Of a stretch of DNA of 64,000 nucleotides, positions 1-64,000 are shown one piece after another (positions within the stretch are counted from its first letter, which is position 1; the number at the start of each line of letters is the position of its first letter). The notes under the pieces are model-generated. The model was given only the letters and a program-made list of their open reading frames with translations. It did no database searches and had not been told where the DNA came from. The stretch lies in IMG/VR virus record IMGVR_UViG_3300025889_000075, positions 1 through 64,000 of that record. The stretch is one strand, 5' to 3'. Origin of the DNA: a virus. The position numbers and the translations under genes are program-made.

Positions 1-2
1 AT

Positions 3-278
3 AAGTATTGTAAGAGTTTGCCTGTTAAGCATTATCGTTGGAGAAACAATAACGACATCGTAACGACTGTTCCTCCCGCGTTTCTTGGTTTCAAGCATCA
101 TGGTGAAAGTTGTTACATCAATGCTTACGGGCAAGTAAGAAATCTCAGCGGATGGCAATTAGTTAAAGACAAACTGCGTGGCATCTGGATGGGATTGAAA
201 GAAGGTAAGATTGATAGTTTTGGTGATCATAGTATGGTTGAATATATCAAACACTTAGAAAACTGGAACAAGGAGTAA
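3..278 (+). CDS. hypothetical protein, 5'-truncated by window edge
   Basis: Frame is open from nt 3 to TAA at 276-278. Confidence 0.7.
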   Translation, partial: KYCKSLPVKHYRWRNNNDIVTTVPPAFLGFKHHGESCYINAYGQVRNLSGWQLVKDKLRGIWMGLKEGKIDSFGDHSMVEYIKHLENWNKE

Positions 279-280
279 CC

Positions 281-445
281 ATGAAAGATTATCTCTGGAA
301 AATCATGGGAGAAAGAACGTCAATCGACGGAGCGATGTTAATTGGTGTTTGTGGTGCTGTTATATTGTTTGGCGGTATTGCTAAGTTACTTGCATGGGCA
401 GGTCTTGCTTGGGGTATTTGGACGTTAGTAAAACCAGAAAATTAA
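281..445 (+). CDS. small two-TM membrane protein (54 aa), candidate holin
   Basis: Not in ORF track. SD AGGAG, then MKDYLWKIMGERTSIDGAMLIGVCGAVILFGGIAKLLAWAGLAWGIWTLVKPEN; two hydrophobic segments; near the spanins. Holin role is inference. Confidence 0.6.
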   Translation: MKDYLWKIMGERTSIDGAMLIGVCGAVILFGGIAKLLAWAGLAWGIWTLVKPEN

Positions 446-481
446 TAATATATAGAAGTAGTTCTTTTGGAATTACTTTGA

Positions 482-850
482 ATGAAATTATTTGAATCAT
501 TAACTGAAGATAACTTTTTACTTTTCGCAGCAAGAAATTATTATAATCCTACTTGTATTGACGCTGACGAATTTCATGAAGACTTGAAACGTTTTAAATA
601 TGTTAAGAGACTTGTTAATCGTTACATAGATAATCAAATTTTATCTGAGCGATTAATTCTCAATCACTTGATAGTTATCTTCAACGTTTTTGATGTCGGT
701 CCTGGTTTAAAAATGCTCGAACATAGGTTAGATGAAAAACATTGGCCGGTGATTAAACCGTTTCTAATTTTCCTTAAAATTATCACCAACGATAAATATA
801 CTGGAATAAGCATGGACGAACATGTAGTTGACGCTTTGAGGAAAATTTAA
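482..850 (+). CDS. conserved T4-like phage hypothetical protein
   Basis: LTEDNFLLFAARNYYNP..EDLKRFKYVKRL..ERLILNH motif familiar from marine T4-like phages. Confidence 0.8.
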   Translation: MKLFESLTEDNFLLFAARNYYNPTCIDADEFHEDLKRFKYVKRLVNRYIDNQILSERLILNHLIVIFNVFDVGPGLKMLEHRLDEKHWPVIKPFLIFLKIITNDKYTGISMDEHVVDALRKI

Positions 851-1437
851 TGTCACTAATTACAAGAGCGGGAGACCTAGTATATACGTTTCGATTTTTG
901 AAACTGTTGGTCACGCCATTCACAGAAACAGACGCTTTTAAATTAGGTTTGATTGACGAAGATGGTAAGAGGATTAAATCCGAAACTATCGATGACGCCG
1001 AGAAAAAATCTGCTTATACAGCATTCCACCGTTTAGTTTTCAATGTTAAAAGATTAATGGCAAAAGCACCAGGAGGTAGTTCTAAGATTGCCTCCTATGC
1101 TGCTGCTTTATATTTAATCCGTGAACATTTTAACCTTTCCGATAAAAATTTGCAAAAACTTGTGACAGAATCTAAGATGGATGTGATGGATTTTCTAACA
1201 GAAAATTCTCAATGGTACGTTTTAGATAACAAAATGTTAAGTCCTGGGGTCTATAGAATTAGAAACGAAAAAGTTTTATCAAAGTCCCTTGAACCTCTCG
1301 CGAACGAAAAGGATAAAGTTCGTGTTGAAGATAATTCATTTCCGATTACCGATATATTTGGTATCGATATTTACGAAGCAACACATATTAACTCAAATCA
1401 GAAAATACATGTTGCAGTAGGGGAGATATATAAGTGA
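850..1437 (+). CDS. conserved T4-like phage hypothetical protein
   Basis: YTFRFLKLLVTPF..AFKLGLIDEDGK motif; coupled to upstream ORF by TAATG. Confidence 0.8.
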   Translation: MSLITRAGDLVYTFRFLKLLVTPFTETDAFKLGLIDEDGKRIKSETIDDAEKKSAYTAFHRLVFNVKRLMAKAPGGSSKIASYAAALYLIREHFNLSDKNLQKLVTESKMDVMDFLTENSQWYVLDNKMLSPGVYRIRNEKVLSKSLEPLANEKDKVRVEDNSFPITDIFGIDIYEATHINSNQKIHVAVGEIYK

Positions 1438-1598
1438 AATCGTTTAAACAACACACTGAGGAAATGACGACTGCTGCTGACGCAGGTATTCCTCATGACA
1501 CAGCAAACATGGGTCCGCGTAACAAAAAGAAAAAATATAAAGTTATGACACGCGGATATATAGAAGTGAATGGTAAAAGAAAGAAGTTAGTCAAATGA
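1434..1598 (+). CDS. small basic protein with MKSFK N-terminus (possible internal head protein)
   Basis: Not in track. GTG start; MKSFKQHTEEMTTAADAGIP..KKKKYK; resembles capsid-targeting leaders of T4 internal proteins. Confidence 0.55.
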   Translation: MKSFKQHTEEMTTAADAGIPHDTANMGPRNKKKKYKVMTRGYIEVNGKRKKLVK

Positions 1599-2158
1599 TT
1601 CAAATTGTTATGTTAATGGCTGCATTATCTGCTATCGGTGGTGGATATGCTTATCACGTCTCAACCGTTTCCAAATTAGAATCTAACATTGTTCAACTCG
1701 AAGCGAACAATCGCACTCTTAAAGAAAACCAAGTTCAAATGGAGGTTGCTGTTAAAACAGCACAGGAATCTCTTGCTGCAGCTGAAGCAAATGCAAAAAA
1801 GTCAGAAGCTGCTATGACTGCTTTAACTCAACGCAATAATGAATTAGCGAGAGAAAAAGCAAATTACATGAAGATCTTCAAAGATCATAACCTGACTCGA
1901 CTCGCTCGCGCCAAACCTGGCATGATTGAGAAACGAATCAATAATGGAACTGCAAAAGTTTTTAGGGATTTAGAAAATGATACGAAAGAACTTATGGCTG
2001 CTGATGATAATGATGCTGTTACTCCAGAGTTGTCAGTGGATGCCCAAGTGGAAGTGGGGAAAGGAAACGACGCCAGTAATACCGGAACCGAAAATAATAA
2101 CAGTGGAGAAGAAAGTCCCGCTGAGGATTTACCAACCGCCGCTGCCACAGGAGATTGA
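1595..2158 (+). CDS. inner-membrane spanin (Rz-like)
   Basis: N-terminal TM helix, long coiled coil, overlaps a lipoprotein gene in another frame. Confidence 0.8.
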   Translation: MIQIVMLMAALSAIGGGYAYHVSTVSKLESNIVQLEANNRTLKENQVQMEVAVKTAQESLAAAEANAKKSEAAMTALTQRNNELAREKANYMKIFKDHNLTRLARAKPGMIEKRINNGTAKVFRDLENDTKELMAADDNDAVTPELSVDAQVEVGKGNDASNTGTENNNSGEESPAEDLPTAAATGD

Positions 2159-2414
2159 TTTACTCGATGTAAACTTCTTTGTAATCACAGAGGAGAACTT
2201 AGAGGATCAGGTCAAGGTTATCGAGAAAATGCTTGACGGGCAGTTCGTTGTGTTTGCTCTTACTCCAGATGGTTATGAGAAGATGGCAGAGAACTTTCAA
2301 GAAGTTCGACGCTACGTGAGACAACAAAAAGAACTTATTATCTACTATCGTGAAGCGACTACTGAGTCTGAAGGAACAGACGCAGAAGATTGGTTGCGAA
2401 ACAATCCAAAATAA
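1977..2414 (+). CDS. outer-membrane spanin lipoprotein (Rz1-like)
   Basis: Signal peptide with lipobox LLQS-C, Pro-rich segment, 182-nt overlap with the i-spanin gene. Confidence 0.8.
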   Translation: MIRKNLWLLMIMMLLLQSCQWMPKWKWGKETTPVIPEPKIITVEKKVPLRIYQPPLPQEIDLLDVNFFVITEENLEDQVKVIEKMLDGQFVVFALTPDGYEKMAENFQEVRRYVRQQKELIIYYREATTESEGTDAEDWLRNNPK

Positions 2415-2472
2415 TATATAATAGACCCAAGTCTTTAGATCAACCATATTAACTTAATGGAGGCGAACTTTC

Positions 2473-4395
2473 ATGCCCAGTAATTACCTACCCACATCAT
2501 ATCAAGAATTTATCCATCTGTCTCGTTATTCGAGATGGTTGCCTGAAAAGGGAAGAAGAGAGACTTGGGAGGAAACGATCGCGAGGTATTTTGATTTTTT
2601 TACAGAACACCTTGAAGAAACCTGTAACTACAAATTGCCAAAGGCATTACGAACCGAATTAGAAGAAGCAGTATTAACCCAAAGAATTATGCCTTCAATG
2701 CGTTGTCTTATGACTGCTGGTGAAGCATTAAAACGAGAAAACATTGCGGGTTATAACTGTTCATACATTGCAGTCGACAAACCTCATGCATTTGATGAAA
2801 TCCTTTATGTACTAATGAATGGTACTGGCGTTGGATTCTCTGTTGAACGTCAATATGTTTCTCAACTCCCTGTTGTTGCTGAGGAGTTTCATGATACAGA
2901 TACTACAATTATGGTCGCAGACTCTAAGTTGGGTTGGGCGAAAGCATTAAAAGAAATGATCGGTTTGCTGTATGCTGGACAGGTTCCTAAGTGGGATCTA
3001 TCTAAAGTTCGCCCTGCTGGTGCTCCTCTTAAAACTTTTGGTGGTCGTGCATCAGGTCCAGAACCACTTAATCAATTATTCCTATTTTGTATTCAAACGT
3101 TTAAGAATGCTGCTGGTCGTAAATTAAACTCAGTAGAATGTCACGATATCGTCTGTAAGATCGCTGAGATCGTCGTGGTAGGCGGTGTGCGTCGCTCTGC
3201 ACTTATTTCTCTATCAAACCTTTCCGATGATAGGATGAGACATGCAAAAGCAGGTCAATGGTGGACTGACCATGGACAACGCGCTCTGGCGAATAACTCG
3301 GCGTGCTACACAGAGAAACCAGACATTGGTATCTTTATGGATGAGTGGAAAGCATTGTATGATTCCAAGTCGGGCGAGCGTGGTATTTTCAATCGTGAGT
3401 CTGCTAACAAAATGGCAGCAATGTCAGGTCGTAGAGAAGTAGACGGGCATGAGTTTGGAACTAATCCTTGCTCTGAGATTATCCTCCGCTCTCGCGAATT
3501 CTGCAACCTCTCCGAAGTCGTAGTTCGACCAAATGATACCTGGTTAGACCTGAGAGAAAAGGTTCGTCTTGCAACGATTCTTGGAACATTCCAAAGCAGT
3601 TTGATTAACTTTAAATATATCTCTGGCGCGTGGAAGAAGAACTGTGAAGAGGAACGATTGCTCGGCGTATCAATGACAGGGATTATGGATAATCCTTTGA
3701 CCAATGGTAAACAGTCAAGCGACCTTGTGCCTCAGTTAGAATTGCTGAAGTCTGTTGCTGTAGAAACAAACAAAGAGATGGCGAAGAAGTTGGGTATTAA
3801 TGCTTCAACTGCAATTACCTGCGTTAAACCATCTGGCACGGTTTCACAATTGGTTGACGCTGCTTCTGGTATTCATGCTCGTCATAATCCTTATTACATT
3901 AGAACAGTTCGTGGGGATAAGAAAGACCCATTGACCAAAATGATGATTGATGAAGGATTCCCTGTTGAAGATGATCAAATGAATCCATCACACACCTCAG
4001 TATTTTCGTTTCCCGTCAAGGTAGATAAAGGTGCTGTGTTTAGAACTGACATGACTGCTATCCAACAATTAGAACTTTGGTTGACTTATCAAAGAAGTTG
4101 GTGTGAGCATAAACCATCAATTACTGTTTCTGTTAAAGAACACGAATGGTTGGAAGTTGGCGCGTGGGTATATAAGAATTTTGATTATATGTCTGGCGTT
4201 TCTTTCTTACCGTTCTCTGATCACACTTATGCGCAAGCACCGTATCAAGACTGTGATGAACTACAATACCAAGACCTTCTTAACAAAATGCCTAAGAATG
4301 TCGATTGGGGTAAACTCGCTCAATATGAGCAATCAGATATGACCGTAGGTGCACAAGAACTCGCGTGTGCTGCTGGTTTTTGTGAAATACAATAA
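2473..4395 (+). CDS. nrdJ: class II (adenosylcobalamin-dependent) ribonucleotide reductase
   Basis: GYNCSY, GGVRRSALISLS, GTNPCSEI, TCVKPSGTVSQL and C-terminal CAAGFC redox pair; no adjacent small subunit. Confidence 0.92.
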   Translation: MPSNYLPTSYQEFIHLSRYSRWLPEKGRRETWEETIARYFDFFTEHLEETCNYKLPKALRTELEEAVLTQRIMPSMRCLMTAGEALKRENIAGYNCSYIAVDKPHAFDEILYVLMNGTGVGFSVERQYVSQLPVVAEEFHDTDTTIMVADSKLGWAKALKEMIGLLYAGQVPKWDLSKVRPAGAPLKTFGGRASGPEPLNQLFLFCIQTFKNAAGRKLNSVECHDIVCKIAEIVVVGGVRRSALISLSNLSDDRMRHAKAGQWWTDHGQRALANNSACYTEKPDIGIFMDEWKALYDSKSGERGIFNRESANKMAAMSGRREVDGHEFGTNPCSEIILRSREFCNLSEVVVRPNDTWLDLREKVRLATILGTFQSSLINFKYISGAWKKNCEEERLLGVSMTGIMDNPLTNGKQSSDLVPQLELLKSVAVETNKEMAKKLGINASTAITCVKPSGTVSQLVDAASGIHARHNPYYIRTVRGDKKDPLTKMMIDEGFPVEDDQMNPSHTSVFSFPVKVDKGAVFRTDMTAIQQLELWLTYQRSWCEHKPSITVSVKEHEWLEVGAWVYKNFDYMSGVSFLPFSDHTYAQAPYQDCDELQYQDLLNKMPKNVDWGKLAQYEQSDMTVGAQELACAAGFCEIQ

Positions 4396-4404
4396 GGAGA
4401 CTTT

Positions 4405-4545
4405 ATGGACGAAGAAGGTTTAATGTTTGAATGCGATTGCATTCTTTGTAATTGTAAGTCAGTTGTGCAAGCAGTTGACGAATCCGAAAAACCAGGGTTT
4501 TGCCCCATGTGTGGAACTGCCACGGAGTTCGAAGAGTTATTATAG
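4405..4545 (+). CDS. small zinc-ribbon protein (46 aa)
   Basis: Not in track. SD TAAGGAGA; CILC...FCPMCG. Confidence 0.7.
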   Translation: MDEEGLMFECDCILCNCKSVVQAVDESEKPGFCPMCGTATEFEELL

Positions 4546-4553
4546 ATAACTCT

Positions 4554-4967
4554 ATGACATGGATATTTGAAGACAAACAATTTGAACCCGATGATGATTT
4601 CTTAAAAGACCACATCGGGTTTGTTTATATGATAGAAGAGTTAGATACCAATATGAAATACATTGGTAAAAAACTTTTCTGGAAGTCTGCGTTCAGAGTT
4701 AAAAATAAAAAACGCAAACGCGTCAAACTAGAATCTGATTGGAAAACATATTTTGGTTCTAACAAGGTTCTTAAAGAAAAAGTAATTGACAATGAAATTA
4801 ATTATAAGAGGACGATCCTAAAACTCTGCAAGACGAAAGGAGAGTGTTCTTATTACGAAGCGAAGTATCAATTTGATTATGATGTTTTGTTAAGAAAAGA
4901 TTTTTACAACGAATTGATTATGTGTAGAATTAATTCAAAGCATTTAGGTATTGATAATTCTAAATAA
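4554..4967 (+). CDS. GIY-YIG-like nuclease
   Basis: GFVYMI..KYIGKK motif; likely start is ATG at 4554. Confidence 0.7.
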   Translation: MTWIFEDKQFEPDDDFLKDHIGFVYMIEELDTNMKYIGKKLFWKSAFRVKNKKRKRVKLESDWKTYFGSNKVLKEKVIDNEINYKRTILKLCKTKGECSYYEAKYQFDYDVLLRKDFYNELIMCRINSKHLGIDNSK

Positions 4968-4979
4968 TTTTAGTATACT
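4951..4979 (+). promoter_or_regulatory. sigma70-type early promoter
   Basis: TTGATA-N17-TATACT. Confidence 0.65.
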
Positions 4980-5046
4980 AAAAGAGTAATGTTGAGGAAA
5001 CCATACCATACCTGATTTTTATATATAGTATGTAAGGAAATATATT

Positions 5047-5481
5047 ATGGCATATTCGATAAAAAGACAAGTGCATGAAATTTTCGAGCAATTCGAAAAG
5101 GCAAAAAATAGGCATGACAAAATTAAAGTCCTAAAAAACCACGAAGAAGTCGCGGCATTAAAAGACGTATTACGCGGTATCTTTGATGATCGTATTCAAT
5201 GGAATCTACCAGGAGGAGCTCCTCCATATGTAGAGAACAATCCAGACACTTCACCTTCTACTCTTCTCAAACAACATATGAAATTTAAATATTTCGTTAA
5301 GGGGTTACGAGAAAGCGAGAATATGATTAAATTCAAAAGAGAGAAAATGTTTATCGACGTATTAGAGTCGATACATCCGGAAGACGCTAAAATTTTAGTG
5401 TCTATGATCAACAAGAAAAACCCAGTGAAAGGATTAACTAAAAAAATCGTACAGGAGGCATACCCAAACTTAATCCCATAA
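5047..5481 (+). CDS. conserved T4-like hypothetical protein
   Basis: WNLPGGAPPY..KREKMFIDVLESIHPEDA motif. Confidence 0.8.
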   Translation: MAYSIKRQVHEIFEQFEKAKNRHDKIKVLKNHEEVAALKDVLRGIFDDRIQWNLPGGAPPYVENNPDTSPSTLLKQHMKFKYFVKGLRESENMIKFKREKMFIDVLESIHPEDAKILVSMINKKNPVKGLTKKIVQEAYPNLIP

Positions 5482-5520
5482 TGATGATGATTCCAAGAAC
5501 TTAATAAGGAGATATTGCCT

Positions 5521-5691
5521 ATGGTGCAAACAAGTCAACTAGAAAGATTGAGAAAAGACTCACGCGAACTTGGACATTACATACATAAACTTAATAAAAA
5601 AGGGAGAACTGAAGCAGCGTATCGGATTGCAAAAAAACAATCTTTTCTAGATGCAGCTATTCAACAAGTTGAAAATAAAATAAGGGGGTGA
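5521..5691 (+). CDS. small basic helical protein (56 aa)
   Basis: Not in track. SD TAAGGAGA; MVQTSQLERLRKDSRELGHYIHKLNKKGR...KIRG. Confidence 0.7.
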   Translation: MVQTSQLERLRKDSRELGHYIHKLNKKGRTEAAYRIAKKQSFLDAAIQQVENKIRG

Positions 5692-5737
5692 TCCTGTCTA
5701 CTGGGTGGTCCTCTTAACTGGGGACCATTCATTGGAT
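5681..5737 (+). promoter_or_regulatory. extended Shine-Dalgarno-like element plus 12-bp hairpin
   Basis: TAAGGGGGTGATCC at 5681-5694; stem 5702-5713/5720-5731. Confidence 0.55.
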
Positions 5738-5744
5738 TATTATT

Positions 5745-5981
5745 ATGCCGACATATATATTTAAACATAAAGAAACCGGAGAAGAAAAAGAATTTTTCGT
5801 TTCTATTTCAAAAATGCAAGAGATGACTAACCCTGAAACTGGAGAGTGGACTCAATTGATTCAACCACCAAACACAGTTACTCATACTGGAAGCATGATA
5901 GGAAAAACATCGAACGGTTGGAAAGACTTACTAGGAAGAATTAAGAAAAACTCCGGAAGAGACAATACGATTAATTTGTAA
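5745..5981 (+). CDS. FmdB-like small protein (Cys-less ribbon)
   Basis: MPTYIFKHKETGE..GWKDLLGRIKK; usual position upstream of phoH. Confidence 0.65.
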   Translation: MPTYIFKHKETGEEKEFFVSISKMQEMTNPETGEWTQLIQPPNTVTHTGSMIGKTSNGWKDLLGRIKKNSGRDNTINL

Positions 5982-6682
5982 TGAGTAGAACACAAAAACA
6001 GAATGGCGAAAACATGAATATTCGCCTTGACCAGTTAATAACAATCGACCCGATTACACAACGTCAGAAAGATGCAGTAACTGCTTGGAAAGAAGGTGAC
6101 AACCTCGCTTTAACTGGTACAGCAGGAACTGGTAAAACATTCCTAGCAATTTACCTCGCACTCGAGGAGGTAATGGACAAATCAACCCCATACGAAACAC
6201 TTCATATTATTCGATCAGTTGTACCTACTCGAGAGGTTGGATATTTACCAGGATCTTTAGAAGACAAACTTAATGCATTCACTGGACCATATCGTGCCGC
6301 GACTGCAGAATTATTCGAAGATTACAAAGCATATGAGAAGTTGGTTCATAACAATTATATCTCTTTCGAATCTACTTCTTACATTCGTGGGGTAACATAT
6401 GATAGCAGTATCATCTTAGTTGATGAAATGCAGAATCTTAACTTTCATGAATTAGATTCGGTAATTACTAGGATCGGACAAGGAACAAAGATTATCTTTA
6501 GTGGTGATTACCACCAGTCAGATTTCAAACAGGATAAAGAAAAAGAAGGAATAAATACTTTTCTAAGCATACTTGAAAACATGCGAAATTTTAGTATAAT
6601 AAACTTTGGTTGGGAAGATATAGTGCGTAGTGATTTTGTTCGCGACTATATCATGACAAAAGAATGGATGGGAATTAAATGA
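5981..6682 (+). CDS. phoH: PhoH family ATPase
   Basis: GTAGTGKT Walker A, GYLPG, YIRG, VDEMQN, TRIG, GDYHQSD. Confidence 0.95.
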   Translation: MSRTQKQNGENMNIRLDQLITIDPITQRQKDAVTAWKEGDNLALTGTAGTGKTFLAIYLALEEVMDKSTPYETLHIIRSVVPTREVGYLPGSLEDKLNAFTGPYRAATAELFEDYKAYEKLVHNNYISFESTSYIRGVTYDSSIILVDEMQNLNFHELDSVITRIGQGTKIIFSGDYHQSDFKQDKEKEGINTFLSILENMRNFSIINFGWEDIVRSDFVRDYIMTKEWMGIK

Positions 6683-6876
6683 CTAAAATAGAAGAAGCAA
6701 TGAAGATGTATCTTCAAGGGCAACGAGCAAAACATGTTGCTAACTGGGAAACCTTTCTTGCTAATCCTGTTGGGGTAGCAGAACACGGCGACTTTATGGA
6801 AACGTTAGAAAGAGAATTAGAGCAAATTTCAAAGTATGACGAATTAATCGCAACGTTGGAGATTTTAAATGGATAG
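6679..6876 (+). CDS. hypothetical protein
   Basis: NPVGVAEH motif; overlapped start and stop. Confidence 0.75.
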   Translation: MTKIEEAMKMYLQGQRAKHVANWETFLANPVGVAEHGDFMETLERELEQISKYDELIATLEILNG

Positions 6877-7315
6877 AAAAGCAATATTTGAAACGCTGAA
6901 AGTTGATGAAGGTGTAGAGTATAAAGTTTACGCAGATCATCTCGGATATCATACTTTTGGTGTCGGGCACTTAATTGTTGAGGGCGATCCTGAATGGGGA
7001 CAACCTTTTGAAACACCTGTGTCTGAAGAGAGAGTTTGGGAAGCATTCGAAAAAGATCTTGATGTTTCAATCAACGAATGCTATGTTTTATATGGGCAAA
7101 CAACTTTCGACGACTTCCCCGAAGAAGTTCAGCAGGTCGTTTGCAATATGATGTTTAACATGGGACGTCCGCGTTTATCTAAGTTTAAGAAATTTAATGC
7201 GGCATTAGAAGACGGGGATTGGGCAACAGCAGCAGTTGAGGGACGCGATTCGCTTTGGTATAAGCAAGTCCCAAATCGCGCTGAGCGTCTTATGTCTCGT
7301 CTGGAGGCGGTGTAA
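6869..7315 (+). CDS. T4-type lysozyme (GH24), endolysin
   Basis: DEG..Y.D.LG..T.GVGH catalytic E/D/T pattern; MMFNMG; DSLWYKQVPNRA. Confidence 0.92.
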   Translation: MDRKAIFETLKVDEGVEYKVYADHLGYHTFGVGHLIVEGDPEWGQPFETPVSEERVWEAFEKDLDVSINECYVLYGQTTFDDFPEEVQQVVCNMMFNMGRPRLSKFKKFNAALEDGDWATAAVEGRDSLWYKQVPNRAERLMSRLEAV

Positions 7316-7473
7316 TGGCTAAACCCCGAGGAAGCGGAGGCGGTATTGGTAGCGTTCAAAGACCTGAGCGTAAACCGAAAGGAACTTCAATTGGTAATGG
7401 CAATTTTAAAATGGCGTCATTAAACAAAAAGAAGAAGATGAGTTACAAACAATACAGAGGACAAGGTAGATAA
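7315..7473 (+). CDS. small basic protein ending YRGQGR (52 aa)
   Basis: Not in track. TSIG..NKKKKMSYKQYRGQGR; SD GGAGG. Confidence 0.75.
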   Translation: MAKPRGSGGGIGSVQRPERKPKGTSIGNGNFKMASLNKKKKMSYKQYRGQGR

Positions 7474-7475
7474 TT

Positions 7476-7640
7476 ATGGCGAAGTATTCGCGTTTTGATC
7501 CTAAGAATAAAAAGAAAAGTCGTGATCATATTTCTTTCAAGGATAGAAAAAAAGATAAGAAACAACGGTTCGAATCAGAGGAAGTGGTCGATAAGACTTC
7601 TCTGAAATACTACGAGAATCGCTACAACACAAGTCACTAA
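7476..7640 (+). CDS. small basic protein (54 aa)
   Basis: Not in track. MAKYSRFDPKNKKK...; fills the gap exactly. Confidence 0.65.
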   Translation: MAKYSRFDPKNKKKSRDHISFKDRKKDKKQRFESEEVVDKTSLKYYENRYNTSH

Positions 7641-7643
7641 ATC

Positions 7644-8480
7644 ATGAGAGCGTTGCGCGTCGATCCCATCGACAATAGAACGTGGGAACTTTCCGATCAC
7701 TTAGAATGGAAAGGGACAATAGGTCATGGTGATTCTATGATGGGGTTGAACGTTGCTCACATGATGGCGAGTCTTCTTAAGACTACCGTGCAAATGGATG
7801 TGCATTGGTATCACGACAAAGATTATTTGTTTCACCCTGAAGATCCCGAAACCATAGTTGAAAGGTTTGATTACATTCATTCAATGTATCATAACAGTAA
7901 TACTGTAAAGGTTAATCACATCTATAATTCAACAGAAGAAGATGTTCGTAATATTAGATTTCGTGGATTTATTGAAGATAACAAAAAGAGAGGACAGGTA
8001 ATTAATGGTCTGAATTCTTGGATTTTTCGTCGTGATCTTTTTACGCCGCCAGAAAGAAACAAAATTGTGATTTGGAAACCTTTTGATAACGCCACTCCTG
8101 CGCCAAAATGGAAATTAAGTTTTAGTGAAAAAGATTGGAGTAAAATTGTAAAACACTATCTAATAAGAAAACATAGATATAACGTGGTTGAATTATCTTA
8201 CAGAACACCAATTCGCGAAGTATTTTACCACATAAGAACATGTAATTATGTAATTTGTTATGATGGAATGTGGCATTATATAACGAGGAATTTTATTAAA
8301 CCTTCTTTTGTTATTGGTGATCAAGGGGTAATTGAAGCACATAATCCACAGGCAATTACTATGAAAAAACCAATTGGATATGAAAAATTATTTAAGGATT
8401 ATGACAAGTTTATTATCGAGATTGAAGGTAAATGCGACATGTATCGTCAAAAAATGTTTAGGTATTTGAATGAAAATTGA
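7644..8480 (+). CDS. putative GT-B glycosyltransferase (GT9/heptosyltransferase-like)
   Basis: N-terminal IGHGD and C-terminal ICYDGMWHY resemble GT9 'GD' and 'DSG..H' motifs. Confidence 0.5.
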   Translation: MRALRVDPIDNRTWELSDHLEWKGTIGHGDSMMGLNVAHMMASLLKTTVQMDVHWYHDKDYLFHPEDPETIVERFDYIHSMYHNSNTVKVNHIYNSTEEDVRNIRFRGFIEDNKKRGQVINGLNSWIFRRDLFTPPERNKIVIWKPFDNATPAPKWKLSFSEKDWSKIVKHYLIRKHRYNVVELSYRTPIREVFYHIRTCNYVICYDGMWHYITRNFIKPSFVIGDQGVIEAHNPQAITMKKPIGYEKLFKDYDKFIIEIEGKCDMYRQKMFRYLNEN

Positions 8481-9447
8481 TCGCGCGGTAATTGAAGTAA
8501 ACGGTGGTTGTAATTATTCTTGTTCTATGTGCCCACAAGATGTGAGAACTGGTGGACGCCACAAAGACTTCCTCAAAAAAATGTCCCTCAAAGAATTCGA
8601 GGATAACGTTGCCGATTGCGCGCAACATGGTCTTCGAGTTGTCAATCTAGATGGTTCTGGTGAAGCAACGCTGAACAGAAACCTACCTAAGTATATCGAG
8701 ATCGTCAAGAAATATAATGCTAAAGCATTCATCTTTTCCAACGGGTATCGTATGGAAGGGAAATTTATGAGAGACTGTGTTGACGCTGGATTAGATTTCT
8801 ATCGATTCTCTTGGATTGGTTATGATGTTGAAGCATATGATAAATGGATGTACAATAGAATAGGTGGTACATTCGGTTCAACATGGGACAAAGTGAAAGC
8901 AATGCGTGAGTACGTCAAGGAAACGGGTAGTGATTGTGTTGTTGCGACTTATCATCTAATTACTAATAATCAGAACCAAGACTTCGAATTGCAACACTAT
9001 AAGAAAATTGTAGAAGAACTTGATATAAAAACTGAAATTTGGAGAATGCATAACTGGTCAGGTGTCACTGATATTAGTGAAACTGGAGTGCGCAAAGGAG
9101 AGATAAAAACCTGTGGTCGTCCTTTTAGTCCTGACGTTGTTATTCGTGCTGGTGGTCTTAATGGTAAAAGAGGCGCTGTTCATCCGTGCTGTCAAGTCCT
9201 CGGAAGAGACGAAGAAGCAGTCCTCGGACACACTTCTGAAAACACTATTGAAGAAATTTGGGAAGGCGCTGAGTATTCTGCGCTCCGTGACGCTCATCGA
9301 AGCGGTAACTATCCTGACTATTGTAAGTCTTGTGACTTCTTGGTGGACGATCCTGAAATTCTAGTTTGGACTAATCATGAGAGAGATGTTTATAAAATGC
9401 ATGGTACAGATTTCGACTTGAAGGATTATCAAGATGTCTCTGCCTGA
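8470..9447 (+). CDS. radical SAM protein with SPASM/twitch domain
   Basis: CNYSCSMC, GSGEA, C-terminal C..PF..VHPCC..CKSC. Confidence 0.92.
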   Translation: MKIDRAVIEVNGGCNYSCSMCPQDVRTGGRHKDFLKKMSLKEFEDNVADCAQHGLRVVNLDGSGEATLNRNLPKYIEIVKKYNAKAFIFSNGYRMEGKFMRDCVDAGLDFYRFSWIGYDVEAYDKWMYNRIGGTFGSTWDKVKAMREYVKETGSDCVVATYHLITNNQNQDFELQHYKKIVEELDIKTEIWRMHNWSGVTDISETGVRKGEIKTCGRPFSPDVVIRAGGLNGKRGAVHPCCQVLGRDEEAVLGHTSENTIEEIWEGAEYSALRDAHRSGNYPDYCKSCDFLVDDPEILVWTNHERDVYKMHGTDFDLKDYQDVSA

Positions 9448-10009
9448 TGTTTGGATGATAGTTGTTCCAAATAACAAAATCTCAAATTATTACTATCAAA
9501 GAACTAAAAAATCTTGGGAAAAACATAACTTTAAAGTAAGAAAGTTTCCAGCGGTTACGCCTGAAACTTTACATTTACAGCAAAATCAATTAGTATTTGA
9601 TACGAAAAGAGCAGGAAGAAGTAAAAGACCCTTTACTGAAACAGAAAAAGCAGTTTGGTATTCACATTATAATGCCTGGAGATTTGCTAAAGATTTAAAA
9701 GATCCAATCATAATAGCAGAACACGACGCTTGGCTTGAAAAACCTATTGCAAAAGAAATCTTTGATGAAAGAATTGTAAGTCTTTCTCATAATAGAAATA
9801 ATGGAAGAACATATTATGCTGCTGGTGTTTGTTACTATTTAAATCAAGAAATTTGTGGACAATTAATATCAGGAATTCGTGGTGTCAAAATAATTGAAAA
9901 TTCAGATAATTGGATACACAAACATGTTGATAGGTTTGGTAAATGGGAAAGAAAACACGCGTTCCAGTATAGTAATCCAAAGGTTGGGAAAACTATAAAA
10001 CATGGTTAA
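9434..10009 (+). CDS. GT25-like glycosyltransferase
   Basis: FPAVTP, AVWYSHYNAW, IIIAEHDA. Confidence 0.7.
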   Translation: MSLPDVWMIVVPNNKISNYYYQRTKKSWEKHNFKVRKFPAVTPETLHLQQNQLVFDTKRAGRSKRPFTETEKAVWYSHYNAWRFAKDLKDPIIIAEHDAWLEKPIAKEIFDERIVSLSHNRNNGRTYYAAGVCYYLNQEICGQLISGIRGVKIIENSDNWIHKHVDRFGKWERKHAFQYSNPKVGKTIKHG

Positions 10010-10862
10010 AAAGGCAGCACTTTTAGTGAACGGTCAATATGACGTTCTTCTTCGGAGAGATGGATTAAAAGAATCACTCCAAGCAATTAAAGAACATTTC
10101 TATGATTATGACATATTTTATCAGTGTTGGGACACACATTTAAATCGACATATTTTTAAAGATATCGATGAAGAAATCTTTTGGATTCCGATGCCAGAAG
10201 AAAAAGAAAAAAATCCATATGACCTTGTTTTAGAGAACGGTATTATTATTCCTGGATATCACGCGGAGCGAGCGAGGTTTGCGTCAAAACAAAAACAAAA
10301 AAAATTAAAAACCAGATGTTTCCAACAGTATAGTTTTTGTCTACTGTACAAACATGTAACAGAAAAATACAATTATGATTATATTTTCCGCACACGTTGG
10401 GACGTAGTATTTTCGAAATATTTTAGTGCAGATTATCTTCTTCATTTAGCAAAAACAAACGTTGTTGGTTGTGGGGTTTCGACATCAACCAAAATTTTTA
10501 AAGCGTATTATGGTTCTAACGTTAGAAAAGAAATGACACCTCAGGAAATGCAGAGAAAAAAAAGAACGGTTATTAGAGATTTAATTAACAGCGAAATTGG
10601 TATTATTTCTGAAACAAAAAATAAAACATTTGATGAAAACCATCATACAAACTATTTATCTGATTTTATGATGGCAATACATAAAGATGATTTCGACGTT
10701 GATAACTCTATTAAATTATTTCATGAAGATATAATGTATCCTTCTGAGTGGGGGTGGTGGCAATTGTTTTGTCAGAAAAGAAAACATATTAATGTTAATG
10801 GATTGACATCTATACGAAGAAACGTTGAACAACTTGGATATAAAAAACACTGGAAATATTAA
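10002..10862 (+). CDS. glycan-locus protein with YD.I.R.R.D motif (putative transferase)
   Basis: AALLVNGQ..YDIFYQCW..YDYIFRTRWD; related to 14713 and 16692. Confidence 0.6.
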   Translation: MVKKAALLVNGQYDVLLRRDGLKESLQAIKEHFYDYDIFYQCWDTHLNRHIFKDIDEEIFWIPMPEEKEKNPYDLVLENGIIIPGYHAERARFASKQKQKKLKTRCFQQYSFCLLYKHVTEKYNYDYIFRTRWDVVFSKYFSADYLLHLAKTNVVGCGVSTSTKIFKAYYGSNVRKEMTPQEMQRKKRTVIRDLINSEIGIISETKNKTFDENHHTNYLSDFMMAIHKDDFDVDNSIKLFHEDIMYPSEWGWWQLFCQKRKHINVNGLTSIRRNVEQLGYKKHWKY

Positions 10863-11647
10863 TGAAGAGATTAATCTATCAAGTTTGTCTCGGTGGGCAA
10901 GCCAAATCTAAACTCTATGAAAAATGCATTGAATCTGTCTCGGCATATTGTGAAAAATATCACATCGAACATAGAGTTCAACGTGAACCGATCTTAAGAA
11001 TTAAACCTGATATTTTTATGACGAATCGAAGCAATGAGTCGTATGAAAAACACGGCGGATTTCTTCCTATCTACGAAAAAGAAAATGCGTTCGATCTTCT
11101 TGATGGATACGAACAGGTAGCGATCATTGACGCCGACGTTTATATTCGCGCAGAAGCAGGCAACGTTTTTGAAGAATTCGGATTTGACACCCCATTCGGC
11201 GCAGTTGTTGAAAGACAAATGCCAATCAATCAAGAATACAAACATAAGATTACCAACTATAGTCGAATGCAATATGCAGCATTACAAGACGTTGATTGGA
11301 AATGGAATAATCTCGGCGCAGAGTTCTGCAATATGGGCGTCATGTTTATTAACAGCGAGCAGTTCAAACCTTATCTTAACGGGCAAACAGCAAAACAATT
11401 TCTTGAGCGATATGAATTTAAAAGATTTATTGACGGTGAAGGTGCATGGAAATGGTCAACTGATCAAACACTTTTGAACTGGTGGGTAAAGAAAACGAAC
11501 ATGCCTGTTAAACATATGAACTGGCGCTGGAATGGATTATTCACTGCTAACACACAAATAGATAAATGTGACTTTGTTCATTTTTTCTTGAAAGATAAAT
11601 TACCAAATGGAGGAGAGGACATCAATTCCTTATTACAAATGATATGA
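10862..11647 (+). CDS. GT8-like (GT-A) glycosyltransferase
   Basis: IIDAD, CNMGVM, DQTLLN, FVHF. Confidence 0.8.
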   Translation: MKRLIYQVCLGGQAKSKLYEKCIESVSAYCEKYHIEHRVQREPILRIKPDIFMTNRSNESYEKHGGFLPIYEKENAFDLLDGYEQVAIIDADVYIRAEAGNVFEEFGFDTPFGAVVERQMPINQEYKHKITNYSRMQYAALQDVDWKWNNLGAEFCNMGVMFINSEQFKPYLNGQTAKQFLERYEFKRFIDGEGAWKWSTDQTLLNWWVKKTNMPVKHMNWRWNGLFTANTQIDKCDFVHFFLKDKLPNGGEDINSLLQMI

Positions 11648-12081
11648 TCTTAATAGCACATCGAGGAAATACTTCTGGACCAAATAAAGAACAAGAGAAT
11701 AAACCAGAATATATAGACAAAGCACTAGAAAAATATGATTGTGAAATCGATGTTTGGAAAGTAGGTGATTATTATTTTCTTGGTCATGACAAACCAGAGC
11801 ACAAAGTAGACTACAATTGGTTTCGAGAAAGACAAGAAAAACTTTGGATTCATTGTAAAGATATATCTTCATTCACTGACCTTCATACTGAATTTAATTG
11901 TTTTTATCATAACATTGATCATTACACATTAACGAGTCACAATTATATTTGGGCGTATCCTGGATTCCTGGTTTACGAAAAGGCAAAGGCGATTGCAGTT
12001 ATGCCAGAAAAAACATTACATGCTTGGAATTTAAAATTGTTTGCGGGTATCTGTTCAGATTTGGTTGAGGATTATGATTAA
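11644..12081 (+). CDS. glycerophosphodiester phosphodiesterase-like protein
   Basis: IAHRGN..EN..EIDV..GHD..WIHCK..GICSD. Confidence 0.75.
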   Translation: MILIAHRGNTSGPNKEQENKPEYIDKALEKYDCEIDVWKVGDYYFLGHDKPEHKVDYNWFRERQEKLWIHCKDISSFTDLHTEFNCFYHNIDHYTLTSHNYIWAYPGFLVYEKAKAIAVMPEKTLHAWNLKLFAGICSDLVEDYD

Positions 12082-13420
12082 ATTAGTATTGTTTGATCTT
12101 GATGGTGTTCTTGTTGACGCTAAAGAGATACATTATGTCGCTTTAAATGAAGCACTAGGCGAGTATGCAATCACACCCGAAGAACATAGAAACATATACG
12201 ACGGAAGAAAAACCAATGAAAAATTGGTGATGTTAACAGAAAGAAAAGGATTGCCTGTCGAATTACATAAATCTGTCTTTGATAAAAAACAACAAAGAAC
12301 TGTTGAACTTCTGCACGATTTACATTTAAATAAAAATGCGATAGAATTATTTAAGTCGCTTGAAGAACAAGGATATATGATCGGTGTTTGTTCAAATTCA
12401 ATTAGAAGAACTGTTCTTACTGCGCTTTCTAAATCCGGATTGATTGAGTATTGTTCAGTAATATTATCTAATGAGGACGTGAAAAATTCTAAACCTCATC
12501 CAGAAATATATTGGAAAGCGATGTCTATGATGAACTGTCTTCCGGAAGAAACTGTGATAATTGAAGATTCACCTCCTGGTCTATTGGCAGCTGCTCGTTC
12601 TAGGGCGAACTATATAAGAGTACAAAATACAAAAGAAGTGAATAGAGAAAACATTATGCCTAAATTACAAACCACAGAAATTTCTAATAAATGGAAAGAC
12701 GATAACCTAAATGTTTTGATTCCAATGGCAGGTGCTGGATCAAGATTTCAACAAGCAGGATATACCTTTCCTAAACCTTTAATCGATGTCAATGGTAAAC
12801 CAATGATTCAAGTTGTTGTTGAGAACATTGGTCTTGACGCAAACTTTATTTTTGTAGTGCAAAAAGAGCATCGCGAAAAATTCCACTTGGATAATATGCT
12901 TCCTCTTATCGCACCGAACTGTAAGATTGTCGACGTGGATGGTATTACTGAAGGTGCAGCATGCACTGCTCTATTAGCAAAAGAATTTATCGATAAAGAC
13001 GCTCCGTTATTTTTTGCCAACAGCGATCAGTGGGTTGATTGGGATCCAGTACAGTTTATGTATGAAATGCAAGAAACTGAAGCAGATGGTGGCATAGTCA
13101 CGTTTAAAGCGACGCATCCGAAATGGTCTTATGCAGCAATCGATGAAGAAACTGGATTAGTAAAAGAGGTTGCTGAGAAAAACCCGATCAGCGATTGTGC
13201 TACGGTTGGATTTTATTATTGGAAGCGTGGTTCAGATTTTGTCAAATATGCAGAACAAATGATAAAGAAAGATGTTCGGGTGAATAATGAATTCTATGTT
13301 TGTCCCGTATTTAATGAAGCAATACAGGATGGTAAAGAAGTCAGAGTCAGCACCGCTACATCAATGTGGGGACTGGGAACTCCAGAAGATCTAGAGTATT
13401 ATCTTAAGGAAAAGAAATGA
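12074..13420 (+). CDS. HAD phosphatase-sugar nucleotidyltransferase fusion
   Basis: FDLDGVL, KPHPE, IEDS; then IPMAGAGSRF..PKPLI, EKNPIS, GLGTPEDL. Confidence 0.88.
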   Translation: MIKLVLFDLDGVLVDAKEIHYVALNEALGEYAITPEEHRNIYDGRKTNEKLVMLTERKGLPVELHKSVFDKKQQRTVELLHDLHLNKNAIELFKSLEEQGYMIGVCSNSIRRTVLTALSKSGLIEYCSVILSNEDVKNSKPHPEIYWKAMSMMNCLPEETVIIEDSPPGLLAAARSRANYIRVQNTKEVNRENIMPKLQTTEISNKWKDDNLNVLIPMAGAGSRFQQAGYTFPKPLIDVNGKPMIQVVVENIGLDANFIFVVQKEHREKFHLDNMLPLIAPNCKIVDVDGITEGAACTALLAKEFIDKDAPLFFANSDQWVDWDPVQFMYEMQETEADGGIVTFKATHPKWSYAAIDEETGLVKEVAEKNPISDCATVGFYYWKRGSDFVKYAEQMIKKDVRVNNEFYVCPVFNEAIQDGKEVRVSTATSMWGLGTPEDLEYYLKEKK

Positions 13421-14103
13421 AATCCGGATATGAATCAGGCATAGGCGCGTGGTATGATAAATTATCATTTGAGGAAGCGTGTGGTAGCGGAAGTTATCCT
13501 AAAAACAATGCAGCATATTGCAAAACATTAATACAACATCTACAATCATTAAAAGTAAATAAAGTAGTTGATCTAGGTTGCGGTAATTTACAGTCGTATA
13601 AAGGCAATCTAGATTGGACAACTACTGGTATAGAATATGTCGGTTACGAAGCGAACCAAATTGCATTAAAAGAACTAGCAAAAAAATATCCCGAACTACG
13701 TTTTGAGCAAGCAATTTTATCTGAGATACCAGAACCCGCAGATGCTATCATTATTAAAGATGTTCTGATACATTGGTATGATGAAGCAATCACTACATTT
13801 TTTGATCATGTGTTCGAGAACTTTCGCTATGTGATGTATATGCATTCAACTACCAATCGCGGATACAAAAACCGGAATAAGAGAGAAATGTATAATAAAC
13901 TCGATCCCAGCGATCGGATTGGATGGAAACCAGATTCAGGAAAACTGCCGCCTGAAGGATATACTTTTTGGCCAAAACCATATGGATGTTACGGGTATAA
14001 ATGTGTGCCCGAAAAATTACTTCCATTAAGCAAGGTTATACATCAGGAAAATATTATGGGCGACAGTATGAAGACGTTTATAGTGTTTGATAGACAAAAA
14101 TGA
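13417..14103 (+). CDS. class I SAM-dependent methyltransferase
   Basis: CGSGS, VVDLGCG, KDVLIHW. Confidence 0.8.
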   Translation: MKSGYESGIGAWYDKLSFEEACGSGSYPKNNAAYCKTLIQHLQSLKVNKVVDLGCGNLQSYKGNLDWTTTGIEYVGYEANQIALKELAKKYPELRFEQAILSEIPEPADAIIIKDVLIHWYDEAITTFFDHVFENFRYVMYMHSTTNRGYKNRNKREMYNKLDPSDRIGWKPDSGKLPPEGYTFWPKPYGCYGYKCVPEKLLPLSKVIHQENIMGDSMKTFIVFDRQK

Positions 14104-14711
14104 TTTTTGTATTGGGCGGTCAGAAACGCGGTGATTCACAAACATGGAATTCTATTGCTGAATTGCAGCGTCTCTCTGGGGCGAAAATATATGTGTCTGG
14201 ATATGAACATTGGGGCAAATTACCCTTTGAATATACATGGTTTGACACACCAACAGAAATAGCGCATAATATATTTAGTGATGAAAACTCATGGTATAAA
14301 CATAAGGATAAGTATCCAAGATACTATCATCAATGGAGACACCTCTCATATTGTTACGATAACATTAAACCGGATTTTAATGAAATAATATATAAAATTC
14401 GTAATGATTATAATTACTCAGGATTTCCCTTGCAGGATATAGAACCTAACACTATACACGTACCCAGGAAAGAACATCATGCTGCAAGAGAATTTCCGAT
14501 TGACATAGTATGTAATGATCAAATATTGGGTATGGATAAACCAACAGCAGACAAGTATTTTAATCTGCCTAATTATATACCAGAAACACCAGATAAAATA
14601 CTAAAAACATTTAACAGAAACAAATTATGTGACACTGGCATAGAAGCAATTCTACGCGACTATATGTATTTCCACAACATTAATTTAAAGACATTCGTTT
14701 TTAGGTATTGA
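14100..14711 (+). CDS. glycan-locus protein (divergent R.R.D family)
   Basis: FVLGGQKR, YHQW, IYKIRND, NDQI. Confidence 0.55.
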   Translation: MIFVLGGQKRGDSQTWNSIAELQRLSGAKIYVSGYEHWGKLPFEYTWFDTPTEIAHNIFSDENSWYKHKDKYPRYYHQWRHLSYCYDNIKPDFNEIIYKIRNDYNYSGFPLQDIEPNTIHVPRKEHHAAREFPIDIVCNDQILGMDKPTADKYFNLPNYIPETPDKILKTFNRNKLCDTGIEAILRDYMYFHNINLKTFVFRY

Positions 14712-14712
14712 A

Positions 14713-15468
14713 ATGAAAACAGCAATTTGTATATCTGGTATCCCGCGAGGAGATACCAAAAAAAATGTTAACATAGCAAAATCGCATTTCGACGCTGATG
14801 TTTTTTATGCAACATATATTGATCAAGAAGACCAAGTTAAAAAATACACTGACACGTATTATCTTCACCCCGAACCTACGCTATCATATCATCCTCTTGC
14901 AGATATACCCGAAGACATTATGCCTCCCGTTGCTAAAACATGGGCATTACGTGAGAAAATCAAATCTGACTTCATGTTGTATGAACGCATGAGACATCAA
15001 TCAAAACAGATTTTTGCGCACGATATGCTACTAGGTGAAGTGCCCGATGATTATGATATGATTGTGCGCATGCGATATGACACCAGACTTTCAAAAGTTG
15101 TCAACTTGACACAATATCTTGATAGGAGTTACAACGAAAACCTAGCAATAGGATTTGGTACACGCACCTCACGGCATAAGAGTCTAGACAGTTTGGTAGA
15201 GGTTCCTAAACTGTGGGCAGATCGATGGAATCCAACACCAGGAATCAGCAACGACTGGGGAGGTTATATCATGGACCCGTTGATACTGCATCCTAGAAAA
15301 CTGTGGAGCAGAGAACGACTCAAAGAGTTACACTCGAAGCGAAGTCTTATGGCAGCAGAGAGAGGGTTTTATCAAATACTCTCGCAACCATACGGCGACA
15401 CGCACGAGTGCTACTATGGCGGAGCACAGATTGAGAAGTATTTGAGGCAGACAGACTATGCAAAATAA
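14713..15468 (+). CDS. glycan-locus protein with YDMIVR.RYD motif
   Basis: MKTAICISG, YDMIVRMRYD, GGAQIEKY; paralog of 16692. Confidence 0.65.
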   Translation: MKTAICISGIPRGDTKKNVNIAKSHFDADVFYATYIDQEDQVKKYTDTYYLHPEPTLSYHPLADIPEDIMPPVAKTWALREKIKSDFMLYERMRHQSKQIFAHDMLLGEVPDDYDMIVRMRYDTRLSKVVNLTQYLDRSYNENLAIGFGTRTSRHKSLDSLVEVPKLWADRWNPTPGISNDWGGYIMDPLILHPRKLWSRERLKELHSKRSLMAAERGFYQILSQPYGDTHECYYGGAQIEKYLRQTDYAK

Positions 15469-16018
15469 TTGGGACTTGTGGCAGTATGATTCTTATGAGG
15501 ACTATGTAAACGCACAGATCAACGCAAATCACAGGAAAGAGTCTGTAGTTTGGGTGGAGAAACAGGCAATTGAAAAGGTGTCTTCCGTTGTTTCGCATGA
15601 TGTAAAAAACATTCTGTGTCATGGCACGAGAAACGGCAAGGAGTTACAATATTTTCAGGAGATGTTCCCTGACGCACATGTTATTGGTTCTGAGATATCA
15701 GACACGGCAACCAAATACCCAAACACTGTGCAGTGGGACTTTCATGAGGTAAATGAGGACTGGACAAACAGTTTTGACATCGTATACAGCAACTCATTTG
15801 ATCACAGTTATGATCCTAAAGCATGTCTTACCACGTGGAAAGGTCAATTGTCAAGTGTTGGCACTATCGTGATAGAGTTACAGACACAAAAACCAAAACG
15901 ATCAGATCCACTGAGTATATCGCAGGAGGCATTCGAGCACCTTGTTGACTCTCTAGATATGCAGATCAAAACTATAGAGCAAGGAAGTCACAAAGTACCG
16001 CTATATTTTATATCATGA
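15458..16018 (+). CDS. SAM-dependent methyltransferase (type 11-like)
   Basis: ILCHGTRNGKE, WDFH, FDIVYSNSFDH. Confidence 0.78.
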   Translation: MQNNWDLWQYDSYEDYVNAQINANHRKESVVWVEKQAIEKVSSVVSHDVKNILCHGTRNGKELQYFQEMFPDAHVIGSEISDTATKYPNTVQWDFHEVNEDWTNSFDIVYSNSFDHSYDPKACLTTWKGQLSSVGTIVIELQTQKPKRSDPLSISQEAFEHLVDSLDMQIKTIEQGSHKVPLYFIS

Positions 16019-16695
16019 AAGCATTTATATACTATATAAGCAATCATACCCCATCTATCCTACAGGCAGAGGATGCTCTTAGATCATTTAATATCAATTC
16101 TGGTTGGGAACCGACGCTCACGAAAGGCATAACACCAAAAACACTAGAAGAATATCCTACCATAAAAGAACAGAGCAGATTGCTCAACTTTCAGAAAGAG
16201 AACGAGAACAGATTTAAGACCAAAGTTAGTTGTGCGATGAATCACTTGACTTTTTGGGAAAAGGTAGTAGAATTAAATGAACCGTGTGCGTTCATAGAGC
16301 ACGATGCAATCTGTATAGGGTCTTGGAAAAACTATGATTTTGATGAGTATTTAATATTAAATGCTGATCATGTTTTTAGACCACCAAACAAATTAGGTAT
16401 AAAGAAATATGAGTCGTTTGAGTTTCCTAAAACAGATTCTCCGAAAGATTTACCGAAGAACTACCCATTGCAGTACTATAGAGAAAACAACTGGAAAGGT
16501 AGCAACATGGCACCAGGAACGGGAGCATATGCCATCACTCCGAAGGGAGCATTGAAGATGTTGAAAGCGGCAAAATTTGATGGATTAGATCAATCTGATT
16601 TTATGATCAACTCGCACAACGTAAAACTGCAATATATGACACTATTTAAATTTAACAAACAAAACCTAAGTACATCATACGGAATTTCTGTATGA
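16015..16695 (+). CDS. GT25-like glycosyltransferase
   Basis: SCAMNH..W, FIEHDA, GTGAYAITPKGA. Confidence 0.78.
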   Translation: MKAFIYYISNHTPSILQAEDALRSFNINSGWEPTLTKGITPKTLEEYPTIKEQSRLLNFQKENENRFKTKVSCAMNHLTFWEKVVELNEPCAFIEHDAICIGSWKNYDFDEYLILNADHVFRPPNKLGIKKYESFEFPKTDSPKDLPKNYPLQYYRENNWKGSNMAPGTGAYAITPKGALKMLKAAKFDGLDQSDFMINSHNVKLQYMTLFKFNKQNLSTSYGISV

Positions 16696-17384
16696 AAATA
16701 GCAGTTTGTTATTCTGGGATACCTAGAGGTATTTTCAAAAAGAACAACATGTCTGTTAAACATCATTTTCCTGAAGCAGATTATTTTTACTCAACATGGT
16801 TAAACCAAGAAACATCGATGCCCGCTGTGCAATATGTAACATATAAAGAACCACAAATGCATTATCATCCAATTAAAGATGTAGGTTCTGAGATGTTAAA
16901 TACAATGAAACTAAAATACCTTTATAAAAAAGTTTGTGCAGAAAATGATTATTATGAAAGAACGTCACACCACACTAAACAAATTTTAGGGCACGCGTAT
17001 CAATTAGATGAATTAGATGCATCATACGACATGATTGTTAGAGTAAGATATGACACATATTTATCTCCTAAAGTAAATTTGAGAAAATACTTAGAAATGT
17101 CATACAATAACAAAATTGCAATTGGATTTTCGCAAAGAGACAAAAATTTACATGAATTAAAAGAAGTAGCGTTTGATGATCGAGATCGAACTAAGTATAT
17201 CTTAGATCTTTTACTTTTTCATAGAAGAGATATGTTTTCTACTGATTTGGTTTATGATTTACATAGAAATAAAAAATTACTTTTGGCAGAAAATGGATGG
17301 TATCAAATATTAAGTGAACCATTCAATGATAATCATCTTTGTGTTCATGGCGGGGCACAAATAGAAAAATATATTAGAGAATGA
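16692..17384 (+). CDS. glycan-locus protein with YDMIVR.RYD motif
   Basis: MKIAVCYSG, YDMIVRVRYD, GGAQIEKY; paralog of 14713. Confidence 0.65.
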   Translation: MKIAVCYSGIPRGIFKKNNMSVKHHFPEADYFYSTWLNQETSMPAVQYVTYKEPQMHYHPIKDVGSEMLNTMKLKYLYKKVCAENDYYERTSHHTKQILGHAYQLDELDASYDMIVRVRYDTYLSPKVNLRKYLEMSYNNKIAIGFSQRDKNLHELKEVAFDDRDRTKYILDLLLFHRRDMFSTDLVYDLHRNKKLLLAENGWYQILSEPFNDNHLCVHGGAQIEKYIRE

Positions 17385-17385
17385 T

Positions 17386-17835
17386 ATGAGTTGGGAAGAA
17401 TCAACACTACAAGAAGAAATTGAGTCATCAAAAAAATCTCCGATAAATACTCAAAAAATAGTTGCACCAAAAGAAAACCTGATAACGCCTGGTCAAACTA
17501 TTACTAAAACGTGGGGAGTTGAGAAATGGATTGTTAATGAAGAAACATATAATGCTAAAATTTTAGTTATTAATCCTGGGTCATATACTTCACTTCACTT
17601 CCATAAAGAGAAAAAAGAATATCTTTATATTATGTCAGGAGAGTTTGCTTTAGTAACGATAGACCTTCTTAAGAATCCAGGCAAAAAACAAGAAATTTTA
17701 CTATCTGTTGGCGATATGTACATCGCAGAACCACTTGAATTTCATCAGATCCGAGGCGTTAGAGCAGGACAAATTCTAGAAACATCAAACAGATTAGATC
17801 GTGGTGACATTTATCGTATAGAGAGATCAAGATGA
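17386..17835 (+). CDS. cupin (sugar-phosphate isomerase-like)
   Basis: KTWG.E, SLHFH..K.E, FHQI..ILETS. Confidence 0.75.
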   Translation: MSWEESTLQEEIESSKKSPINTQKIVAPKENLITPGQTITKTWGVEKWIVNEETYNAKILVINPGSYTSLHFHKEKKEYLYIMSGEFALVTIDLLKNPGKKQEILLSVGDMYIAEPLEFHQIRGVRAGQILETSNRLDRGDIYRIERSR

Positions 17836-18533
17836 TTAAGGCATATGTTATAAGAATTGTTGACAACGAGGTCTCAGAGAAAGCAGCAAACCGTTTAATT
17901 GAGAGTTCTAAGTTTGTTTCCAATCAATTCGAGATAGAAAAGTTTAATGCTGTTGTTCCGGAAAGAATAAATGAGATTTGTAAACGATCAAATCTGAGAT
18001 GGAATTATCCCTGGCAGGGTGTTCACGACGATTGGGCATCAGGATTAATGAAGATTGCCTATGAGACAGCGAATCCTGAAAAGCGAGTTGCCTGTTTTCT
18101 TTCGCACTATTTGCTTTGGTGCGAATCAGTTGCTTTCGGAGAACCGATTTTAATCTTTGAACATGACGCGTTGTTTCAAGAACATCTAGACGTTGACTTG
18201 CTTTTAGAATCAAGATATGGTATTATAGGTCTTAATGATCCAAGAGGCGCTACTAGGAGATCGTTACAATTTTATGAGATCATGCAAGCAAACCCTGACG
18301 CAATTCAACCTGCACCCAAAGTCGATGATATGAAAATACCACAAGGTATTGCTGGTAACTCTGCTTATCTAATTAAACCAGAAGCTGCTATGAAACTAAT
18401 CAATCTAACAGATGAGTTTGGTATGTGGCCAAATGATGCTATTATGTGTCAGCAGTTATTGCCAGGAGTGCTTGGTGTTACTAAAACATATCACACAACA
18501 ATTCAAAGGACTCAATCAACAACAACATTATGA
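17832..18533 (+). CDS. GT25-like glycosyltransferase
   Basis: AYVI, ACFLSHYLLW, IFEHDA, GNSAYLIKPEAA. Confidence 0.82.
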   Translation: MIKAYVIRIVDNEVSEKAANRLIESSKFVSNQFEIEKFNAVVPERINEICKRSNLRWNYPWQGVHDDWASGLMKIAYETANPEKRVACFLSHYLLWCESVAFGEPILIFEHDALFQEHLDVDLLLESRYGIIGLNDPRGATRRSLQFYEIMQANPDAIQPAPKVDDMKIPQGIAGNSAYLIKPEAAMKLINLTDEFGMWPNDAIMCQQLLPGVLGVTKTYHTTIQRTQSTTTL

Positions 18534-19177
18534 AATCATACGTAATCACAATCAAAGATCTTCCCAAATCAGTAGAAATCGCTCAACGTTGTGCTAATTC
18601 TCTAAGAGATTATAATGTTCAAATGTTTGATGCCTTTACGCCTAAGAACAAACCAGAAGCATTACTCGAAAGCGAAGGAATACCCACTAAGAATTTTAAA
18701 GAGGTATACTCAAACTATGAGAATTGTATGGCAGCATTTTTCTCTCACTATTCTCTTTGGAAACAATGCGCTGAACAAGGTATTGAGTATCAAATATTTG
18801 AGCACGACGCAGTAGCAGTAAACGATATTCCTATGGTTATACCTTATAACAAAGTAATCAGTTTAGGCAAACCAAGTTATGGAAGGTATAATGTACCAAC
18901 GAATCTTGGTGTCAATCCTCTACAATCAAAAAAATATTTCCCAGGAGCACATGCTTATCGCCTCAAACCAGAGGGAGCGAAAGAGTTAATTGAACGAGCA
19001 AAAGTAGACGCAGGACCAACAGATATATACTTACATCTCGGTAGGTTTCCTTGGTTAGAAGAATATTATCCTTGGCCAGTAGAAGCAAGAGATCATTTTA
19101 CTACAATTCAAAGACAAGAAGGATGCTTAGCAAAACATAGTTATGGAGAAGGATATGAAATCCTCAGGCATGAGTAG
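18530..19177 (+). CDS. GT25-like glycosyltransferase
   Basis: SYVI, FDA, FFSHYSLW, IFEHDA, GAHAYRLKPEGA. Confidence 0.82.
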   Translation: MKSYVITIKDLPKSVEIAQRCANSLRDYNVQMFDAFTPKNKPEALLESEGIPTKNFKEVYSNYENCMAAFFSHYSLWKQCAEQGIEYQIFEHDAVAVNDIPMVIPYNKVISLGKPSYGRYNVPTNLGVNPLQSKKYFPGAHAYRLKPEGAKELIERAKVDAGPTDIYLHLGRFPWLEEYYPWPVEARDHFTTIQRQEGCLAKHSYGEGYEILRHE

Positions 19178-19820
19178 ATGTTTTATAACTGGTTGTGATT
19201 CTAACACCGAATGGATGCTACCGTGGTTTGCAAAAAACTACGCTAAACATAACGATACTGAAATTGGGTTTGTCGACTTTGGAGTTACTGAAGAAACACG
19301 TGCGTGGGTTTATCAACAATCGCCGTTTAAGTTTATCTTAGATGTTCCTCGTCAAAGAGTTAATGGATGGTTTCTTAAACCGAAGGCATTAATTAAAACT
19401 CCGCGCCATGAAGTTTGTTGGATTGATACTGACATACACGTTCTTGGTGATATTTCTGGTATCTTTAATTATCTTGAAGAAGGTAAACTCGCAATGGTTG
19501 AAGATAAACCATGGAGCAAGAGAAGAGGTGAAACCTGGCACAACTCAGGCGTAGTTGGTATTAGGGGCAAACCACCAATTCTAACTGACTGGGTAGATGC
19601 TTGTTACGAGAATCCGAAGGTTGGGGATCAAGAGGTTTTGCATGAAATGTTGGTTGAGTCCCCTTTAAAACGCCTCAGCAATATAGTAGACTTACCCAAT
19701 ATATACAATTGGTTAAGGATTCAACTATTAGACGGTGACGATAATCCCAATAAATTGTGTATGCATTGGACTGGACATAAGGGCAACCTAGAAATCAGGA
19801 AGTTGATTTACAATGAGTAA
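19170..19820 (+). CDS. GT8-like (GT-A) glycosyltransferase
   Basis: WIDTD, HNSGVV, GDQEVL, HWTG..G; start at ATG 19170. Confidence 0.8.
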   Translation: MSRCFITGCDSNTEWMLPWFAKNYAKHNDTEIGFVDFGVTEETRAWVYQQSPFKFILDVPRQRVNGWFLKPKALIKTPRHEVCWIDTDIHVLGDISGIFNYLEEGKLAMVEDKPWSKRRGETWHNSGVVGIRGKPPILTDWVDACYENPKVGDQEVLHEMLVESPLKRLSNIVDLPNIYNWLRIQLLDGDDNPNKLCMHWTGHKGNLEIRKLIYNE

Positions 19821-19968
19821 GATTATTGAATTTCCCAAAAAACTTAATGTAATACAAAAACAAGCACAAGATATACTTGAAGAACTTAATGAGATTAATG
19901 AACAAGTTGACGAGATTAATCGTCAAACACAGATGATATTGGAAATGTTTGAGGATAATAATGAGTAA
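19813..19968 (+). CDS. small coiled-coil protein (51 aa)
   Basis: Not in track. MSKIIEFPKK...; overlaps both neighbours by 8 nt. Confidence 0.6.
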   Translation: MSKIIEFPKKLNVIQKQAQDILEELNEINEQVDEINRQTQMILEMFEDNNE

Positions 19969-20680
19969 GGTAGTTCATATTTTAGGTAATGGTGATAAAG
20001 CACATTTCTATCATAATGTGAAGAAAGGCGCAGATGATATGAAACTAATCTGTAATCTTCCACCATTCGAAATACCCATTAACGAAGTCTATGCTACATG
20101 CATGGTAGATTTTAAGATGATGGCAGCATTGACTGCTAATGCGCTGAACCTAGATGCCTATCGTTGGGTATTGGGTAATCGCCCTAAGATTTGGATGACT
20201 GCTCCTAACAACAGCATGTTTTATTTTAAATATGCTCCAAACATTCGAGAGTTTTATTTGAAAGTTCCAAAGTATGCTGGCAATGCCACTAATTTTAACT
20301 GCGGACATATGGCAGTACATTATGCTGCCAATAAACATAAAGCAGAGGAAATTCATATGTATGGATTCGATTCTATTTTTGATTTTAACATGAGGAGTTA
20401 TACTGACGTTGTTTTGTCGAGCGACAGAGGAAACGCCAACAACTATCGCCTCCTAGGTAACTGGCGACCAATCTGGACTGGAATCTTTAAAGAGTTTCCT
20501 AATACTAAATTTGTTATGCATCATGATCACACAGATGTTAAAGTTGAAATAACAAAGAACGTTGAAATTGTTGTTCATAATCCGAAACCGAAAGAGGAAC
20601 CATCGGAATGGAACAACAAGTTGGTTAAAAGAGCGAAAGACACCTCTACAGCATTGGATAGATTGAAAGCGCGTGTTTGA
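19961..20680 (+). CDS. Maf/sialyltransferase-like fold protein (putative glycosyltransferase)
   Basis: VHILGNG..ICN..NCGHMAVHYA..EIHMYGFD pattern of the Maf/MptE/CstII-like superfamily. Confidence 0.6.
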   Translation: MSKVVHILGNGDKAHFYHNVKKGADDMKLICNLPPFEIPINEVYATCMVDFKMMAALTANALNLDAYRWVLGNRPKIWMTAPNNSMFYFKYAPNIREFYLKVPKYAGNATNFNCGHMAVHYAANKHKAEEIHMYGFDSIFDFNMRSYTDVVLSSDRGNANNYRLLGNWRPIWTGIFKEFPNTKFVMHHDHTDVKVEITKNVEIVVHNPKPKEEPSEWNNKLVKRAKDTSTALDRLKARV

Positions 20681-21350
20681 ACATGTTAAAGTCGATCTTG
20701 GTTACAATGACCTTGAATCGCATACAGGTGAAACAAAAAGAACTTACGCAACTCCGGATGGCGTTAGGTATCCATCTATCACAACAGTTCTTAGCATTCT
20801 TAGCGAAAATTCTATCTCTGAGTGGCGTAAACGGGTAGGCGAAGAAGAAGCAAATAGAATTTCTACACGCGCTTCCAGAAGAGGTACAGCAGTTCACGAA
20901 GCAATCGAAAAATATATAGATAATTCTCCATGGGAGAACATCGTCAAAGAATATACCCCAGATGTTATTGAATCAATTATAAATGTTCGAGATATACTAG
21001 ATGCAAGAATCGGAAAAGTATACGGGCAGGAACTTCCTCTTTATAGTGACCATCTACGTGTTGCTGGGCGTGTCGATTGTGTTGCTGAATTTGACGGAAA
21101 GATATCAATCATTGATTTTAAAACATCCAGAAAACCAAAGCGAAGTGATTGGATCAAATCCTATTTCTGCCAAGAAGCAGCATACGCAATCATGTGGGAA
21201 GAACGCACTGGAATGCCAATTACCCAACTCGTTACCATAATAGCAGTTGATCAGTCAGAAGCACAGGTTTTTATCGAAAAACGAGACGATCATACCGCTC
21301 TTTTAACCGAAACAATAGCGACCTACGAAAAACGTTTGCAAAATCAATAA
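20673..21350 (+). CDS. PD-(D/E)XK exonuclease (T4-like phage core)
   Basis: YPSITTVL, RGTAVH, AGRVDC, IIDFKT, Q..AY. Confidence 0.9.
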   Translation: MFEHVKVDLGYNDLESHTGETKRTYATPDGVRYPSITTVLSILSENSISEWRKRVGEEEANRISTRASRRGTAVHEAIEKYIDNSPWENIVKEYTPDVIESIINVRDILDARIGKVYGQELPLYSDHLRVAGRVDCVAEFDGKISIIDFKTSRKPKRSDWIKSYFCQEAAYAIMWEERTGMPITQLVTIIAVDQSEAQVFIEKRDDHTALLTETIATYEKRLQNQ

Positions 21351-21387
21351 CTTACCACTTTACTTTTTCGAACGAATTGGGCATAAT
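21342..21387 (+). promoter_or_regulatory. early promoter with IHF-consensus box
   Basis: AATCAATAACTTA-N4-TTTACT-N17-CATAAT. Confidence 0.8.
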
Positions 21388-21413
21388 GTGTTTTCTTAAA
21401 AAGGAAATGTAAA

Positions 21414-21593
21414 ATGATTAAAGTTAAATTAGAGTTAAGAATTAAGCGTTTTTTAAATAATTATAGCGCCGCCCGCTATATCCCGCTACACCCTGATGAT
21501 TATAACCTTTTAAAATCTGAAGGTCGCCTAAACGATTTTCCACTTCCGCTTTTTAAACTAAAACCCTCCGGTGGTGGTAAAAAACCCGTTTAA
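21414..21593 (+). CDS. early hypothetical protein (59 aa)
   Basis: Not in track. SD AAGGA; lies between two promoter repeats. Confidence 0.6.
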   Translation: MIKVKLELRIKRFLNNYSAARYIPLHPDDYNLLKSEGRLNDFPLPLFKLKPSGGGKKPV

Positions 21594-21639
21594 AATCAAT
21601 GGGTTAGCACTTTACTTTTTTCCTGAAATATTAGACAAT
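21594..21639 (+). promoter_or_regulatory. early promoter with IHF-consensus box
   Basis: AATCAATGGGTTA-N4-TTTACT-N17-GACAAT. Confidence 0.8.
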
Positions 21640-21665
21640 ACTCTTGTAATTAAGGAGAATGAAAT

Positions 21666-21956
21666 ATGTTAAGAAACGGTGATCTGATTAAAGCGTTCGA
21701 ATTCGAACCAATTCCTGGTCGTGAAGATAAATATGTAATCGGCGCTATCGACCGTATCGAAGAATACGGATACGTAATCAAAGGTGAAACCATCATCAAA
21801 GATACCGCATACGGCACTGCTCGAATGAATGAAAATGTTACTGTTCGAGTCCCTTTCAAGACCAGATTTGAGTATGATGGTCGTATCGTTGCTCTGACTG
21901 AGGATTTTCGCTTCACTGAAGCATATTACGATGAATTTCCTGAGCAAAATCAATAA
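21666..21956 (+). CDS. early hypothetical protein
   Basis: SD TAAGGAGA directly behind a promoter. Confidence 0.8.
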   Translation: MLRNGDLIKAFEFEPIPGREDKYVIGAIDRIEEYGYVIKGETIIKDTAYGTARMNENVTVRVPFKTRFEYDGRIVALTEDFRFTEAYYDEFPEQNQ

Positions 21957-21993
21957 CTTATCGCTTTACTTTTTGGCTGGTTTAGACGATAAT
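21948..21993 (+). promoter_or_regulatory. early promoter with IHF-consensus box
   Basis: AATCAATAACTTA-N4-TTTACT-N17-GATAAT. Confidence 0.8.
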
Positions 21994-22017
21994 ATTCTTA
22001 TAAGTTAAGGAAAAGTA

Positions 22018-22176
22018 ATGAATCGTAAAAAATTAAATCATGAAGTTGGTTCGGTTTATCAGCGTCCTATTCTTGCCGAACCAGAAATCGCTGAGATGGC
22101 AATTATCGTTGCTAGTCTCGGTATGATCTTCACTTTCTTCGCCGCTCTGGCGATCTTACCTTGGAGCGTAATCTAA
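22018..22176 (+). CDS. small membrane protein (52 aa)
   Basis: Not in track. SD TAAGGA; C-terminal TM segment. Confidence 0.65.
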   Translation: MNRKKLNHEVGSVYQRPILAEPEIAEMAIIVASLGMIFTFFAALAILPWSVI

Positions 22177-22619
22177 TGGCAATGCAAGTCACAAGAAACA
22201 CTCACACGATGCATATCGTGAATCGTCTAAAAAGCATTTGTGAAAAACACGACTGGTACTTTACGTTAGCAGATGACTATCGTGCTTATGAAGCAGGTTT
22301 AGTCGTTGCTGATGAGATCAACTATCTCAAAAACGTGTTGGTTGCTCGTGGGTATGAGAGACAAGCAAAGTCTTTGATTGATCATTATCGTCCTGCGATG
22401 CCCACATTGGAAACAATGTTGAAACCTAAACCCACAAAGACACCTAAGTCTTATCCAATCGAGGAACGAAACATTCTTTGTGATTGGAGACTGCATGGTT
22501 ATCCTGAAAACGATGACTCATTCGTGAAACGTTTGGTGGAACAAGGTTACACGGAAGATGCAGCCGTGGAGTTGATGGTTGAGTACAAAATGGATTATGA
22601 AGAATGGAGAAATTCATAA
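22176..22619 (+). CDS. hypothetical protein
   Basis: HDWYF..ADDYR.Y..G motif; TAATG coupling. Confidence 0.75.
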   Translation: MAMQVTRNTHTMHIVNRLKSICEKHDWYFTLADDYRAYEAGLVVADEINYLKNVLVARGYERQAKSLIDHYRPAMPTLETMLKPKPTKTPKSYPIEERNILCDWRLHGYPENDDSFVKRLVEQGYTEDAAVELMVEYKMDYEEWRNS

Positions 22620-22837
22620 TGGATACGATTATTGTAATTGAAAAAATGAAAGAAGAGACTTTGGAGATGGCCATCTCCGCGGGTATAAAAACAAAGGGAT
22701 CTTGGTTTGTTCGTGAGTACGAAGATCAAGAAAGTTTTGATGCTGATTGTGAAATCAGTGGATCTTTTCACAAAACTTTAGAAGATGCTCTTGAAGCAGT
22801 TAAAGACATCTTTGAAGAAGCGGAGTTGTGGGCATGA
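22619..22837 (+). CDS. acidic hypothetical protein
   Basis: TAATG coupling, SD GGAG. Confidence 0.7.
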   Translation: MDTIIVIEKMKEETLEMAISAGIKTKGSWFVREYEDQESFDADCEISGSFHKTLEDALEAVKDIFEEAELWA

Positions 22838-23316
22838 ACGGATTTCGTAAGATGCAGGAACGTCTTGGTAAAGAAGGTTGGTTTGTTGGTTGGAATCTTC
22901 CTTGTTGTCAGACGTGTGCGTGGGAAGAGTTGAATTGGATTGATGTGGTAGAAGATACCACAAAAGTTCTTTTCAATCACTCTCAGGATTGTGAGGTCGA
23001 AAGCAGCGAGGAAGAATGCCCCATGTGTGACGGTGAAGGAGTCGTTGAAGGAGCTACTGGCGAACTCGATGAAGATTGCCTAGAATGCAGAGGAACAGGA
23101 TACATGGATTTTGGAAGTGACGTCAGCGATTACGACACATCCGTAGGTGGTTTTGTTTGTTATTCGCCTGAACAACAGAATAGTTCTTTGTTTTGTTTTG
23201 ATGGCAGTGAAGAAGGTGTAGAGAACCTAAAGACAATCGTTCCTATTATTGAAGAATGCGGATGTACCGTAAATTGGAACGAAACTGGGGACTCTCGTAT
23301 TGAAATCAGTTGGTGA
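22834..23316 (+). CDS. hypothetical protein with DnaJ-type zinc finger
   Basis: CCQTC plus CPMCDGEG...CLECRGTG. Confidence 0.75.
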   Translation: MNGFRKMQERLGKEGWFVGWNLPCCQTCAWEELNWIDVVEDTTKVLFNHSQDCEVESSEEECPMCDGEGVVEGATGELDEDCLECRGTGYMDFGSDVSDYDTSVGGFVCYSPEQQNSSLFCFDGSEEGVENLKTIVPIIEECGCTVNWNETGDSRIEISW

Positions 23317-23326
23317 GGTAAGATAA

Positions 23327-23482
23327 ATGAATAAAGTAAAGTCGGGACTCGAAGTCTCTTTTGATAATCTAATGGAATCTTTTGATCGTATACAAAAAAG
23401 ATGTGATCGGTTAGAAAAGATTACCATTGGATTGTATGTGTTAAGCATATTGACTTTTATCGTAATTTACACTAGAATATAG
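23327..23482 (+). CDS. small membrane protein (51 aa)
   Basis: Not in track. SD GAGGT; C-terminal TM. Confidence 0.55.
   Translation: MNKVKSGLEVSFDNLMESFDRIQKRCDRLEKITIGLYVLSILTFIVIYTRI
23450..23478 (+). promoter_or_regulatory. sigma70-type promoter for the RNA/tRNA/aceA unit
   Basis: TTGACT-N17-TAGAAT. Confidence 0.75.
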
Positions 23483-23484
23483 AT

Positions 23485-23608
23485 AAAGGTTTGGTAAGAT
23501 GATCAATTTCACGCTCTCCTTAACTACATGTGATCATCGGACATTGCGCGGGGTGGAGGCAATTCGTGCGAAGGGGCGACAATGTCATTCTTTTTAATGC
23601 CAACCAAA
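23485..23608 (+). ncRNA. candidate structured RNA or leader
   Basis: Stems GATGATCA/TGATCATC and GACATTG/CAATGTC, outer TTTGGT/ACCAAA; begins just after a promoter. Confidence 0.5.
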
Positions 23609-23701
23609 GACTCGAGTGGTCAGTGGTGGCACGAGGGTAAACCAGTTGAAATGTTCGTTATGACTGATGATGAGAAACGTGCTTATGTTGAAGCACAAAT
23701 T

Positions 23702-23786
23702 GGGAGTGTAGGAAAATTGGTAACCCCATCGGACTGTAAATCCGACGCCGACGGCATTGATGGTTCAAGTCCATCCGCTCCCACCA
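23702..23786 (+). tRNA. tRNA-Tyr(GTA)
   Basis: Acceptor GGGAGTG/CGCTCCC, anticodon arm TCGGA-CTGTAAA-TCCGA, long variable arm, encoded CCA. Confidence 0.92.
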
Positions 23787-23802
23787 GTTTTAGAATGTGA
23801 TT

Positions 23803-23878
23803 GCCGCTATAGCTCAGCAGGTAGAGCAACTGATTTGTAATCAGTAGGTCCCGAGTTCGATTCTTGGTGGCGGCACCA
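23803..23878 (+). tRNA. tRNA-Thr(TGT)
   Basis: Canonical cloverleaf, ACTGA-TTTGTAA-TCAGT, CCA. Confidence 0.96.
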
Positions 23879-23880
23879 TT

Positions 23881-23957
23881 CGGAGTGTAGCGCAGTTTGG
23901 TAGCGCATCTGCTTTGGGAGCAGAGGGTCGGGGGTTCGAATCCCTCCACTCCGACCA
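23881..23957 (+). tRNA. tRNA-Pro(TGG)
   Basis: CGGAGTG acceptor, TCTGC-TTTGGGA-GCAGA, CCA. Confidence 0.96.
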
Positions 23958-23977
23958 ATTTGTAACAAGAGGAAATT

Positions 23978-25192
23978 ATGGGCAACAAAAGAACATACAC
24001 AGAAGAAGATGTAGAAAAACTAAAAGGTAGTGTCCGAATCGAGCATACGTTAGCAAAACACGGTGCTTTAGAACTTAGACGTTTGCTTAGAGAAAATGAC
24101 TATATAAACACATTTGGTGCTTATAATGGTCAGCAAGCAATTCAACACGTTAAAGCAGGTCTTGAAGCAATCTATGTCTCAGGTTGGCAAGTTGCTGCAG
24201 CCGCTAATACAGGAAACGCAGTCTATCCTGATCAGAGTTTGTATCCCGTTGATAGTGTACCCCGCGTGGTGGCTAATATCAATAATGCTTTTCGTAGGCA
24301 AGATCAAATCGAATATCTTGAATCCGAAGGATTCGGTGGATTTCCTTTTGCGCCCATCATCGCGGACGCGGAAGCAGGATTCGGTGGAGCATTAAACGCA
24401 TATGAACTCGCTCGTAATCTCATTGAAGCAGGTGCGGCAGCGGTACACTTTGAAGATCAACTCGCTAGTGAAAAGAAGTGCGGTCATCTGGGAGGAAAGG
24501 TACTTATCCCAACCAGTCAAGCTGTACGAAATCTTAATGCTGCCCGTCTTGCTGCTGATGTATGTGATGTTCCTACAGTCATCATCGCTAGAACGGATGC
24601 TGAGTCTGCTAAACTCCTTTCTTCAGACGTAGATGAAATAGATCGTAAGTTTATGACAGGCGAGCGAACGCCAGAAGGTTTCTACAAAATCAATGGCGGG
24701 TTGTTCTATGGTTGCGAGCGAGGACAAGCATATGCTGAATATGCGGATCTTGTTTGGTGTGAGACCAGCACTCCCGATCTCAAAGAAGCAAAGATGTTTT
24801 CTGATGCGGTACGTGGTGCGTTTCCTGATCAAATGCTGGCATACAATTGTTCGCCAAGTTTTAACTGGAGACAAAGCATTCCTAGTTCAGAAGAACTGAA
24901 GAACTTTCAGAAAGAACTTGCTAAACTAGGATTCAAGTTTCAGTTTATTACGCTTGCTGGGTTTCATCAAACCAACTACAGCATCTTTGAGTTTGCTCGA
25001 AGGTATAAGAAGTCGGGTATGCTTGCCTACTCAGATCTGCAAGAGCAAGAGTTTGCTGCAGAGAGAGATGGTTACACTTCAGTCAAGCATCAGCGTGAGG
25101 TTGGCGTAGGTTACTTCGACGCGATTAGTACCGCTCTTGGCGCTGGCAGTGTAGCAGCAATGGCAGACAGCACAGAGGCAGATCAGTTTTAA
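23978..25192 (+). CDS. aceA: isocitrate lyase
   Basis: [73 protein letters not shown]. Confidence 0.96.
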
Positions 25193-25202
25193 AAAAGTGG
25201 AA

Positions 25203-25277
25203 GTCCGTTGAGATGGTAATGGCCGGACAAGTGTGGTAGTAGGAATACGCCAGATGCACAGGTTGGTTCTACCACAC
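25203..25277 (+). ncRNA. candidate two-hairpin intergenic RNA element
   Basis: GTCCG/CGGAC stem then 9-bp GTGTGGTAG/CTACCACAC stem; GC-rich relative to other intergenic DNA. Confidence 0.4.
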
Positions 25278-25297
25278 ATTTAAGTAAAGGAGAATCT

Positions 25298-25546
25298 ATG
25301 GAAATTTTATTTGAAGTTCTAGGAGCTCTATTCTTCTTGTTAATTGGTATTTGCGGATGCATTTATGGATTGACTAATGACTTAAAAAAGAGTAGTATTG
25401 AAGATAACAGTATTACATTGAAACATGGTTTCGATGGAATTTATACCTTAATACATAAAGGACAAGAGTGGCATTACTCAAGTTTTTCAGAAGCATTGAA
25501 ACATATGGATTCATTACGAAGACCCCCAACCGGAGATCCTAAATGA
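25298..25546 (+). CDS. membrane-anchored hypothetical protein
   Basis: SD AAGGAG; N-terminal TM. Confidence 0.75.
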   Translation: MEILFEVLGALFFLLIGICGCIYGLTNDLKKSSIEDNSITLKHGFDGIYTLIHKGQEWHYSSFSEALKHMDSLRRPPTGDPK

Positions 25547-25734
25547 AACTCACAAGAGAGTCTTTTACTGGCAGCACGTTAGACGAATTGGTTCTAGATA
25601 TACTAGAAAGTCAGTTAGAAGACGTAATAGAACTGAGTAATGATCAAAAACTTATTGATGCATTTAAATACGTAATCGCATACAACAGTGTGCCCGGAAC
25701 CTATGAGGATGGAAAATATGACCTGTCAAGTTAA
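25543..25734 (+). CDS. hypothetical protein (paralog of next gene)
   Basis: Ends AFK.VIAYNSVPGTYEDGKYDL. Confidence 0.75.
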   Translation: MKLTRESFTGSTLDELVLDILESQLEDVIELSNDQKLIDAFKYVIAYNSVPGTYEDGKYDLSS

Positions 25735-25939
25735 GGATTGTACATGATAACGAGAAGTGACCTAAACGAACATGCATTTGAGCAATTGATTCGCAACGCA
25801 TTGATTGAACAACTTGAGGATTTCGAAGATAGTATGAACGATGATAGTATTCGTGATACTACTTTGGTCGAAGCATTTAAACGTGTAATTGCATACAATA
25901 GTGTGCCCGGAACCTATGAGGATGGAAAATATGACCTGT
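25687..25939 (+). repeat. 40-nt perfect direct repeat (25687-25726 and 25900-25939)
   Basis: AGTGTGCCCGGAACCTATGAGGATGGAAAATATGACCTGT twice. Confidence 0.92.
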
Positions 25940-25941
25940 GA
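25744..25941 (+). CDS. hypothetical protein (paralog of previous gene)
   Basis: Same C-terminal motif. Confidence 0.75.
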   Translation: MITRSDLNEHAFEQLIRNALIEQLEDFEDSMNDDSIRDTTLVEAFKRVIAYNSVPGTYEDGKYDL

Positions 25942-26617
25942 AGTAAGTCTAGTTGGTATGACATCGCCCAGTGCAATTACTGGTTGTCATACTGCAAATG
26001 AATTGATTGCTTATGCTGCTAGGGTAAGTAATCCAGCGAATCAGAATAACGAGAAAACAGCATCAAAGTTGTTGCGTTATTTAATCAAAGAAGGTCATTG
26101 GTCACCATTTGAAATGGTTTCAGTCACGATGGAAATTAAGACTACGCGAGATATCTCTCGTCAAATCTTACGCCATCGTTCTTTTTCGTTTCAAGAATTT
26201 AGTCAACGCTACGCGGTCAGTGAAGGTTTCACAACTAAACGAGAAGCACGTAAACAGCACCCTACGAACCGTCAACTGTCTATGGCGGACGATGACCCAA
26301 CTCGTCAAAAGAAGGCGCAGGAGGTCTTTAACGAAATGCAGGCAGAGGTTGCTAAGGTCGCCAAAGACTATTATGAGATGGCGTTGAATAATGGTATTGC
26401 CAAAGAGCAAGCACGCGCTCTGCTTCCTGAGGGTCTCACTGAGACTACTTTGTATATGGCAGGGACGTTACGCTCTTGGGTTCATTATTGCGAACTGAGG
26501 CGAGGACACGGAACTCAAAAAGAGCACATTGAGGTTGCCGACAAGTGTTGGGAAATCCTTGGTGTGCATTTTCCCGATGTAGTTAAAGCAGTGGAGATGC
26601 TAGATGAAGATAGGTGA
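25931..26617 (+). CDS. thyX: flavin-dependent thymidylate synthase
   Basis: HWSPFE, RHRSFSFQEFSQRY, AKEQARALLP, TQKEH. Confidence 0.96.
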   Translation: MTCEVSLVGMTSPSAITGCHTANELIAYAARVSNPANQNNEKTASKLLRYLIKEGHWSPFEMVSVTMEIKTTRDISRQILRHRSFSFQEFSQRYAVSEGFTTKREARKQHPTNRQLSMADDDPTRQKKAQEVFNEMQAEVAKVAKDYYEMALNNGIAKEQARALLPEGLTETTLYMAGTLRSWVHYCELRRGHGTQKEHIEVADKCWEILGVHFPDVVKAVEMLDEDR

Positions 26618-26753
26618 TAAACTTAATGGTGGTACAATCGTTGAGATTTTTGACGAAGGTTATGCTGTTTCTCGTAAAAACAAAAAAGAGGAAAACTATC
26701 CTCATCACAAAACCGAATATGTTACTTTCGTAAGGAAAACTGATGAACGGTAA
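26604..26753 (+). CDS. small hypothetical protein (49 aa)
   Basis: Not in track. SD GGAG; MKIGDKLNGG... Confidence 0.55.
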   Translation: MKIGDKLNGGTIVEIFDEGYAVSRKNKKEENYPHHKTEYVTFVRKTDER

Positions 26754-26886
26754 GAAAGCAAAAATGCTCCGAAGAAGTGGAGTGGTTGACAAAAAGGCAA
26801 AAAGAGATTACAATAAGTTAAATCGGTTTGAAAAAGAATTTCTTTCTGCCTTCTATAAAGCAAAACAACTTAGCGAGAACAAATGA
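26743..26886 (+). CDS. small basic protein (47 aa)
   Basis: Not in track. SD TAAGGA; MNGKKAKMLRR... Confidence 0.6.
   Translation: MNGKKAKMLRRSGVVDKKAKRDYNKLNRFEKEFLSAFYKAKQLSENK
26786..26814 (+). promoter_or_regulatory. near-consensus sigma70 promoter embedded in an ORF
   Basis: TTGACA-N17-TACAAT. Confidence 0.7.
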
Positions 26887-27482
26887 ATATATTTGCACTA
26901 AATCTTAATCCAGAGATCGCCGCAAGTGAGCAATGCGATCAACATGTTATTAAGATGTCTTGTGAGTACGCTCAATTACTTTCCACCTGCCATCGTATTT
27001 GCGATGGTATGGTTTGGGAAGGCACCAGTGCTAAGACTGGTCGTAAGATCAAAAGATATATTCTTGAAGATGATGAGATGAATGAGAATTTATATCTTGC
27101 TTGTCACAACAATCATCCTTCTAACATCTGGGTTCGACAATCAGTAAATAACTATCAGTGGTTGTACAAACTCTGGGTCTCAACGTGTAAAGAATATTCG
27201 CGTCGCTATGATAAAGTTCATGCTTCTTTGATTAAATTGCAGCAGTATTTAATCAACCCTCCTGTAAATATTCCTAATGCTCCCTTCACACAACCCACTC
27301 CTGCCATGAAACAGTATCCGCATTGTATTGTTCCTGGCGATTCTGTGCAGAGTTACAAGAACTTCTACTGGGAAGACAAACGTAAGTTTGCTACCTGGAC
27401 CAACAGACCTAAACCAAAATGGTGGCAAGAATTCGAAGCAAAAACCGATATACATATGAATGATAAACTGGTACTAACATGA
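26883..27482 (+). CDS. pyrimidine-dimer DNA glycosylase/endonuclease V-like protein
   Basis: MNIF.L..CDQHVIKM..E.AQLLST, HNNHPSNIWVR, EY..RY.K.H. Confidence 0.75.
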   Translation: MNIFALNLNPEIAASEQCDQHVIKMSCEYAQLLSTCHRICDGMVWEGTSAKTGRKIKRYILEDDEMNENLYLACHNNHPSNIWVRQSVNNYQWLYKLWVSTCKEYSRRYDKVHASLIKLQQYLINPPVNIPNAPFTQPTPAMKQYPHCIVPGDSVQSYKNFYWEDKRKFATWTNRPKPKWWQEFEAKTDIHMNDKLVLT

Positions 27483-27697
27483 GTCTCGAACACAAACGCG
27501 GAATGATAACTGAAGAAATTTCGAAACATATGTCTGAAAACGGCAAACTTATTGCAATTGTTGTTAAAACCGAAAAAGGATATATGGTTGAACTTTACGA
27601 AAAAAGTAGGTATATTAGAACTGTTGATGTTACAACTCGCAGTCTTCAATATGCTGAAGACGCAGCAGAGAATTACGTATTAGGGTTTCCTGTATAA
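27479..27697 (+). CDS. hypothetical protein
   Basis: SLQYAEDAAENYVLG motif. Confidence 0.75.
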   Translation: MSLEHKRGMITEEISKHMSENGKLIAIVVKTEKGYMVELYEKSRYIRTVDVTTRSLQYAEDAAENYVLGFPV

Positions 27698-27936
27698 ATT
27701 CTCTGAAGCATAGTTTCGAATTGTTCTACTTTATTGAGTCTATCTGGCCAATAGATGTAGTCTTTCTCAGGATTCATTTTTAAGTTTGTGAGCAATGGTT
27801 GTATGGCATTAAATAGTTTCTCAAGTCTTTCGTTTGTAGAAACTGCTTCTTCAACCTTAATTGATGCTTGTTGTACTGCTTCGAGTTCTTCCTCATTTAC
27901 TGCGGTAAACCCGAAATCGAAGAAATCGTCAGACAT
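27673..27936 (-). CDS. conserved hypothetical protein (lone minus-strand gene)
   Basis: FDFGFTAV..LLTNLKMNPEKDYIYWP.R; SD AAGGA. Confidence 0.8.
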   Translation of the reverse strand: MSDDFFDFGFTAVNEEELEAVQQASIKVEEAVSTNERLEKLFNAIQPLLTNLKMNPEKDYIYWPDRLNKVEQFETMLQRIYTGNPNT

Positions 27937-27967
27937 TTCTAATCCTTGTTATTGAGTAGGTATATTT

Positions 27968-28735
27968 ATGAAGATAGTGATTGCTGGTTATGGTGCTGTT
28001 GGTAAGGCGATTTATGAATGCCTTTACGAATCAGACGCAGAACTTTTTATTGATGATCCTGCGCTTGGGCATCATGTCGACACAGATGTTATGAAACCAG
28101 ACGCGGTTGTTGTTTGCGTTGCAACACCAATGAGAGAAGATGGTTCTTGTAATACTGACCACGTCGAAGAAGTGTTCATGAAATACAATGGTGTCAAGTA
28201 TTTAATTAAATCTGCTGTTAATCCTGTTTGGTTAAGTAAAGCAGTAAAATCATATAGAGGAAGTTACACTTATTCTCCTGAGTTTCTTCGAGGTAGTCAT
28301 GTACATGCTAATCCAACTCAAGAATTTCTTGACTCAGAGTTCGCTATCTATGGAGGAGATGACTGTCGTTGGTGGGACGAGTTGTTTAGACCACACCTAC
28401 CTAAACTCAAAGAAGTAAAATACTGCTCTCTCGACCAAGCAGCGTTCGCTAAATATGTTGAAAATTGTTTTCTCGCAACCAAAGTAACATTCTTCAACGA
28501 GATGTATAGAATTTATAATCAATGCGGGTTCGAAGGTTTTGATCAAATGGTTGATGCAATAACTGTCGATCCTCGCATCGGTCGTTCACACACTCAGGTT
28601 CCAGGACCAGACGGTAAGTTTGGATATGGTGGGCATTGTTTTCCAAAAGACATAGCAGCACTTCGGCACATTGCGAAAGAAAGTCCATTACTGGACGCAG
28701 TAACAGATATTAACGAAGAACATAGAAATGCCTAG
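27968..28735 (+). CDS. UDP-glucose/GDP-mannose dehydrogenase family protein, lacking C-terminal domain
   Basis: GYGAVG, VCVATP, IKS, SPEFLR, KY.EN.FLA.KV.F.NE, DPRIG, GYGGHCFPKD. Confidence 0.88.
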   Translation: MKIVIAGYGAVGKAIYECLYESDAELFIDDPALGHHVDTDVMKPDAVVVCVATPMREDGSCNTDHVEEVFMKYNGVKYLIKSAVNPVWLSKAVKSYRGSYTYSPEFLRGSHVHANPTQEFLDSEFAIYGGDDCRWWDELFRPHLPKLKEVKYCSLDQAAFAKYVENCFLATKVTFFNEMYRIYNQCGFEGFDQMVDAITVDPRIGRSHTQVPGPDGKFGYGGHCFPKDIAALRHIAKESPLLDAVTDINEEHRNA

Positions 28736-29456
28736 GAAAAAGAAAGCAACATTCGTTCCCAAGAAAAAGAAAACACTTATTCCCGAACCTAATTGGGACA
28801 AGTTAAGAAAGGCAAAGACAGAAGAAGAGAAACTTGCTGCTTTCAAAGCAGCAGAAGATTTCGCTCAATATGAAGCAGATCCTAAACTCGCTCTACATTG
28901 GTTAAAGAAGTGGATTCGTGAAGAGTCTGGTTGGGATATGCATCACGCTACTGTTATATTGCCTGATACCTATATGGCAATATTTGCTAAACATGGTTGG
29001 AAAGCGATGCAGTTGGGTTTTATGCCCGAAACGTTTAAGAATAGTTTAGAAAAAAATTTACTTCCACTTCTTAAAAGAGCAGAAGAAATACGAGATAAAA
29101 ATAATAAAGAAGAGGAAAAAATTGAATTTCCAAAGGGCGAAGGTTATATTGATCCTGAAAAAGTTAAAGAATGGTTGTCTAGTTGGAGCGCATATCTTAA
29201 AAGCGCAAAGGGTCATTCTGAATCTTCTGATCCACAAATAAGATTACAATATCGTGTTGCTGAAACATATGTTTACAACATGAAACAATATTTAAGAACG
29301 GGTGTTTGGTCTGATTCACATTTTGGCGAAAACAGAGAAAATAAAATTCTTTGGGTTTGTAAAGCGATGGCATACGACAAAGATGGAACACCAAAACGTA
29401 GTGTTGGGACCTGGTATCCTGACATTGCTCAAGTATGGAAAAGGGAGTACGAATGA
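28728..29456 (+). CDS. hypothetical protein
   Basis: Long ORF with overlapped start/stop; MAYDKDGTPKRSVGTWYPD motif. Confidence 0.75.
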   Translation: MPRKKKATFVPKKKKTLIPEPNWDKLRKAKTEEEKLAAFKAAEDFAQYEADPKLALHWLKKWIREESGWDMHHATVILPDTYMAIFAKHGWKAMQLGFMPETFKNSLEKNLLPLLKRAEEIRDKNNKEEEKIEFPKGEGYIDPEKVKEWLSSWSAYLKSAKGHSESSDPQIRLQYRVAETYVYNMKQYLRTGVWSDSHFGENRENKILWVCKAMAYDKDGTPKRSVGTWYPDIAQVWKREYE

Positions 29457-29683
29457 AACTCGATGGTCTAATGTTAACTAAAAACAAATTCACCAAGATG
29501 GTTGAAGATACGGTAAGAGTAAAAAGACTTTCTTACATCGACGCGATAGTTCATCTTAGTGAGCAACATAACATTGAGATGGAAGATATTCGTAAATACA
29601 TTTCTTTATCAATTAAAAACAAACTTGAAGTTGAAGCACAGAATTTAAATTTTATGCCAAAGGGAAATACTCTCCCTGTATAA
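29453..29683 (+). CDS. late promoter transcription co-activator gp33
   Basis: SYIDAIV...IKNKLEVEA..LNF; position before gp32. Confidence 0.85.
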   Translation: MKLDGLMLTKNKFTKMVEDTVRVKRLSYIDAIVHLSEQHNIEMEDIRKYISLSIKNKLEVEAQNLNFMPKGNTLPV

Positions 29684-29718
29684 ATATGGTTGCCTTACCA
29701 GAAAAAATAAGGTATTAT
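29679..29718 (+). promoter_or_regulatory. tandem late (TATAAATA) and sigma70 promoters for gp32
   Basis: TATAAATA 29679-29686; TTGCCT-N17-TATTAT 29690-29718. Confidence 0.7.
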
Positions 29719-29773
29719 ATGATGTATAACGTGGACAAAAAAACATACACTGATAACATACAAGGAAAATACG

Positions 29774-30661
29774 ATGTCATTTACACAACTCAAACGCAAT
29801 CGTGACACAATCTCAAAACTGGTACAAGCAGCTTCAGGTGAGTCTGCTCCTGCCGAAAAGAAATCCTATGGTGACGACCGTCAATGGAAACCAACTGTTG
29901 ATAAAGCAGGTAACGGTTACGCAGTAATTCGTTTCCTTCCTGCGGCAGAAGGTAATGATCTTCCATGGGTTCGTTATTGGGATCATGGTTTCAAAGGTCC
30001 AACAGGTCAATGGTACATCGAGAGGTCTTTGACTTCTATCGGTCAATCAGATCCTGTTTCTGAGGCAAACTCTAAACTTTGGAACTCTGGTAATGAGCGA
30101 GATAAAGAGATCGTTCGTGAGCGTAAACGCCGATTACATTATGTTTCTAACATTTATGTTGAAAGCGATCCCTCAAACCCCGCTAATGAAGGTCAAGTAT
30201 TCTTGTTTACTTATGGCAAGAAGATCTTCGACAAAATCATGGACGTTATGCAACCCCAGTTTGCTGATGAAGATCCAGTCAACCCATTCGACTTTTGGGA
30301 AGGCGCTTCGTTTAAACTGAAGATTCGTAATGTCGAAGGTTATCGTAACTATGATAAATCAGAGTTTGCATCCCCCGCTGCATTGTCTGAATCTGACTCA
30401 GAACTTGAGGAAATCTATGATCGAGTTTATGACTTAAACGAGTTCACAGATCCTAAGAACTATAAGAGTTACGAAGAACTTTCTGCTCGTCTTGCTATGG
30501 TTCTTGGAGAGTCTGCTCCAAGGACTGTTAGAGAAGAAGTAGCACTTGATATGGTTGCTGAACCGACTCCTCTTAAGGAATCTCCAGCACCCTCCTTTGA
30601 TGCATCGGATGATGACGACGATACTATGTCTTACTTCGCTAAATTAGCACAAGAAGATTAA
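29774..30661 (+). CDS. single-stranded DNA-binding protein gp32
   Basis: DKAGNGYAVIRFLP, HGF.GP.G.WYIE, GKKIFDKI, NPFDFW.G, RNYDKSEF, acidic tail. Confidence 0.95.
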   Translation: MSFTQLKRNRDTISKLVQAASGESAPAEKKSYGDDRQWKPTVDKAGNGYAVIRFLPAAEGNDLPWVRYWDHGFKGPTGQWYIERSLTSIGQSDPVSEANSKLWNSGNERDKEIVRERKRRLHYVSNIYVESDPSNPANEGQVFLFTYGKKIFDKIMDVMQPQFADEDPVNPFDFWEGASFKLKIRNVEGYRNYDKSEFASPAALSESDSELEEIYDRVYDLNEFTDPKNYKSYEELSARLAMVLGESAPRTVREEVALDMVAEPTPLKESPAPSFDASDDDDDTMSYFAKLAQED

Positions 30662-32127
30662 GCATAAGCTCTCGTTAATCCATCCTCTGCAGAAGGAGAC
30701 TCCATAATAGTGGCGCTGCTAGAATTGCTTGTGTTATTTACCGTGTTTGGTGCAACAACATTAACATTTCCAGTGGCGCTGCTATTATTTTTAAATTCTT
30801 GTGTTTGATTAGCAAGCGTTTGAGTTTGATCTATACGACTGGTATTGCTGACGTTACTAACAGCTGTTGTCGTTAACTCAATGTTCTCTTGTTCTAATGC
30901 TCGTCTTTTAATTTTTAATTGATCTATTTTCTTCTGAGTGCTTGCTCTTCCTATCTTCTTAAATGGACTATCGCTTTCTAAATCTTTCTCTAACTGTTCG
31001 ATTTGACCGTCAATACTTTTAATCGCCGTTTTGTTATTAGATTTTATATTTTCTTTGTCTCCCTCGCCCATTTCAAAATCAGCGCCAAGTGAGTTCGCTA
31101 ACGATTTAACGCCAGTCCAGAGCATAGAAATTGGTTTTAAAACACTTTCAATAATATTCTGAATTAATTTATTAAAATCAAATTTATCGATCGTGTCCAA
31201 AAAACTACCCAACATTGTTGAAGTATCAAAATTTCCTTCTTCGTCTGCTAAGAATGCTTTAAACGGCCAAAGAAGTACAGTTTTAATCAAATTAATAAAT
31301 TCGCCAATAAAAGATCCAAAAAAATTACCAATGAAAGAACTTATAACGTCTACGACATTACCGCCTTCTTCAGACTCTTTTACTGCTGCTTTAAAACCAT
31401 CAAAAGCAGACATAAGAACCGCCAAGGGATAAAGAATTTTTCCGACGACTCTTAAGAAACCACCTAATTTACTTCCAACGTTTTTAAAGAAATCGACGAG
31501 CGGTTTCGCCATGTCTTGAATCATTCCTACAATCTTACCGCCACCAGGAAATTTAGGAATTTTTTCTGCGATCATTGTTTTTAAATTAGTAATCGCCTGA
31601 CTTATTTTCGTGAAGATACCTTTTTCACCGCCGAAAAAATTCTTAACTTTAGATATGATCTCTGGTATTTTTTTCTCAAAGAATCCAGTGAATCCAAAAT
31701 TAGACAAAGTCAATGCTGCTATACCAGCGGTTAAGTACAATAAGAATCTAGTTTTAAAATCATCAATCCAATTCATAAGAGATTTAAAAAATCCGTCTTT
31801 CTTTTCTCCCTTTGGCAATACAGTCGATTTTTTGCCGCCCTTTTCTCTGTCAGATTCTAGGTCTTTTAGATCACCTAAGGATTGTTGAGCAAAAAATTCA
31901 TCAAACTGATTAACGAGAATTTCAATATCTGCAGCAATACTTTCTAAGTAACCTGTTTGAACTTCAATCATTTGAAAGAATTGTTCAGACAAAGAAGGTT
32001 GTTGTGGATTGTCTCCAGTGCCAGCAGGAATTAATTGCCCTTGTAATGCTTCATCTCTTTTTCGTTGCTCATTAGCAAGAACCATTGCCTGTTGAACAAT
32101 AGTTAATGGTTTTATTTCATCAGCCAT
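30658..32127 (-). CDS. putative tape-measure/baseplate hub protein (gp29-like position)
   Basis: Helical protein with hydrophobic Gly/Phe-rich middle, directly downstream of gp26/gp51. Confidence 0.55.
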   Translation of the reverse strand: MADEIKPLTIVQQAMVLANEQRKRDEALQGQLIPAGTGDNPQQPSLSEQFFQMIEVQTGYLESIAADIEILVNQFDEFFAQQSLGDLKDLESDREKGGKKSTVLPKGEKKDGFFKSLMNWIDDFKTRFLLYLTAGIAALTLSNFGFTGFFEKKIPEIISKVKNFFGGEKGIFTKISQAITNLKTMIAEKIPKFPGGGKIVGMIQDMAKPLVDFFKNVGSKLGGFLRVVGKILYPLAVLMSAFDGFKAAVKESEEGGNVVDVISSFIGNFFGSFIGEFINLIKTVLLWPFKAFLADEEGNFDTSTMLGSFLDTIDKFDFNKLIQNIIESVLKPISMLWTGVKSLANSLGADFEMGEGDKENIKSNNKTAIKSIDGQIEQLEKDLESDSPFKKIGRASTQKKIDQLKIKRRALEQENIELTTTAVSNVSNTSRIDQTQTLANQTQEFKNNSSATGNVNVVAPNTVNNTSNSSSATIMESPSAEDGLTRAYA

Positions 32128-32305
32128 TTTTTGCCTTCATCCTTTCGTTTTCTTGTTTGATATATTCTATCAACATTGCTACATAAATTTCCCTCTCCCA
32201 AGGCACCATTTCATTTAGTTCAGTCAAAGAATAATTGTGGTGTTGCATCAATTGAAAGTTTAACTGATAATGATTCACCAAATTATCATGAGAGAGGCAT
32301 ATTAA
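32120..32305 (-). CDS. gp51-like hub assembly chaperone segment, probably reached by -1 frameshift
   Basis: Not in track. LICLSHDNLVNHYQLNFQLMQHHNYSLTELNEMVPWEREIYVAMLIEYIKQENER. Confidence 0.8.
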   Translation of the reverse strand, partial: LICLSHDNLVNHYQLNFQLMQHHNYSLTELNEMVPWEREIYVAMLIEYIKQENERMKAKNG

Positions 32306-33009
32306 AAAAAATTCTGCATTCCTTCTATAGTTCTTGTGTTATTCGTTCCGCAAGAATTACATGTAAAATTAACTTCATGCTGAACCTTTGGAATTTCATT
32401 CATAAAAGCAGAGAGTTTACTGATTTGTGATGCTGTCATCGATTCAATAAATTCAACCATTGCTTGTTTAGGTTCATCCTCCGCAAGAATCATTTCTTCT
32501 TCTGTTATTACTGCTTCAATACAAGAAGCAAGCAATTCAAATCCAAGTTGAGTTTCGTTTCCTTCTGTTTGCGTCATTCCAGCAACATCAAGGAATGAAG
32601 GATATCTCATCTGAACAGAAATATCATCAACAATTGGTATCACATTTTGTTTATTGTTATCCTTTGTTACACTAACTTTAGAAATATCAATTTCAACTTC
32701 ATTACTATGTTCGCATTCGTTGCAAGAAATACCAACCTTTGATATTTCACCAACCGACTTAGATCTAATCTGCATAAACAAATATTCAATATCGAACGTC
32801 GTTAGTTTATTTCTTTGTAATTTATCATAAACGCAAGACTCGATTGTATCAACAACAGTTTCAAGTGTTTGTTTTTGATCTCCTGATTCAAACGCTGTTA
32901 ATAAAACTTTTTCTTCTTTGACCAAATATGGTCTAAACTTAACTATCTTTCCTGTAGAGGGTATTTCAATCTCATACTTAATAGTTTCATTCAACTTGGG
33001 TAATGCCAT
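32302..33009 (-). CDS. baseplate hub assembly protein gp26
   Basis: MALPKL, RPYLVKEEK, FDIEYLF..IRSKSVGE, two CxxC, ends NFF. Confidence 0.9.
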   Translation of the reverse strand: MALPKLNETIKYEIEIPSTGKIVKFRPYLVKEEKVLLTAFESGDQKQTLETVVDTIESCVYDKLQRNKLTTFDIEYLFMQIRSKSVGEISKVGISCNECEHSNEVEIDISKVSVTKDNNKQNVIPIVDDISVQMRYPSFLDVAGMTQTEGNETQLGFELLASCIEAVITEEEMILAEDEPKQAMVEFIESMTASQISKLSAFMNEIPKVQHEVNFTCNSCGTNNTRTIEGMQNFF

Positions 33010-33015
33010 AATATT

Positions 33016-33690
33016 TTATCCTTTCAATGCTTTATAAATGTCAAATCCTTTTTTGAGTACTGAGTTTTCGTAATTATCATAGTAATCGTTTTTGTAACCT
33101 GTAAAGTTACTTGTCCAATCTTTGAACGAGAACGCCACAGAGAATGAAACCAATCCATCTTGATCGTTTGATAATGCAATTTCAGTTAAAGAAGTTGGAA
33201 ATGCCTCAATCAATGTTGATCCATAAACAACTTCGTCTTCCGCGTTCATTTCTGTCAATGCGTCAAGAACCTTAAATACTTTGGGAAAGTTTCCGCTGAC
33301 CAAAAGACTTGCAATATTGCCGCCAGATTTTAACTGCTGAATCGTAACATCTGAAACGTATTCTTTATAATAACCGACAGTGTAATCTCTCGTGTTGACC
33401 ACTCTTGATTGCCACTCTTCGAAAAATCTCCTAGAATAATAATCGTTCAAGGTTAGAAAAGTCATAGTAACTTCTGGTACAGCAAATCCGTATGCAACCT
33501 TTTTATTTGTCATACCGATTAATCTTTCGTTCGTAAGAATCTGTCTTCCTGGTAACGATACGTTAGTGCAAAGAAGATTGAGTTCTCTAGCAGCGTTTTC
33601 TGGAGTAAATAAAACACGATAGAGGTTTGTCCTAGCAAACCCGCCGCCTCTTGACACCAGATTCTTAAATGCTTCTATATTATAAGGCAT
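33016..33690 (-). CDS. tail tube initiator (gp54/gp19-like)
   Basis: GGFARTNLY, LC..VSLPG, FEEWQ, EAFP, FSF..W. Confidence 0.75.
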   Translation of the reverse strand: MPYNIEAFKNLVSRGGGFARTNLYRVLFTPENAARELNLLCTNVSLPGRQILTNERLIGMTNKKVAYGFAVPEVTMTFLTLNDYYSRRFFEEWQSRVVNTRDYTVGYYKEYVSDVTIQQLKSGGNIASLLVSGNFPKVFKVLDALTEMNAEDEVVYGSTLIEAFPTSLTEIALSNDQDGLVSFSVAFSFKDWTSNFTGYKNDYYDNYENSVLKKGFDIYKALKG

Positions 33691-34273
33691 TAATTATTTT
33701 CCTTGAGTCCATATATACCTTAGATTGCCCTGCTTTCGCAAAATCTGCTGTCGGTAAAAACGTAGCAATCTCATATTCTGGTGCAGATATCTTAGCAAAC
33801 CTACCTTTAACGTGTGATGACAAATAATGTTTAAAACACGGAGCAAAGTATCTTAGTTTAGAAGATCGTTTCAATAAACTATATGACAAACTAAACTTCG
33901 TTGTATCGTCGTACCTATTATTATTTGTTATTTCTAACAGCGCGTCTAAAAACTTCGCTCTAACAATCGGTTGTAAGTAATGTAAATTCAAACCATAGAA
34001 ACCACCTTCCGCTGGACCAACAACAATCACCAAAGGGAAACGATCATAGTAAGGCAACTTGTCTTTTGTTTTCGGATCGTAAAAGAACATGTACATATGA
34101 CCAGCAATTTCGCTTGACGTTCTTTGTACTTCTTCTTCACCCATTAAATCTTGACGATCGATTCCAGTTATCTGCCTTGCTTTCTGTCTAAACCACTCCC
34201 GTGATTGACGTGTTCTTGGCGTAATCCCTGAACGGAACGCTGCGAGTTCTAGTGTTTGAAATAAGTTACTCAT
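33680..34273 (-). CDS. DNA end protector gp2
   Basis: YDPKTKDKLPYYDRFPL, GLNLHYL, CFKHYL. Confidence 0.9.
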   Translation of the reverse strand: MSNLFQTLELAAFRSGITPRTRQSREWFRQKARQITGIDRQDLMGEEEVQRTSSEIAGHMYMFFYDPKTKDKLPYYDRFPLVIVVGPAEGGFYGLNLHYLQPIVRAKFLDALLEITNNNRYDDTTKFSLSYSLLKRSSKLRYFAPCFKHYLSSHVKGRFAKISAPEYEIATFLPTADFAKAGQSKVYMDSRKIINAL

Positions 34274-34278
34274 GGAAC

Positions 34279-34767
34279 CTATTTATTCTTTTTGCGGGAG
34301 TATTTCGGTAGTGGTTTAAGTTTTTTGATTGGTTTGGGTAGGATACGCATCGCTCTTAGTTCTATTTCAGTCCAAACTTCGAACCTCCATCCTTGATCCT
34401 TAGCGTATTCGTTTGCTGCTTCCCATTTGTTTTGATTCTTAATAAAAGTAAATGCTTCATTAATATACTGTTTTGTCCTGCGTTGACCAGTTGGCGGCGT
34501 AGTTTCTTTGTTTGGTTTTACTTCGATTAATGATGTTGAACCATCTTTCCATGTCACTTTAAAGTCGGGGAAGTATCGATGCCAACGTTTATCTGCTTCA
34601 TACAAATAAGGTATAACGATTTCTTCGCTACTCCAATTAACAACATCAGAAGAAGAATCAAAGAATTGCATGCAATGTTTTTCCCACATTGATCTATAGA
34701 TGACGTTCTTTGGATCGCCTCTATACTTCTCTGGGTTTTTAACTTTGTACCTTCCGGAATATGTCAT
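34279..34767 (-). CDS. head completion nuclease gp4
   Basis: NPEKY.GD, YRSMWE, WSSEE..IPY, HRYFPDF, EVKP, NQNKW.AA; start at ATG 34767. Confidence 0.92.
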   Translation of the reverse strand: MTYSGRYKVKNPEKYRGDPKNVIYRSMWEKHCMQFFDSSSDVVNWSSEEIVIPYLYEADKRWHRYFPDFKVTWKDGSTSLIEVKPNKETTPPTGQRRTKQYINEAFTFIKNQNKWEAANEYAKDQGWRFEVWTEIELRAMRILPKPIKKLKPLPKYSRKKNK

Positions 34768-34775
34768 GAAAACGC

Positions 34776-34806
34776 TATAAATAAACAGGACCAAAACCTA
34801 TTTATT
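34776..34806. promoter_or_regulatory. divergent late promoters
   Basis: TATAAATA (+, 34776-34783) for gp48; AATAAATA (-, 34799-34806) for gp4; another AATAAATA (-) at 34280-34287 before gp2. Confidence 0.65.
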
Positions 34807-34815
34807 GAGGCGGGA

Positions 34816-35892
34816 ATGGAACAGCAAGTAGAGATTAAAAGAACAGACGAAGGGGTTCAGACCAGACAAAAAATCGCTGAAGAAAAGAACGACCCTCAAC
34901 TTCCCGGCACTGAATTAGTATATCCAATGGAAGATATCGGAGACTATGACGCGTATGTAAAATTTACTGTATTAGAAGATGTTCCTGTGGACATAGCAGG
35001 GTTGTTAGATGGATTTGGTAAGCACATTGAAGCGACATTTTCTAGAACTCAAAAAGTAAACGAAGAAACCGAAGAGCCTTTACCGCAGACTGCTGAAGCA
35101 AAAAAGGCAGCTACTGAAGAAGAAGAAAAAGCAATTGCGGCGATGCAGGGTGATATTTTAAAAGAGTCTGCAAATATTGATGGTAATTTTAAAAACGGGC
35201 AAGTAATTAAATTATATATGCCCCAGGGTATACAAATTGTAGACAATGTACAATATGATAACGCGGAACTTGGCGCTATTGGTGGATCAGCGGTTGGTGC
35301 TATGGGGTCAGGTCAAGGAGCATTGGCAGGCGCTATTCAAGGAGGAATGGGAGGAATTACTGCATTAGTTGATAGTTTTAAAGGCGCTGCGGGTACTGAT
35401 GCTGCAAGACTAGCGATGGTTCGCGCGTCATCAAGTTTTGGTACTGCTGGTGAGGCAGTTAAATCTGTTGCTCGTGTTGCTCTAAATCCAAACGTCAGAA
35501 CACTTTTTAAAAGCGTAGGTATTAGAGAATTTAGTTTTACCTTTATCTTCATAGCACAATCTAAAAAAGAAGCGGAAGAGATTAAAAAAATTATTAAAGT
35601 TTTTAGAAGAGAACTTTATCCTGAAAAGATTGGCGCGTTCGGAGATAATGATACAGAATCAAGTTTGTCTCTTGGTTACAAATTTCCAAATAGATTTAGC
35701 ATTGAATTGATGCATAATGAAAAATCTGTAGCTACTAAACTATTACCTTGTTATTTAAGAAACTTTCAAGCAACATATAACCCAAATTCAATGGGAATGC
35801 ATGATGACGGAAACTTTCAAGAAATTCAAATCACGATGTCATTTGCAGAATCAAGAACTCTTAGCAAAAGCGATATTGATAAAGGATTCTAA
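34816..35892 (+). CDS. baseplate tail tube cap gp48
   Basis: IKLYMP, NP....LF..V..R.F.F.F, YKFP..F.I, F.E. Confidence 0.85.
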   Translation: MEQQVEIKRTDEGVQTRQKIAEEKNDPQLPGTELVYPMEDIGDYDAYVKFTVLEDVPVDIAGLLDGFGKHIEATFSRTQKVNEETEEPLPQTAEAKKAATEEEEKAIAAMQGDILKESANIDGNFKNGQVIKLYMPQGIQIVDNVQYDNAELGAIGGSAVGAMGSGQGALAGAIQGGMGGITALVDSFKGAAGTDAARLAMVRASSSFGTAGEAVKSVARVALNPNVRTLFKSVGIREFSFTFIFIAQSKKEAEEIKKIIKVFRRELYPEKIGAFGDNDTESSLSLGYKFPNRFSIELMHNEKSVATKLLPCYLRNFQATYNPNSMGMHDDGNFQEIQITMSFAESRTLSKSDIDKGF

Positions 35893-35895
35893 CAT

Positions 35896-36687
35896 ATGCC
35901 AAGATACTTTACAGATTTTCCATTAGTTCGATATTCTTTTGGTTCACAAGAAGATCGTGTCTATTTTCCAAAGATAACAACTTTCGTTGATGTATTTGAT
36001 AAAGTTAAACAAGAACTTTCTTTGTATAAAAAAATATCAATTATTGATAACGAAAGACCAGACAGTTTATCTTATCGTTTGTATGGCACAGTAGATTACT
36101 ACTGGACTTTTTATTTGATGAACGATAAAATTAAAGAGTCTGGTTGGCCATTGACTTTAGAAAGACAAGACGAAATTATTAAAGAAAGATACAATGGTTG
36201 GGTTCTTACTTTTGAGGGCGATATCGAACCGAACTTTCCTGTTGGACAAGTTGTTGAGATTCGTGGTGCGGGTTTAACTGGCACAGTTAAAAAGAAAAAC
36301 CCAGACCTTGGACAAGTTTATCTAACTGTTTCTCCTGTTTACAATGGACAAACAATAAATCAAAATTTGGTCAATAACTATATGCTCAGTGCTTTGGAGT
36401 TATACTATCAAAGTCAACAGATAGATTATACTGTCAGCAGAATTGTTTCAGTAAAAAAAGAATACGAAGCTGTGCATCATTATGAAAATTCTAGTGGCGA
36501 GTATGTTGACATAACGCCATCACAACAAGGATATGGTGGTGGAACTGACACAAGAAGCGGATTGACAACAGTTACTTGGGAGTCAAGATTTAAAGATAAA
36601 AACGACGATCTCAAAAACATTGTTGTTATAAGACCTGACGCTATTAATAGCGTCGTTGGAGAATACAAAAAAGCGCTCAGAAGATAA
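35896..36687 (+). CDS. baseplate wedge gp53
   Basis: YF..FP, ERPD.LSY.LYG..DYYW...MN...WPL, VHHYE. Confidence 0.88.
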   Translation: MPRYFTDFPLVRYSFGSQEDRVYFPKITTFVDVFDKVKQELSLYKKISIIDNERPDSLSYRLYGTVDYYWTFYLMNDKIKESGWPLTLERQDEIIKERYNGWVLTFEGDIEPNFPVGQVVEIRGAGLTGTVKKKNPDLGQVYLTVSPVYNGQTINQNLVNNYMLSALELYYQSQQIDYTVSRIVSVKKEYEAVHHYENSSGEYVDITPSQQGYGGGTDTRSGLTTVTWESRFKDKNDDLKNIVVIRPDAINSVVGEYKKALRR

Positions 36688-38027
36688 TGGCAACAAACGG
36701 AAAAGAACAACAATTTAAAATTCAAAGTGCATTAATTACAGCGGATAGATTTTCTGAAAAATCAATTGAAGTCGCTACATTAATTGCTGAATTGAATTTA
36801 TTTGAGCACATAGAAAAACCTTATTTGACTGGTTCTGTTCTCTTAATAGACGATGCTGGTATAATTGACAGTATAACGTTTAAAGGTTCTGAACGTTTGA
36901 CTTTAACGGTTATGTCAGTAGATAAATTAGATACCCCTTTTATTGTTGACAAAACATTCGTTATGACAAAAATAGAATCAACGCAAAGGGCAAATGATAG
37001 AGTAGAAGTTCATTTAATCTCTCTAGTTGAAGAGCATTTAGTTTTAAGTTCATTAAAAAAGATTAGTAGAACATATACAGACAATCTAGAGAATATGATT
37101 ACAAATATTCTACTTCTAGAACTTAATAAAAATTCTGATTTATCTTATCTTTCTTCTTCCGCGCAAGGTGTTCGTAAGATTAATATACCTTACCTTTCGC
37201 CATTAGACGCTTGTGATTTTATTAGAGATAGGGCAACAACTGAATCAGGTGCGCCGTTTTTTCTTTATTCGTCAATATATGATGACAATATTCGCCTTGG
37301 GTCTCTTGACGTTATGTTGCAAACTAAATCATTTAATTCAAAACAACCGTTTATATTTTCATCAAGCGTTTCTTCAGAAGCAAATATGATGCAAGAAGAT
37401 AAGGCATCTTTCATAATTAACGATGTCAAATTTAGAGGCGTTGGTGATAATCTTAAGATGGTACAAAACGGAGCAATCACTTCAGTCTATAATGAGATTG
37501 ATGTCAATTCAGGAATAGTTTCTTTTGACAAATACAAAGCAACAAACCTTGTAAAAAAATTAGAACAAGAAAACACATTAACTGAAGACGCACAATCAAT
37601 TTTTGATCCGCGTCAATATATTTCTGATCAAGCAATTGAAGAGTATGATTCAAAAGTATTTCATCAACTTTCTAGTAAAAATACGTATGGGTCTTCTCTG
37701 GGTTATCATGATGTTCTTAATTCAAAAGAAAATCTATTGAAACTTTACAGCAAAGCAACTAGGAATTTTCTTTACAACAATATGATTAATATTAATGTTC
37801 CTGGAGTTGCTTTTGCTTATTCTAAAGTCAGTGTTGGTGATGTTCTCTCTTGCGAATTTCTAAACCCAAGAGGAGCAACAAACTCGTTCGACAAAGATTC
37901 TTTGTTAGATAAGAGTAAGTCGGGTAAATATTTAATCTATGCTGCTAGGCATATTTTTAGAGACACTTCCCATAACATTTCTTTAAATGTTACTAAAATG
38001 GATTACAACGGTGCTGTAAATGCTTAG
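36687..38027 (+). CDS. baseplate hub protein (gp27-like)
   Basis: Between gp53 and gp5; IPYLSP, PFFLY, SGKYLI..RH.F. Confidence 0.65.
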   Translation: MATNGKEQQFKIQSALITADRFSEKSIEVATLIAELNLFEHIEKPYLTGSVLLIDDAGIIDSITFKGSERLTLTVMSVDKLDTPFIVDKTFVMTKIESTQRANDRVEVHLISLVEEHLVLSSLKKISRTYTDNLENMITNILLLELNKNSDLSYLSSSAQGVRKINIPYLSPLDACDFIRDRATTESGAPFFLYSSIYDDNIRLGSLDVMLQTKSFNSKQPFIFSSSVSSEANMMQEDKASFIINDVKFRGVGDNLKMVQNGAITSVYNEIDVNSGIVSFDKYKATNLVKKLEQENTLTEDAQSIFDPRQYISDQAIEEYDSKVFHQLSSKNTYGSSLGYHDVLNSKENLLKLYSKATRNFLYNNMININVPGVAFAYSKVSVGDVLSCEFLNPRGATNSFDKDSLLDKSKSGKYLIYAARHIFRDTSHNISLNVTKMDYNGAVNA

Positions 38028-38910
38028 AACTATTTCTAATGAATACTATGGTGACAACTTCCGTTGGTTTATCGGAACTGTAATCAATTCATCACCTCCT
38101 TATGGGTATGAGGGAAGAGTGCGCGTGCGTATACATGGTATTCATAATCCATCTACAGGAGAAACTAAAGAAGACGATTTGCCTTGGGCGCAGGTGATGA
38201 TACCTTTAACAGAAGGTGGTGTTTCAGGGCACGGTAGAATACCTCAAGTACTCCCTGGAGCATTAGTATATGGATTTTTCTTAGATGGAGAAACCTCTCA
38301 AATACCAATCGTTTTGGGTTCTGTGGCGAGGATGGAACATCCTACTGACGTTCAAGCAAGAGGATCAAACTCTAAAGAACTTAGTGTTTACAAATCTAAA
38401 ACTGCTGACGGAAAAGAATTTAAAGAAAATTTATTATCAGAAGATTTTAAAAACGATGTTTCTTTAAAACCGAATGTTTCTGAAAGAAGAAGTCAAACTG
38501 TCAAATTTTTTATTGATAATGGTTATAGTGTTTCGCAAGCAGCGGGTATTGCGGCAGGATTACAAGAGGTTTCTGGTTTCGTTACTCATACAGAGGAAGA
38601 CACAGAATTCTATACAGGAATAGGTAAATGGTTACGTAGCGGACCAAGGTATCGAGGGTTGGTTCAGTTTTCCTCCGGGATTTCTAGATATGCTAGTATA
38701 GAGAGGTTTTCAGTTCAATTGTTTTATGTATTACAAGAGCTAAGAACAACACACACTATTGCTAATTCTAAAATACTTCGTTCAACCTTAATTAAATCAC
38801 CTGCAGGTTCTGCTCAATTGTTTGTTAAATACTATCTTAAAAGACCAGATCTTTCTGTTGCTAATGTAGAAAAAATCGCTGAGAATGCATATGATGAGGT
38901 AATACGATAA
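38020..38910 (+). CDS. gp5 N-terminal OB domain fused to tail-lysozyme-like domain
   Basis: WFIGTV, GRVRVRI.G.H, DLPWA, GFFLDG..Q.P; then GYS..QAAGI..LQE.SG..GIGKW. Confidence 0.82.
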   Translation: MLRTISNEYYGDNFRWFIGTVINSSPPYGYEGRVRVRIHGIHNPSTGETKEDDLPWAQVMIPLTEGGVSGHGRIPQVLPGALVYGFFLDGETSQIPIVLGSVARMEHPTDVQARGSNSKELSVYKSKTADGKEFKENLLSEDFKNDVSLKPNVSERRSQTVKFFIDNGYSVSQAAGIAAGLQEVSGFVTHTEEDTEFYTGIGKWLRSGPRYRGLVQFSSGISRYASIERFSVQLFYVLQELRTTHTIANSKILRSTLIKSPAGSAQLFVKYYLKRPDLSVANVEKIAENAYDEVIR

Positions 38911-40685
38911 TGCCTAATACAAAAGAATCGTTCGACGCTAGACTTAAATCTTTAAACCAAGCAGTCTCATATCAAAACGTTGAAACTGACATTAACACTG
39001 CAGTTAAATCATATGCTGCAGCAAAAACAACTGAGATTGGTAAAGTCGCGAATCAGGTTAAAGGCGGTGTTCAAAGTTTGACATCTGAAGCAACAGGTAT
39101 CAAAGATAAACTTTCTAATCCTACTGCTTCTTTATTGTCTGGTACAGGTGGAGTTGCAGATAAACTCAAGAATGCTGCATTAAATACGTCACTGGGTTCA
39201 CTCGCTTCTAGCATTGGCGTTAGTGTTACTGTTACTTATGATGATAGCGGTTCTATATCTGGAATATCGATTGGAAGTGGAATTAGCGGGTCGATCAGTA
39301 GCATTCTCGCCAAAATAACAGGACTTGGTGCAGCACCTGGATTTTTACAAAACGTAGTTTCAAATAGCAATCCCTCCTCTTTGCGAGACAATCTAACATC
39401 TTTATCTGGCAAAGTTGGTGCTTTCGCTAGTGTCAGTGAAATTTCTAGTAAGTTTGATGCCTCTAAAACAGCAATCATGTCTGAGATTGCCTCTAATATT
39501 CCTTCACTTGACGATTCTTCACAAACATATTATAATTCTTTTGTTAGTTCTGCGAGTAATGGAATACAAGACATAACTACTGCAATACCTTCACCAGCAA
39601 GAATAACAGAGAATGATATTAAGTCCGTTTTAAAAGAAGTCAGCGGTAGTGTTTCTGCTGACAGCGCCGATAATGTTTTAAATAGCGCCAAGTCTTTCAC
39701 TAAAGATATTGCTAAAATTAATTCTAAGGTGAATCAATTTGATGCAAACGTTGGTAGTTTTGTTAAGACAAAATCAACTGGTTTGTTACAAGGATTAGCA
39801 GAAACCACTAATGATACAGGTCTTAATAAATTATTGAAAGAAACAGGCATAGAATTAACACCTGCAGAAAAAGAAAAGGTAATCAAACTCGCTCAGGGAA
39901 CTGCCCTAGAGAAATCAGAAGCTGCAGAGTTTTTAGCAGGCAAAACTTCAAAAGAAAACAGATCAAAATTAAAATCTGCTTTAAACGATTTAGATACTAC
40001 CATCGCAGGAACTCGAGTAATAGATAACGCGAACAGCGCGTTCCAAGATCCCTTTGATTTAGACGCAACAGGAAACAAATGGAAGAATGGAGTTGGTGCT
40101 AAAGATTTTACATTTACGTTTGTTTCTTCTGTTGAAGAACTTCGTTCAGAGTTAAGAAAAGTCACGAGAGACGTAACAGAAGTCGTTGTCCATTGGACTG
40201 ACACTTTCGTTAATGCTAATATTGGATCAGAAGAAATTAACCAGAGACACCTAGGATTAGGTATGAAGGGGATTGGTTATCATTATGTTATTAGAAGAGA
40301 TGGATCCTTACAAAGAGGACGTCCCGTTAATGAGGATGGCGATCATTGTGATACTAATGGACACAATAGCAACAGTATCGGTATCGCATTTGTTGGTGGA
40401 TTGAATTGTGCTTCTGGAAATCCAAATCCAACCAGATTTAGATCTGCTGCTTCTTTAACTCGAAGTCAGTTAAATACCTTTGAAGAATTTTGTCGTGCAT
40501 TTTATCAAGTTAATCCTGGTGGTCAAATACTAGGGCACAACGAAATTGATCCTAATGAAGAGGATCCAGGGTTTGAGGTAATTGAATATTGTAAGAATGT
40601 TTTTGGTAAAGAATCTTTGTTTAATGATCCTACCAAAGACAAACCGTTTACAAGAGCAACACTTAACGCGAAGAAATTAACATGA
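38910..40685 (+). CDS. virion-associated N-acetylmuramoyl-L-alanine amidase with long N-terminal extension
   Basis: C-terminal VVHWT, IGYHYVIRRDG..GRP, SIGIAFVGG, GHNE..DPGF. Confidence 0.85.
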   Translation: MPNTKESFDARLKSLNQAVSYQNVETDINTAVKSYAAAKTTEIGKVANQVKGGVQSLTSEATGIKDKLSNPTASLLSGTGGVADKLKNAALNTSLGSLASSIGVSVTVTYDDSGSISGISIGSGISGSISSILAKITGLGAAPGFLQNVVSNSNPSSLRDNLTSLSGKVGAFASVSEISSKFDASKTAIMSEIASNIPSLDDSSQTYYNSFVSSASNGIQDITTAIPSPARITENDIKSVLKEVSGSVSADSADNVLNSAKSFTKDIAKINSKVNQFDANVGSFVKTKSTGLLQGLAETTNDTGLNKLLKETGIELTPAEKEKVIKLAQGTALEKSEAAEFLAGKTSKENRSKLKSALNDLDTTIAGTRVIDNANSAFQDPFDLDATGNKWKNGVGAKDFTFTFVSSVEELRSELRKVTRDVTEVVVHWTDTFVNANIGSEEINQRHLGLGMKGIGYHYVIRRDGSLQRGRPVNEDGDHCDTNGHNSNSIGIAFVGGLNCASGNPNPTRFRSAASLTRSQLNTFEEFCRAFYQVNPGGQILGHNEIDPNEEDPGFEVIEYCKNVFGKESLFNDPTKDKPFTRATLNAKKLT

Positions 40686-42133
40686 CAAATAAAGTTGACA
40701 ATTTTACAAAACGAGTAACATCGCTTGGCTTGGGTGTTGAAGTCAGCGAAGGAATTCCCCGCGAAGGATTCGCTGATCCAACTGGCGAATTTCCAAGTCG
40801 CGATTATTTCTTTGGATCATCAATTAACAAAGCAGCGCGTGGCGAAAAAGTAAACAAACTCTATAACGGTGGTGGTGATCATGGTGTTAATATAGACCTT
40901 GCTGATCAGAAACCTTCAGAGTATCCATACAATCAAATAACAGAAACACAATCAGGTCATTCGATTGAGATTGATGATACTCCTGGTGGCGAACGTATTT
41001 TAATTAAACATAAAAGCGGATCAGGTGTTGAGTTTCGTTCAGACGGTAGCGTCTTATTCTCATCGACAAATAAGAAAGTTGAAATCGTCGGTGGTGATAA
41101 TGCTGTTATTATCGAAGGTCAAGCAGATTTAGTTTACAACGGTAATCTTAATTTAAAGGTTACGGGCGATTATAATCTAGACGTTGGTGGTAATATTAAT
41201 GTAACAACTGCAGGAAATAAAACTGAAAAGATTCTGCATAACCACACAGTAGAAGTTGTTGAGAATCAAAATACAACAGTCAAAGGCGACCGTGGTGCTA
41301 AGGTTATTGGTGTCAATACGGAAACTATTCTGAGTGATAATAACATATTAGTCAAAGGAACGCAAAAGAATTATGTTGAAGGCGATGTCGAACTTACGAG
41401 CGGAAACAAATTAGTAACAACTGCTGGTCTTGAATGGGCAGCAAGTTCTTTAACAACAAACATCTCTGGTTTGACTGTTAGCGTTATGGGTCAAACTGGA
41501 ACAATCGGCGGCGAGTTTATAGATCATTATGGTAAAGCGTATTCTGGTCCTCCTGGCGGATCTGGATTAGGTGGTACAACTTTCTATGGTACATTCATAG
41601 GTAAAGCGACTGAAGCGATCACTTCAGACTTTGCTAATAAAGCGGGTGAAGCGTCTTGGGCGAAATCTGCTCCTGCAGAAGCAGGAACTGCAGATGGTGC
41701 TACTAAGACAAGAAGTCCCAGATACTATCCAACGAAAATGCCTTACGTTACTATACCAACAACAGCGCCAATGCCCGTTTCTCCAATTATTGCTGCGCAT
41801 TTATCAACAAGCAATTATGGTATACGAAACGTTGAAGTTGATAAAGGTGACAAACTGAAACTCGAGTTGTTGAAGACCGATGACTATGCTGATCTATTCA
41901 ATTATGACCCTTCGATACATGAGATTCGTTCTAAGATGAGGGATCCAGCGAATAGAAACAACTCAACGTTTACAGGTTATTTGGTTGCTGAAGGCAAATT
42001 GTCATCTAAGTATCGAGACGCTCGTCCTAAGAAAGTTGGTCGTGCGATCAGCGGTAAGAACAATATTCGTTTCGGTAATACAGTTCTTGGTAATAATCCC
42101 GCCGAGAATAGAAGTAAGAGGTTTAAAGTATGA
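40682..42133 (+). CDS. gp5 C-terminal part (beta-helix spike)
   Basis: GFADP.G.FP, YPYN..TET.SGH..E.DDTPG.ERI..H..G, V.G-repeat region. Confidence 0.85.
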   Translation: MTNKVDNFTKRVTSLGLGVEVSEGIPREGFADPTGEFPSRDYFFGSSINKAARGEKVNKLYNGGGDHGVNIDLADQKPSEYPYNQITETQSGHSIEIDDTPGGERILIKHKSGSGVEFRSDGSVLFSSTNKKVEIVGGDNAVIIEGQADLVYNGNLNLKVTGDYNLDVGGNINVTTAGNKTEKILHNHTVEVVENQNTTVKGDRGAKVIGVNTETILSDNNILVKGTQKNYVEGDVELTSGNKLVTTAGLEWAASSLTTNISGLTVSVMGQTGTIGGEFIDHYGKAYSGPPGGSGLGGTTFYGTFIGKATEAITSDFANKAGEASWAKSAPAEAGTADGATKTRSPRYYPTKMPYVTIPTTAPMPVSPIIAAHLSTSNYGIRNVEVDKGDKLKLELLKTDDYADLFNYDPSIHEIRSKMRDPANRNNSTFTGYLVAEGKLSSKYRDARPKKVGRAISGKNNIRFGNTVLGNNPAENRSKRFKV

Positions 42134-42714
42134 TTTATATTGTTGACCCTATTTACAATCCGAACTTTCAAAGTTCGATTAGTTCAGCGACTAAACTCGG
42201 TCCGGGAATTACCTGTGCTAAATTTCTTGGTGCTGCAGGTTCACGTGTGCAGTTTGAACAACTAGATGTTGATCGTAAACTGGTTGCTCGTCAGTTATAC
42301 TTACAAGCAGAAGCAATTCGAGCGGTTCATAATAACCCAGACTTCAATGATAATCGTTTGATTGTTGCCGAGGGAGTTTATAAACCAGCAATTAATGAAA
42401 GCGTAACCTCTGGTTCTATTAATGATTATAAAAAAACTGGAAGAGCAATCGTCTATCAGTTAATGAATACGGCAGGTGAAATTGATATCGAAAAATCATT
42501 TGACCTAGCAGTTTATTGGAAAGACTATGTTGATTTCGATGAATTGATTCTTGATTATGACACCTACGATCCATCAGGCAAACTTAGTTGTCAATTGGTT
42601 TTGACCATGCCTGTCGCCAACGAAACATTTGATATCTCATTTCAAAGAAAAATTAAAACTGAAATGAATGGAACACTTTTATCATTAAACGAGTTAATCG
42701 AAGTCCTTGAATAG
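42130..42714 (+). CDS. baseplate-associated hypothetical protein (possibly degenerate peptidase M15-like)
   Basis: Between gp5 and gp25; EGVY, G.A, FDELILDY pattern. Confidence 0.55.
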   Translation: MIYIVDPIYNPNFQSSISSATKLGPGITCAKFLGAAGSRVQFEQLDVDRKLVARQLYLQAEAIRAVHNNPDFNDNRLIVAEGVYKPAINESVTSGSINDYKKTGRAIVYQLMNTAGEIDIEKSFDLAVYWKDYVDFDELILDYDTYDPSGKLSCQLVLTMPVANETFDISFQRKIKTEMNGTLLSLNELIEVLE

Positions 42715-42715
42715 T

Positions 42716-42723
42716 TATAAATA
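42716..42723 (+). promoter_or_regulatory. T4-type late promoter
   Basis: Intergenic TATAAATA before gp25. Confidence 0.85.
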
Positions 42724-42752
42724 ACAAATATCACGTTTAAACGGCAATCTAG

Positions 42753-43193
42753 ATGGCAACGAAAATATTCTCTCAAGAAGACGGTAATCTTGATGCAGCG
42801 TCAATCGTTGTAACTAGAGACATGATCTATAAGGATATAGATCTAAGTTTTAACAAGAGAACGACTGGCGACATCTATAAGAAGACTGAAGCAGCTGCTG
42901 TCAAACAAGCGATCAAAACGTTGATTTCTACTAATCGTTTTGATAAACCGTTTAATCCAGATTTTGGTGCTGATATTAGATCAATGCTTTTTGAGTTGGC
43001 AAACGAAAATTCTGGCACCGAAATCATAACGAGGATTAAAAACGCCATTCAAAAATATGAACCAAGAGCAGCGGCACAAGAAATTTCTGTTAAGGTATCT
43101 AATTATAATTCTATAGACGTTTCGATAATATTTCAGATATTGAATACAGACCAAATAATTACATATGAAACAACGGTTTCGAGGTTAGTTTAA
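42753..43193 (+). CDS. baseplate wedge gp25
   Basis: YKDIDLSF, AVKQAI, KPFNPDFG..I..LFE, YEPR. Confidence 0.92.
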   Translation: MATKIFSQEDGNLDAASIVVTRDMIYKDIDLSFNKRTTGDIYKKTEAAAVKQAIKTLISTNRFDKPFNPDFGADIRSMLFELANENSGTEIITRIKNAIQKYEPRAAAQEISVKVSNYNSIDVSIIFQILNTDQIITYETTVSRLV

Positions 43194-45073
43194 TGGCAAC
43201 GACAATTAAATCTACTGGATTAGATTTCGAATCAATCAAAAGTAATCTTAAAACATTTCTTGCTAGTAAAGAAGAATTTACCGATTACAATTTTGAAGCG
43301 TCTGGATTGTCTAACATCTTAGATGTTTTAGCATATAATACGCATTATAATGCATTAACAGCAAACTATGCGCTTAACGAATCATTTATCGGAACAGCAC
43401 AACTTCGAAGTTCTTTAGTTTCTTTATCTGAGGGGATTGGTTATATTCCTGATTCTAGAAAATCCGCCGTATCTAAAGTAAAATTAAATGTAAACCTTTC
43501 TGGGCAATCTAATCTACCGGCAAAACTTACAATTGCTTCTGGGTTTGTTTTTAATAGTATTATTGACGGTATCACATATAAATTTCAAACAGTAGCGCCT
43601 TTATCTGCAGTAAACAACGGAGCAGATATTTTCTTTTTCAAAACCGCTGATGGTATTGAAAACATAGATTTGAAAGAAGGCGTTGCCAAAACCAAAACGT
43701 TCATTGCCGGACCAGCAACGGAAAATGATGTGTATATTATTCCGGATAAAACATTAGATTTAACAACAGCAATTGTTAAAGTTTATGAAACCTCAGCGTC
43801 AACAACGTTTACTACCTATGAAAGTATTTTAACAGCAAGCGCGATTACAAGCGCGTCAACTCTTTATGTTTTAAAAGAATCGCCAAACGGATATTTTGAA
43901 TTAACTTTCGGAAACGGCACAACGTTAGGTAAGTCTCCGGTTGCTGGAAACAAAATTGTTGTCGAATATCTTTCCTCTTCTGGAGCAGATGCTAATAACG
44001 CTGATGTTTTTACTCCAGTAAATCAGTTTTCTTTCTCTAACAATTTGGGTTCAACGGTTAATGTTGACTTTAATGTTACTACTGTTAATAACTCTTCTGG
44101 TGGAACAGAGAAAGAATCAATAGAATCTATTAGGAAAAATGCACCGTTTCAATATGCAGCACAAAATAGAATGGTGACTGCTGCAGATTATTCATCATTA
44201 ATTTTAAGAAACTTTTCTAATTACATTAATGACATTAAAACTTGGGGTGGAGAAGATCACGACATCCCTGAGTTTGGTTCAGTTTATGTTTCTATTGATT
44301 TTATTTCTGGACTAGAAGCAGAAACAATTGCTTCAATTAAAAGAGATATTGTAGAACTCGCTGATCAATTATCAATAATTTCTTTCAAATTGAAATTCAA
44401 AGATCCTGTTAAGACTTACGTTAGTACAGACCTTGTATTCCAATTTAATCCTTCTTTGTCTACGCTTTCTTTAAACACAATTCAAGATAATGTCAGAACA
44501 ACAGTAGGAAATTATTTTGCAAACAGCGTAGGTAAATTTGAACAATCGTTCAGAAGATCAAATCTTTTAACGCTGGTTGATGCAGTAAGTCCTGCTGTTC
44601 TTTCTTCGCGTTCTGATGTTAAAATGCATCAAAGACTTATTCCACAAGTAATTACAACAAACGATGATAATACAACCACTACAACTTCTAAACTTGGAGT
44701 TGCTACTGATTACATAGTTCGTTATCCTGTTAATATTGATGCACCGGACGATGTTAACAACAAAATCACCTCATCAACTTTCACATATTTAAATAGAAGT
44801 TGTATATTAAGAAATAGATTAAGAACTAATATCATTGAGATTATAGATCTTTCAACGAACAAACCAATAATTGATAATATTGGATCTTACAACGTGGACG
44901 GGACATTAACCTTAATTGGATTTGCTCCCGAATCGATTGCTGGTGGTGTATCATTTATTAAGATATTTGCAGTTCCTGCTAATCAATCTGCTATTTCTCC
45001 GGTTCGTGACAGTATTTTACAATACGATGAACAAGAATCCTCGTTTAGAGGTAATGTTGTGAGTTCAACATAA
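43193..45073 (+). CDS. baseplate wedge gp6
   Basis: LDFESIK, FTDYNFE.SG, LAYNTHY, FG.G..GK.P, ESIESI..AP..AQNR.VT..DY. Confidence 0.93.
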   Translation: MATTIKSTGLDFESIKSNLKTFLASKEEFTDYNFEASGLSNILDVLAYNTHYNALTANYALNESFIGTAQLRSSLVSLSEGIGYIPDSRKSAVSKVKLNVNLSGQSNLPAKLTIASGFVFNSIIDGITYKFQTVAPLSAVNNGADIFFFKTADGIENIDLKEGVAKTKTFIAGPATENDVYIIPDKTLDLTTAIVKVYETSASTTFTTYESILTASAITSASTLYVLKESPNGYFELTFGNGTTLGKSPVAGNKIVVEYLSSSGADANNADVFTPVNQFSFSNNLGSTVNVDFNVTTVNNSSGGTEKESIESIRKNAPFQYAAQNRMVTAADYSSLILRNFSNYINDIKTWGGEDHDIPEFGSVYVSIDFISGLEAETIASIKRDIVELADQLSIISFKLKFKDPVKTYVSTDLVFQFNPSLSTLSLNTIQDNVRTTVGNYFANSVGKFEQSFRRSNLLTLVDAVSPAVLSSRSDVKMHQRLIPQVITTNDDNTTTTTSKLGVATDYIVRYPVNIDAPDDVNNKITSSTFTYLNRSCILRNRLRTNIIEIIDLSTNKPIIDNIGSYNVDGTLTLIGFAPESIAGGVSFIKIFAVPANQSAISPVRDSILQYDEQESSFRGNVVSST

Positions 45074-45074
45074 T

Positions 45075-46163
45075 ATGGCTCATAAAAATATACCAGACGT
45101 AAATAGAAGAGAACTTATATTTCGAGATCGTAGAATCTCAGAAATTCTTCCTGACTATTTTCCGAGCACGTATCCAAAACTAACTGCTCTGTTTGAGTAT
45201 TACTATGAGTTTCTTTTAGAAAACAACGCGTCGACGCAATTACTTGACCATTTGTATCAAACTCGTGATATTACTACGCTCGATGATACGCTTCTAACCT
45301 TCCTTGAAGACGAACTACTTTTAGGTCAAGCATACTTCGAAGGGTTTCAAGATAAAAGATCAGCTGCTAAATTTTCTAATACCCTGTATAGATCGAAAGG
45401 AAGTAAATATTCTATTCAACAATTCTTTAGAATGTTCTTTGGAATCGATCCTGAGATTCGTTATACAAAAGAAGATGTATTCACTCTTGGAAGTTCAAAG
45501 ATTGGTCCCAACGACGGTAAATTTTTAACTGATGACGAATTATATCAGACCTATGCAATCTTAGTTAAAACAGGATTGCCAATTTCAAAATGGAAAGATA
45601 TTTACAAATTGTTTGTACACCCTGCAGGATTTTATCTTGGTGCTCAAGTTTCTATTCTTGGTGAAGGGTTTTTTGGTAATCAAACACCACCGATAGGTCT
45701 GAAACAAATGCCGGATCCTGGGACTGCAGAGGTTCCAATTCCTATTTACGAAGGTTTGGCAGATCTCGGCATGATGTCCGCTACTTCGTTTATTGGTGAT
45801 AATTCTTACGCTGAAATAGATTCTACATATACTAATGGTATTGGCGCTATTCGTTATGATATTAATCGTTCAAGTATTAGAACGTTTGGTAGTAGTACAT
45901 TATATTTGCTAGACAAATCATATCCTTCATTGCTTAAAATGATTGATGGTTATGTTATTGCTGATACTACAAGTATATCTTATCCTGGCGTAACGCATGG
46001 ATTCGACGCTACTGCAGATAGTGCTTGGCAAATATCTTATCCAACCTTTGATAATGATTCTGCTTCTAGTAATGAGCAATTCGGAGGAAGGTTCGACTTC
46101 TCTCTTGACTCAGGGTTGGGATTGTTTGGTAAAGAAAGTTTAGTTCTTTTCAGTGACAACTAA
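45075..46163 (+). CDS. baseplate wedge protein (gp7-like)
   Basis: LP.YF, Y.SKGS..S..FFR.FFG, VHPAG. Confidence 0.75.
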   Translation: MAHKNIPDVNRRELIFRDRRISEILPDYFPSTYPKLTALFEYYYEFLLENNASTQLLDHLYQTRDITTLDDTLLTFLEDELLLGQAYFEGFQDKRSAAKFSNTLYRSKGSKYSIQQFFRMFFGIDPEIRYTKEDVFTLGSSKIGPNDGKFLTDDELYQTYAILVKTGLPISKWKDIYKLFVHPAGFYLGAQVSILGEGFFGNQTPPIGLKQMPDPGTAEVPIPIYEGLADLGMMSATSFIGDNSYAEIDSTYTNGIGAIRYDINRSSIRTFGSSTLYLLDKSYPSLLKMIDGYVIADTTSISYPGVTHGFDATADSAWQISYPTFDNDSASSNEQFGGRFDFSLDSGLGLFGKESLVLFSDN

Positions 46164-46171
46164 TATAAATA
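46164..46171 (+). promoter_or_regulatory. T4-type late promoter
   Basis: Intergenic TATAAATA. Confidence 0.85.
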
Positions 46172-46196
46172 AACAAGTATTAAATTGGGATAAAAA

Positions 46197-47195
46197 ATGA
46201 CCAGACAGATTATTAACACAGGTTCTTCCGCCAATGATGGAACAGGAGATACGCTGAGATCTGGTGCGAATAAGATCAATGCGAATTTCCAAGAAATTTA
46301 TGAGAAATTCGGAACCGCCGATGTATTATCTTCACGAGTAGAATTCGACAGTGATGAGATTCTAATACAAGGGGTATCTGGTTATAAGATTTCAATTGGC
46401 GTTCAGAACCCATCAACTAATTCGTTTACGGTAGTTCCTTATGACGCTGGAACAAATTTCTTTGTATTAGATTCTGCTACTCAGACTCTTAAGAATAAGA
46501 CGCTAGATTCTGCGACATTATTAACGCCTCTCATTGGTGATTTATCTGAAGATCATTTCTACAAGGTAAGAGGTTCAGAACTAGCAGCAGACAGAACGAT
46601 TACTTTGCCTTTGTTAACTGGAGATGATACTGTAGTTACTGAGGCGCATACTCAAACTCTGACTAATAAAACATTAGATTCTGCAGAATTAAATAATCCA
46701 AGCATTGAAGGATTTATTTTAAACGATGCTGGTAAGAATATGCTCTACCTTGATAACCAAGGTGGAACGATCGTTAATTACCTTTCAATTGGTAATGCGG
46801 TAACAGGTAACGATGTAGATATTATTCCTGCAGGAACTGATACTAATATTAATTTAAGATTGCGAGGTAAAGGCGATAAAGCAGTATTGTTTGGTCAGAA
46901 AGTTGCTTATGATGTTGATGCCAAAACAACCAGCGGCACTACTTACAGCGATAAACCATTAACAACACAAACGGTTAACAGCGGTGTATCAACTGGAACT
47001 TTACCGAACGGTACAATCGAAGGACAACAAAAATTCATCAGCAATAGAGGAAACTATAGAATCACGGTTTCGGGATCATTTAACGAAGGAACAAACCTAT
47101 TATTAGATTCTGCTATTGCTCATTTAATGTGGGACAATACATCAAGCGAATGGCGTTTGGTTAATAACGGACATCCAAATATTTCATTCAGTTAA
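46197..47195 (+). CDS. baseplate/tail-fibre connector (gp9/gp10-like N-terminus)
   Basis: IN.G..ANDGTGDTLR....KINANF.EIY; TQTLTNKTL repeats. Confidence 0.8.
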   Translation: MTRQIINTGSSANDGTGDTLRSGANKINANFQEIYEKFGTADVLSSRVEFDSDEILIQGVSGYKISIGVQNPSTNSFTVVPYDAGTNFFVLDSATQTLKNKTLDSATLLTPLIGDLSEDHFYKVRGSELAADRTITLPLLTGDDTVVTEAHTQTLTNKTLDSAELNNPSIEGFILNDAGKNMLYLDNQGGTIVNYLSIGNAVTGNDVDIIPAGTDTNINLRLRGKGDKAVLFGQKVAYDVDAKTTSGTTYSDKPLTTQTVNSGVSTGTLPNGTIEGQQKFISNRGNYRITVSGSFNEGTNLLLDSAIAHLMWDNTSSEWRLVNNGHPNISFS

Positions 47196-47224
47196 TTTGA
47201 CAGGATCAACGGAGAGAAGAACTA

Positions 47225-48610
47225 ATGACTGCAATTGTCACAAATACATTTAAACAGTTTATGCTGGATAAGATAAAGGCAGACTTCGAAGATTCTGCTA
47301 CAAACGCATATTACATGTGTATTGGTAGGTCTGAAGATTGGAACGCTCAAGACGCTGCTCCTTCATATGACATTAATGATGCTTTGTCATCTATTAGAAA
47401 TTCTAGAAATACTCGTTTAGCACTACAATCAGCAAAAGCAATTACAAACTTATCTTATGTTATTCCAAGATATGATTGGGTGGCAAATACAACTTATCCT
47501 TCTTATGATGATTCAATTGCGAATGTTCCAACGAACGGGTATTATGTTCTTACAGACGAAAACAACGTTTATATCTGTTTGCAACAGGGTAAAGATGGTG
47601 GTGGTGCTGCAGTTAGATCTACAATTAAACCAACGGGAACCACAACTAATCCACTTACTACTGCAGATGGTTATGTTTGGAAATTTATGTATAACATTAG
47701 CACAGGTGATGCTAACAAATATGTTTCAACTAATTTTATTCCCGTTTCTTTCGTTGACTCTGCCGTCTCTTATGTACAAGCAACAGAACAACAACAAAAA
47801 GGAATACAAGATAACGCATTAGCAATTCATCCAAAATCTATTGTAGGGTATGAGATTATTAACAACGGCGCAGGAACATATCCTGCAAGTACAACGCAAA
47901 CAGTTACTATTGTAGGAAACGGTTCTGGCGCACAGGCAACAGCAACAATAGACGCCAACGGAAATATAATTAAAGTCACTGTTGACGATAGTTCTGACGG
48001 AGACAAAAACTTCGGTAAAAATTATGATTATGCTAAAGCAACTGTTGGTGGCGGTGGTTCTGGATCTATTCGTCCAATATTCTCTCCTCTAAAAGGAATT
48101 GGTGGCGATCCAACAGTAGATCTTCGTGCTAATTCTATAATGTTCAACGTTAAAATGGAAGGTAACGAAACTAATACTATCTTAGCATCTAATGATTTTA
48201 GGCAAGTATCTTTGATTAGAAATCCTAAAACTCCTGCTGGCGCTGCTTTCTCAACAACAACTGGTTTGTTCTTGAAGAAGTTAGTATATTCGAATCTTTC
48301 CGGTGGTACTTTTTCGGAAGACGACATTGTAACAGGAGCAACTTCTGGTGCTAAGGGTTTTGTTGATTATAAAGGCGAAACAAATAAACTTTGGTATCAT
48401 CAAAACGATTCTACCGGATATACACCGTTTCAGGGTTCAGAAACTATTTCTAATGGTTCTGGTGTAACTGCTATTCTTCTTGGTTCTAATTTTGATTCTG
48501 CTGCTGACATAGATAAGTTTAGTGGCGATTTGCTGTATACTGATAACCGAGCAGCAATAGACAGAAACGCAGCACAAACTGAAGATCTTAAGATAGTAAT
48601 TAGATTCTAG
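47225..48610 (+). CDS. baseplate wedge gp8
   Basis: VIPRYDW, YYVLT...VYICL, DGYVWKFMY, SG.LLY.DNR....R...Q.ED.K.VI.F. Confidence 0.88.
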   Translation: MTAIVTNTFKQFMLDKIKADFEDSATNAYYMCIGRSEDWNAQDAAPSYDINDALSSIRNSRNTRLALQSAKAITNLSYVIPRYDWVANTTYPSYDDSIANVPTNGYYVLTDENNVYICLQQGKDGGGAAVRSTIKPTGTTTNPLTTADGYVWKFMYNISTGDANKYVSTNFIPVSFVDSAVSYVQATEQQQKGIQDNALAIHPKSIVGYEIINNGAGTYPASTTQTVTIVGNGSGAQATATIDANGNIIKVTVDDSSDGDKNFGKNYDYAKATVGGGGSGSIRPIFSPLKGIGGDPTVDLRANSIMFNVKMEGNETNTILASNDFRQVSLIRNPKTPAGAAFSTTTGLFLKKLVYSNLSGGTFSEDDIVTGATSGAKGFVDYKGETNKLWYHQNDSTGYTPFQGSETISNGSGVTAILLGSNFDSAADIDKFSGDLLYTDNRAAIDRNAAQTEDLKIVIRF

Positions 48611-48619
48611 GGATAAACT

Positions 48620-51600
48620 ATGCCTACAAATTATAATAAGAATTCCTTTTCATCAACCTACAAGGACGATTGGGCAAAGGAACGAGGTTATCATAAAGTT
48701 CTCTTTCATGGAGGTAGGGCACTCCAAGCAAGAGAACTTAATCAGATGCAATCCATTATTCAAGCAGAGATTGCTCGCCTTGGATCTAATTTATTCAAAG
48801 ACGGCGCTTTGGTTAATCCTGGTGGCGCTTCAATTAATAACGCTTACGAATATGTAAGATTAAATTCAGCTGGTGGTCAACCAACAGTATCACACATTGG
48901 AAAAACTTTAACGGGCGCAACGAGCGGTGTTAAGGCAACAGTTGTTCAATATGTTGCTCCACTTCCTGGCGGTAATGATCCAGCAACCTTTTATGTACAA
49001 TATACCGATGACGGCAATCAAACAGATACCTACAAAGCAATTCGTTTTACTGAAGGTGAAGTATTAACATCATCTGGTGGCGCTGGTTCAGTTACGGTAG
49101 AAAGTGCTGGCACAGATCCAAGGATTTATCCAGTTGGACCTGGTTGCTCTATTACGACAACAGAAGGTGATTTCTTTATCTCTGGTCATTTTGTTAATGT
49201 TCCTGGTCAGCAATTAATCCTTTCCAAGTATAGTCCAGCATTTACTGGTGAAGTTGGTTTCCGTTTAGTACAAGACATTGTTACAACATCTGACACAACA
49301 GCGTTGTATGATAATCAGGGTGGATCACCAAACCTTTCTTCTCCTGGGGCAGATCGTTATAGAATTCGATTGATTTTAACTAAGAAAGAACATGTAACTT
49401 CTACACAAACGTATGTACATCTCTGCAGTGTTCAAAACGGTCAAATTACTAAAATTGGAACTGGAACAGATTATCATAAGATCAATGACCTTTTAGCGAA
49501 AAGAACTTATGAAGAATCTGGAGACTATACAGTAAAACCATTTAAGATTAATTTTGAATATGTTGACTCAGCAATTACTGATGCATATTCTCTTAACGTT
49601 TCTCCAGGTGTTGCTTATGTTCGTGGTTATAGAGCAGAATCTCCTGGAAACGTAAAACTTTGGATTCCAAAACCAACGACGACTGAAACTGTTACAGACG
49701 AATATGTTCCTCTTTCTTATAGACAATATGTCTTAGTTAATGGAACAGCAGCTGACGGTAATCGTGGGTTACCGAGTTTGTATAGCACAGTCAATTTATA
49801 TGCTGGCGCTGGTGGAACATCTACAGTAATTGGGACTGCAGCAATCAGACAAATTGAAGCGGATGGTGATAATTATCGTTTGCATTTAATTAATTTATCT
49901 GGCGCGAGTTTAACTTCTGGAACTGGTTTCCGTGATGTTCTTAGTGTTGGTACTGGTACAACTGATTACTTTAATGTTGTACAAACAAATAGCGAATCTA
50001 AGATCATCGGCGATAATTATCGTCAATTTGTGTTCCCTCTTCCAAGACAAAGACCTTCAAGTTTTGGTACAGGCAATTCAGGAAACACTGATATTGTTTT
50101 TACAACACAAAGATTATTCTCCGGAACATCAAACGGTTCTGGACAATTGACAGTATCTGTTTCTGCTACTGGTGAATCTTTAACTGATACAACAAGTTGG
50201 ATTGTTTCTAGTGCTGATTCTGCAGTTAGGTCTTATTCTGTTTCAGGAACAAGCACCTCACAAACATTAACCGGATTGCTTCCAACAACAGCGTATGAAG
50301 TTTTGGCATATGTTCAAAAAGGAAATGGATTACAAAAAGATAAGACATTAACTTCTACCACTTCTACTGGAACTATCGCTGCGGATTCAGATCATTATCT
50401 TGGTCAACCAGACGTCTTTGATATTACTTCTATCAAGGACAGCGCAAACGGCGTTGACATTTCTAACAACTTCGTTTTAAATCGTCAGATCTTCGACGCC
50501 TATTACGGTGAAAGTCGTTTAGATAATTTGACCGGATATGCTGGTCCAGTTTATGCTGCGTTCAGATATTTCGCTCGTGGTGGTTCTGGAGACTTCTATT
50601 CAGTCAACTCTTACTCAGGAATCGATTACGGTAAAATCCCGTTCCATAAATTCAGACATATGCCTGATATGAACGCAAGAGATTTTATCGATTTCCGTCC
50701 AGACTATGTTAATGGATCTTACTCTAATACATTTGATCCACCGAAACAAGGAACAAATATTCTTTCTCCAGTAAGTTATTATCTGCCACGCGCTGATAAA
50801 CTTGTACTTGGTACTGATGGTATTCTTCAATATATTCGTGGTATTCCTGCTAAGGTGCCGTCATTTAAAAAGACGCCAGATGAATCTTTAGAACTTTATA
50901 AGATCATCATGAATGGTAATACCGTAAGCACGAAGGACATGAAAGTTACTCCAATCGAGCATAAGCATTATACCATGAAGGATATTAATGCGATTGAAAA
51001 GAAACTCGATCGTTTGGAAGAAGTTGTTTCTTTAAGTCTTCTTGAAGTTGAAACTAAAAACTTAAACATTCTTGATGGTTCAGGTAATGTTCGTACTAAG
51101 TCAGGTTTCTTTGTAGATAACTTTAGCGATCATGCATTATCTGATACTCGTTCACCAGAATACAGAGCAGCAATTGATCCGATTTCTAAACTTGTACGTC
51201 CTTCATTTAATCGTGAAAATATTCGTTTAATTAAAAACTCAGGACAATCTCGCGGAATTAAGTTTATTGGCGACGTTGCTATTTTGGATTATAACCAGAT
51301 TCTTTGGAACGAAGGTTCTAATGAAATAGCGTCACAATCTGAACCAGTTAATCCATTTATTGTTCCAAATTTCACAGGACAATTAACATTATCTCCTGCT
51401 TCTGATGATTGGAAAGTAACCGAGTTTGAACCAGACAAAGTTATCGATGGTGGTACAAGACTTGATCAAGTTGAAGCAACGGTTTGGAACGAAGAAGAAT
51501 GGGGATGGGCAGGTACTCCAGTTGATGAGTATGATGTTGGTGCTGAACTTTCTCGCACCACAACAGGGACTTCAGTTGGTGATCCAGCTGTAATTGCTGA

Positions 51601-54466
51601 AGCATACAATGTTCCTTATACTCAGGTATTCGGTGACACTTACTGGGGTTCAAATGCTCTAACAGTAACTGCTACAACCACTACAACTACTCAAACGGTT
51701 CAGCGTGTTGTTAGTAACGAGACGATCAAAGAAGTAGTTGGTAATCGTGTTGTACAAACAGCATTTATTCCTTGGATGCGATCTCGTAAAGTTTACTTCA
51801 AGGCAGAAGGTTTGCGTCCAAATACTCAAATGTATGCATACTTTGATGAAAGATCAGTTGCTAATTGGGTAAGAACAGAAAGTTCTTTTGTTAACTATTC
51901 TGATACGACTGGCGATACCAATGATGTTAATGATCATGCTAATCTAACAGAGCATCCGGATGGTAAGACTACATTGTTTACTGACTCAAAGGGCGCGTTG
52001 ATCGGTTCATTCTTTATTCCTTGTAAGAGAATTGGTTCTGCTGCTGGTACGCCTTATAAGAATGACAATTCACCTGATTATCTTAGCGGAAATGCATTCA
52101 AGTCAGGAAATCGTTTATTCAAATTATTAGATACGCCTGTTAACAGTGCTAATAATGCATTATCTAAAGCACAAGCAATGTATTTTTCTTGGGGTACAGT
52201 TGAAACAAGACAAAGAGATATTCTATCAACTCGTGTAGTTGAGTATGTTGAATATGAAGAAACTACTGAAAATACTGTAACAAATACCAGTTATACCTAT
52301 GGATCAACAACAATCGACAATCTTTATGTTGAACCAGATCAAGGGATTAATTCTGGGATTGTAGATGTTGATCAAGGTGGTATCTATATTGGTAGTATCG
52401 AAGCAGGAGATTTTGGTTCTGTTTATGTTAGTACAAATGCTAACATTAGTTCTCAAGTAGATTTTGCTGCGATTGACGCGTCATATGTTAATTCAACAAC
52501 ACCTACTTCTGTTGAAGATCCAGTACAACCTGCAATCTTATCTGACGGTTATCTCGACGCAAACAGTCAAGACGGCGTTGATCCGATTGCTAGTGCTTCT
52601 TCTTATACAACTACAGTTTCCACTAATGATCTACTTATTGGCGCTAATACAGCAGTTCTGACTAATGCTGGCACCAGCTGGACTTCTGGTGGAACAAACA
52701 ATACTACAAATGATGGTTTGCAAACACCAACAACATATCAAAGCACGAACCCATCAACATCAACTCTTGTTGCTGCCTCTGCTTCTAGTGCTGACGCGAA
52801 TCAAAACTATCCTGCTTATTATACTGGATTTGATCAACTTCCACCGCAAAAGGTTGTTACTCAAGAAACTCCTGGATCGAGTGGAAGACTTGCGTATGTA
52901 GATCCTGTCGCACAAACTTTCTTGGTAACTCAACCTGAAGGTATGTTTTTAACTAAAGCAGATCTTTTCTTTGAAACAGTAGACGCAAGTATTCCAGTTA
53001 GGATTGAGATTAGACCAACTGTTAACGGCGTGCCCGATTCAATTCGAGTAGTTCCAGGAAGTCGTGTTACGGTTGCTGGAGCAGACGCAATTGGTATTGC
53101 TAGTGTTGTTTCTAATCCTACAATGGCTGATGTTTTGGCAAGACCAACAACGTTCACGTTTGAAGAACCGATTTATCTTGCTGGTAACACTGAGTATGCA
53201 ATAGTAGTAATTGCACCAAATACGATTAAATACAGAGTTTATGTTTCTGAAATGGAAAAATACGTTTTGGGATCAAACGAAAAACGTTGTATGAATTCAC
53301 AACTCGGGTCTTTCTTTAAGTCTCAAAACTCTATGCTTTGGGAACCATCACAAAGACTCGATATGTGCTATCGTTTATATCGCGCGAACTTCATTAAGGA
53401 CGGTCAACTCAGACTAGAAAACGCAGCAGTAGAAAGAAAGTTGTTGAGAAACAACCCAATTGAATTTACTTCTGGTAGTGCTGTAGTTAGAGTTAATCAT
53501 TCTTATCATGGTTTTATAGCAGGTGATACTGTCAATCTTGCTGGTCTTGATTCAGCAACTTCTTATGGCGGTATTACTGGCGCAAATATTATGGGCAACC
53601 GAACGATTGTAAAAGTTGATCATACGGGTTATACTTTTACTGCAGGTGGAACGGCGAATAGAACTACGATTAGTGGCGGTGAAACAGTTACTGCTACAAG
53701 AAATATGCAGTTTACTCAATGTACACCAAATGTAGATAATATTGTACCTCAAGCAACTTCATTAACAGTTGATGCTAGGTTTACCACTGGTAGATCAATG
53801 GCTGGTGCTGAGACAAGATTCTCCAAAGGGGTTTTTGCTAGAGTTCCTACAAAACTCGCTCGAGTATTTGATAATCCACACATGATTGCAAATGCTGCTC
53901 TAGAATCTTCTAATTTATCTGGTGCCAAATCAGCAGACCTTAATGTCAACTTTAAGACAAACAGTTCTTTCGTTTCTCCTGTGGTTGATCTTCAGAGAAC
54001 TTCTTTGACTGTTGTTCAAAACATGATTGATAATCAGGTGTCTTCTAGTGCTTCGGCGGGAGAAAATGTTCCGATTAATTATATCGCAGAAACTGATGCC
54101 AAGAGAGGATCTTCTCCAGCGAAACATGTTACAAAACCTGTAACACTTGTTGAAGATGCTACTGGTATTAAAACATTGTTAACTGCTAACGTTCCTCCTT
54201 CTGCTAGTTTTGAGGTTTACTATAGAACTACATTAGCAAACGGAACACCGATTGAAGACGTTGCTTGGACTTTACAGGCATCTGAGAATACATTACCAAA
54301 AGATACCAACCCAGATACGTTTAGAGAATATGAATATCTAATGGGTGGTACTGGCGGTACTTTGGCACCGTTTAATCAGTTCCAATTGAAGATTGTTATG
54401 AAGTCTTCTAATAACTGTAGAGTGCCAAAGATTCGTGACTTACGTGCTATTGCTATGGTGGATTAA
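48620..54466 (+). CDS. large virion structural protein (DUF4815/VrlC-like)
   Basis: ALQARELNQMQS, PGADR, LAKRTYEESGDY.V.PF, K.GFFVDNF, DP.AQTF, FQLKIV..P.I.DLR.IA. Confidence 0.85.
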   Translation: MPTNYNKNSFSSTYKDDWAKERGYHKVLFHGGRALQARELNQMQSIIQAEIARLGSNLFKDGALVNPGGASINNAYEYVRLNSAGGQPTVSHIGKTLTGATSGVKATVVQYVAPLPGGNDPATFYVQYTDDGNQTDTYKAIRFTEGEVLTSSGGAGSVTVESAGTDPRIYPVGPGCSITTTEGDFFISGHFVNVPGQQLILSKYSPAFTGEVGFRLVQDIVTTSDTTALYDNQGGSPNLSSPGADRYRIRLILTKKEHVTSTQTYVHLCSVQNGQITKIGTGTDYHKINDLLAKRTYEESGDYTVKPFKINFEYVDSAITDAYSLNVSPGVAYVRGYRAESPGNVKLWIPKPTTTETVTDEYVPLSYRQYVLVNGTAADGNRGLPSLYSTVNLYAGAGGTSTVIGTAAIRQIEADGDNYRLHLINLSGASLTSGTGFRDVLSVGTGTTDYFNVVQTNSESKIIGDNYRQFVFPLPRQRPSSFGTGNSGNTDIVFTTQRLFSGTSNGSGQLTVSVSATGESLTDTTSWIVSSADSAVRSYSVSGTSTSQTLTGLLPTTAYEVLAYVQKGNGLQKDKTLTSTTSTGTIAADSDHYLGQPDVFDITSIKDSANGVDISNNFVLNRQIFDAYYGESRLDNLTGYAGPVYAAFRYFARGGSGDFYSVNSYSGIDYGKIPFHKFRHMPDMNARDFIDFRPDYVNGSYSNTFDPPKQGTNILSPVSYYLPRADKLVLGTDGILQYIRGIPAKVPSFKKTPDESLELYKIIMNGNTVSTKDMKVTPIEHKHYTMKDINAIEKKLDRLEEVVSLSLLEVETKNLNILDGSGNVRTKSGFFVDNFSDHALSDTRSPEYRAAIDPISKLVRPSFNRENIRLIKNSGQSRGIKFIGDVAILDYNQILWNEGSNEIASQSEPVNPFIVPNFTGQLTLSPASDDWKVTEFEPDKVIDGGTRLDQVEATVWNEEEWGWAGTPVDEYDVGAELSRTTTGTSVGDPAVIAEAYNVPYTQVFGDTYWGSNALTVTATTTTTTQTVQRVVSNETIKEVVGNRVVQTAFIPWMRSRKVYFKAEGLRPNTQMYAYFDERSVANWVRTESSFVNYSDTTGDTNDVNDHANLTEHPDGKTTLFTDSKGALIGSFFIPCKRIGSAAGTPYKNDNSPDYLSGNAFKSGNRLFKLLDTPVNSANNALSKAQAMYFSWGTVETRQRDILSTRVVEYVEYEETTENTVTNTSYTYGSTTIDNLYVEPDQGINSGIVDVDQGGIYIGSIEAGDFGSVYVSTNANISSQVDFAAIDASYVNSTTPTSVEDPVQPAILSDGYLDANSQDGVDPIASASSYTTTVSTNDLLIGANTAVLTNAGTSWTSGGTNNTTNDGLQTPTTYQSTNPSTSTLVAASASSADANQNYPAYYTGFDQLPPQKVVTQETPGSSGRLAYVDPVAQTFLVTQPEGMFLTKADLFFETVDASIPVRIEIRPTVNGVPDSIRVVPGSRVTVAGADAIGIASVVSNPTMADVLARPTTFTFEEPIYLAGNTEYAIVVIAPNTIKYRVYVSEMEKYVLGSNEKRCMNSQLGSFFKSQNSMLWEPSQRLDMCYRLYRANFIKDGQLRLENAAVERKLLRNNPIEFTSGSAVVRVNHSYHGFIAGDTVNLAGLDSATSYGGITGANIMGNRTIVKVDHTGYTFTAGGTANRTTISGGETVTATRNMQFTQCTPNVDNIVPQATSLTVDARFTTGRSMAGAETRFSKGVFARVPTKLARVFDNPHMIANAALESSNLSGAKSADLNVNFKTNSSFVSPVVDLQRTSLTVVQNMIDNQVSSSASAGENVPINYIAETDAKRGSSPAKHVTKPVTLVEDATGIKTLLTANVPPSASFEVYYRTTLANGTPIEDVAWTLQASENTLPKDTNPDTFREYEYLMGGTGGTLAPFNQFQLKIVMKSSNNCRVPKIRDLRAIAMVD

Positions 54467-54690
54467 TGAAATTACTTAAAATTGAAGACACAACTTCTTT
54501 CGCTAAAGATGCAGAAACGGGTGCAGTAGTCTCTATAAATAGAAATGATGCCGCGCTCGCGCGCGAGCGAAAGGAAAAAAGAAAACTCGAGCAGTTACAA
54601 CAAGAAGAACTCAACGATAAGGTTAAATCGTTAGAAACTAAAGTTGATCTGATTCAAGAAATGTTAACTAAGATATTAGAGAAAGTATAA
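54466..54690 (+). CDS. small coiled-coil hypothetical protein
   Basis: KD..TGAV..N motif; TAATG coupling on both sides. Confidence 0.75.
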   Translation: MKLLKIEDTTSFAKDAETGAVVSINRNDAALARERKEKRKLEQLQQEELNDKVKSLETKVDLIQEMLTKILEKV

Positions 54691-57260
54691 TGGCAGACCC
54701 TTACGGATACGGTAGACCAACAGATGTCGCATTAACTGATAGCATTAATACTTTTCGTAGAAAGGTTAATCAGATCGGCAACGATATTGGTAATAAATTA
54801 CGATTGGATTCTGGTGCAGATCCTCTTTGGGGATATGTTCCATCATTCCATAGTGATTCAGATCTAGTTGGCGCTCTTTTAGAACTTGATTATCGTATTC
54901 GAGAGCAAGACTCTGACCTTTATTTAAGAACAGATGGTGGCGACCTCTTTATCGTTAATGGGAAAAAAGGTAATGCTATCCACATGCAACTCACGTGGGA
55001 TAGTGCTGCTAATACTGTTGAACTCGATTTTCCTCGTCACACAGTTACTGTAGACGCCGCTGGGGATATTATTCTAGACGCAGACAATGGTAACATTATA
55101 TTCAAAGACGGTGGCACAGAGGACTACAAGTTTGCTACGGACGGTACAATCTCTCGTACTGGGGATTTAACAGTAGATGTAACTGGTAATATTGTTTTAG
55201 ACGCTGATGGTGCAAACATCGACTTTAAAGATGGTGGTGTTGCTCGTATCGAATACGGTCTTGGCGCTACTAATACAATAGCAACCACAGGTAATTTAGC
55301 GGAAACAGTTTCCGGAAATCAAACAACAGATGTTGTTGGATCGATTAAGGATTCCGCTGGTACAACGCACACAATTGTTGCTAAAACCGCTATTGCTCAA
55401 ACTTCAGGCACAACGTTTACCCAAACGTCAGGTGGCAATTTCACTACAAATGTTACAGGTAATGTTTTAATTGACGCCAGCGGCGATATCGTTTTAGATG
55501 CTGATGGCGCAGATATTGATTTTAAAGACGGTGGAACTACTCGTTTTGCATATGGTATGGGTGCCACAAATACATTAGACGTTACTGGTAATTTATCTGA
55601 AACTGTTTCGGGGAATCAAACTACAGATGTCACAGGATCAATCAAAGACTCCGCAGGAACGACGCACACAATTGTTGCAGGAACAGCAATTGTTCAGACA
55701 TCAGGTACAACAACTACGCTTACAGTTGGAAGCAACCACACTGTTAGCGTTGGTGGCAATTCTATTTCCACTGTTACTGGGAATTATACTAATGACGTAA
55801 CTGGATCGATTAAAGATTCTGCGGGCACTTCTCATACAACTGTTGCTGGTACTACAATTGCTCAAACTTCTGGGACAACATTCACACAAACTTCTGGCGG
55901 GAATTTCACCACGAATGTTACTGGAGAATATTTGGTTGATGCTTCTGGTGATATTACTTTAGATGCAAATGGTGGCAACATCTATCTGAAGGATGATGTA
56001 ACACAATTTGGCTCTCTCGCAAATACTGGTGGTGGCAATATTATAATTAAATCAGGCACCTCTACTGTTATGACTGGTAGTGGTGAAAACGCCACATTTA
56101 ATAATAATGTTGACATCGACAACGACCTTACTGTAGATCGAGATGCTCAGGTAACTCGTAATTTAAATGTAGATGGTATAACCACGCTTGATAGTACAAC
56201 AATCGATGGTTCCTTACTTGTTAATGATAGTGCATACATTACCGGTAACTTAGATGTTGGTGGAAATGTAACAGTAACAGGAAGCACTGTTCTTAACGGT
56301 CATGTTGATCTTGGTGACGGAATTGGAGATAATATTTCTATCGTAGGTAGAGTTGATACTAGTATTATTCCTGACGCCGACGGTTCATTAGATCTCGGTA
56401 GTTCTTCTTTAGAATGGCGTAATTTGTATATTGATGGAACTGCCAACATAGACTCATTAGTCGCTGACACTGCAGATATTAATGGTGGAACAATTGATGG
56501 AACTTCAATCGGTAGCAGCAGTCGATCAACTGGTTATTTTACTAATGTAGACGCTAATGGAATTACTACTCTTGATTCTACAACTATCGATGGTTCATTA
56601 ACTGTTAATGATAGCGCGTATGTAACTGGTAATCTGAACATTGGCGGTAACGTTGATATTGCTGGTACGCTAACAGTTGATGGCGTAGTTAATTTCAAAG
56701 CTGGAACAAACGGGTCGGTCACTCTCGGTGATGGAAACACAGACAACGTTGTGTTTAATGCTGATGTTAATTCACACATCATACCGAATACAGATAATAC
56801 CTATGATCTAGGTTCTAGCAGTCAAGAATGGCGTAATTTGTATGTTGATGGAATTGCTAACATTGATTCTTTGGTTGCTGATACTGCAGATATAAACGCT
56901 GGAACAATTGATGGAACTTCAATCGGCGCTAGTTCAGCGTCCACCGGTAACTTTACTACACTTAATGCTAGTGGAATTACTACTCTTGATTCTACAACTA
57001 TCGATGGTTCATTAGATCTAAACGGCGCTGCTGATATATCGGGTAATGTTGTTACTGGTGGAACATTAGTAACTGGAACATCATTAACTACTACAGCGAC
57101 TGATCATGCTGCTGCTATTAACGAATTAGATTCTGATATTGGTATAATTGCTAATATGACAACCACTACCAAGTTAAGTGTTATCGCTGCTATCAATGAA
57201 CTAAATAGTAGAATAATAGACGTTTATGACTCTGCTGGCACATTATTGAATCCAGCATAA
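54690..57260 (+). CDS. fibre protein with internal beta-repeats (whisker/tail fibre)
   Basis: GDI.LDADG..I.FKDGG, GSIKDSAGT.HT x3, DLGSSS.EWRNLY.DG.ANIDSL x2, AINEL. Confidence 0.8.
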   Translation: MADPYGYGRPTDVALTDSINTFRRKVNQIGNDIGNKLRLDSGADPLWGYVPSFHSDSDLVGALLELDYRIREQDSDLYLRTDGGDLFIVNGKKGNAIHMQLTWDSAANTVELDFPRHTVTVDAAGDIILDADNGNIIFKDGGTEDYKFATDGTISRTGDLTVDVTGNIVLDADGANIDFKDGGVARIEYGLGATNTIATTGNLAETVSGNQTTDVVGSIKDSAGTTHTIVAKTAIAQTSGTTFTQTSGGNFTTNVTGNVLIDASGDIVLDADGADIDFKDGGTTRFAYGMGATNTLDVTGNLSETVSGNQTTDVTGSIKDSAGTTHTIVAGTAIVQTSGTTTTLTVGSNHTVSVGGNSISTVTGNYTNDVTGSIKDSAGTSHTTVAGTTIAQTSGTTFTQTSGGNFTTNVTGEYLVDASGDITLDANGGNIYLKDDVTQFGSLANTGGGNIIIKSGTSTVMTGSGENATFNNNVDIDNDLTVDRDAQVTRNLNVDGITTLDSTTIDGSLLVNDSAYITGNLDVGGNVTVTGSTVLNGHVDLGDGIGDNISIVGRVDTSIIPDADGSLDLGSSSLEWRNLYIDGTANIDSLVADTADINGGTIDGTSIGSSSRSTGYFTNVDANGITTLDSTTIDGSLTVNDSAYVTGNLNIGGNVDIAGTLTVDGVVNFKAGTNGSVTLGDGNTDNVVFNADVNSHIIPNTDNTYDLGSSSQEWRNLYVDGIANIDSLVADTADINAGTIDGTSIGASSASTGNFTTLNASGITTLDSTTIDGSLDLNGAADISGNVVTGGTLVTGTSLTTTATDHAAAINELDSDIGIIANMTTTTKLSVIAAINELNSRIIDVYDSAGTLLNPA

Positions 57261-57273
57261 TTTGGAGTAAATA

Positions 57274-60200
57274 ATGGGTCGAGCATCCACCCCACTCAAA
57301 GTACTGTCGAATGGCGACCTAAGAGCGTTCACTGAAGAAGAAGAACGCTACCTTGCCTATGCAGCAGGTGTTCATGTATCACTGTTAGATAGTGATCAAG
57401 CTGGTGGTATTACTAGAGAACAAGATGGTGTAAATAATTTATCTCTCGGTCCTTTCATTGATTCAAAATACGATCAAGCAGTCGGCGCACATGTTAATCT
57501 TTCAAGTTCAACATCACAATATCCTTATTGGATTAAAGCAGGAACGCTCGACAAAACGAGCGAATCTTTTAGAAATTTAATTTCATGGGATTATTCTCTT
57601 AATGCCATAAAAGAAATGAACAATAACGACTTAACAGTATTAGGTCGTCGACTTTCTAAAACAATAGCACAAAATGAATACCCTGGATCTTATAGGATAG
57701 GATCTTCTAGTCCTGGATCTGATTGGACGATTTATAAACAAAATGCTTTCACTGACACCCGAACAGACGGAACTGCAACAAATTATAATATTTACATAAG
57801 AACAACTGGACAAACGTCTAATCCTCATTCAGGAAGAGTTTTACCCTCCGCGCTTAAACGGTCTTCAGGTGGATCAGGAACGTACCAAGGGTTTGAAAGA
57901 TTTTCTGATCAACAATTAAGTTATACATTGGGAGAAAAGGTAAAAGAACTTATTGCTGGTGGTGATATCGGTACGGTTCTTTTGCGTTCGACTGCTGATG
58001 GTGCTCCTTCATCAGGAACATGGGTTGCAAGAGGTTACGCTACCGATACAAGGCAAGAAGTTGGAGATACAGATTTCGTATCAACAAGTACGCCAACTTA
58101 TGTTGGAAATTTCCAAGCAGAATACCTCGGAGATTTCCAGGCAGAATATGCTTTAGAGGTCACATATGTAACAACCAGTTCAGGTATTATAACTCGAGAA
58201 TACAGTGGCGATTATACTGGTAATTTTGCGGGAGATTATACAACAGAATTTTTGGGTTCTCAGGGATATACTAATGATTTCGTTAGTTCATCAGAAATAT
58301 CATATACAAACGTATTCGTAGCAGATTTCGTTGGTTCAGCAGTAAAAGAGAAAAATGTAACCGAATCATATACTGGTGATTTTCTTGCTGATTTTATAGG
58401 AGATTATTTAGGTTCGACCAATAGAACCTCAGATTATACTGGAGATTTTTCTGGACAATTTACTGGAAATTATCTTGGCGACTTCCTATCATCAACTACT
58501 TTTGCGAGAACACGAACACAAACAGCATTAGAAAATTATACTGGCGATTTCCTTGGGAATTACACAGGATCAATAAATTACCTTGGATCAAATTCTGTTA
58601 GTTATATTGCAGACTATGTTAAAGTTTATATCGGAGATTTTCTATCGTCAGCCAATTTTACTAGCACAAGAGTAACTTATGCAGAAAATGAAGTCATTGA
58701 AGAATATACTGGTGATTTCATTGGTGATTACATAGGATCTATAAATGTTCTAAAAGATAACAGTGTAGGATATATTGCTGATTACATTGGTGATTATATT
58801 GGTGATTTTATAGGATCATTAAATGTTCAGAGAGATACCAGCGTAACTGATGAATCTGTTATGAGTTCAGCCAATATTACAGTACCTAGCGCAAATTATT
58901 TAAATTACGTTGGTGATTACATTGGTTCTGTTGATGATCATCCTTACACTATAACTTACATTGGTGATTTTTTAACGTCAACCGATTATACTAACACAAC
59001 ACAACACGTAACAAGCGTGAATTATATCGGCGCTGGTTCAACACAAGATGATGGAACCAAAGGGTATATTGGTGATTTCATTGGTGATTATATTGGACCG
59101 GATAACAAGTATCATATTAAAACTTTTGTTGAAGGGTACTTGAATTACGTTGGTGATTACATAGGATCAGTCGGTAAATCTTATATTGGAACGCCAAGTA
59201 CAGATTATGCTAACTACATAGGCGATCCTTACGTTGCTAATTTCGTTGGTCAAACTACTTATACTGGGACTAGCTATACTGTATTATCTCCTCAAATAAT
59301 TGGTGTCGGCGCGCAAGTTAATGGCACCGGATGGGGTGATGGATCAACTTACATTAATTCACAAACAGCTCAGTCTTCTATAAGCGTACCAATTCAGCTT
59401 CAAATTGCAATTTCTGGAACTACTAGTCCAGTTGCAGGCGTCCCAGGAAACACATATAAATGTACTTTTAATTCTTCAGCGTCCAGTGGTGTTACTGTCC
59501 TAGGTATGACACCCAACAGTAATATATCACCGAATAGATTTAATACGCTTGATTCATGGACAATCAACGGAAACCAAAGCGTTTATTTTCCTCAAGCGAA
59601 TTCGATTTATACCTTTCCTGGAATATCTTATGTAAACGTTAATATAATACTCAATTCTGAAGGTTCGGGAAAACTTGTTTTAAATGTTACCAATTCTACT
59701 GGTAGTACAATTTATAGAAAATCACAATTAAATACAAATGGAACTGCTCCATCTGTGTATAGTACGCAAAACTATACTCCTGATTTTCAGGCTGATTTAA
59801 CATATACTCCAAATTATTTGGGAACAAGTCAAATTAATTATCTTAATGATTTTGTAGAAGGATATGTACCATATCATAGTCCATTTCTTGGTAGTGCTGT
59901 AGATTATTCAGAACAGGGACCGTATGCACATGCATATACGCCAGATTACATTACTGGATATACTGGTTCTACCAGCGTAGATTATCTTGGATCATTAACT
60001 GTTCAGACAAACAACAGCGTAACATACACATCAGATTATCAAGTTAATTATCTTGGTGATTATACTGGACAGGTGGAGTATACTGGTGATTTCGTGGCGA
60101 ACTATACTGAACCGTTCATTCACAATTACATTGGTGATTTTATAACGTCAACTTCATATGAAAGTATAGCGGAGGAGAATTATATACGTTATGCGAATCC

Positions 60201-60969
60201 TTATATCTTTACTTATGTGGGTGATTTTTTAACGTCAACCGAATATAGTATCACAAGGGTAACTATAGACTATGAACCATATACTGGTGATTTTCTTGGG
60301 GATTACACAGGATCTGTAACAAGAAACACATCAACCAGCGTCAATTATCAAAATTATTTAGAACCATATATCGTTAATTATGTTGGCGACTTTTTATCAT
60401 CAACTACTTTTACTAGTACGAAAATACCCGATGCTTTTGTGGGTGATTATTTGGGTGACTTCGTTGGGGATTATACTGGATCAATTCAATATGTTGGTAC
60501 AGCATTAGAAGATTATGCTGCAGAATATCTTAATACCTTTGTTGCTGACTACATAAGCAGTGCAGAGCAACAAAAAAATAGAACCAGTACAACAACCGAT
60601 GGATTTACTGGTGATTATATCGGAGGTTTTCTAGGATCTGTCAATAGTACGGTATCTGTATCAAAATCATTTGCAGGAACATACACAGGAAATTATACTT
60701 CAGACTATGTTAGTTCTGCTCAATACACAGAAACATATACGACTGATTCAACTGATAATTTTGTTACTGCATATACTGGAGATTTCGGCGCTGCTTATAC
60801 GGGAGATTATACAGGGTCATTAATTTACACGACGCTATATACTTCTGAAAGCACAGAAGATTATGCTTCAACTAGCACTGCAAGTTATACTGGGGAATTT
60901 GCGGCAACAACAATTTTACAAACAAATGAAGTGGTTGAAACTTATACATTATACGTGAGGATAGCATGA
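57274..60969 (+). CDS. Tyr/Thr/Gly/Asp-rich repetitive fibre-like protein
   Basis: Dozens of (Y/F)xG(D/N) tetrapeptide repeats on both sides of a central non-repetitive domain. Confidence 0.75.
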   Translation: MGRASTPLKVLSNGDLRAFTEEEERYLAYAAGVHVSLLDSDQAGGITREQDGVNNLSLGPFIDSKYDQAVGAHVNLSSSTSQYPYWIKAGTLDKTSESFRNLISWDYSLNAIKEMNNNDLTVLGRRLSKTIAQNEYPGSYRIGSSSPGSDWTIYKQNAFTDTRTDGTATNYNIYIRTTGQTSNPHSGRVLPSALKRSSGGSGTYQGFERFSDQQLSYTLGEKVKELIAGGDIGTVLLRSTADGAPSSGTWVARGYATDTRQEVGDTDFVSTSTPTYVGNFQAEYLGDFQAEYALEVTYVTTSSGIITREYSGDYTGNFAGDYTTEFLGSQGYTNDFVSSSEISYTNVFVADFVGSAVKEKNVTESYTGDFLADFIGDYLGSTNRTSDYTGDFSGQFTGNYLGDFLSSTTFARTRTQTALENYTGDFLGNYTGSINYLGSNSVSYIADYVKVYIGDFLSSANFTSTRVTYAENEVIEEYTGDFIGDYIGSINVLKDNSVGYIADYIGDYIGDFIGSLNVQRDTSVTDESVMSSANITVPSANYLNYVGDYIGSVDDHPYTITYIGDFLTSTDYTNTTQHVTSVNYIGAGSTQDDGTKGYIGDFIGDYIGPDNKYHIKTFVEGYLNYVGDYIGSVGKSYIGTPSTDYANYIGDPYVANFVGQTTYTGTSYTVLSPQIIGVGAQVNGTGWGDGSTYINSQTAQSSISVPIQLQIAISGTTSPVAGVPGNTYKCTFNSSASSGVTVLGMTPNSNISPNRFNTLDSWTINGNQSVYFPQANSIYTFPGISYVNVNIILNSEGSGKLVLNVTNSTGSTIYRKSQLNTNGTAPSVYSTQNYTPDFQADLTYTPNYLGTSQINYLNDFVEGYVPYHSPFLGSAVDYSEQGPYAHAYTPDYITGYTGSTSVDYLGSLTVQTNNSVTYTSDYQVNYLGDYTGQVEYTGDFVANYTEPFIHNYIGDFITSTSYESIAEENYIRYANPYIFTYVGDFLTSTEYSITRVTIDYEPYTGDFLGDYTGSVTRNTSTSVNYQNYLEPYIVNYVGDFLSSTTFTSTKIPDAFVGDYLGDFVGDYTGSIQYVGTALEDYAAEYLNTFVADYISSAEQQKNRTSTTTDGFTGDYIGGFLGSVNSTVSVSKSFAGTYTGNYTSDYVSSAQYTETYTTDSTDNFVTAYTGDFGAAYTGDYTGSLIYTTLYTSESTEDYASTSTASYTGEFAATTILQTNEVVETYTLYVRIA

Positions 60970-61409
60970 ATGAATTATATTTGCCTAATGCATTTTGGAC
61001 TAATTGGGAAAAGAAAGGTGAAGACAAGTCGAGTATAACTGCTTTAAAAAGAATTGATTCCAATTCAACAATTCAAATTACAACGAACGAAGGTCAAGAA
61101 GATTATAACAATTTGATTTCTCAATTATCTTTGAGTAAAATAACTGAGAACACTGTTATACGTTTTAATAAGAAACAAAGGGAAAAGGCAGAAAAAGATC
61201 TTATTAAAGAACAAAGAGATAAATCTAAAATGCTTGAAGAACTTTTTTCTTTTAAACTTAAAGTATTTGAAACAGAATCGGTTAAAAATTCTGAGAATAA
61301 AAAAATTAAGTCTAAGATCAGAAAAGCAAAGTCTCAAATAGAAGCACAAGCATTAACTACATTATTGATTGGCATTGAAGAAGGTATTATTGATGAGCGA
61401 GCTAACTAA
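60966..61409 (+). CDS. hypothetical protein (possible fibre chaperone)
   Basis: LF.FKL..FE...VKNS..K.KIRKAKS; coupled to the fibre gene. Confidence 0.65.
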   Translation: MNELYLPNAFWTNWEKKGEDKSSITALKRIDSNSTIQITTNEGQEDYNNLISQLSLSKITENTVIRFNKKQREKAEKDLIKEQRDKSKMLEELFSFKLKVFETESVKNSENKKIKSKIRKAKSQIEAQALTTLLIGIEEGIIDERAN

Positions 61410-62121
61410 AGGTTACATTGTTATTGCATCGAATAAGAAATTTTTTTACAAATCTGGTCTTTATTTGATAGAATCAATTAAAGATTATTACCCAGAAGCA
61501 AAATGTTGCTTGGTTACAGAAGAAAGATTTCTTGATGGAAATGAAAGTATAGTTGATGATCTTTTATTATGTGATGATCATTTGCGCGCGAAAATGGACG
61601 GCATGGCGAGATCCCCATATGATCTAACATTTTACATTGACGCTGATTGTGAAGTTGTACATGAAGACATAGCAAATGTTTTTGATGAGTTGGGTGATTA
61701 TGATGTGATGTTTACTGAATTGACCGACGATAGGAAATACTGTTTTAAAGAAGTTCATTTTCCTGCTGGTCAATTAAGACTTTGTGGTGGTGTTTGTTTA
61801 TATGATTTAAGTAGACCGATCGTTAAAGAATTTATGAAAGATTGGTATGATTTAACGGTCAAACAATATGCTAAACTTTGGTGGCCGACAAAAGAAAATG
61901 GCGAATATGATTATGATAATTATCCTAAAACATTAGCAAGATGGGATCAGTTTAGTCTTTGGTGGTTAGTTAATAAAGAACCAAAGTATAAAGATTTGAA
62001 AGTTGGTATTTTTGACGATGATGCTAGATGGAATCACTACTCAAAATATAAAATGCAACATTGTAGAAAACCAATTGTTATTAATCATTATTCGGATAGC
62101 AGCGTAAAAAAATCAGTTTAA
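61393..62121 (+). CDS. GT-A glycosyltransferase (GT8-like)
   Basis: SPYDLTFYIDAD, CGGV, WDQFSLW, RWN, INHY; start at ATG 61393. Confidence 0.75.
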   Translation: MSELTKGYIVIASNKKFFYKSGLYLIESIKDYYPEAKCCLVTEERFLDGNESIVDDLLLCDDHLRAKMDGMARSPYDLTFYIDADCEVVHEDIANVFDELGDYDVMFTELTDDRKYCFKEVHFPAGQLRLCGGVCLYDLSRPIVKEFMKDWYDLTVKQYAKLWWPTKENGEYDYDNYPKTLARWDQFSLWWLVNKEPKYKDLKVGIFDDDARWNHYSKYKMQHCRKPIVINHYSDSSVKKSV

Positions 62122-62122
62122 T

Positions 62123-62791
62123 ATGCAAAAAATTGAAATTGAAAATGAAGAGGTTTTAAATAATCTAAAACCTTTTGAATGGTTTGTTAACCAAACAGTT
62201 TGTGATTTAATTATTAGAGATGAAAAAAGTTTCTCTTGTAATAGAAACGATTATGTGTCAATTCCATACATGCAAAAAATAATGCGCATGGGAAAAGACC
62301 ATAATGGATTTCCTGAAAGAGTCAAAGGGTACAGTTTTAATGGCGTAGGATTGAAATTTAAAAATGCCTCTGATCCTTTAGTTTCAGAAATGATGAATCG
62401 TTATAACGAAAACATTTTTAATTTCTCTTCTTCTCTAATGTTAAGGCATAATGCATTATTTACTGTTTATCCTCCTGGGGGTTTTATTTCATGGCATAAT
62501 AATGCAAATGCATCCGCTTATAATTTTATTTTTACATGGTCTGAAACAGGCAATGGTTATTGGCAAAATTATGACATGGAAGAACAAAAAGTGGTAACGA
62601 TAAATGATAAACCAGGTTGGCAATGTAAATCTGGTTATTTTGGGTCGTACAATGAGAATCCAAATAAAATAGTTTACCACTCTGCATCAACCGATTGTTG
62701 GAGAATGACAGTTGCATTCGTCCTTGATCGGTCAGAAATGTCTAAGGGAATTCAAGATTTAATTATCGAAGAATTGTCTTTTACAGAATAG
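62123..62791 (+). CDS. 2OG-Fe(II) oxygenase-like protein
   Basis: YPPGGFISWHNN, distal YHSA, WRMTVAF; HxN in place of HxD. Confidence 0.6.
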   Translation: MQKIEIENEEVLNNLKPFEWFVNQTVCDLIIRDEKSFSCNRNDYVSIPYMQKIMRMGKDHNGFPERVKGYSFNGVGLKFKNASDPLVSEMMNRYNENIFNFSSSLMLRHNALFTVYPPGGFISWHNNANASAYNFIFTWSETGNGYWQNYDMEEQKVVTINDKPGWQCKSGYFGSYNENPNKIVYHSASTDCWRMTVAFVLDRSEMSKGIQDLIIEELSFTE

Positions 62792-62797
62792 AATCAT

Positions 62798-62805
62798 TAT
62801 AAATA
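62798..62805 (+). promoter_or_regulatory. T4-type late promoter
   Basis: Intergenic TATAAATA. Confidence 0.85.
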
Positions 62806-62840
62806 AAAACGATTGTTGATCTTATTTCGGATTCGTTTTT

Positions 62841-63197
62841 ATGGCTCATTACGAAGATATTACCATCGACCAAGGTTCTGATGTATCACTAGAACTACAC
62901 TTGGTCGACACTCAAGGCGATAAGAAGAACCTAACAGGTTTTTCTGCAGCTGCAAAAATGAAAGTCAATTATAACAGCGATAGTGCAGACACGGTAACGT
63001 TTGACACATATATTGCTGCTCCTGCTACAGACGGTATTGTTGTTTTGAATTTGACAAACGCACAAACCGATCTATTGAATCCGAGAAAAAAATACGTTTA
63101 TGATGTTGAAGTTTCACATCTCGATAGTGATAGCAATACGATTATTGAGAGAGTGTTACAGGGAACTATAACAGTAACTCCATCAGTAACGAAATAG
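62841..63197 (+). CDS. conserved small virion/fibre-associated beta protein
   Basis: IDQG.D, NLTG, L.LT..QT, YVYDVE, RVLQG.ITV.P.VT. Confidence 0.75.
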   Translation: MAHYEDITIDQGSDVSLELHLVDTQGDKKNLTGFSAAAKMKVNYNSDSADTVTFDTYIAAPATDGIVVLNLTNAQTDLLNPRKKYVYDVEVSHLDSDSNTIIERVLQGTITVTPSVTK

Positions 63198-63209
63198 GAA
63201 CATAATCTT

Positions 63210-63497
63210 ATGGCGGTAATTAAAGCACAGGGGATTTCTACAGACGGAAAGACTCAGGTGAAAATCGTTGGGAGAAAAACAACTCAAGTTAAGAAAGTAA
63301 TTGTTGGTACTCCAATTAGGCGAGTAAACGTCAATGATGATATAAATAGTAGAATACCAGTAGACTTCATTGTTAATGTTACTGCTGGTAGCGGAAAGGC
63401 AGAAGGTGCTTTATTAACATTTAACGAAGGTACTGGCGAATTTCAACCATTACTTAGACTAGGAGACAATGTCGTTTCTGACGGCGGGGGATTTTAA
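63210..63497 (+). CDS. hypothetical protein ending DGGGF
   Basis: SD AGGA; DGG.F C-terminus typical of fibre-associated proteins. Confidence 0.7.
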   Translation: MAVIKAQGISTDGKTQVKIVGRKTTQVKKVIVGTPIRRVNVNDDINSRIPVDFIVNVTAGSGKAEGALLTFNEGTGEFQPLLRLGDNVVSDGGGF

Positions 63498-63500
63498 TAA

Positions 63501-64000
63501 ATGGCAATTATTCAGATAAAAAGATCCAGTAGTTCGGGTGCGCCAGGACCAAGTACACTTAAGAATGGTGAATTAGCATATTCTTATTTAGACGGTACTG
63601 TTGGCAACGGTGGTGATCGTCTTTATATTGGCATCGGCGATAGCACCGATGGTTATGCAGATAGCGTAGTTGAAATCGGCGGTCAATTTTTTACTCAATA
63701 TTTAGATCATACTCCTGGAACATTAACTGCTAGTTCCGCAATTATTACTGACGCTAACAGTAAAATCGATCAACTCCTGGTCGATAATTTATCTTTAGAC
63801 GGTAATACTCTAACTACAACAAACACAGACGGTGATTTGATTCTTTCTGCTAATGGCAATGGTGTCATTAGTGCAAGCAGCAAACGTATTACAAACGTAG
63901 CAACGCCAACTTCTGGTACAGACGCTGCTAACAAAACTTATGTTGATCAACAAATTGGAACTTCTGTTAATTTAAGTATTACTGCTGATAGCGGTAGTTC
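63501..64000 (+). CDS. tail fibre protein, Mtd-like N-terminus, 3'-truncated
   Basis: Not in track. MAIIQIKRSSSSGAPGPSTLKNGELAYSY..DRLYIG..IGGQFF; open to window end. Confidence 0.8.
   Translation, partial: MAIIQIKRSSSSGAPGPSTLKNGELAYSYLDGTVGNGGDRLYIGIGDSTDGYADSVVEIGGQFFTQYLDHTPGTLTASSAIITDANSKIDQLLVDNLSLDGNTLTTTNTDGDLILSANGNGVISASSKRITNVATPTSGTDAANKTYVDQQIGTSVNLSITADSGS

Follow-up and report, generated by a model that had tools for sequence, protein, structure and literature searches.

A D-S-(Ala/Asp) motif enriched in the outer baseplate and fiber proteins of marine T4-like phages may evolve like an enzyme-read tag

Comparison with known systems

In staphylococci, adhesins built of Ser-Asp repeats are O-GlcNAcylated by SdgB and SdgA (PMC3794999, PMC8561734), and SdgB is a soluble bacterial transferase that can glycosylate DSD in vitro even as a bare tripeptide (PMC8561734). 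The outer virion proteins of IMGVR_UViG_3300025889_000075, an uncultured marine T4-like phage with a 155-kb genome (G000), carry a motif that resembles this system in placing a potential serine acceptor beside aspartate with a small or acidic neighbor, on surface-exposed, adhesive targets. The differences are considerable. The phage motifs stand singly in loops or in spaced repeats rather than in a tandem (SD)n tract, and alanine is their commonest third residue, whereas the acceptor documented in PMC8561734 is DSD, and acceptance of DSA is not documented there. SdgB and SdgA are moreover GT-B enzymes (GT4) with a DUF1975 insert, while the transferases of the phage belong to GT25 (GT-A). A second relative is the general O-glycosylation sequon of Bacteroidota, D-(S/T)-(A/I/L/V/M/T), likewise a three-residue tag of aspartate, a hydroxyl residue, and alanine (PMC8550257); the phage motif differs from it in making no use of Thr, and at +1 bulky aliphatic residues are depleted and Asp is enriched.

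The GT25 family includes GLT25D1, the soluble collagen O-galactosyltransferase (PMC2877668, PMC3244457, PMC12987934), so that at least one soluble member glycosylates a protein side-chain hydroxyl. Its acceptor is hydroxylysine in Gly-X-Lys repeats, not serine, and bacterial GT25 members are lipo-oligosaccharide transferases; for the phage enzymes serine is only a candidate acceptor. Freeman et al. 2023 are said to have found that mycobacteriophage-encoded glycosyltransferases glycosylate structural proteins of the virion in the cytoplasm, with capsid and tail tube as targets. Here too the phage encodes its own transferases (four GT25 ORFs), but capsid, tube, and sheath are not enriched in the motif, which is carried by the outer baseplate and fibers, and transferase families and hosts are different.

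The closest genomic counterpart is the host recognition cluster of pelagimyophages and cyanomyophages, in which VrlC/DUF4815 is likewise followed by a large variable fiber region and cassettes of glycosyltransferase and radical SAM genes are present as well (PMC7029224). The glycosyltransferase genes of such phages have been read as modifiers of the host O-antigen (PMC7029224); the transferases are assigned there to the host O-chain and a virion-protein motif is not described, and the cultured pelagimyophage Mosig has no motif enrichment. Sugar-gene islands of marine T4-like phages are usually ascribed to host-surface change, and a short serine tag limited to those virion parts that come into contact with host and environment would offer the virus particle itself as a target.

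DSA enrichment in outer baseplate and fiber proteins

In G000 and most of its relatives, D-S-(Ala/Asp) occurs about 8 times above chance in outer baseplate and fiber proteins. The window, that is, the whole 64,000-nt stretch of the record that was analyzed, encodes five such proteins at 45075-57260, all on the plus strand, with 20 DSA in 3959 amino acids where the amino acid compositions of the individual proteins predict 1.92. An earlier note on this DNA had reported 2, 4, 3, 4, and 7 DSA in these proteins against an estimate of about 2 in total, and all of these counts were reproduced.

The gp7-like baseplate wedge protein (45075-46163, 362 aa; Pfam Baseplate_wedge PF23786, E = 1.7e-11) has DSA at residues 315 and 328, 2 against 0.14 expected, and the gp9/gp10-like baseplate protein (46197-47195, 332 aa; T4_gp9_10_N PF07880, E = 1.7e-9) has 4 against 0.12, at residues 92, 104, 161, and 304; those at 104 and 161 lie within a TQTLxNKTL-DSA repeat, leaving three independent contexts. 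In the gp8-like wedge protein (47225-48610, 461 aa; Phage-Gp8 PF09215, E = 1.6e-11), DSA is found at residues 23, 178, and 424 (3 against 0.28), accompanied by DSI 96, DSS 255, and DST 395. The giant DUF4815 (VrlC-like) baseplate-associated protein (48620-54466, 1948 aa; PF16075, E = 7e-58) has four DSA against 0.78 expected, at residues 316, 533, 607, and 1644, all in different contexts. The family profile matches of these four baseplate proteins are significant, and the gene order gp6, gp7-like, gp9-like, gp8-like, DUF4815 is kept in relatives. The fifth protein, an 856-aa fiber (54690-57260) with no Pfam family and a weak gp5 beta-helix-like PDB match, carries DSA at residues 104, 221, 320, 376, 513, 641, and 847, of which 221, 320, and 376 share the repeat GSIK-DSA-GT, and 513 and 641 share VN-DSA-Y, so that four contexts are independent. 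The asymmetry reported earlier for this fiber is also present, with 17 DS against 4 SD and three DSD, consistent with the earlier statement that three of the SD fall inside DSD; across the five proteins, DS outnumbers SD by 39 to 15 (binomial p = 0.0015).

Repeat copies account for 4 of the 20 sites (3 of 7 in the 856-aa fiber and 1 of 4 in the gp9-like protein) and for most of the 77 in a giant fiber described below, and to this extent the excess could be an artifact of internal repeats, or else of composition or of a DNA-level word. Collapsing the repeats leaves 16 independent contexts against the same 1.92 expected (p = 2.6e-10, or 2e-6 once corrected for 8000 tripeptides), and none of 20,000 residue shuffles reached 16, the highest giving 10, in agreement with the earlier claim that repeats alone do not suffice. 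No other tripeptide in the five proteins deviates nearly as strongly as DSA (Poisson p = 3e-14; AGT ranks second at 3e-7). It is also spelled with mixed codons (GAT and GAC; TCT, TCA, TCC, AGT, and AGC; all four Ala codons), which places the signal at the protein level and not in a DNA word. Since some 50 related contigs show the excess again and the homologs of other lineages do not, an artifact is very improbable.

The enrichment is confined to one part of the genome. The region 45075-97102, which runs past the end of the window, holds 116 DSA against 12.4 expected, and the remainder 4 against 8.4. No ORF before 38.9 kb has DSA, which bears out and extends the earlier statement that it is missing from the nonstructural proteins of the first 30 kb. 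Head, sheath, tube, portal, and gp6 proteins are not enriched in the D-S motif. The gp6-like inner baseplate protein (43193-45073, plus strand, 626 aa) has no DS[ADS] against 1.04 expected, and gp6 across the motif-rich relatives has 2 DSA against 10.8. Within the fiber region, a 1231-aa fiber (57274-60969, plus strand) serves as an internal negative control, with no DSA against 0.50 expected, 4 DS, and 6 SD. A 118-aa protein resembling a tail fiber assembly factor (62841-63197, plus strand; phrog_3304, "L-shaped tail fiber protein assembly", E = 4e-16) has one DSA and two DSD.

Residue rule of the motif and the Bacteroidota sequon

Some 50 related viral contigs are likewise enriched in the D-S motif, and these define the residues that it admits. 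DSA stands at 7.1, DSD at 6.4, and DSS at 2.7 times expectation, while DTA (0.6-fold) and ESA (0.3-fold) are depleted, as is DSE. DS followed by I, L, V, F, K, Q, or R falls to between 0.1 and 0.3 (DSI 0.3, DSL 0.2, DSV 0.2), DSM to 0, and DST to 0.8, and no DT-x tripeptide is as high as 2.2-fold. The flanks are nearly free of constraint over 264 distinct motif contexts. The motif is D-S-[A/D], with a weaker S at the third position. In the outer region of G000 itself, DSD stands at 2.6-fold and DTA at 0.63-fold. Homologous proteins of Mosig, C48C1, S-PRM1, and a distant IMG/VR group have observed to expected ratios near 1.

The earlier note had linked the motif to the Bacteroidota sequon, and this link fails. 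DSA taken alone fits D-(S/T)-(A/I/L/V/M/T) (PMC8550257), as it would if the host's own general O-glycosylation system acted on the virion. That sequon would also admit Thr as the second residue and any of I, L, V, M, and T as the third, which are not enriched or are depleted (DTA 0.6-fold; DS with I, L, V, or M 0 to 0.3-fold), and DSD, which is enriched, does not belong to it; with Thr, Glu, and bulky +1 residues disfavored, the phage motif is not the Bacteroidota sequon. The tRNA-Thr of the phage agrees at 76 of 76 bases with tRNA genes of seven marine Pseudomonadales/Gammaproteobacteria MAGs, a sequence match that points to a marine gammaproteobacterium as a lead for the host and further argues against a Bacteroidota system. 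The targets of Bacteroidota O-glycosylation are exported proteins, modified outside the cytoplasm, whereas T4-like tails assemble in the cytoplasm. Modification through this host pathway is hardly credible.

Structural setting and evolution of the motif sites

The AlphaFold model of the gp8-like protein (mean pLDDT 89.9) places two of the three DSA wholly outside helix and strand and the third, at 424, at a two-residue strand between loops. Across 45 gp8-like proteins, 131 of 150 motif instances (87%) map to loops or insertions of the model, and in the predicted structure no motif site caps a helix. DSA304 of the gp9-like protein falls in the hairpin turn between strands 298-303 and 307-313 of a well-modeled C-terminal domain. 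Mapping on predicted structures thus puts the gp8-like motifs mostly in loops and this gp9-like site in a turn.

Among pairs of proteins that share 55-92% identity, 72% of motifs are retained against 41-44% of control tripeptides. At 30-60% identity, the exact motif column is kept in 9-12% of cases and motifs are spread over 49 different columns, and in the L045 lineage, every DS site of its 50%-identical relatives has been replaced. Judged from these alignments, evolution of the motif is tag-like: it is kept in close relatives, takes new positions in distant ones, and is lost in one lineage. Its presence in many unrelated folds and its simultaneous loss at all L045 sites indicate a shared outside factor, and the motif may therefore evolve as would a tag that an enzyme recognizes, perhaps a sugar transferase.

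We tentatively propose, as a possibility short of a probability, that D-S-[A/D] and less often D-S-S form a short tag on exposed outer-baseplate loops and fiber repeats, held under selection because a trans-acting phage factor reads it. The most likely reader would be a soluble cytoplasmic enzyme that acts on the serine hydroxyl, either ahead of tail assembly or while it proceeds, and the most likely chemistry O-glycosylation with nucleotide sugars from a phage island at 7.6-20.7 kb, giving a modified coat over the baseplate periphery and fibers. We infer the existence of this reader, its enzymatic nature, the glycosylation chemistry, and the encoding gene. A wider claim, that in a widespread clade of uncultured marine T4-like phages a phage-encoded cytoplasmic system coats the outer baseplate and fibers by modifying the serine of D-S-(A/D), probably with a sugar, and that tag positions drift like the sequons of animal-virus glycan shields, is one that we regard as possible with still less assurance. 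If the tag is modified, it would be a new protein-modification sequon and give the "LPS-like" sugar islands of marine phages a new role; it could affect host range, adsorption, seawater stability, and recognition by defense systems or grazers, and would allow modified virions to be spotted in metagenomes by a simple mark in their sequences. If it is unmodified, the strictness of the D-S-small rule, shared by loops of unrelated folds, has yet to be explained.

The main competing explanation needs no enzyme: D-S-small could be a turn-forming, helix-capping, or cation-binding element that stabilizes loops and repeats and is favored by environment or host surface in some lineages. Such a role finds support in a 2855-aa fiber beyond the window, with 77 DSA, mostly repeat copies, and 116 DS against 11 SD. 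The motif stands there at a fixed place at the start of regular repeats (IDSAYIQAR-type), repeat position 1 is D, S, N, or T only, Ala is tolerated at position 2 (8 of 38 copies), and relative G021 has DSD where this repeat has DSA. D, S, N, and T are the classical helix N-cap set, and Asp and Ser are frequent cation ligands. The failure to find a tracking enzyme among the relatives tested (see below) would also be expected. On the other hand, the gp8-like sites cap no helix in the model, a turn or cap preference would allow Thr, Asn, and Glu, whereas DTA, ESA, and DSE are depleted, and homologous folds of related phages manage without the motif; nor would it readily account for a motif that occurs in many unrelated folds and was lost at all sites together in L045. 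We judge an enzyme-free role somewhat unlikely overall. For the giant-fiber repeats, the fixed place of the motif weighs against the tag proposal, a structural role being sufficient there.

The motif could also be a docking site for a partner bound noncovalently, for example a decoration protein, an assembly chaperone, or anchors of receptor-binding paralogs, and its many copies on baseplate and fibers would then offer points of attachment. In a paralog family at 78-92 kb, the N-terminal anchors share a conserved YDSAGxLPTADS element, and the assembly-like protein at 62841-63197 has three motifs itself. Three residues with free flanks are short for specific protein binding, however, and no candidate binder was identified; we give docking a slim chance.

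Candidate readers and their distribution among relatives

If the serine is modified, the enzymes of a sugar-activation and glycosyltransferase island at 7644-20680 (plus strand; Pfam and NCBIfam matches) may be the readers of the D-S motif. Its four GT25 genes (9434-10009, 16015-16695, 17832-18533, and 18530-19177) are those that exceed the Pfam GT25 cut-off in a genome-wide scan. They are accompanied on the same strand by a radical SAM/SPASM enzyme (8470-9447; NCBIfam matches far under the curated cut-offs), a fusion of a beta-phosphoglucomutase-like HAD domain and a sugar-1-phosphate nucleotidyltransferase (12041-13420), a cupin (17386-17835), and methyltransferase-like ORFs (13417-14103 and 15458-16018). 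The 155-kb G000 genome has no Glycos_transf_1 (PF00534) match, while all 14 control genomes do. The late-promoter word TATAAATA, which precedes the structural genes, is absent inside the island, an observation that weighs against the proposal.

No gene was found in tracking tests among the relatives whose presence follows the motif. GT25-positive records comprise nine with motif-rich or moderately enriched baseplates and three with motif-poor ones (G026, G027, and G021), in a sample that is mostly fragments and confounded by phylogeny. G026, 91% complete, encodes counterparts of all four GT25 genes and of the radical SAM enzyme, together with homologs of four more ORFs of the island; even so, its gp8-like, DUF4815, and gp7-like proteins show no enrichment, and in G027 and G021 the gp8-like and DUF4815 proteins are motif-poor. 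Conversely, G001/G002 are DSD-rich (30 against 8.9 expected), but roughly 94 kb of their sequence shows no GT25, and radical SAM enzymes make up the syntenic island. Numerous glycosyltransferases are annotated in the cyanophage S-PRM1, which gives no more than a weak GT25-like match and is motif-poor genome-wide; Mosig and C48C1 gave no match in a phage-record search with one GT25 of the window and are motif-poor in the baseplate regions read. With GT25 and cassette genes present in motif-poor relatives and GT25 absent from the 94 kb or so of G001/G002, the interpretation of the earlier note is only partly supported: its tag-like motif in unrelated outer proteins stands, as do glycosyltransferases at 7.6-20.7 kb, and its Bacteroidota sequon and the transferase it placed at 61.4 kb do not.

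The same distribution bears on a phage enzyme other than a glycosyltransferase as reader of the tag, namely the radical SAM/SPASM enzyme at 8470-9447, a sulfotransferase near 92.7 kb, or an unrecognized kinase or transferase, by which the serine would be oxidized, cross-linked, sulfated, or phosphorylated. G009, G021, and G026 have homologs of the radical SAM/SPASM gene, as does the DSD-rich, GT25-free G001, with its island of four to five radical SAM enzymes, and SPASM-type enzymes include protein and peptide maturases; the sulfotransferase lies with a 2OG oxygenase at the end of the fiber region. Because the radical SAM gene is present in G026 with its motif-poor baseplate, matches its families far below cut-off and may act on a sugar, and because the sulfotransferase has no homolog in the relatives examined, we consider such a reader rather unlikely.

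Behind the DSA-free fiber at 57274-60969 lies a cassette of three plus-strand genes (60966-62791), which also follows homologs of this fiber in relatives. It occurs in motif-poor G019 and G026 and so does not track the motif; for this reason, and because it travels with the DSA-free fiber, the 61.4-kb gene is not supported as a motif-linked glycosyltransferase. The three genes, a 147-aa ORF, a 250-aa GT-A-like candidate (61369-62121), and a 222-aa protein (62123-62791), have no Pfam, PHROG, or NCBIfam match. ESM Atlas comparisons provide a lead to Nucleotid_trans/GT8-like clusters for the second and weak similarity (TM 0.5-0.7) to 2OG-FeII_Oxy and Phage_tail_APC clusters for the third.

Genome setting and host

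The record is a single virus record of 155,131 bases with a CheckV completeness of 89%, and the window is its first 64 kb. The phage is a T4-like myovirus of marine origin. Among its ORFs, those at 43-54 kb match the families of the gp7-like baseplate wedge protein, gp9/10, gp8 and DUF4815, and downstream lie genes for the neck, gp15, terminase, sheath, tube, portal, scaffold and gp23. The closest GenBank phages by the gp8-like protein are C48C1 and Pelagibacter phage Mosig, at just 31-32% identity, and a search of the genome for CsgG, the curli protein used as a pelagimyophage marker, gave no match. Genes for tRNA-Tyr-GTA, Thr-TGT and Pro-TGG lie at 23702-23957; the tRNA-Thr gene (23803-23878) matches tRNA genes of seven marine Pseudomonadales/Gammaproteobacteria MAGs at every one of its 76 bases, a lead that would place the host in this group.

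The word TATAAATA occurs seven times in the window, always on the + strand (29679, 34776, 42716, 46164, 54534, 62798 and 63341). This total is not above chance; the placement is striking, with at least six of the seven words preceding structural or late genes by no more than ~160 bases and none within the 7.6-20.7 kb sugar island. Judged from sequence, it is the pattern of putative T4-type late promoters.

A serine motif enriched in outer virion proteins

The earlier note had counted Asp-Ser-Ala (DSA) by hand in five outer proteins encoded at 45075-57260 (gp7-like, gp9-like, gp8-like, DUF4815 and an 856-aa fibre), finding about 20 where roughly 2 were expected. All of its counts were reproduced (2, 4, 3, 4 and 7; sum 20 versus 1.92 expected), and DSA tops all tripeptide outliers (p 3e-14). 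Three sites in the 856-aa fibre and one in the gp9-like protein are internal-repeat copies, but collapsing repeats leaves 16 independent contexts (p 2.6e-10, reached by 0 of 20,000 shuffles), which rules out repeats as the sole cause, as had been argued. The claimed asymmetry of dipeptide order holds as well, with DS at 39 versus SD at 15 across the five proteins, and the reported lack of DSA in non-structural proteins of the first 30 kb extends to every ORF before 38.9 kb. Serine in the motif is drawn from both TCN and AGY codons, and the Asp and Ala codons also vary; with codons mixed in this way, a DNA-level word is ruled out as the cause of the excess, and the signal therefore resides in the protein.

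Over the whole genome, DSA reaches 116 versus 12.4 expected in the region 45075-97102, and 4 versus 8.4 in the remainder. This deficit outside the outer region (0.48x) does not indicate avoidance of DSA, since the permuted ASD and SDA are equally low (0.48-0.60x). A 2855-aa fibre just beyond the window (66129-74696) holds 77 DSA, with DS at 116 versus SD at 11, in LDSAxVxxLIDSAYIQAR-type repeats, and YDSAGxLPTADS is found in the N-terminal part of a paralogue family at 78-92 kb. No enrichment was found in gp6, sheath, tube, portal, scaffold or terminase, and a 1231-aa fibre (57274-60969) has zero DSA; the capsid has 2 DS[ADS] versus 0.47 expected. An 855-aa fibre (63501-64000, continuing to 66068 of the genome) shows a DS bias of a different flavour, with DS at 13 versus SD at 4, no DSA, and T, V, D, G, S, E, I or N as the third residue.

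Residue rule and turnover among relatives

With the gp8-like and gp6-like proteins as queries, 106 related IMG/VR loci were fetched. About 50 are motif-rich, with DSA at 4-15x expectation in gp7-, gp9- and gp8-like proteins and DUF4815, and in fibre homologues where present, while a minority (L010/11, L039, L045, L049 and L093) and a distant cyanophage-like group have ratios close to 1. In gp6 of the rich set, DSA occurs 2 times versus 10.8 expected. Pooled over this set, observed/expected is 7.1 for DSA, 6.4 for DSD, 2.7 for DSS and 1.6 for DSG, and falls to 0.4 for DSE and 0.1-0.3 for DS followed by I, L, V, F, K, Q or R; DTA stands at 0.6, ESA at 0.3 and NSA at 1.0. Across 264 distinct contexts the flanks are almost free, with weak preferences only for L/F at -2 and G at +3, and in some lineages DSD replaces DSA, so that the IIDSAYIQ fibre repeat of our phage reads IIDSDYIQ in the relative G021. 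The D-S-[A/D] enrichment is real, specific, clade-wide and tag-like.

The earlier note had pointed to the Bacteroidota O-glycosylation sequon, D-(S/T)-(A/I/L/V/M/T) (PMC8550257). That link fails on the residue profile (DTA 0.6x, DS plus I/L/V 0.1-0.3x, DSD 6.4x) and on the gammaproteobacterial tRNA lead. Enrichment is absent in the baseplate regions fetched from Mosig and C48C1, and in the whole genome of S-PRM1, a cyanophage that is glycosyltransferase-rich and yet lacks the motif; no cultured model was therefore found.

Between gp7-, gp9- and gp8-like orthologues of 55-92% identity the motif is retained at 72%, versus 41-44% for control tripeptides, and at 30-60% identity exact-column retention is 9-12%, partly through register shift within loops. 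Gains fall in different loops by lineage, and some gp8-like proteins carry 8 DSA versus 0.4 expected. In the L045 lineage, 50% identical to motif-bearing relatives, DS is substituted at all of their sites, and L039 shows partial loss. Retention over the short term, turnover over the long term and simultaneous loss at all sites would be expected of a tag that some trans-acting factor reads, and would not be expected of residues that each fold needs. Our best, though tentative, reading is that D-S-[A/D] tags the outer virion for modification at the serine, most probably O-glycosylation by soluble phage enzymes; that the motif is instead a docking site seems improbable.

Structural location

The gp8-like protein was modelled with AlphaFold on 45 homologues (mean pLDDT 89.9). 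Loops or lineage-specific insertions account for 40 of the 49 alignment columns with D-S-[A/D] in any homologue and hold 131 of 150 motif instances, versus a loop background of 52%; the columns cluster in about eight loops, for which secondary structure suggests solvent exposure. In the gp9-like protein, DSA304 forms the turn in a hairpin that is modelled well; the monomer model is poor at residues 80-200, and three of the four DSA sites are not placeable. Where this model fails to fold, the protein (46197-47195) and its homologues share a conserved, repeated TQTLTNKTL-x-x-P, a region likely to form an interwoven trimer. Searching PDB sequences with the 856-aa fibre yielded marginal matches only.

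The motif might also act without any enzyme, in a structural or ion-binding role. In the 2855-aa fibre it heads short repeat units with nothing but D, S, N or T at the first position and, in 8 of 38 copies, Ala at the second, and helix-capping is plausible there; the gp8-like sites never precede a helix, however, which rules out the helix N-cap as a general explanation, and we regard an enzyme-free role as unlikely.

Candidate enzymes and their distribution

Candidate readers of such a tag lie in the island at 7644-20680, which encodes four GT25 glycosyltransferases, a radical SAM/SPASM enzyme, a HAD/nucleotidyltransferase fusion, a cupin and methyltransferases; from this content the phage is predicted to be able to make and transfer activated sugars. 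The fusion, one ORF at 12041-13420, joins a beta-phosphoglucomutase-like HAD to a sugar-1-phosphate nucleotidyltransferase and would convert sugar phosphate to nucleotide sugar in one protein. Pfam, PHROGs and NCBIfam returned nothing for most unknown island ORFs or for 60966-62791. One member of the GT25 family is GLT25D1, a soluble protein O-galactosyltransferase (PMC2877668, PMC12987934). SdgB, a soluble transferase, glycosylates the bare tripeptide DSD (PMC8561734), but our genome holds no GT-B enzyme of its kind. Published work on such phages sees modification of the host O-chain as the role of their sugar genes, and mentions no such motif (PMC7029224).

The GT-like gene at 61.4 kb, also put forward in the earlier note, is ruled out as the reader. 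It has no Pfam, PHROG or NCBIfam profile match, the one lead being from a language model to nucleotide-sugar transferase clusters, and in relatives, the motif-poor G019 and G026 among them, the gene and its two neighbours stand behind homologues of the 1231-aa fibre that has no DSA.

A set of 25 related contigs was searched for GT25, and relatives were then also sought starting from GT25; GenBank phage records gave weak GT25-like matches in 7 only. The GT25-positive genomes with motif-rich or moderately enriched baseplates are our phage (G000), G009, G008, G033, G029, G030, G034, G036 and G032, in a comparison that draws mostly on fragmentary IMG/VR records and in which the complete genomes without the motif are outgroups. 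All four GT25, together with the radical SAM gene and ORFs 7644, 10862, 19143 and 19949, have homologues in G026 (IMGVR_UViG_3300030390_000715; L249-L256; 152,753 bases, 91% complete), which shows no enrichment in its gp8-like, DUF4815, gp7-like or gp6 proteins, enrichment being confined to a few small fibre proteins such as one of 306 aa with 5 DSA. The syntenic island of G026 lacks homologues of the fusion ORF and its neighbours at 10002-17835, ORF 10862-11647 excepted. G027 and G021 resemble it in being GT25-positive with motif-poor gp8-like and DUF4815 proteins. As a natural contrast, G026 is useful for finding the reader.

G001 and G002 are DSD-rich (30 versus 8.9 expected), with no GT25 in about 94 kb and four to five radical SAM enzymes making up their syntenic island. 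In G001 (IMGVR_UViG_3300023292_000010), whose baseplate proteins are rich in DSD, not DSA, these radical SAM enzymes replace the sugar island (L115 8678-17053), one being B12-binding and several having SPASM domains, and no Pfam glycosyltransferase was found among the ORFs tested in this block. Other chemistry on the motif serine, for example by a radical SAM enzyme, is a rather unlikely reading. Among the relatives compared, mostly fragmentary contigs, the GT25 pattern is mixed and no gene was demonstrated to track the motif.

Our phage also encodes a sulfotransferase (PF13469, PF00685) and a protein of 451 aa whose C-terminal domain is a 2OG-Fe(II) oxygenase; the relatives examined have no homologue of either save a weak (35%) match to the oxygenase ORF in G009. 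The pair, at 92689-94883 of the genome (L003 8689-10883), has the paralogue array on one side and the neck genes on the other.
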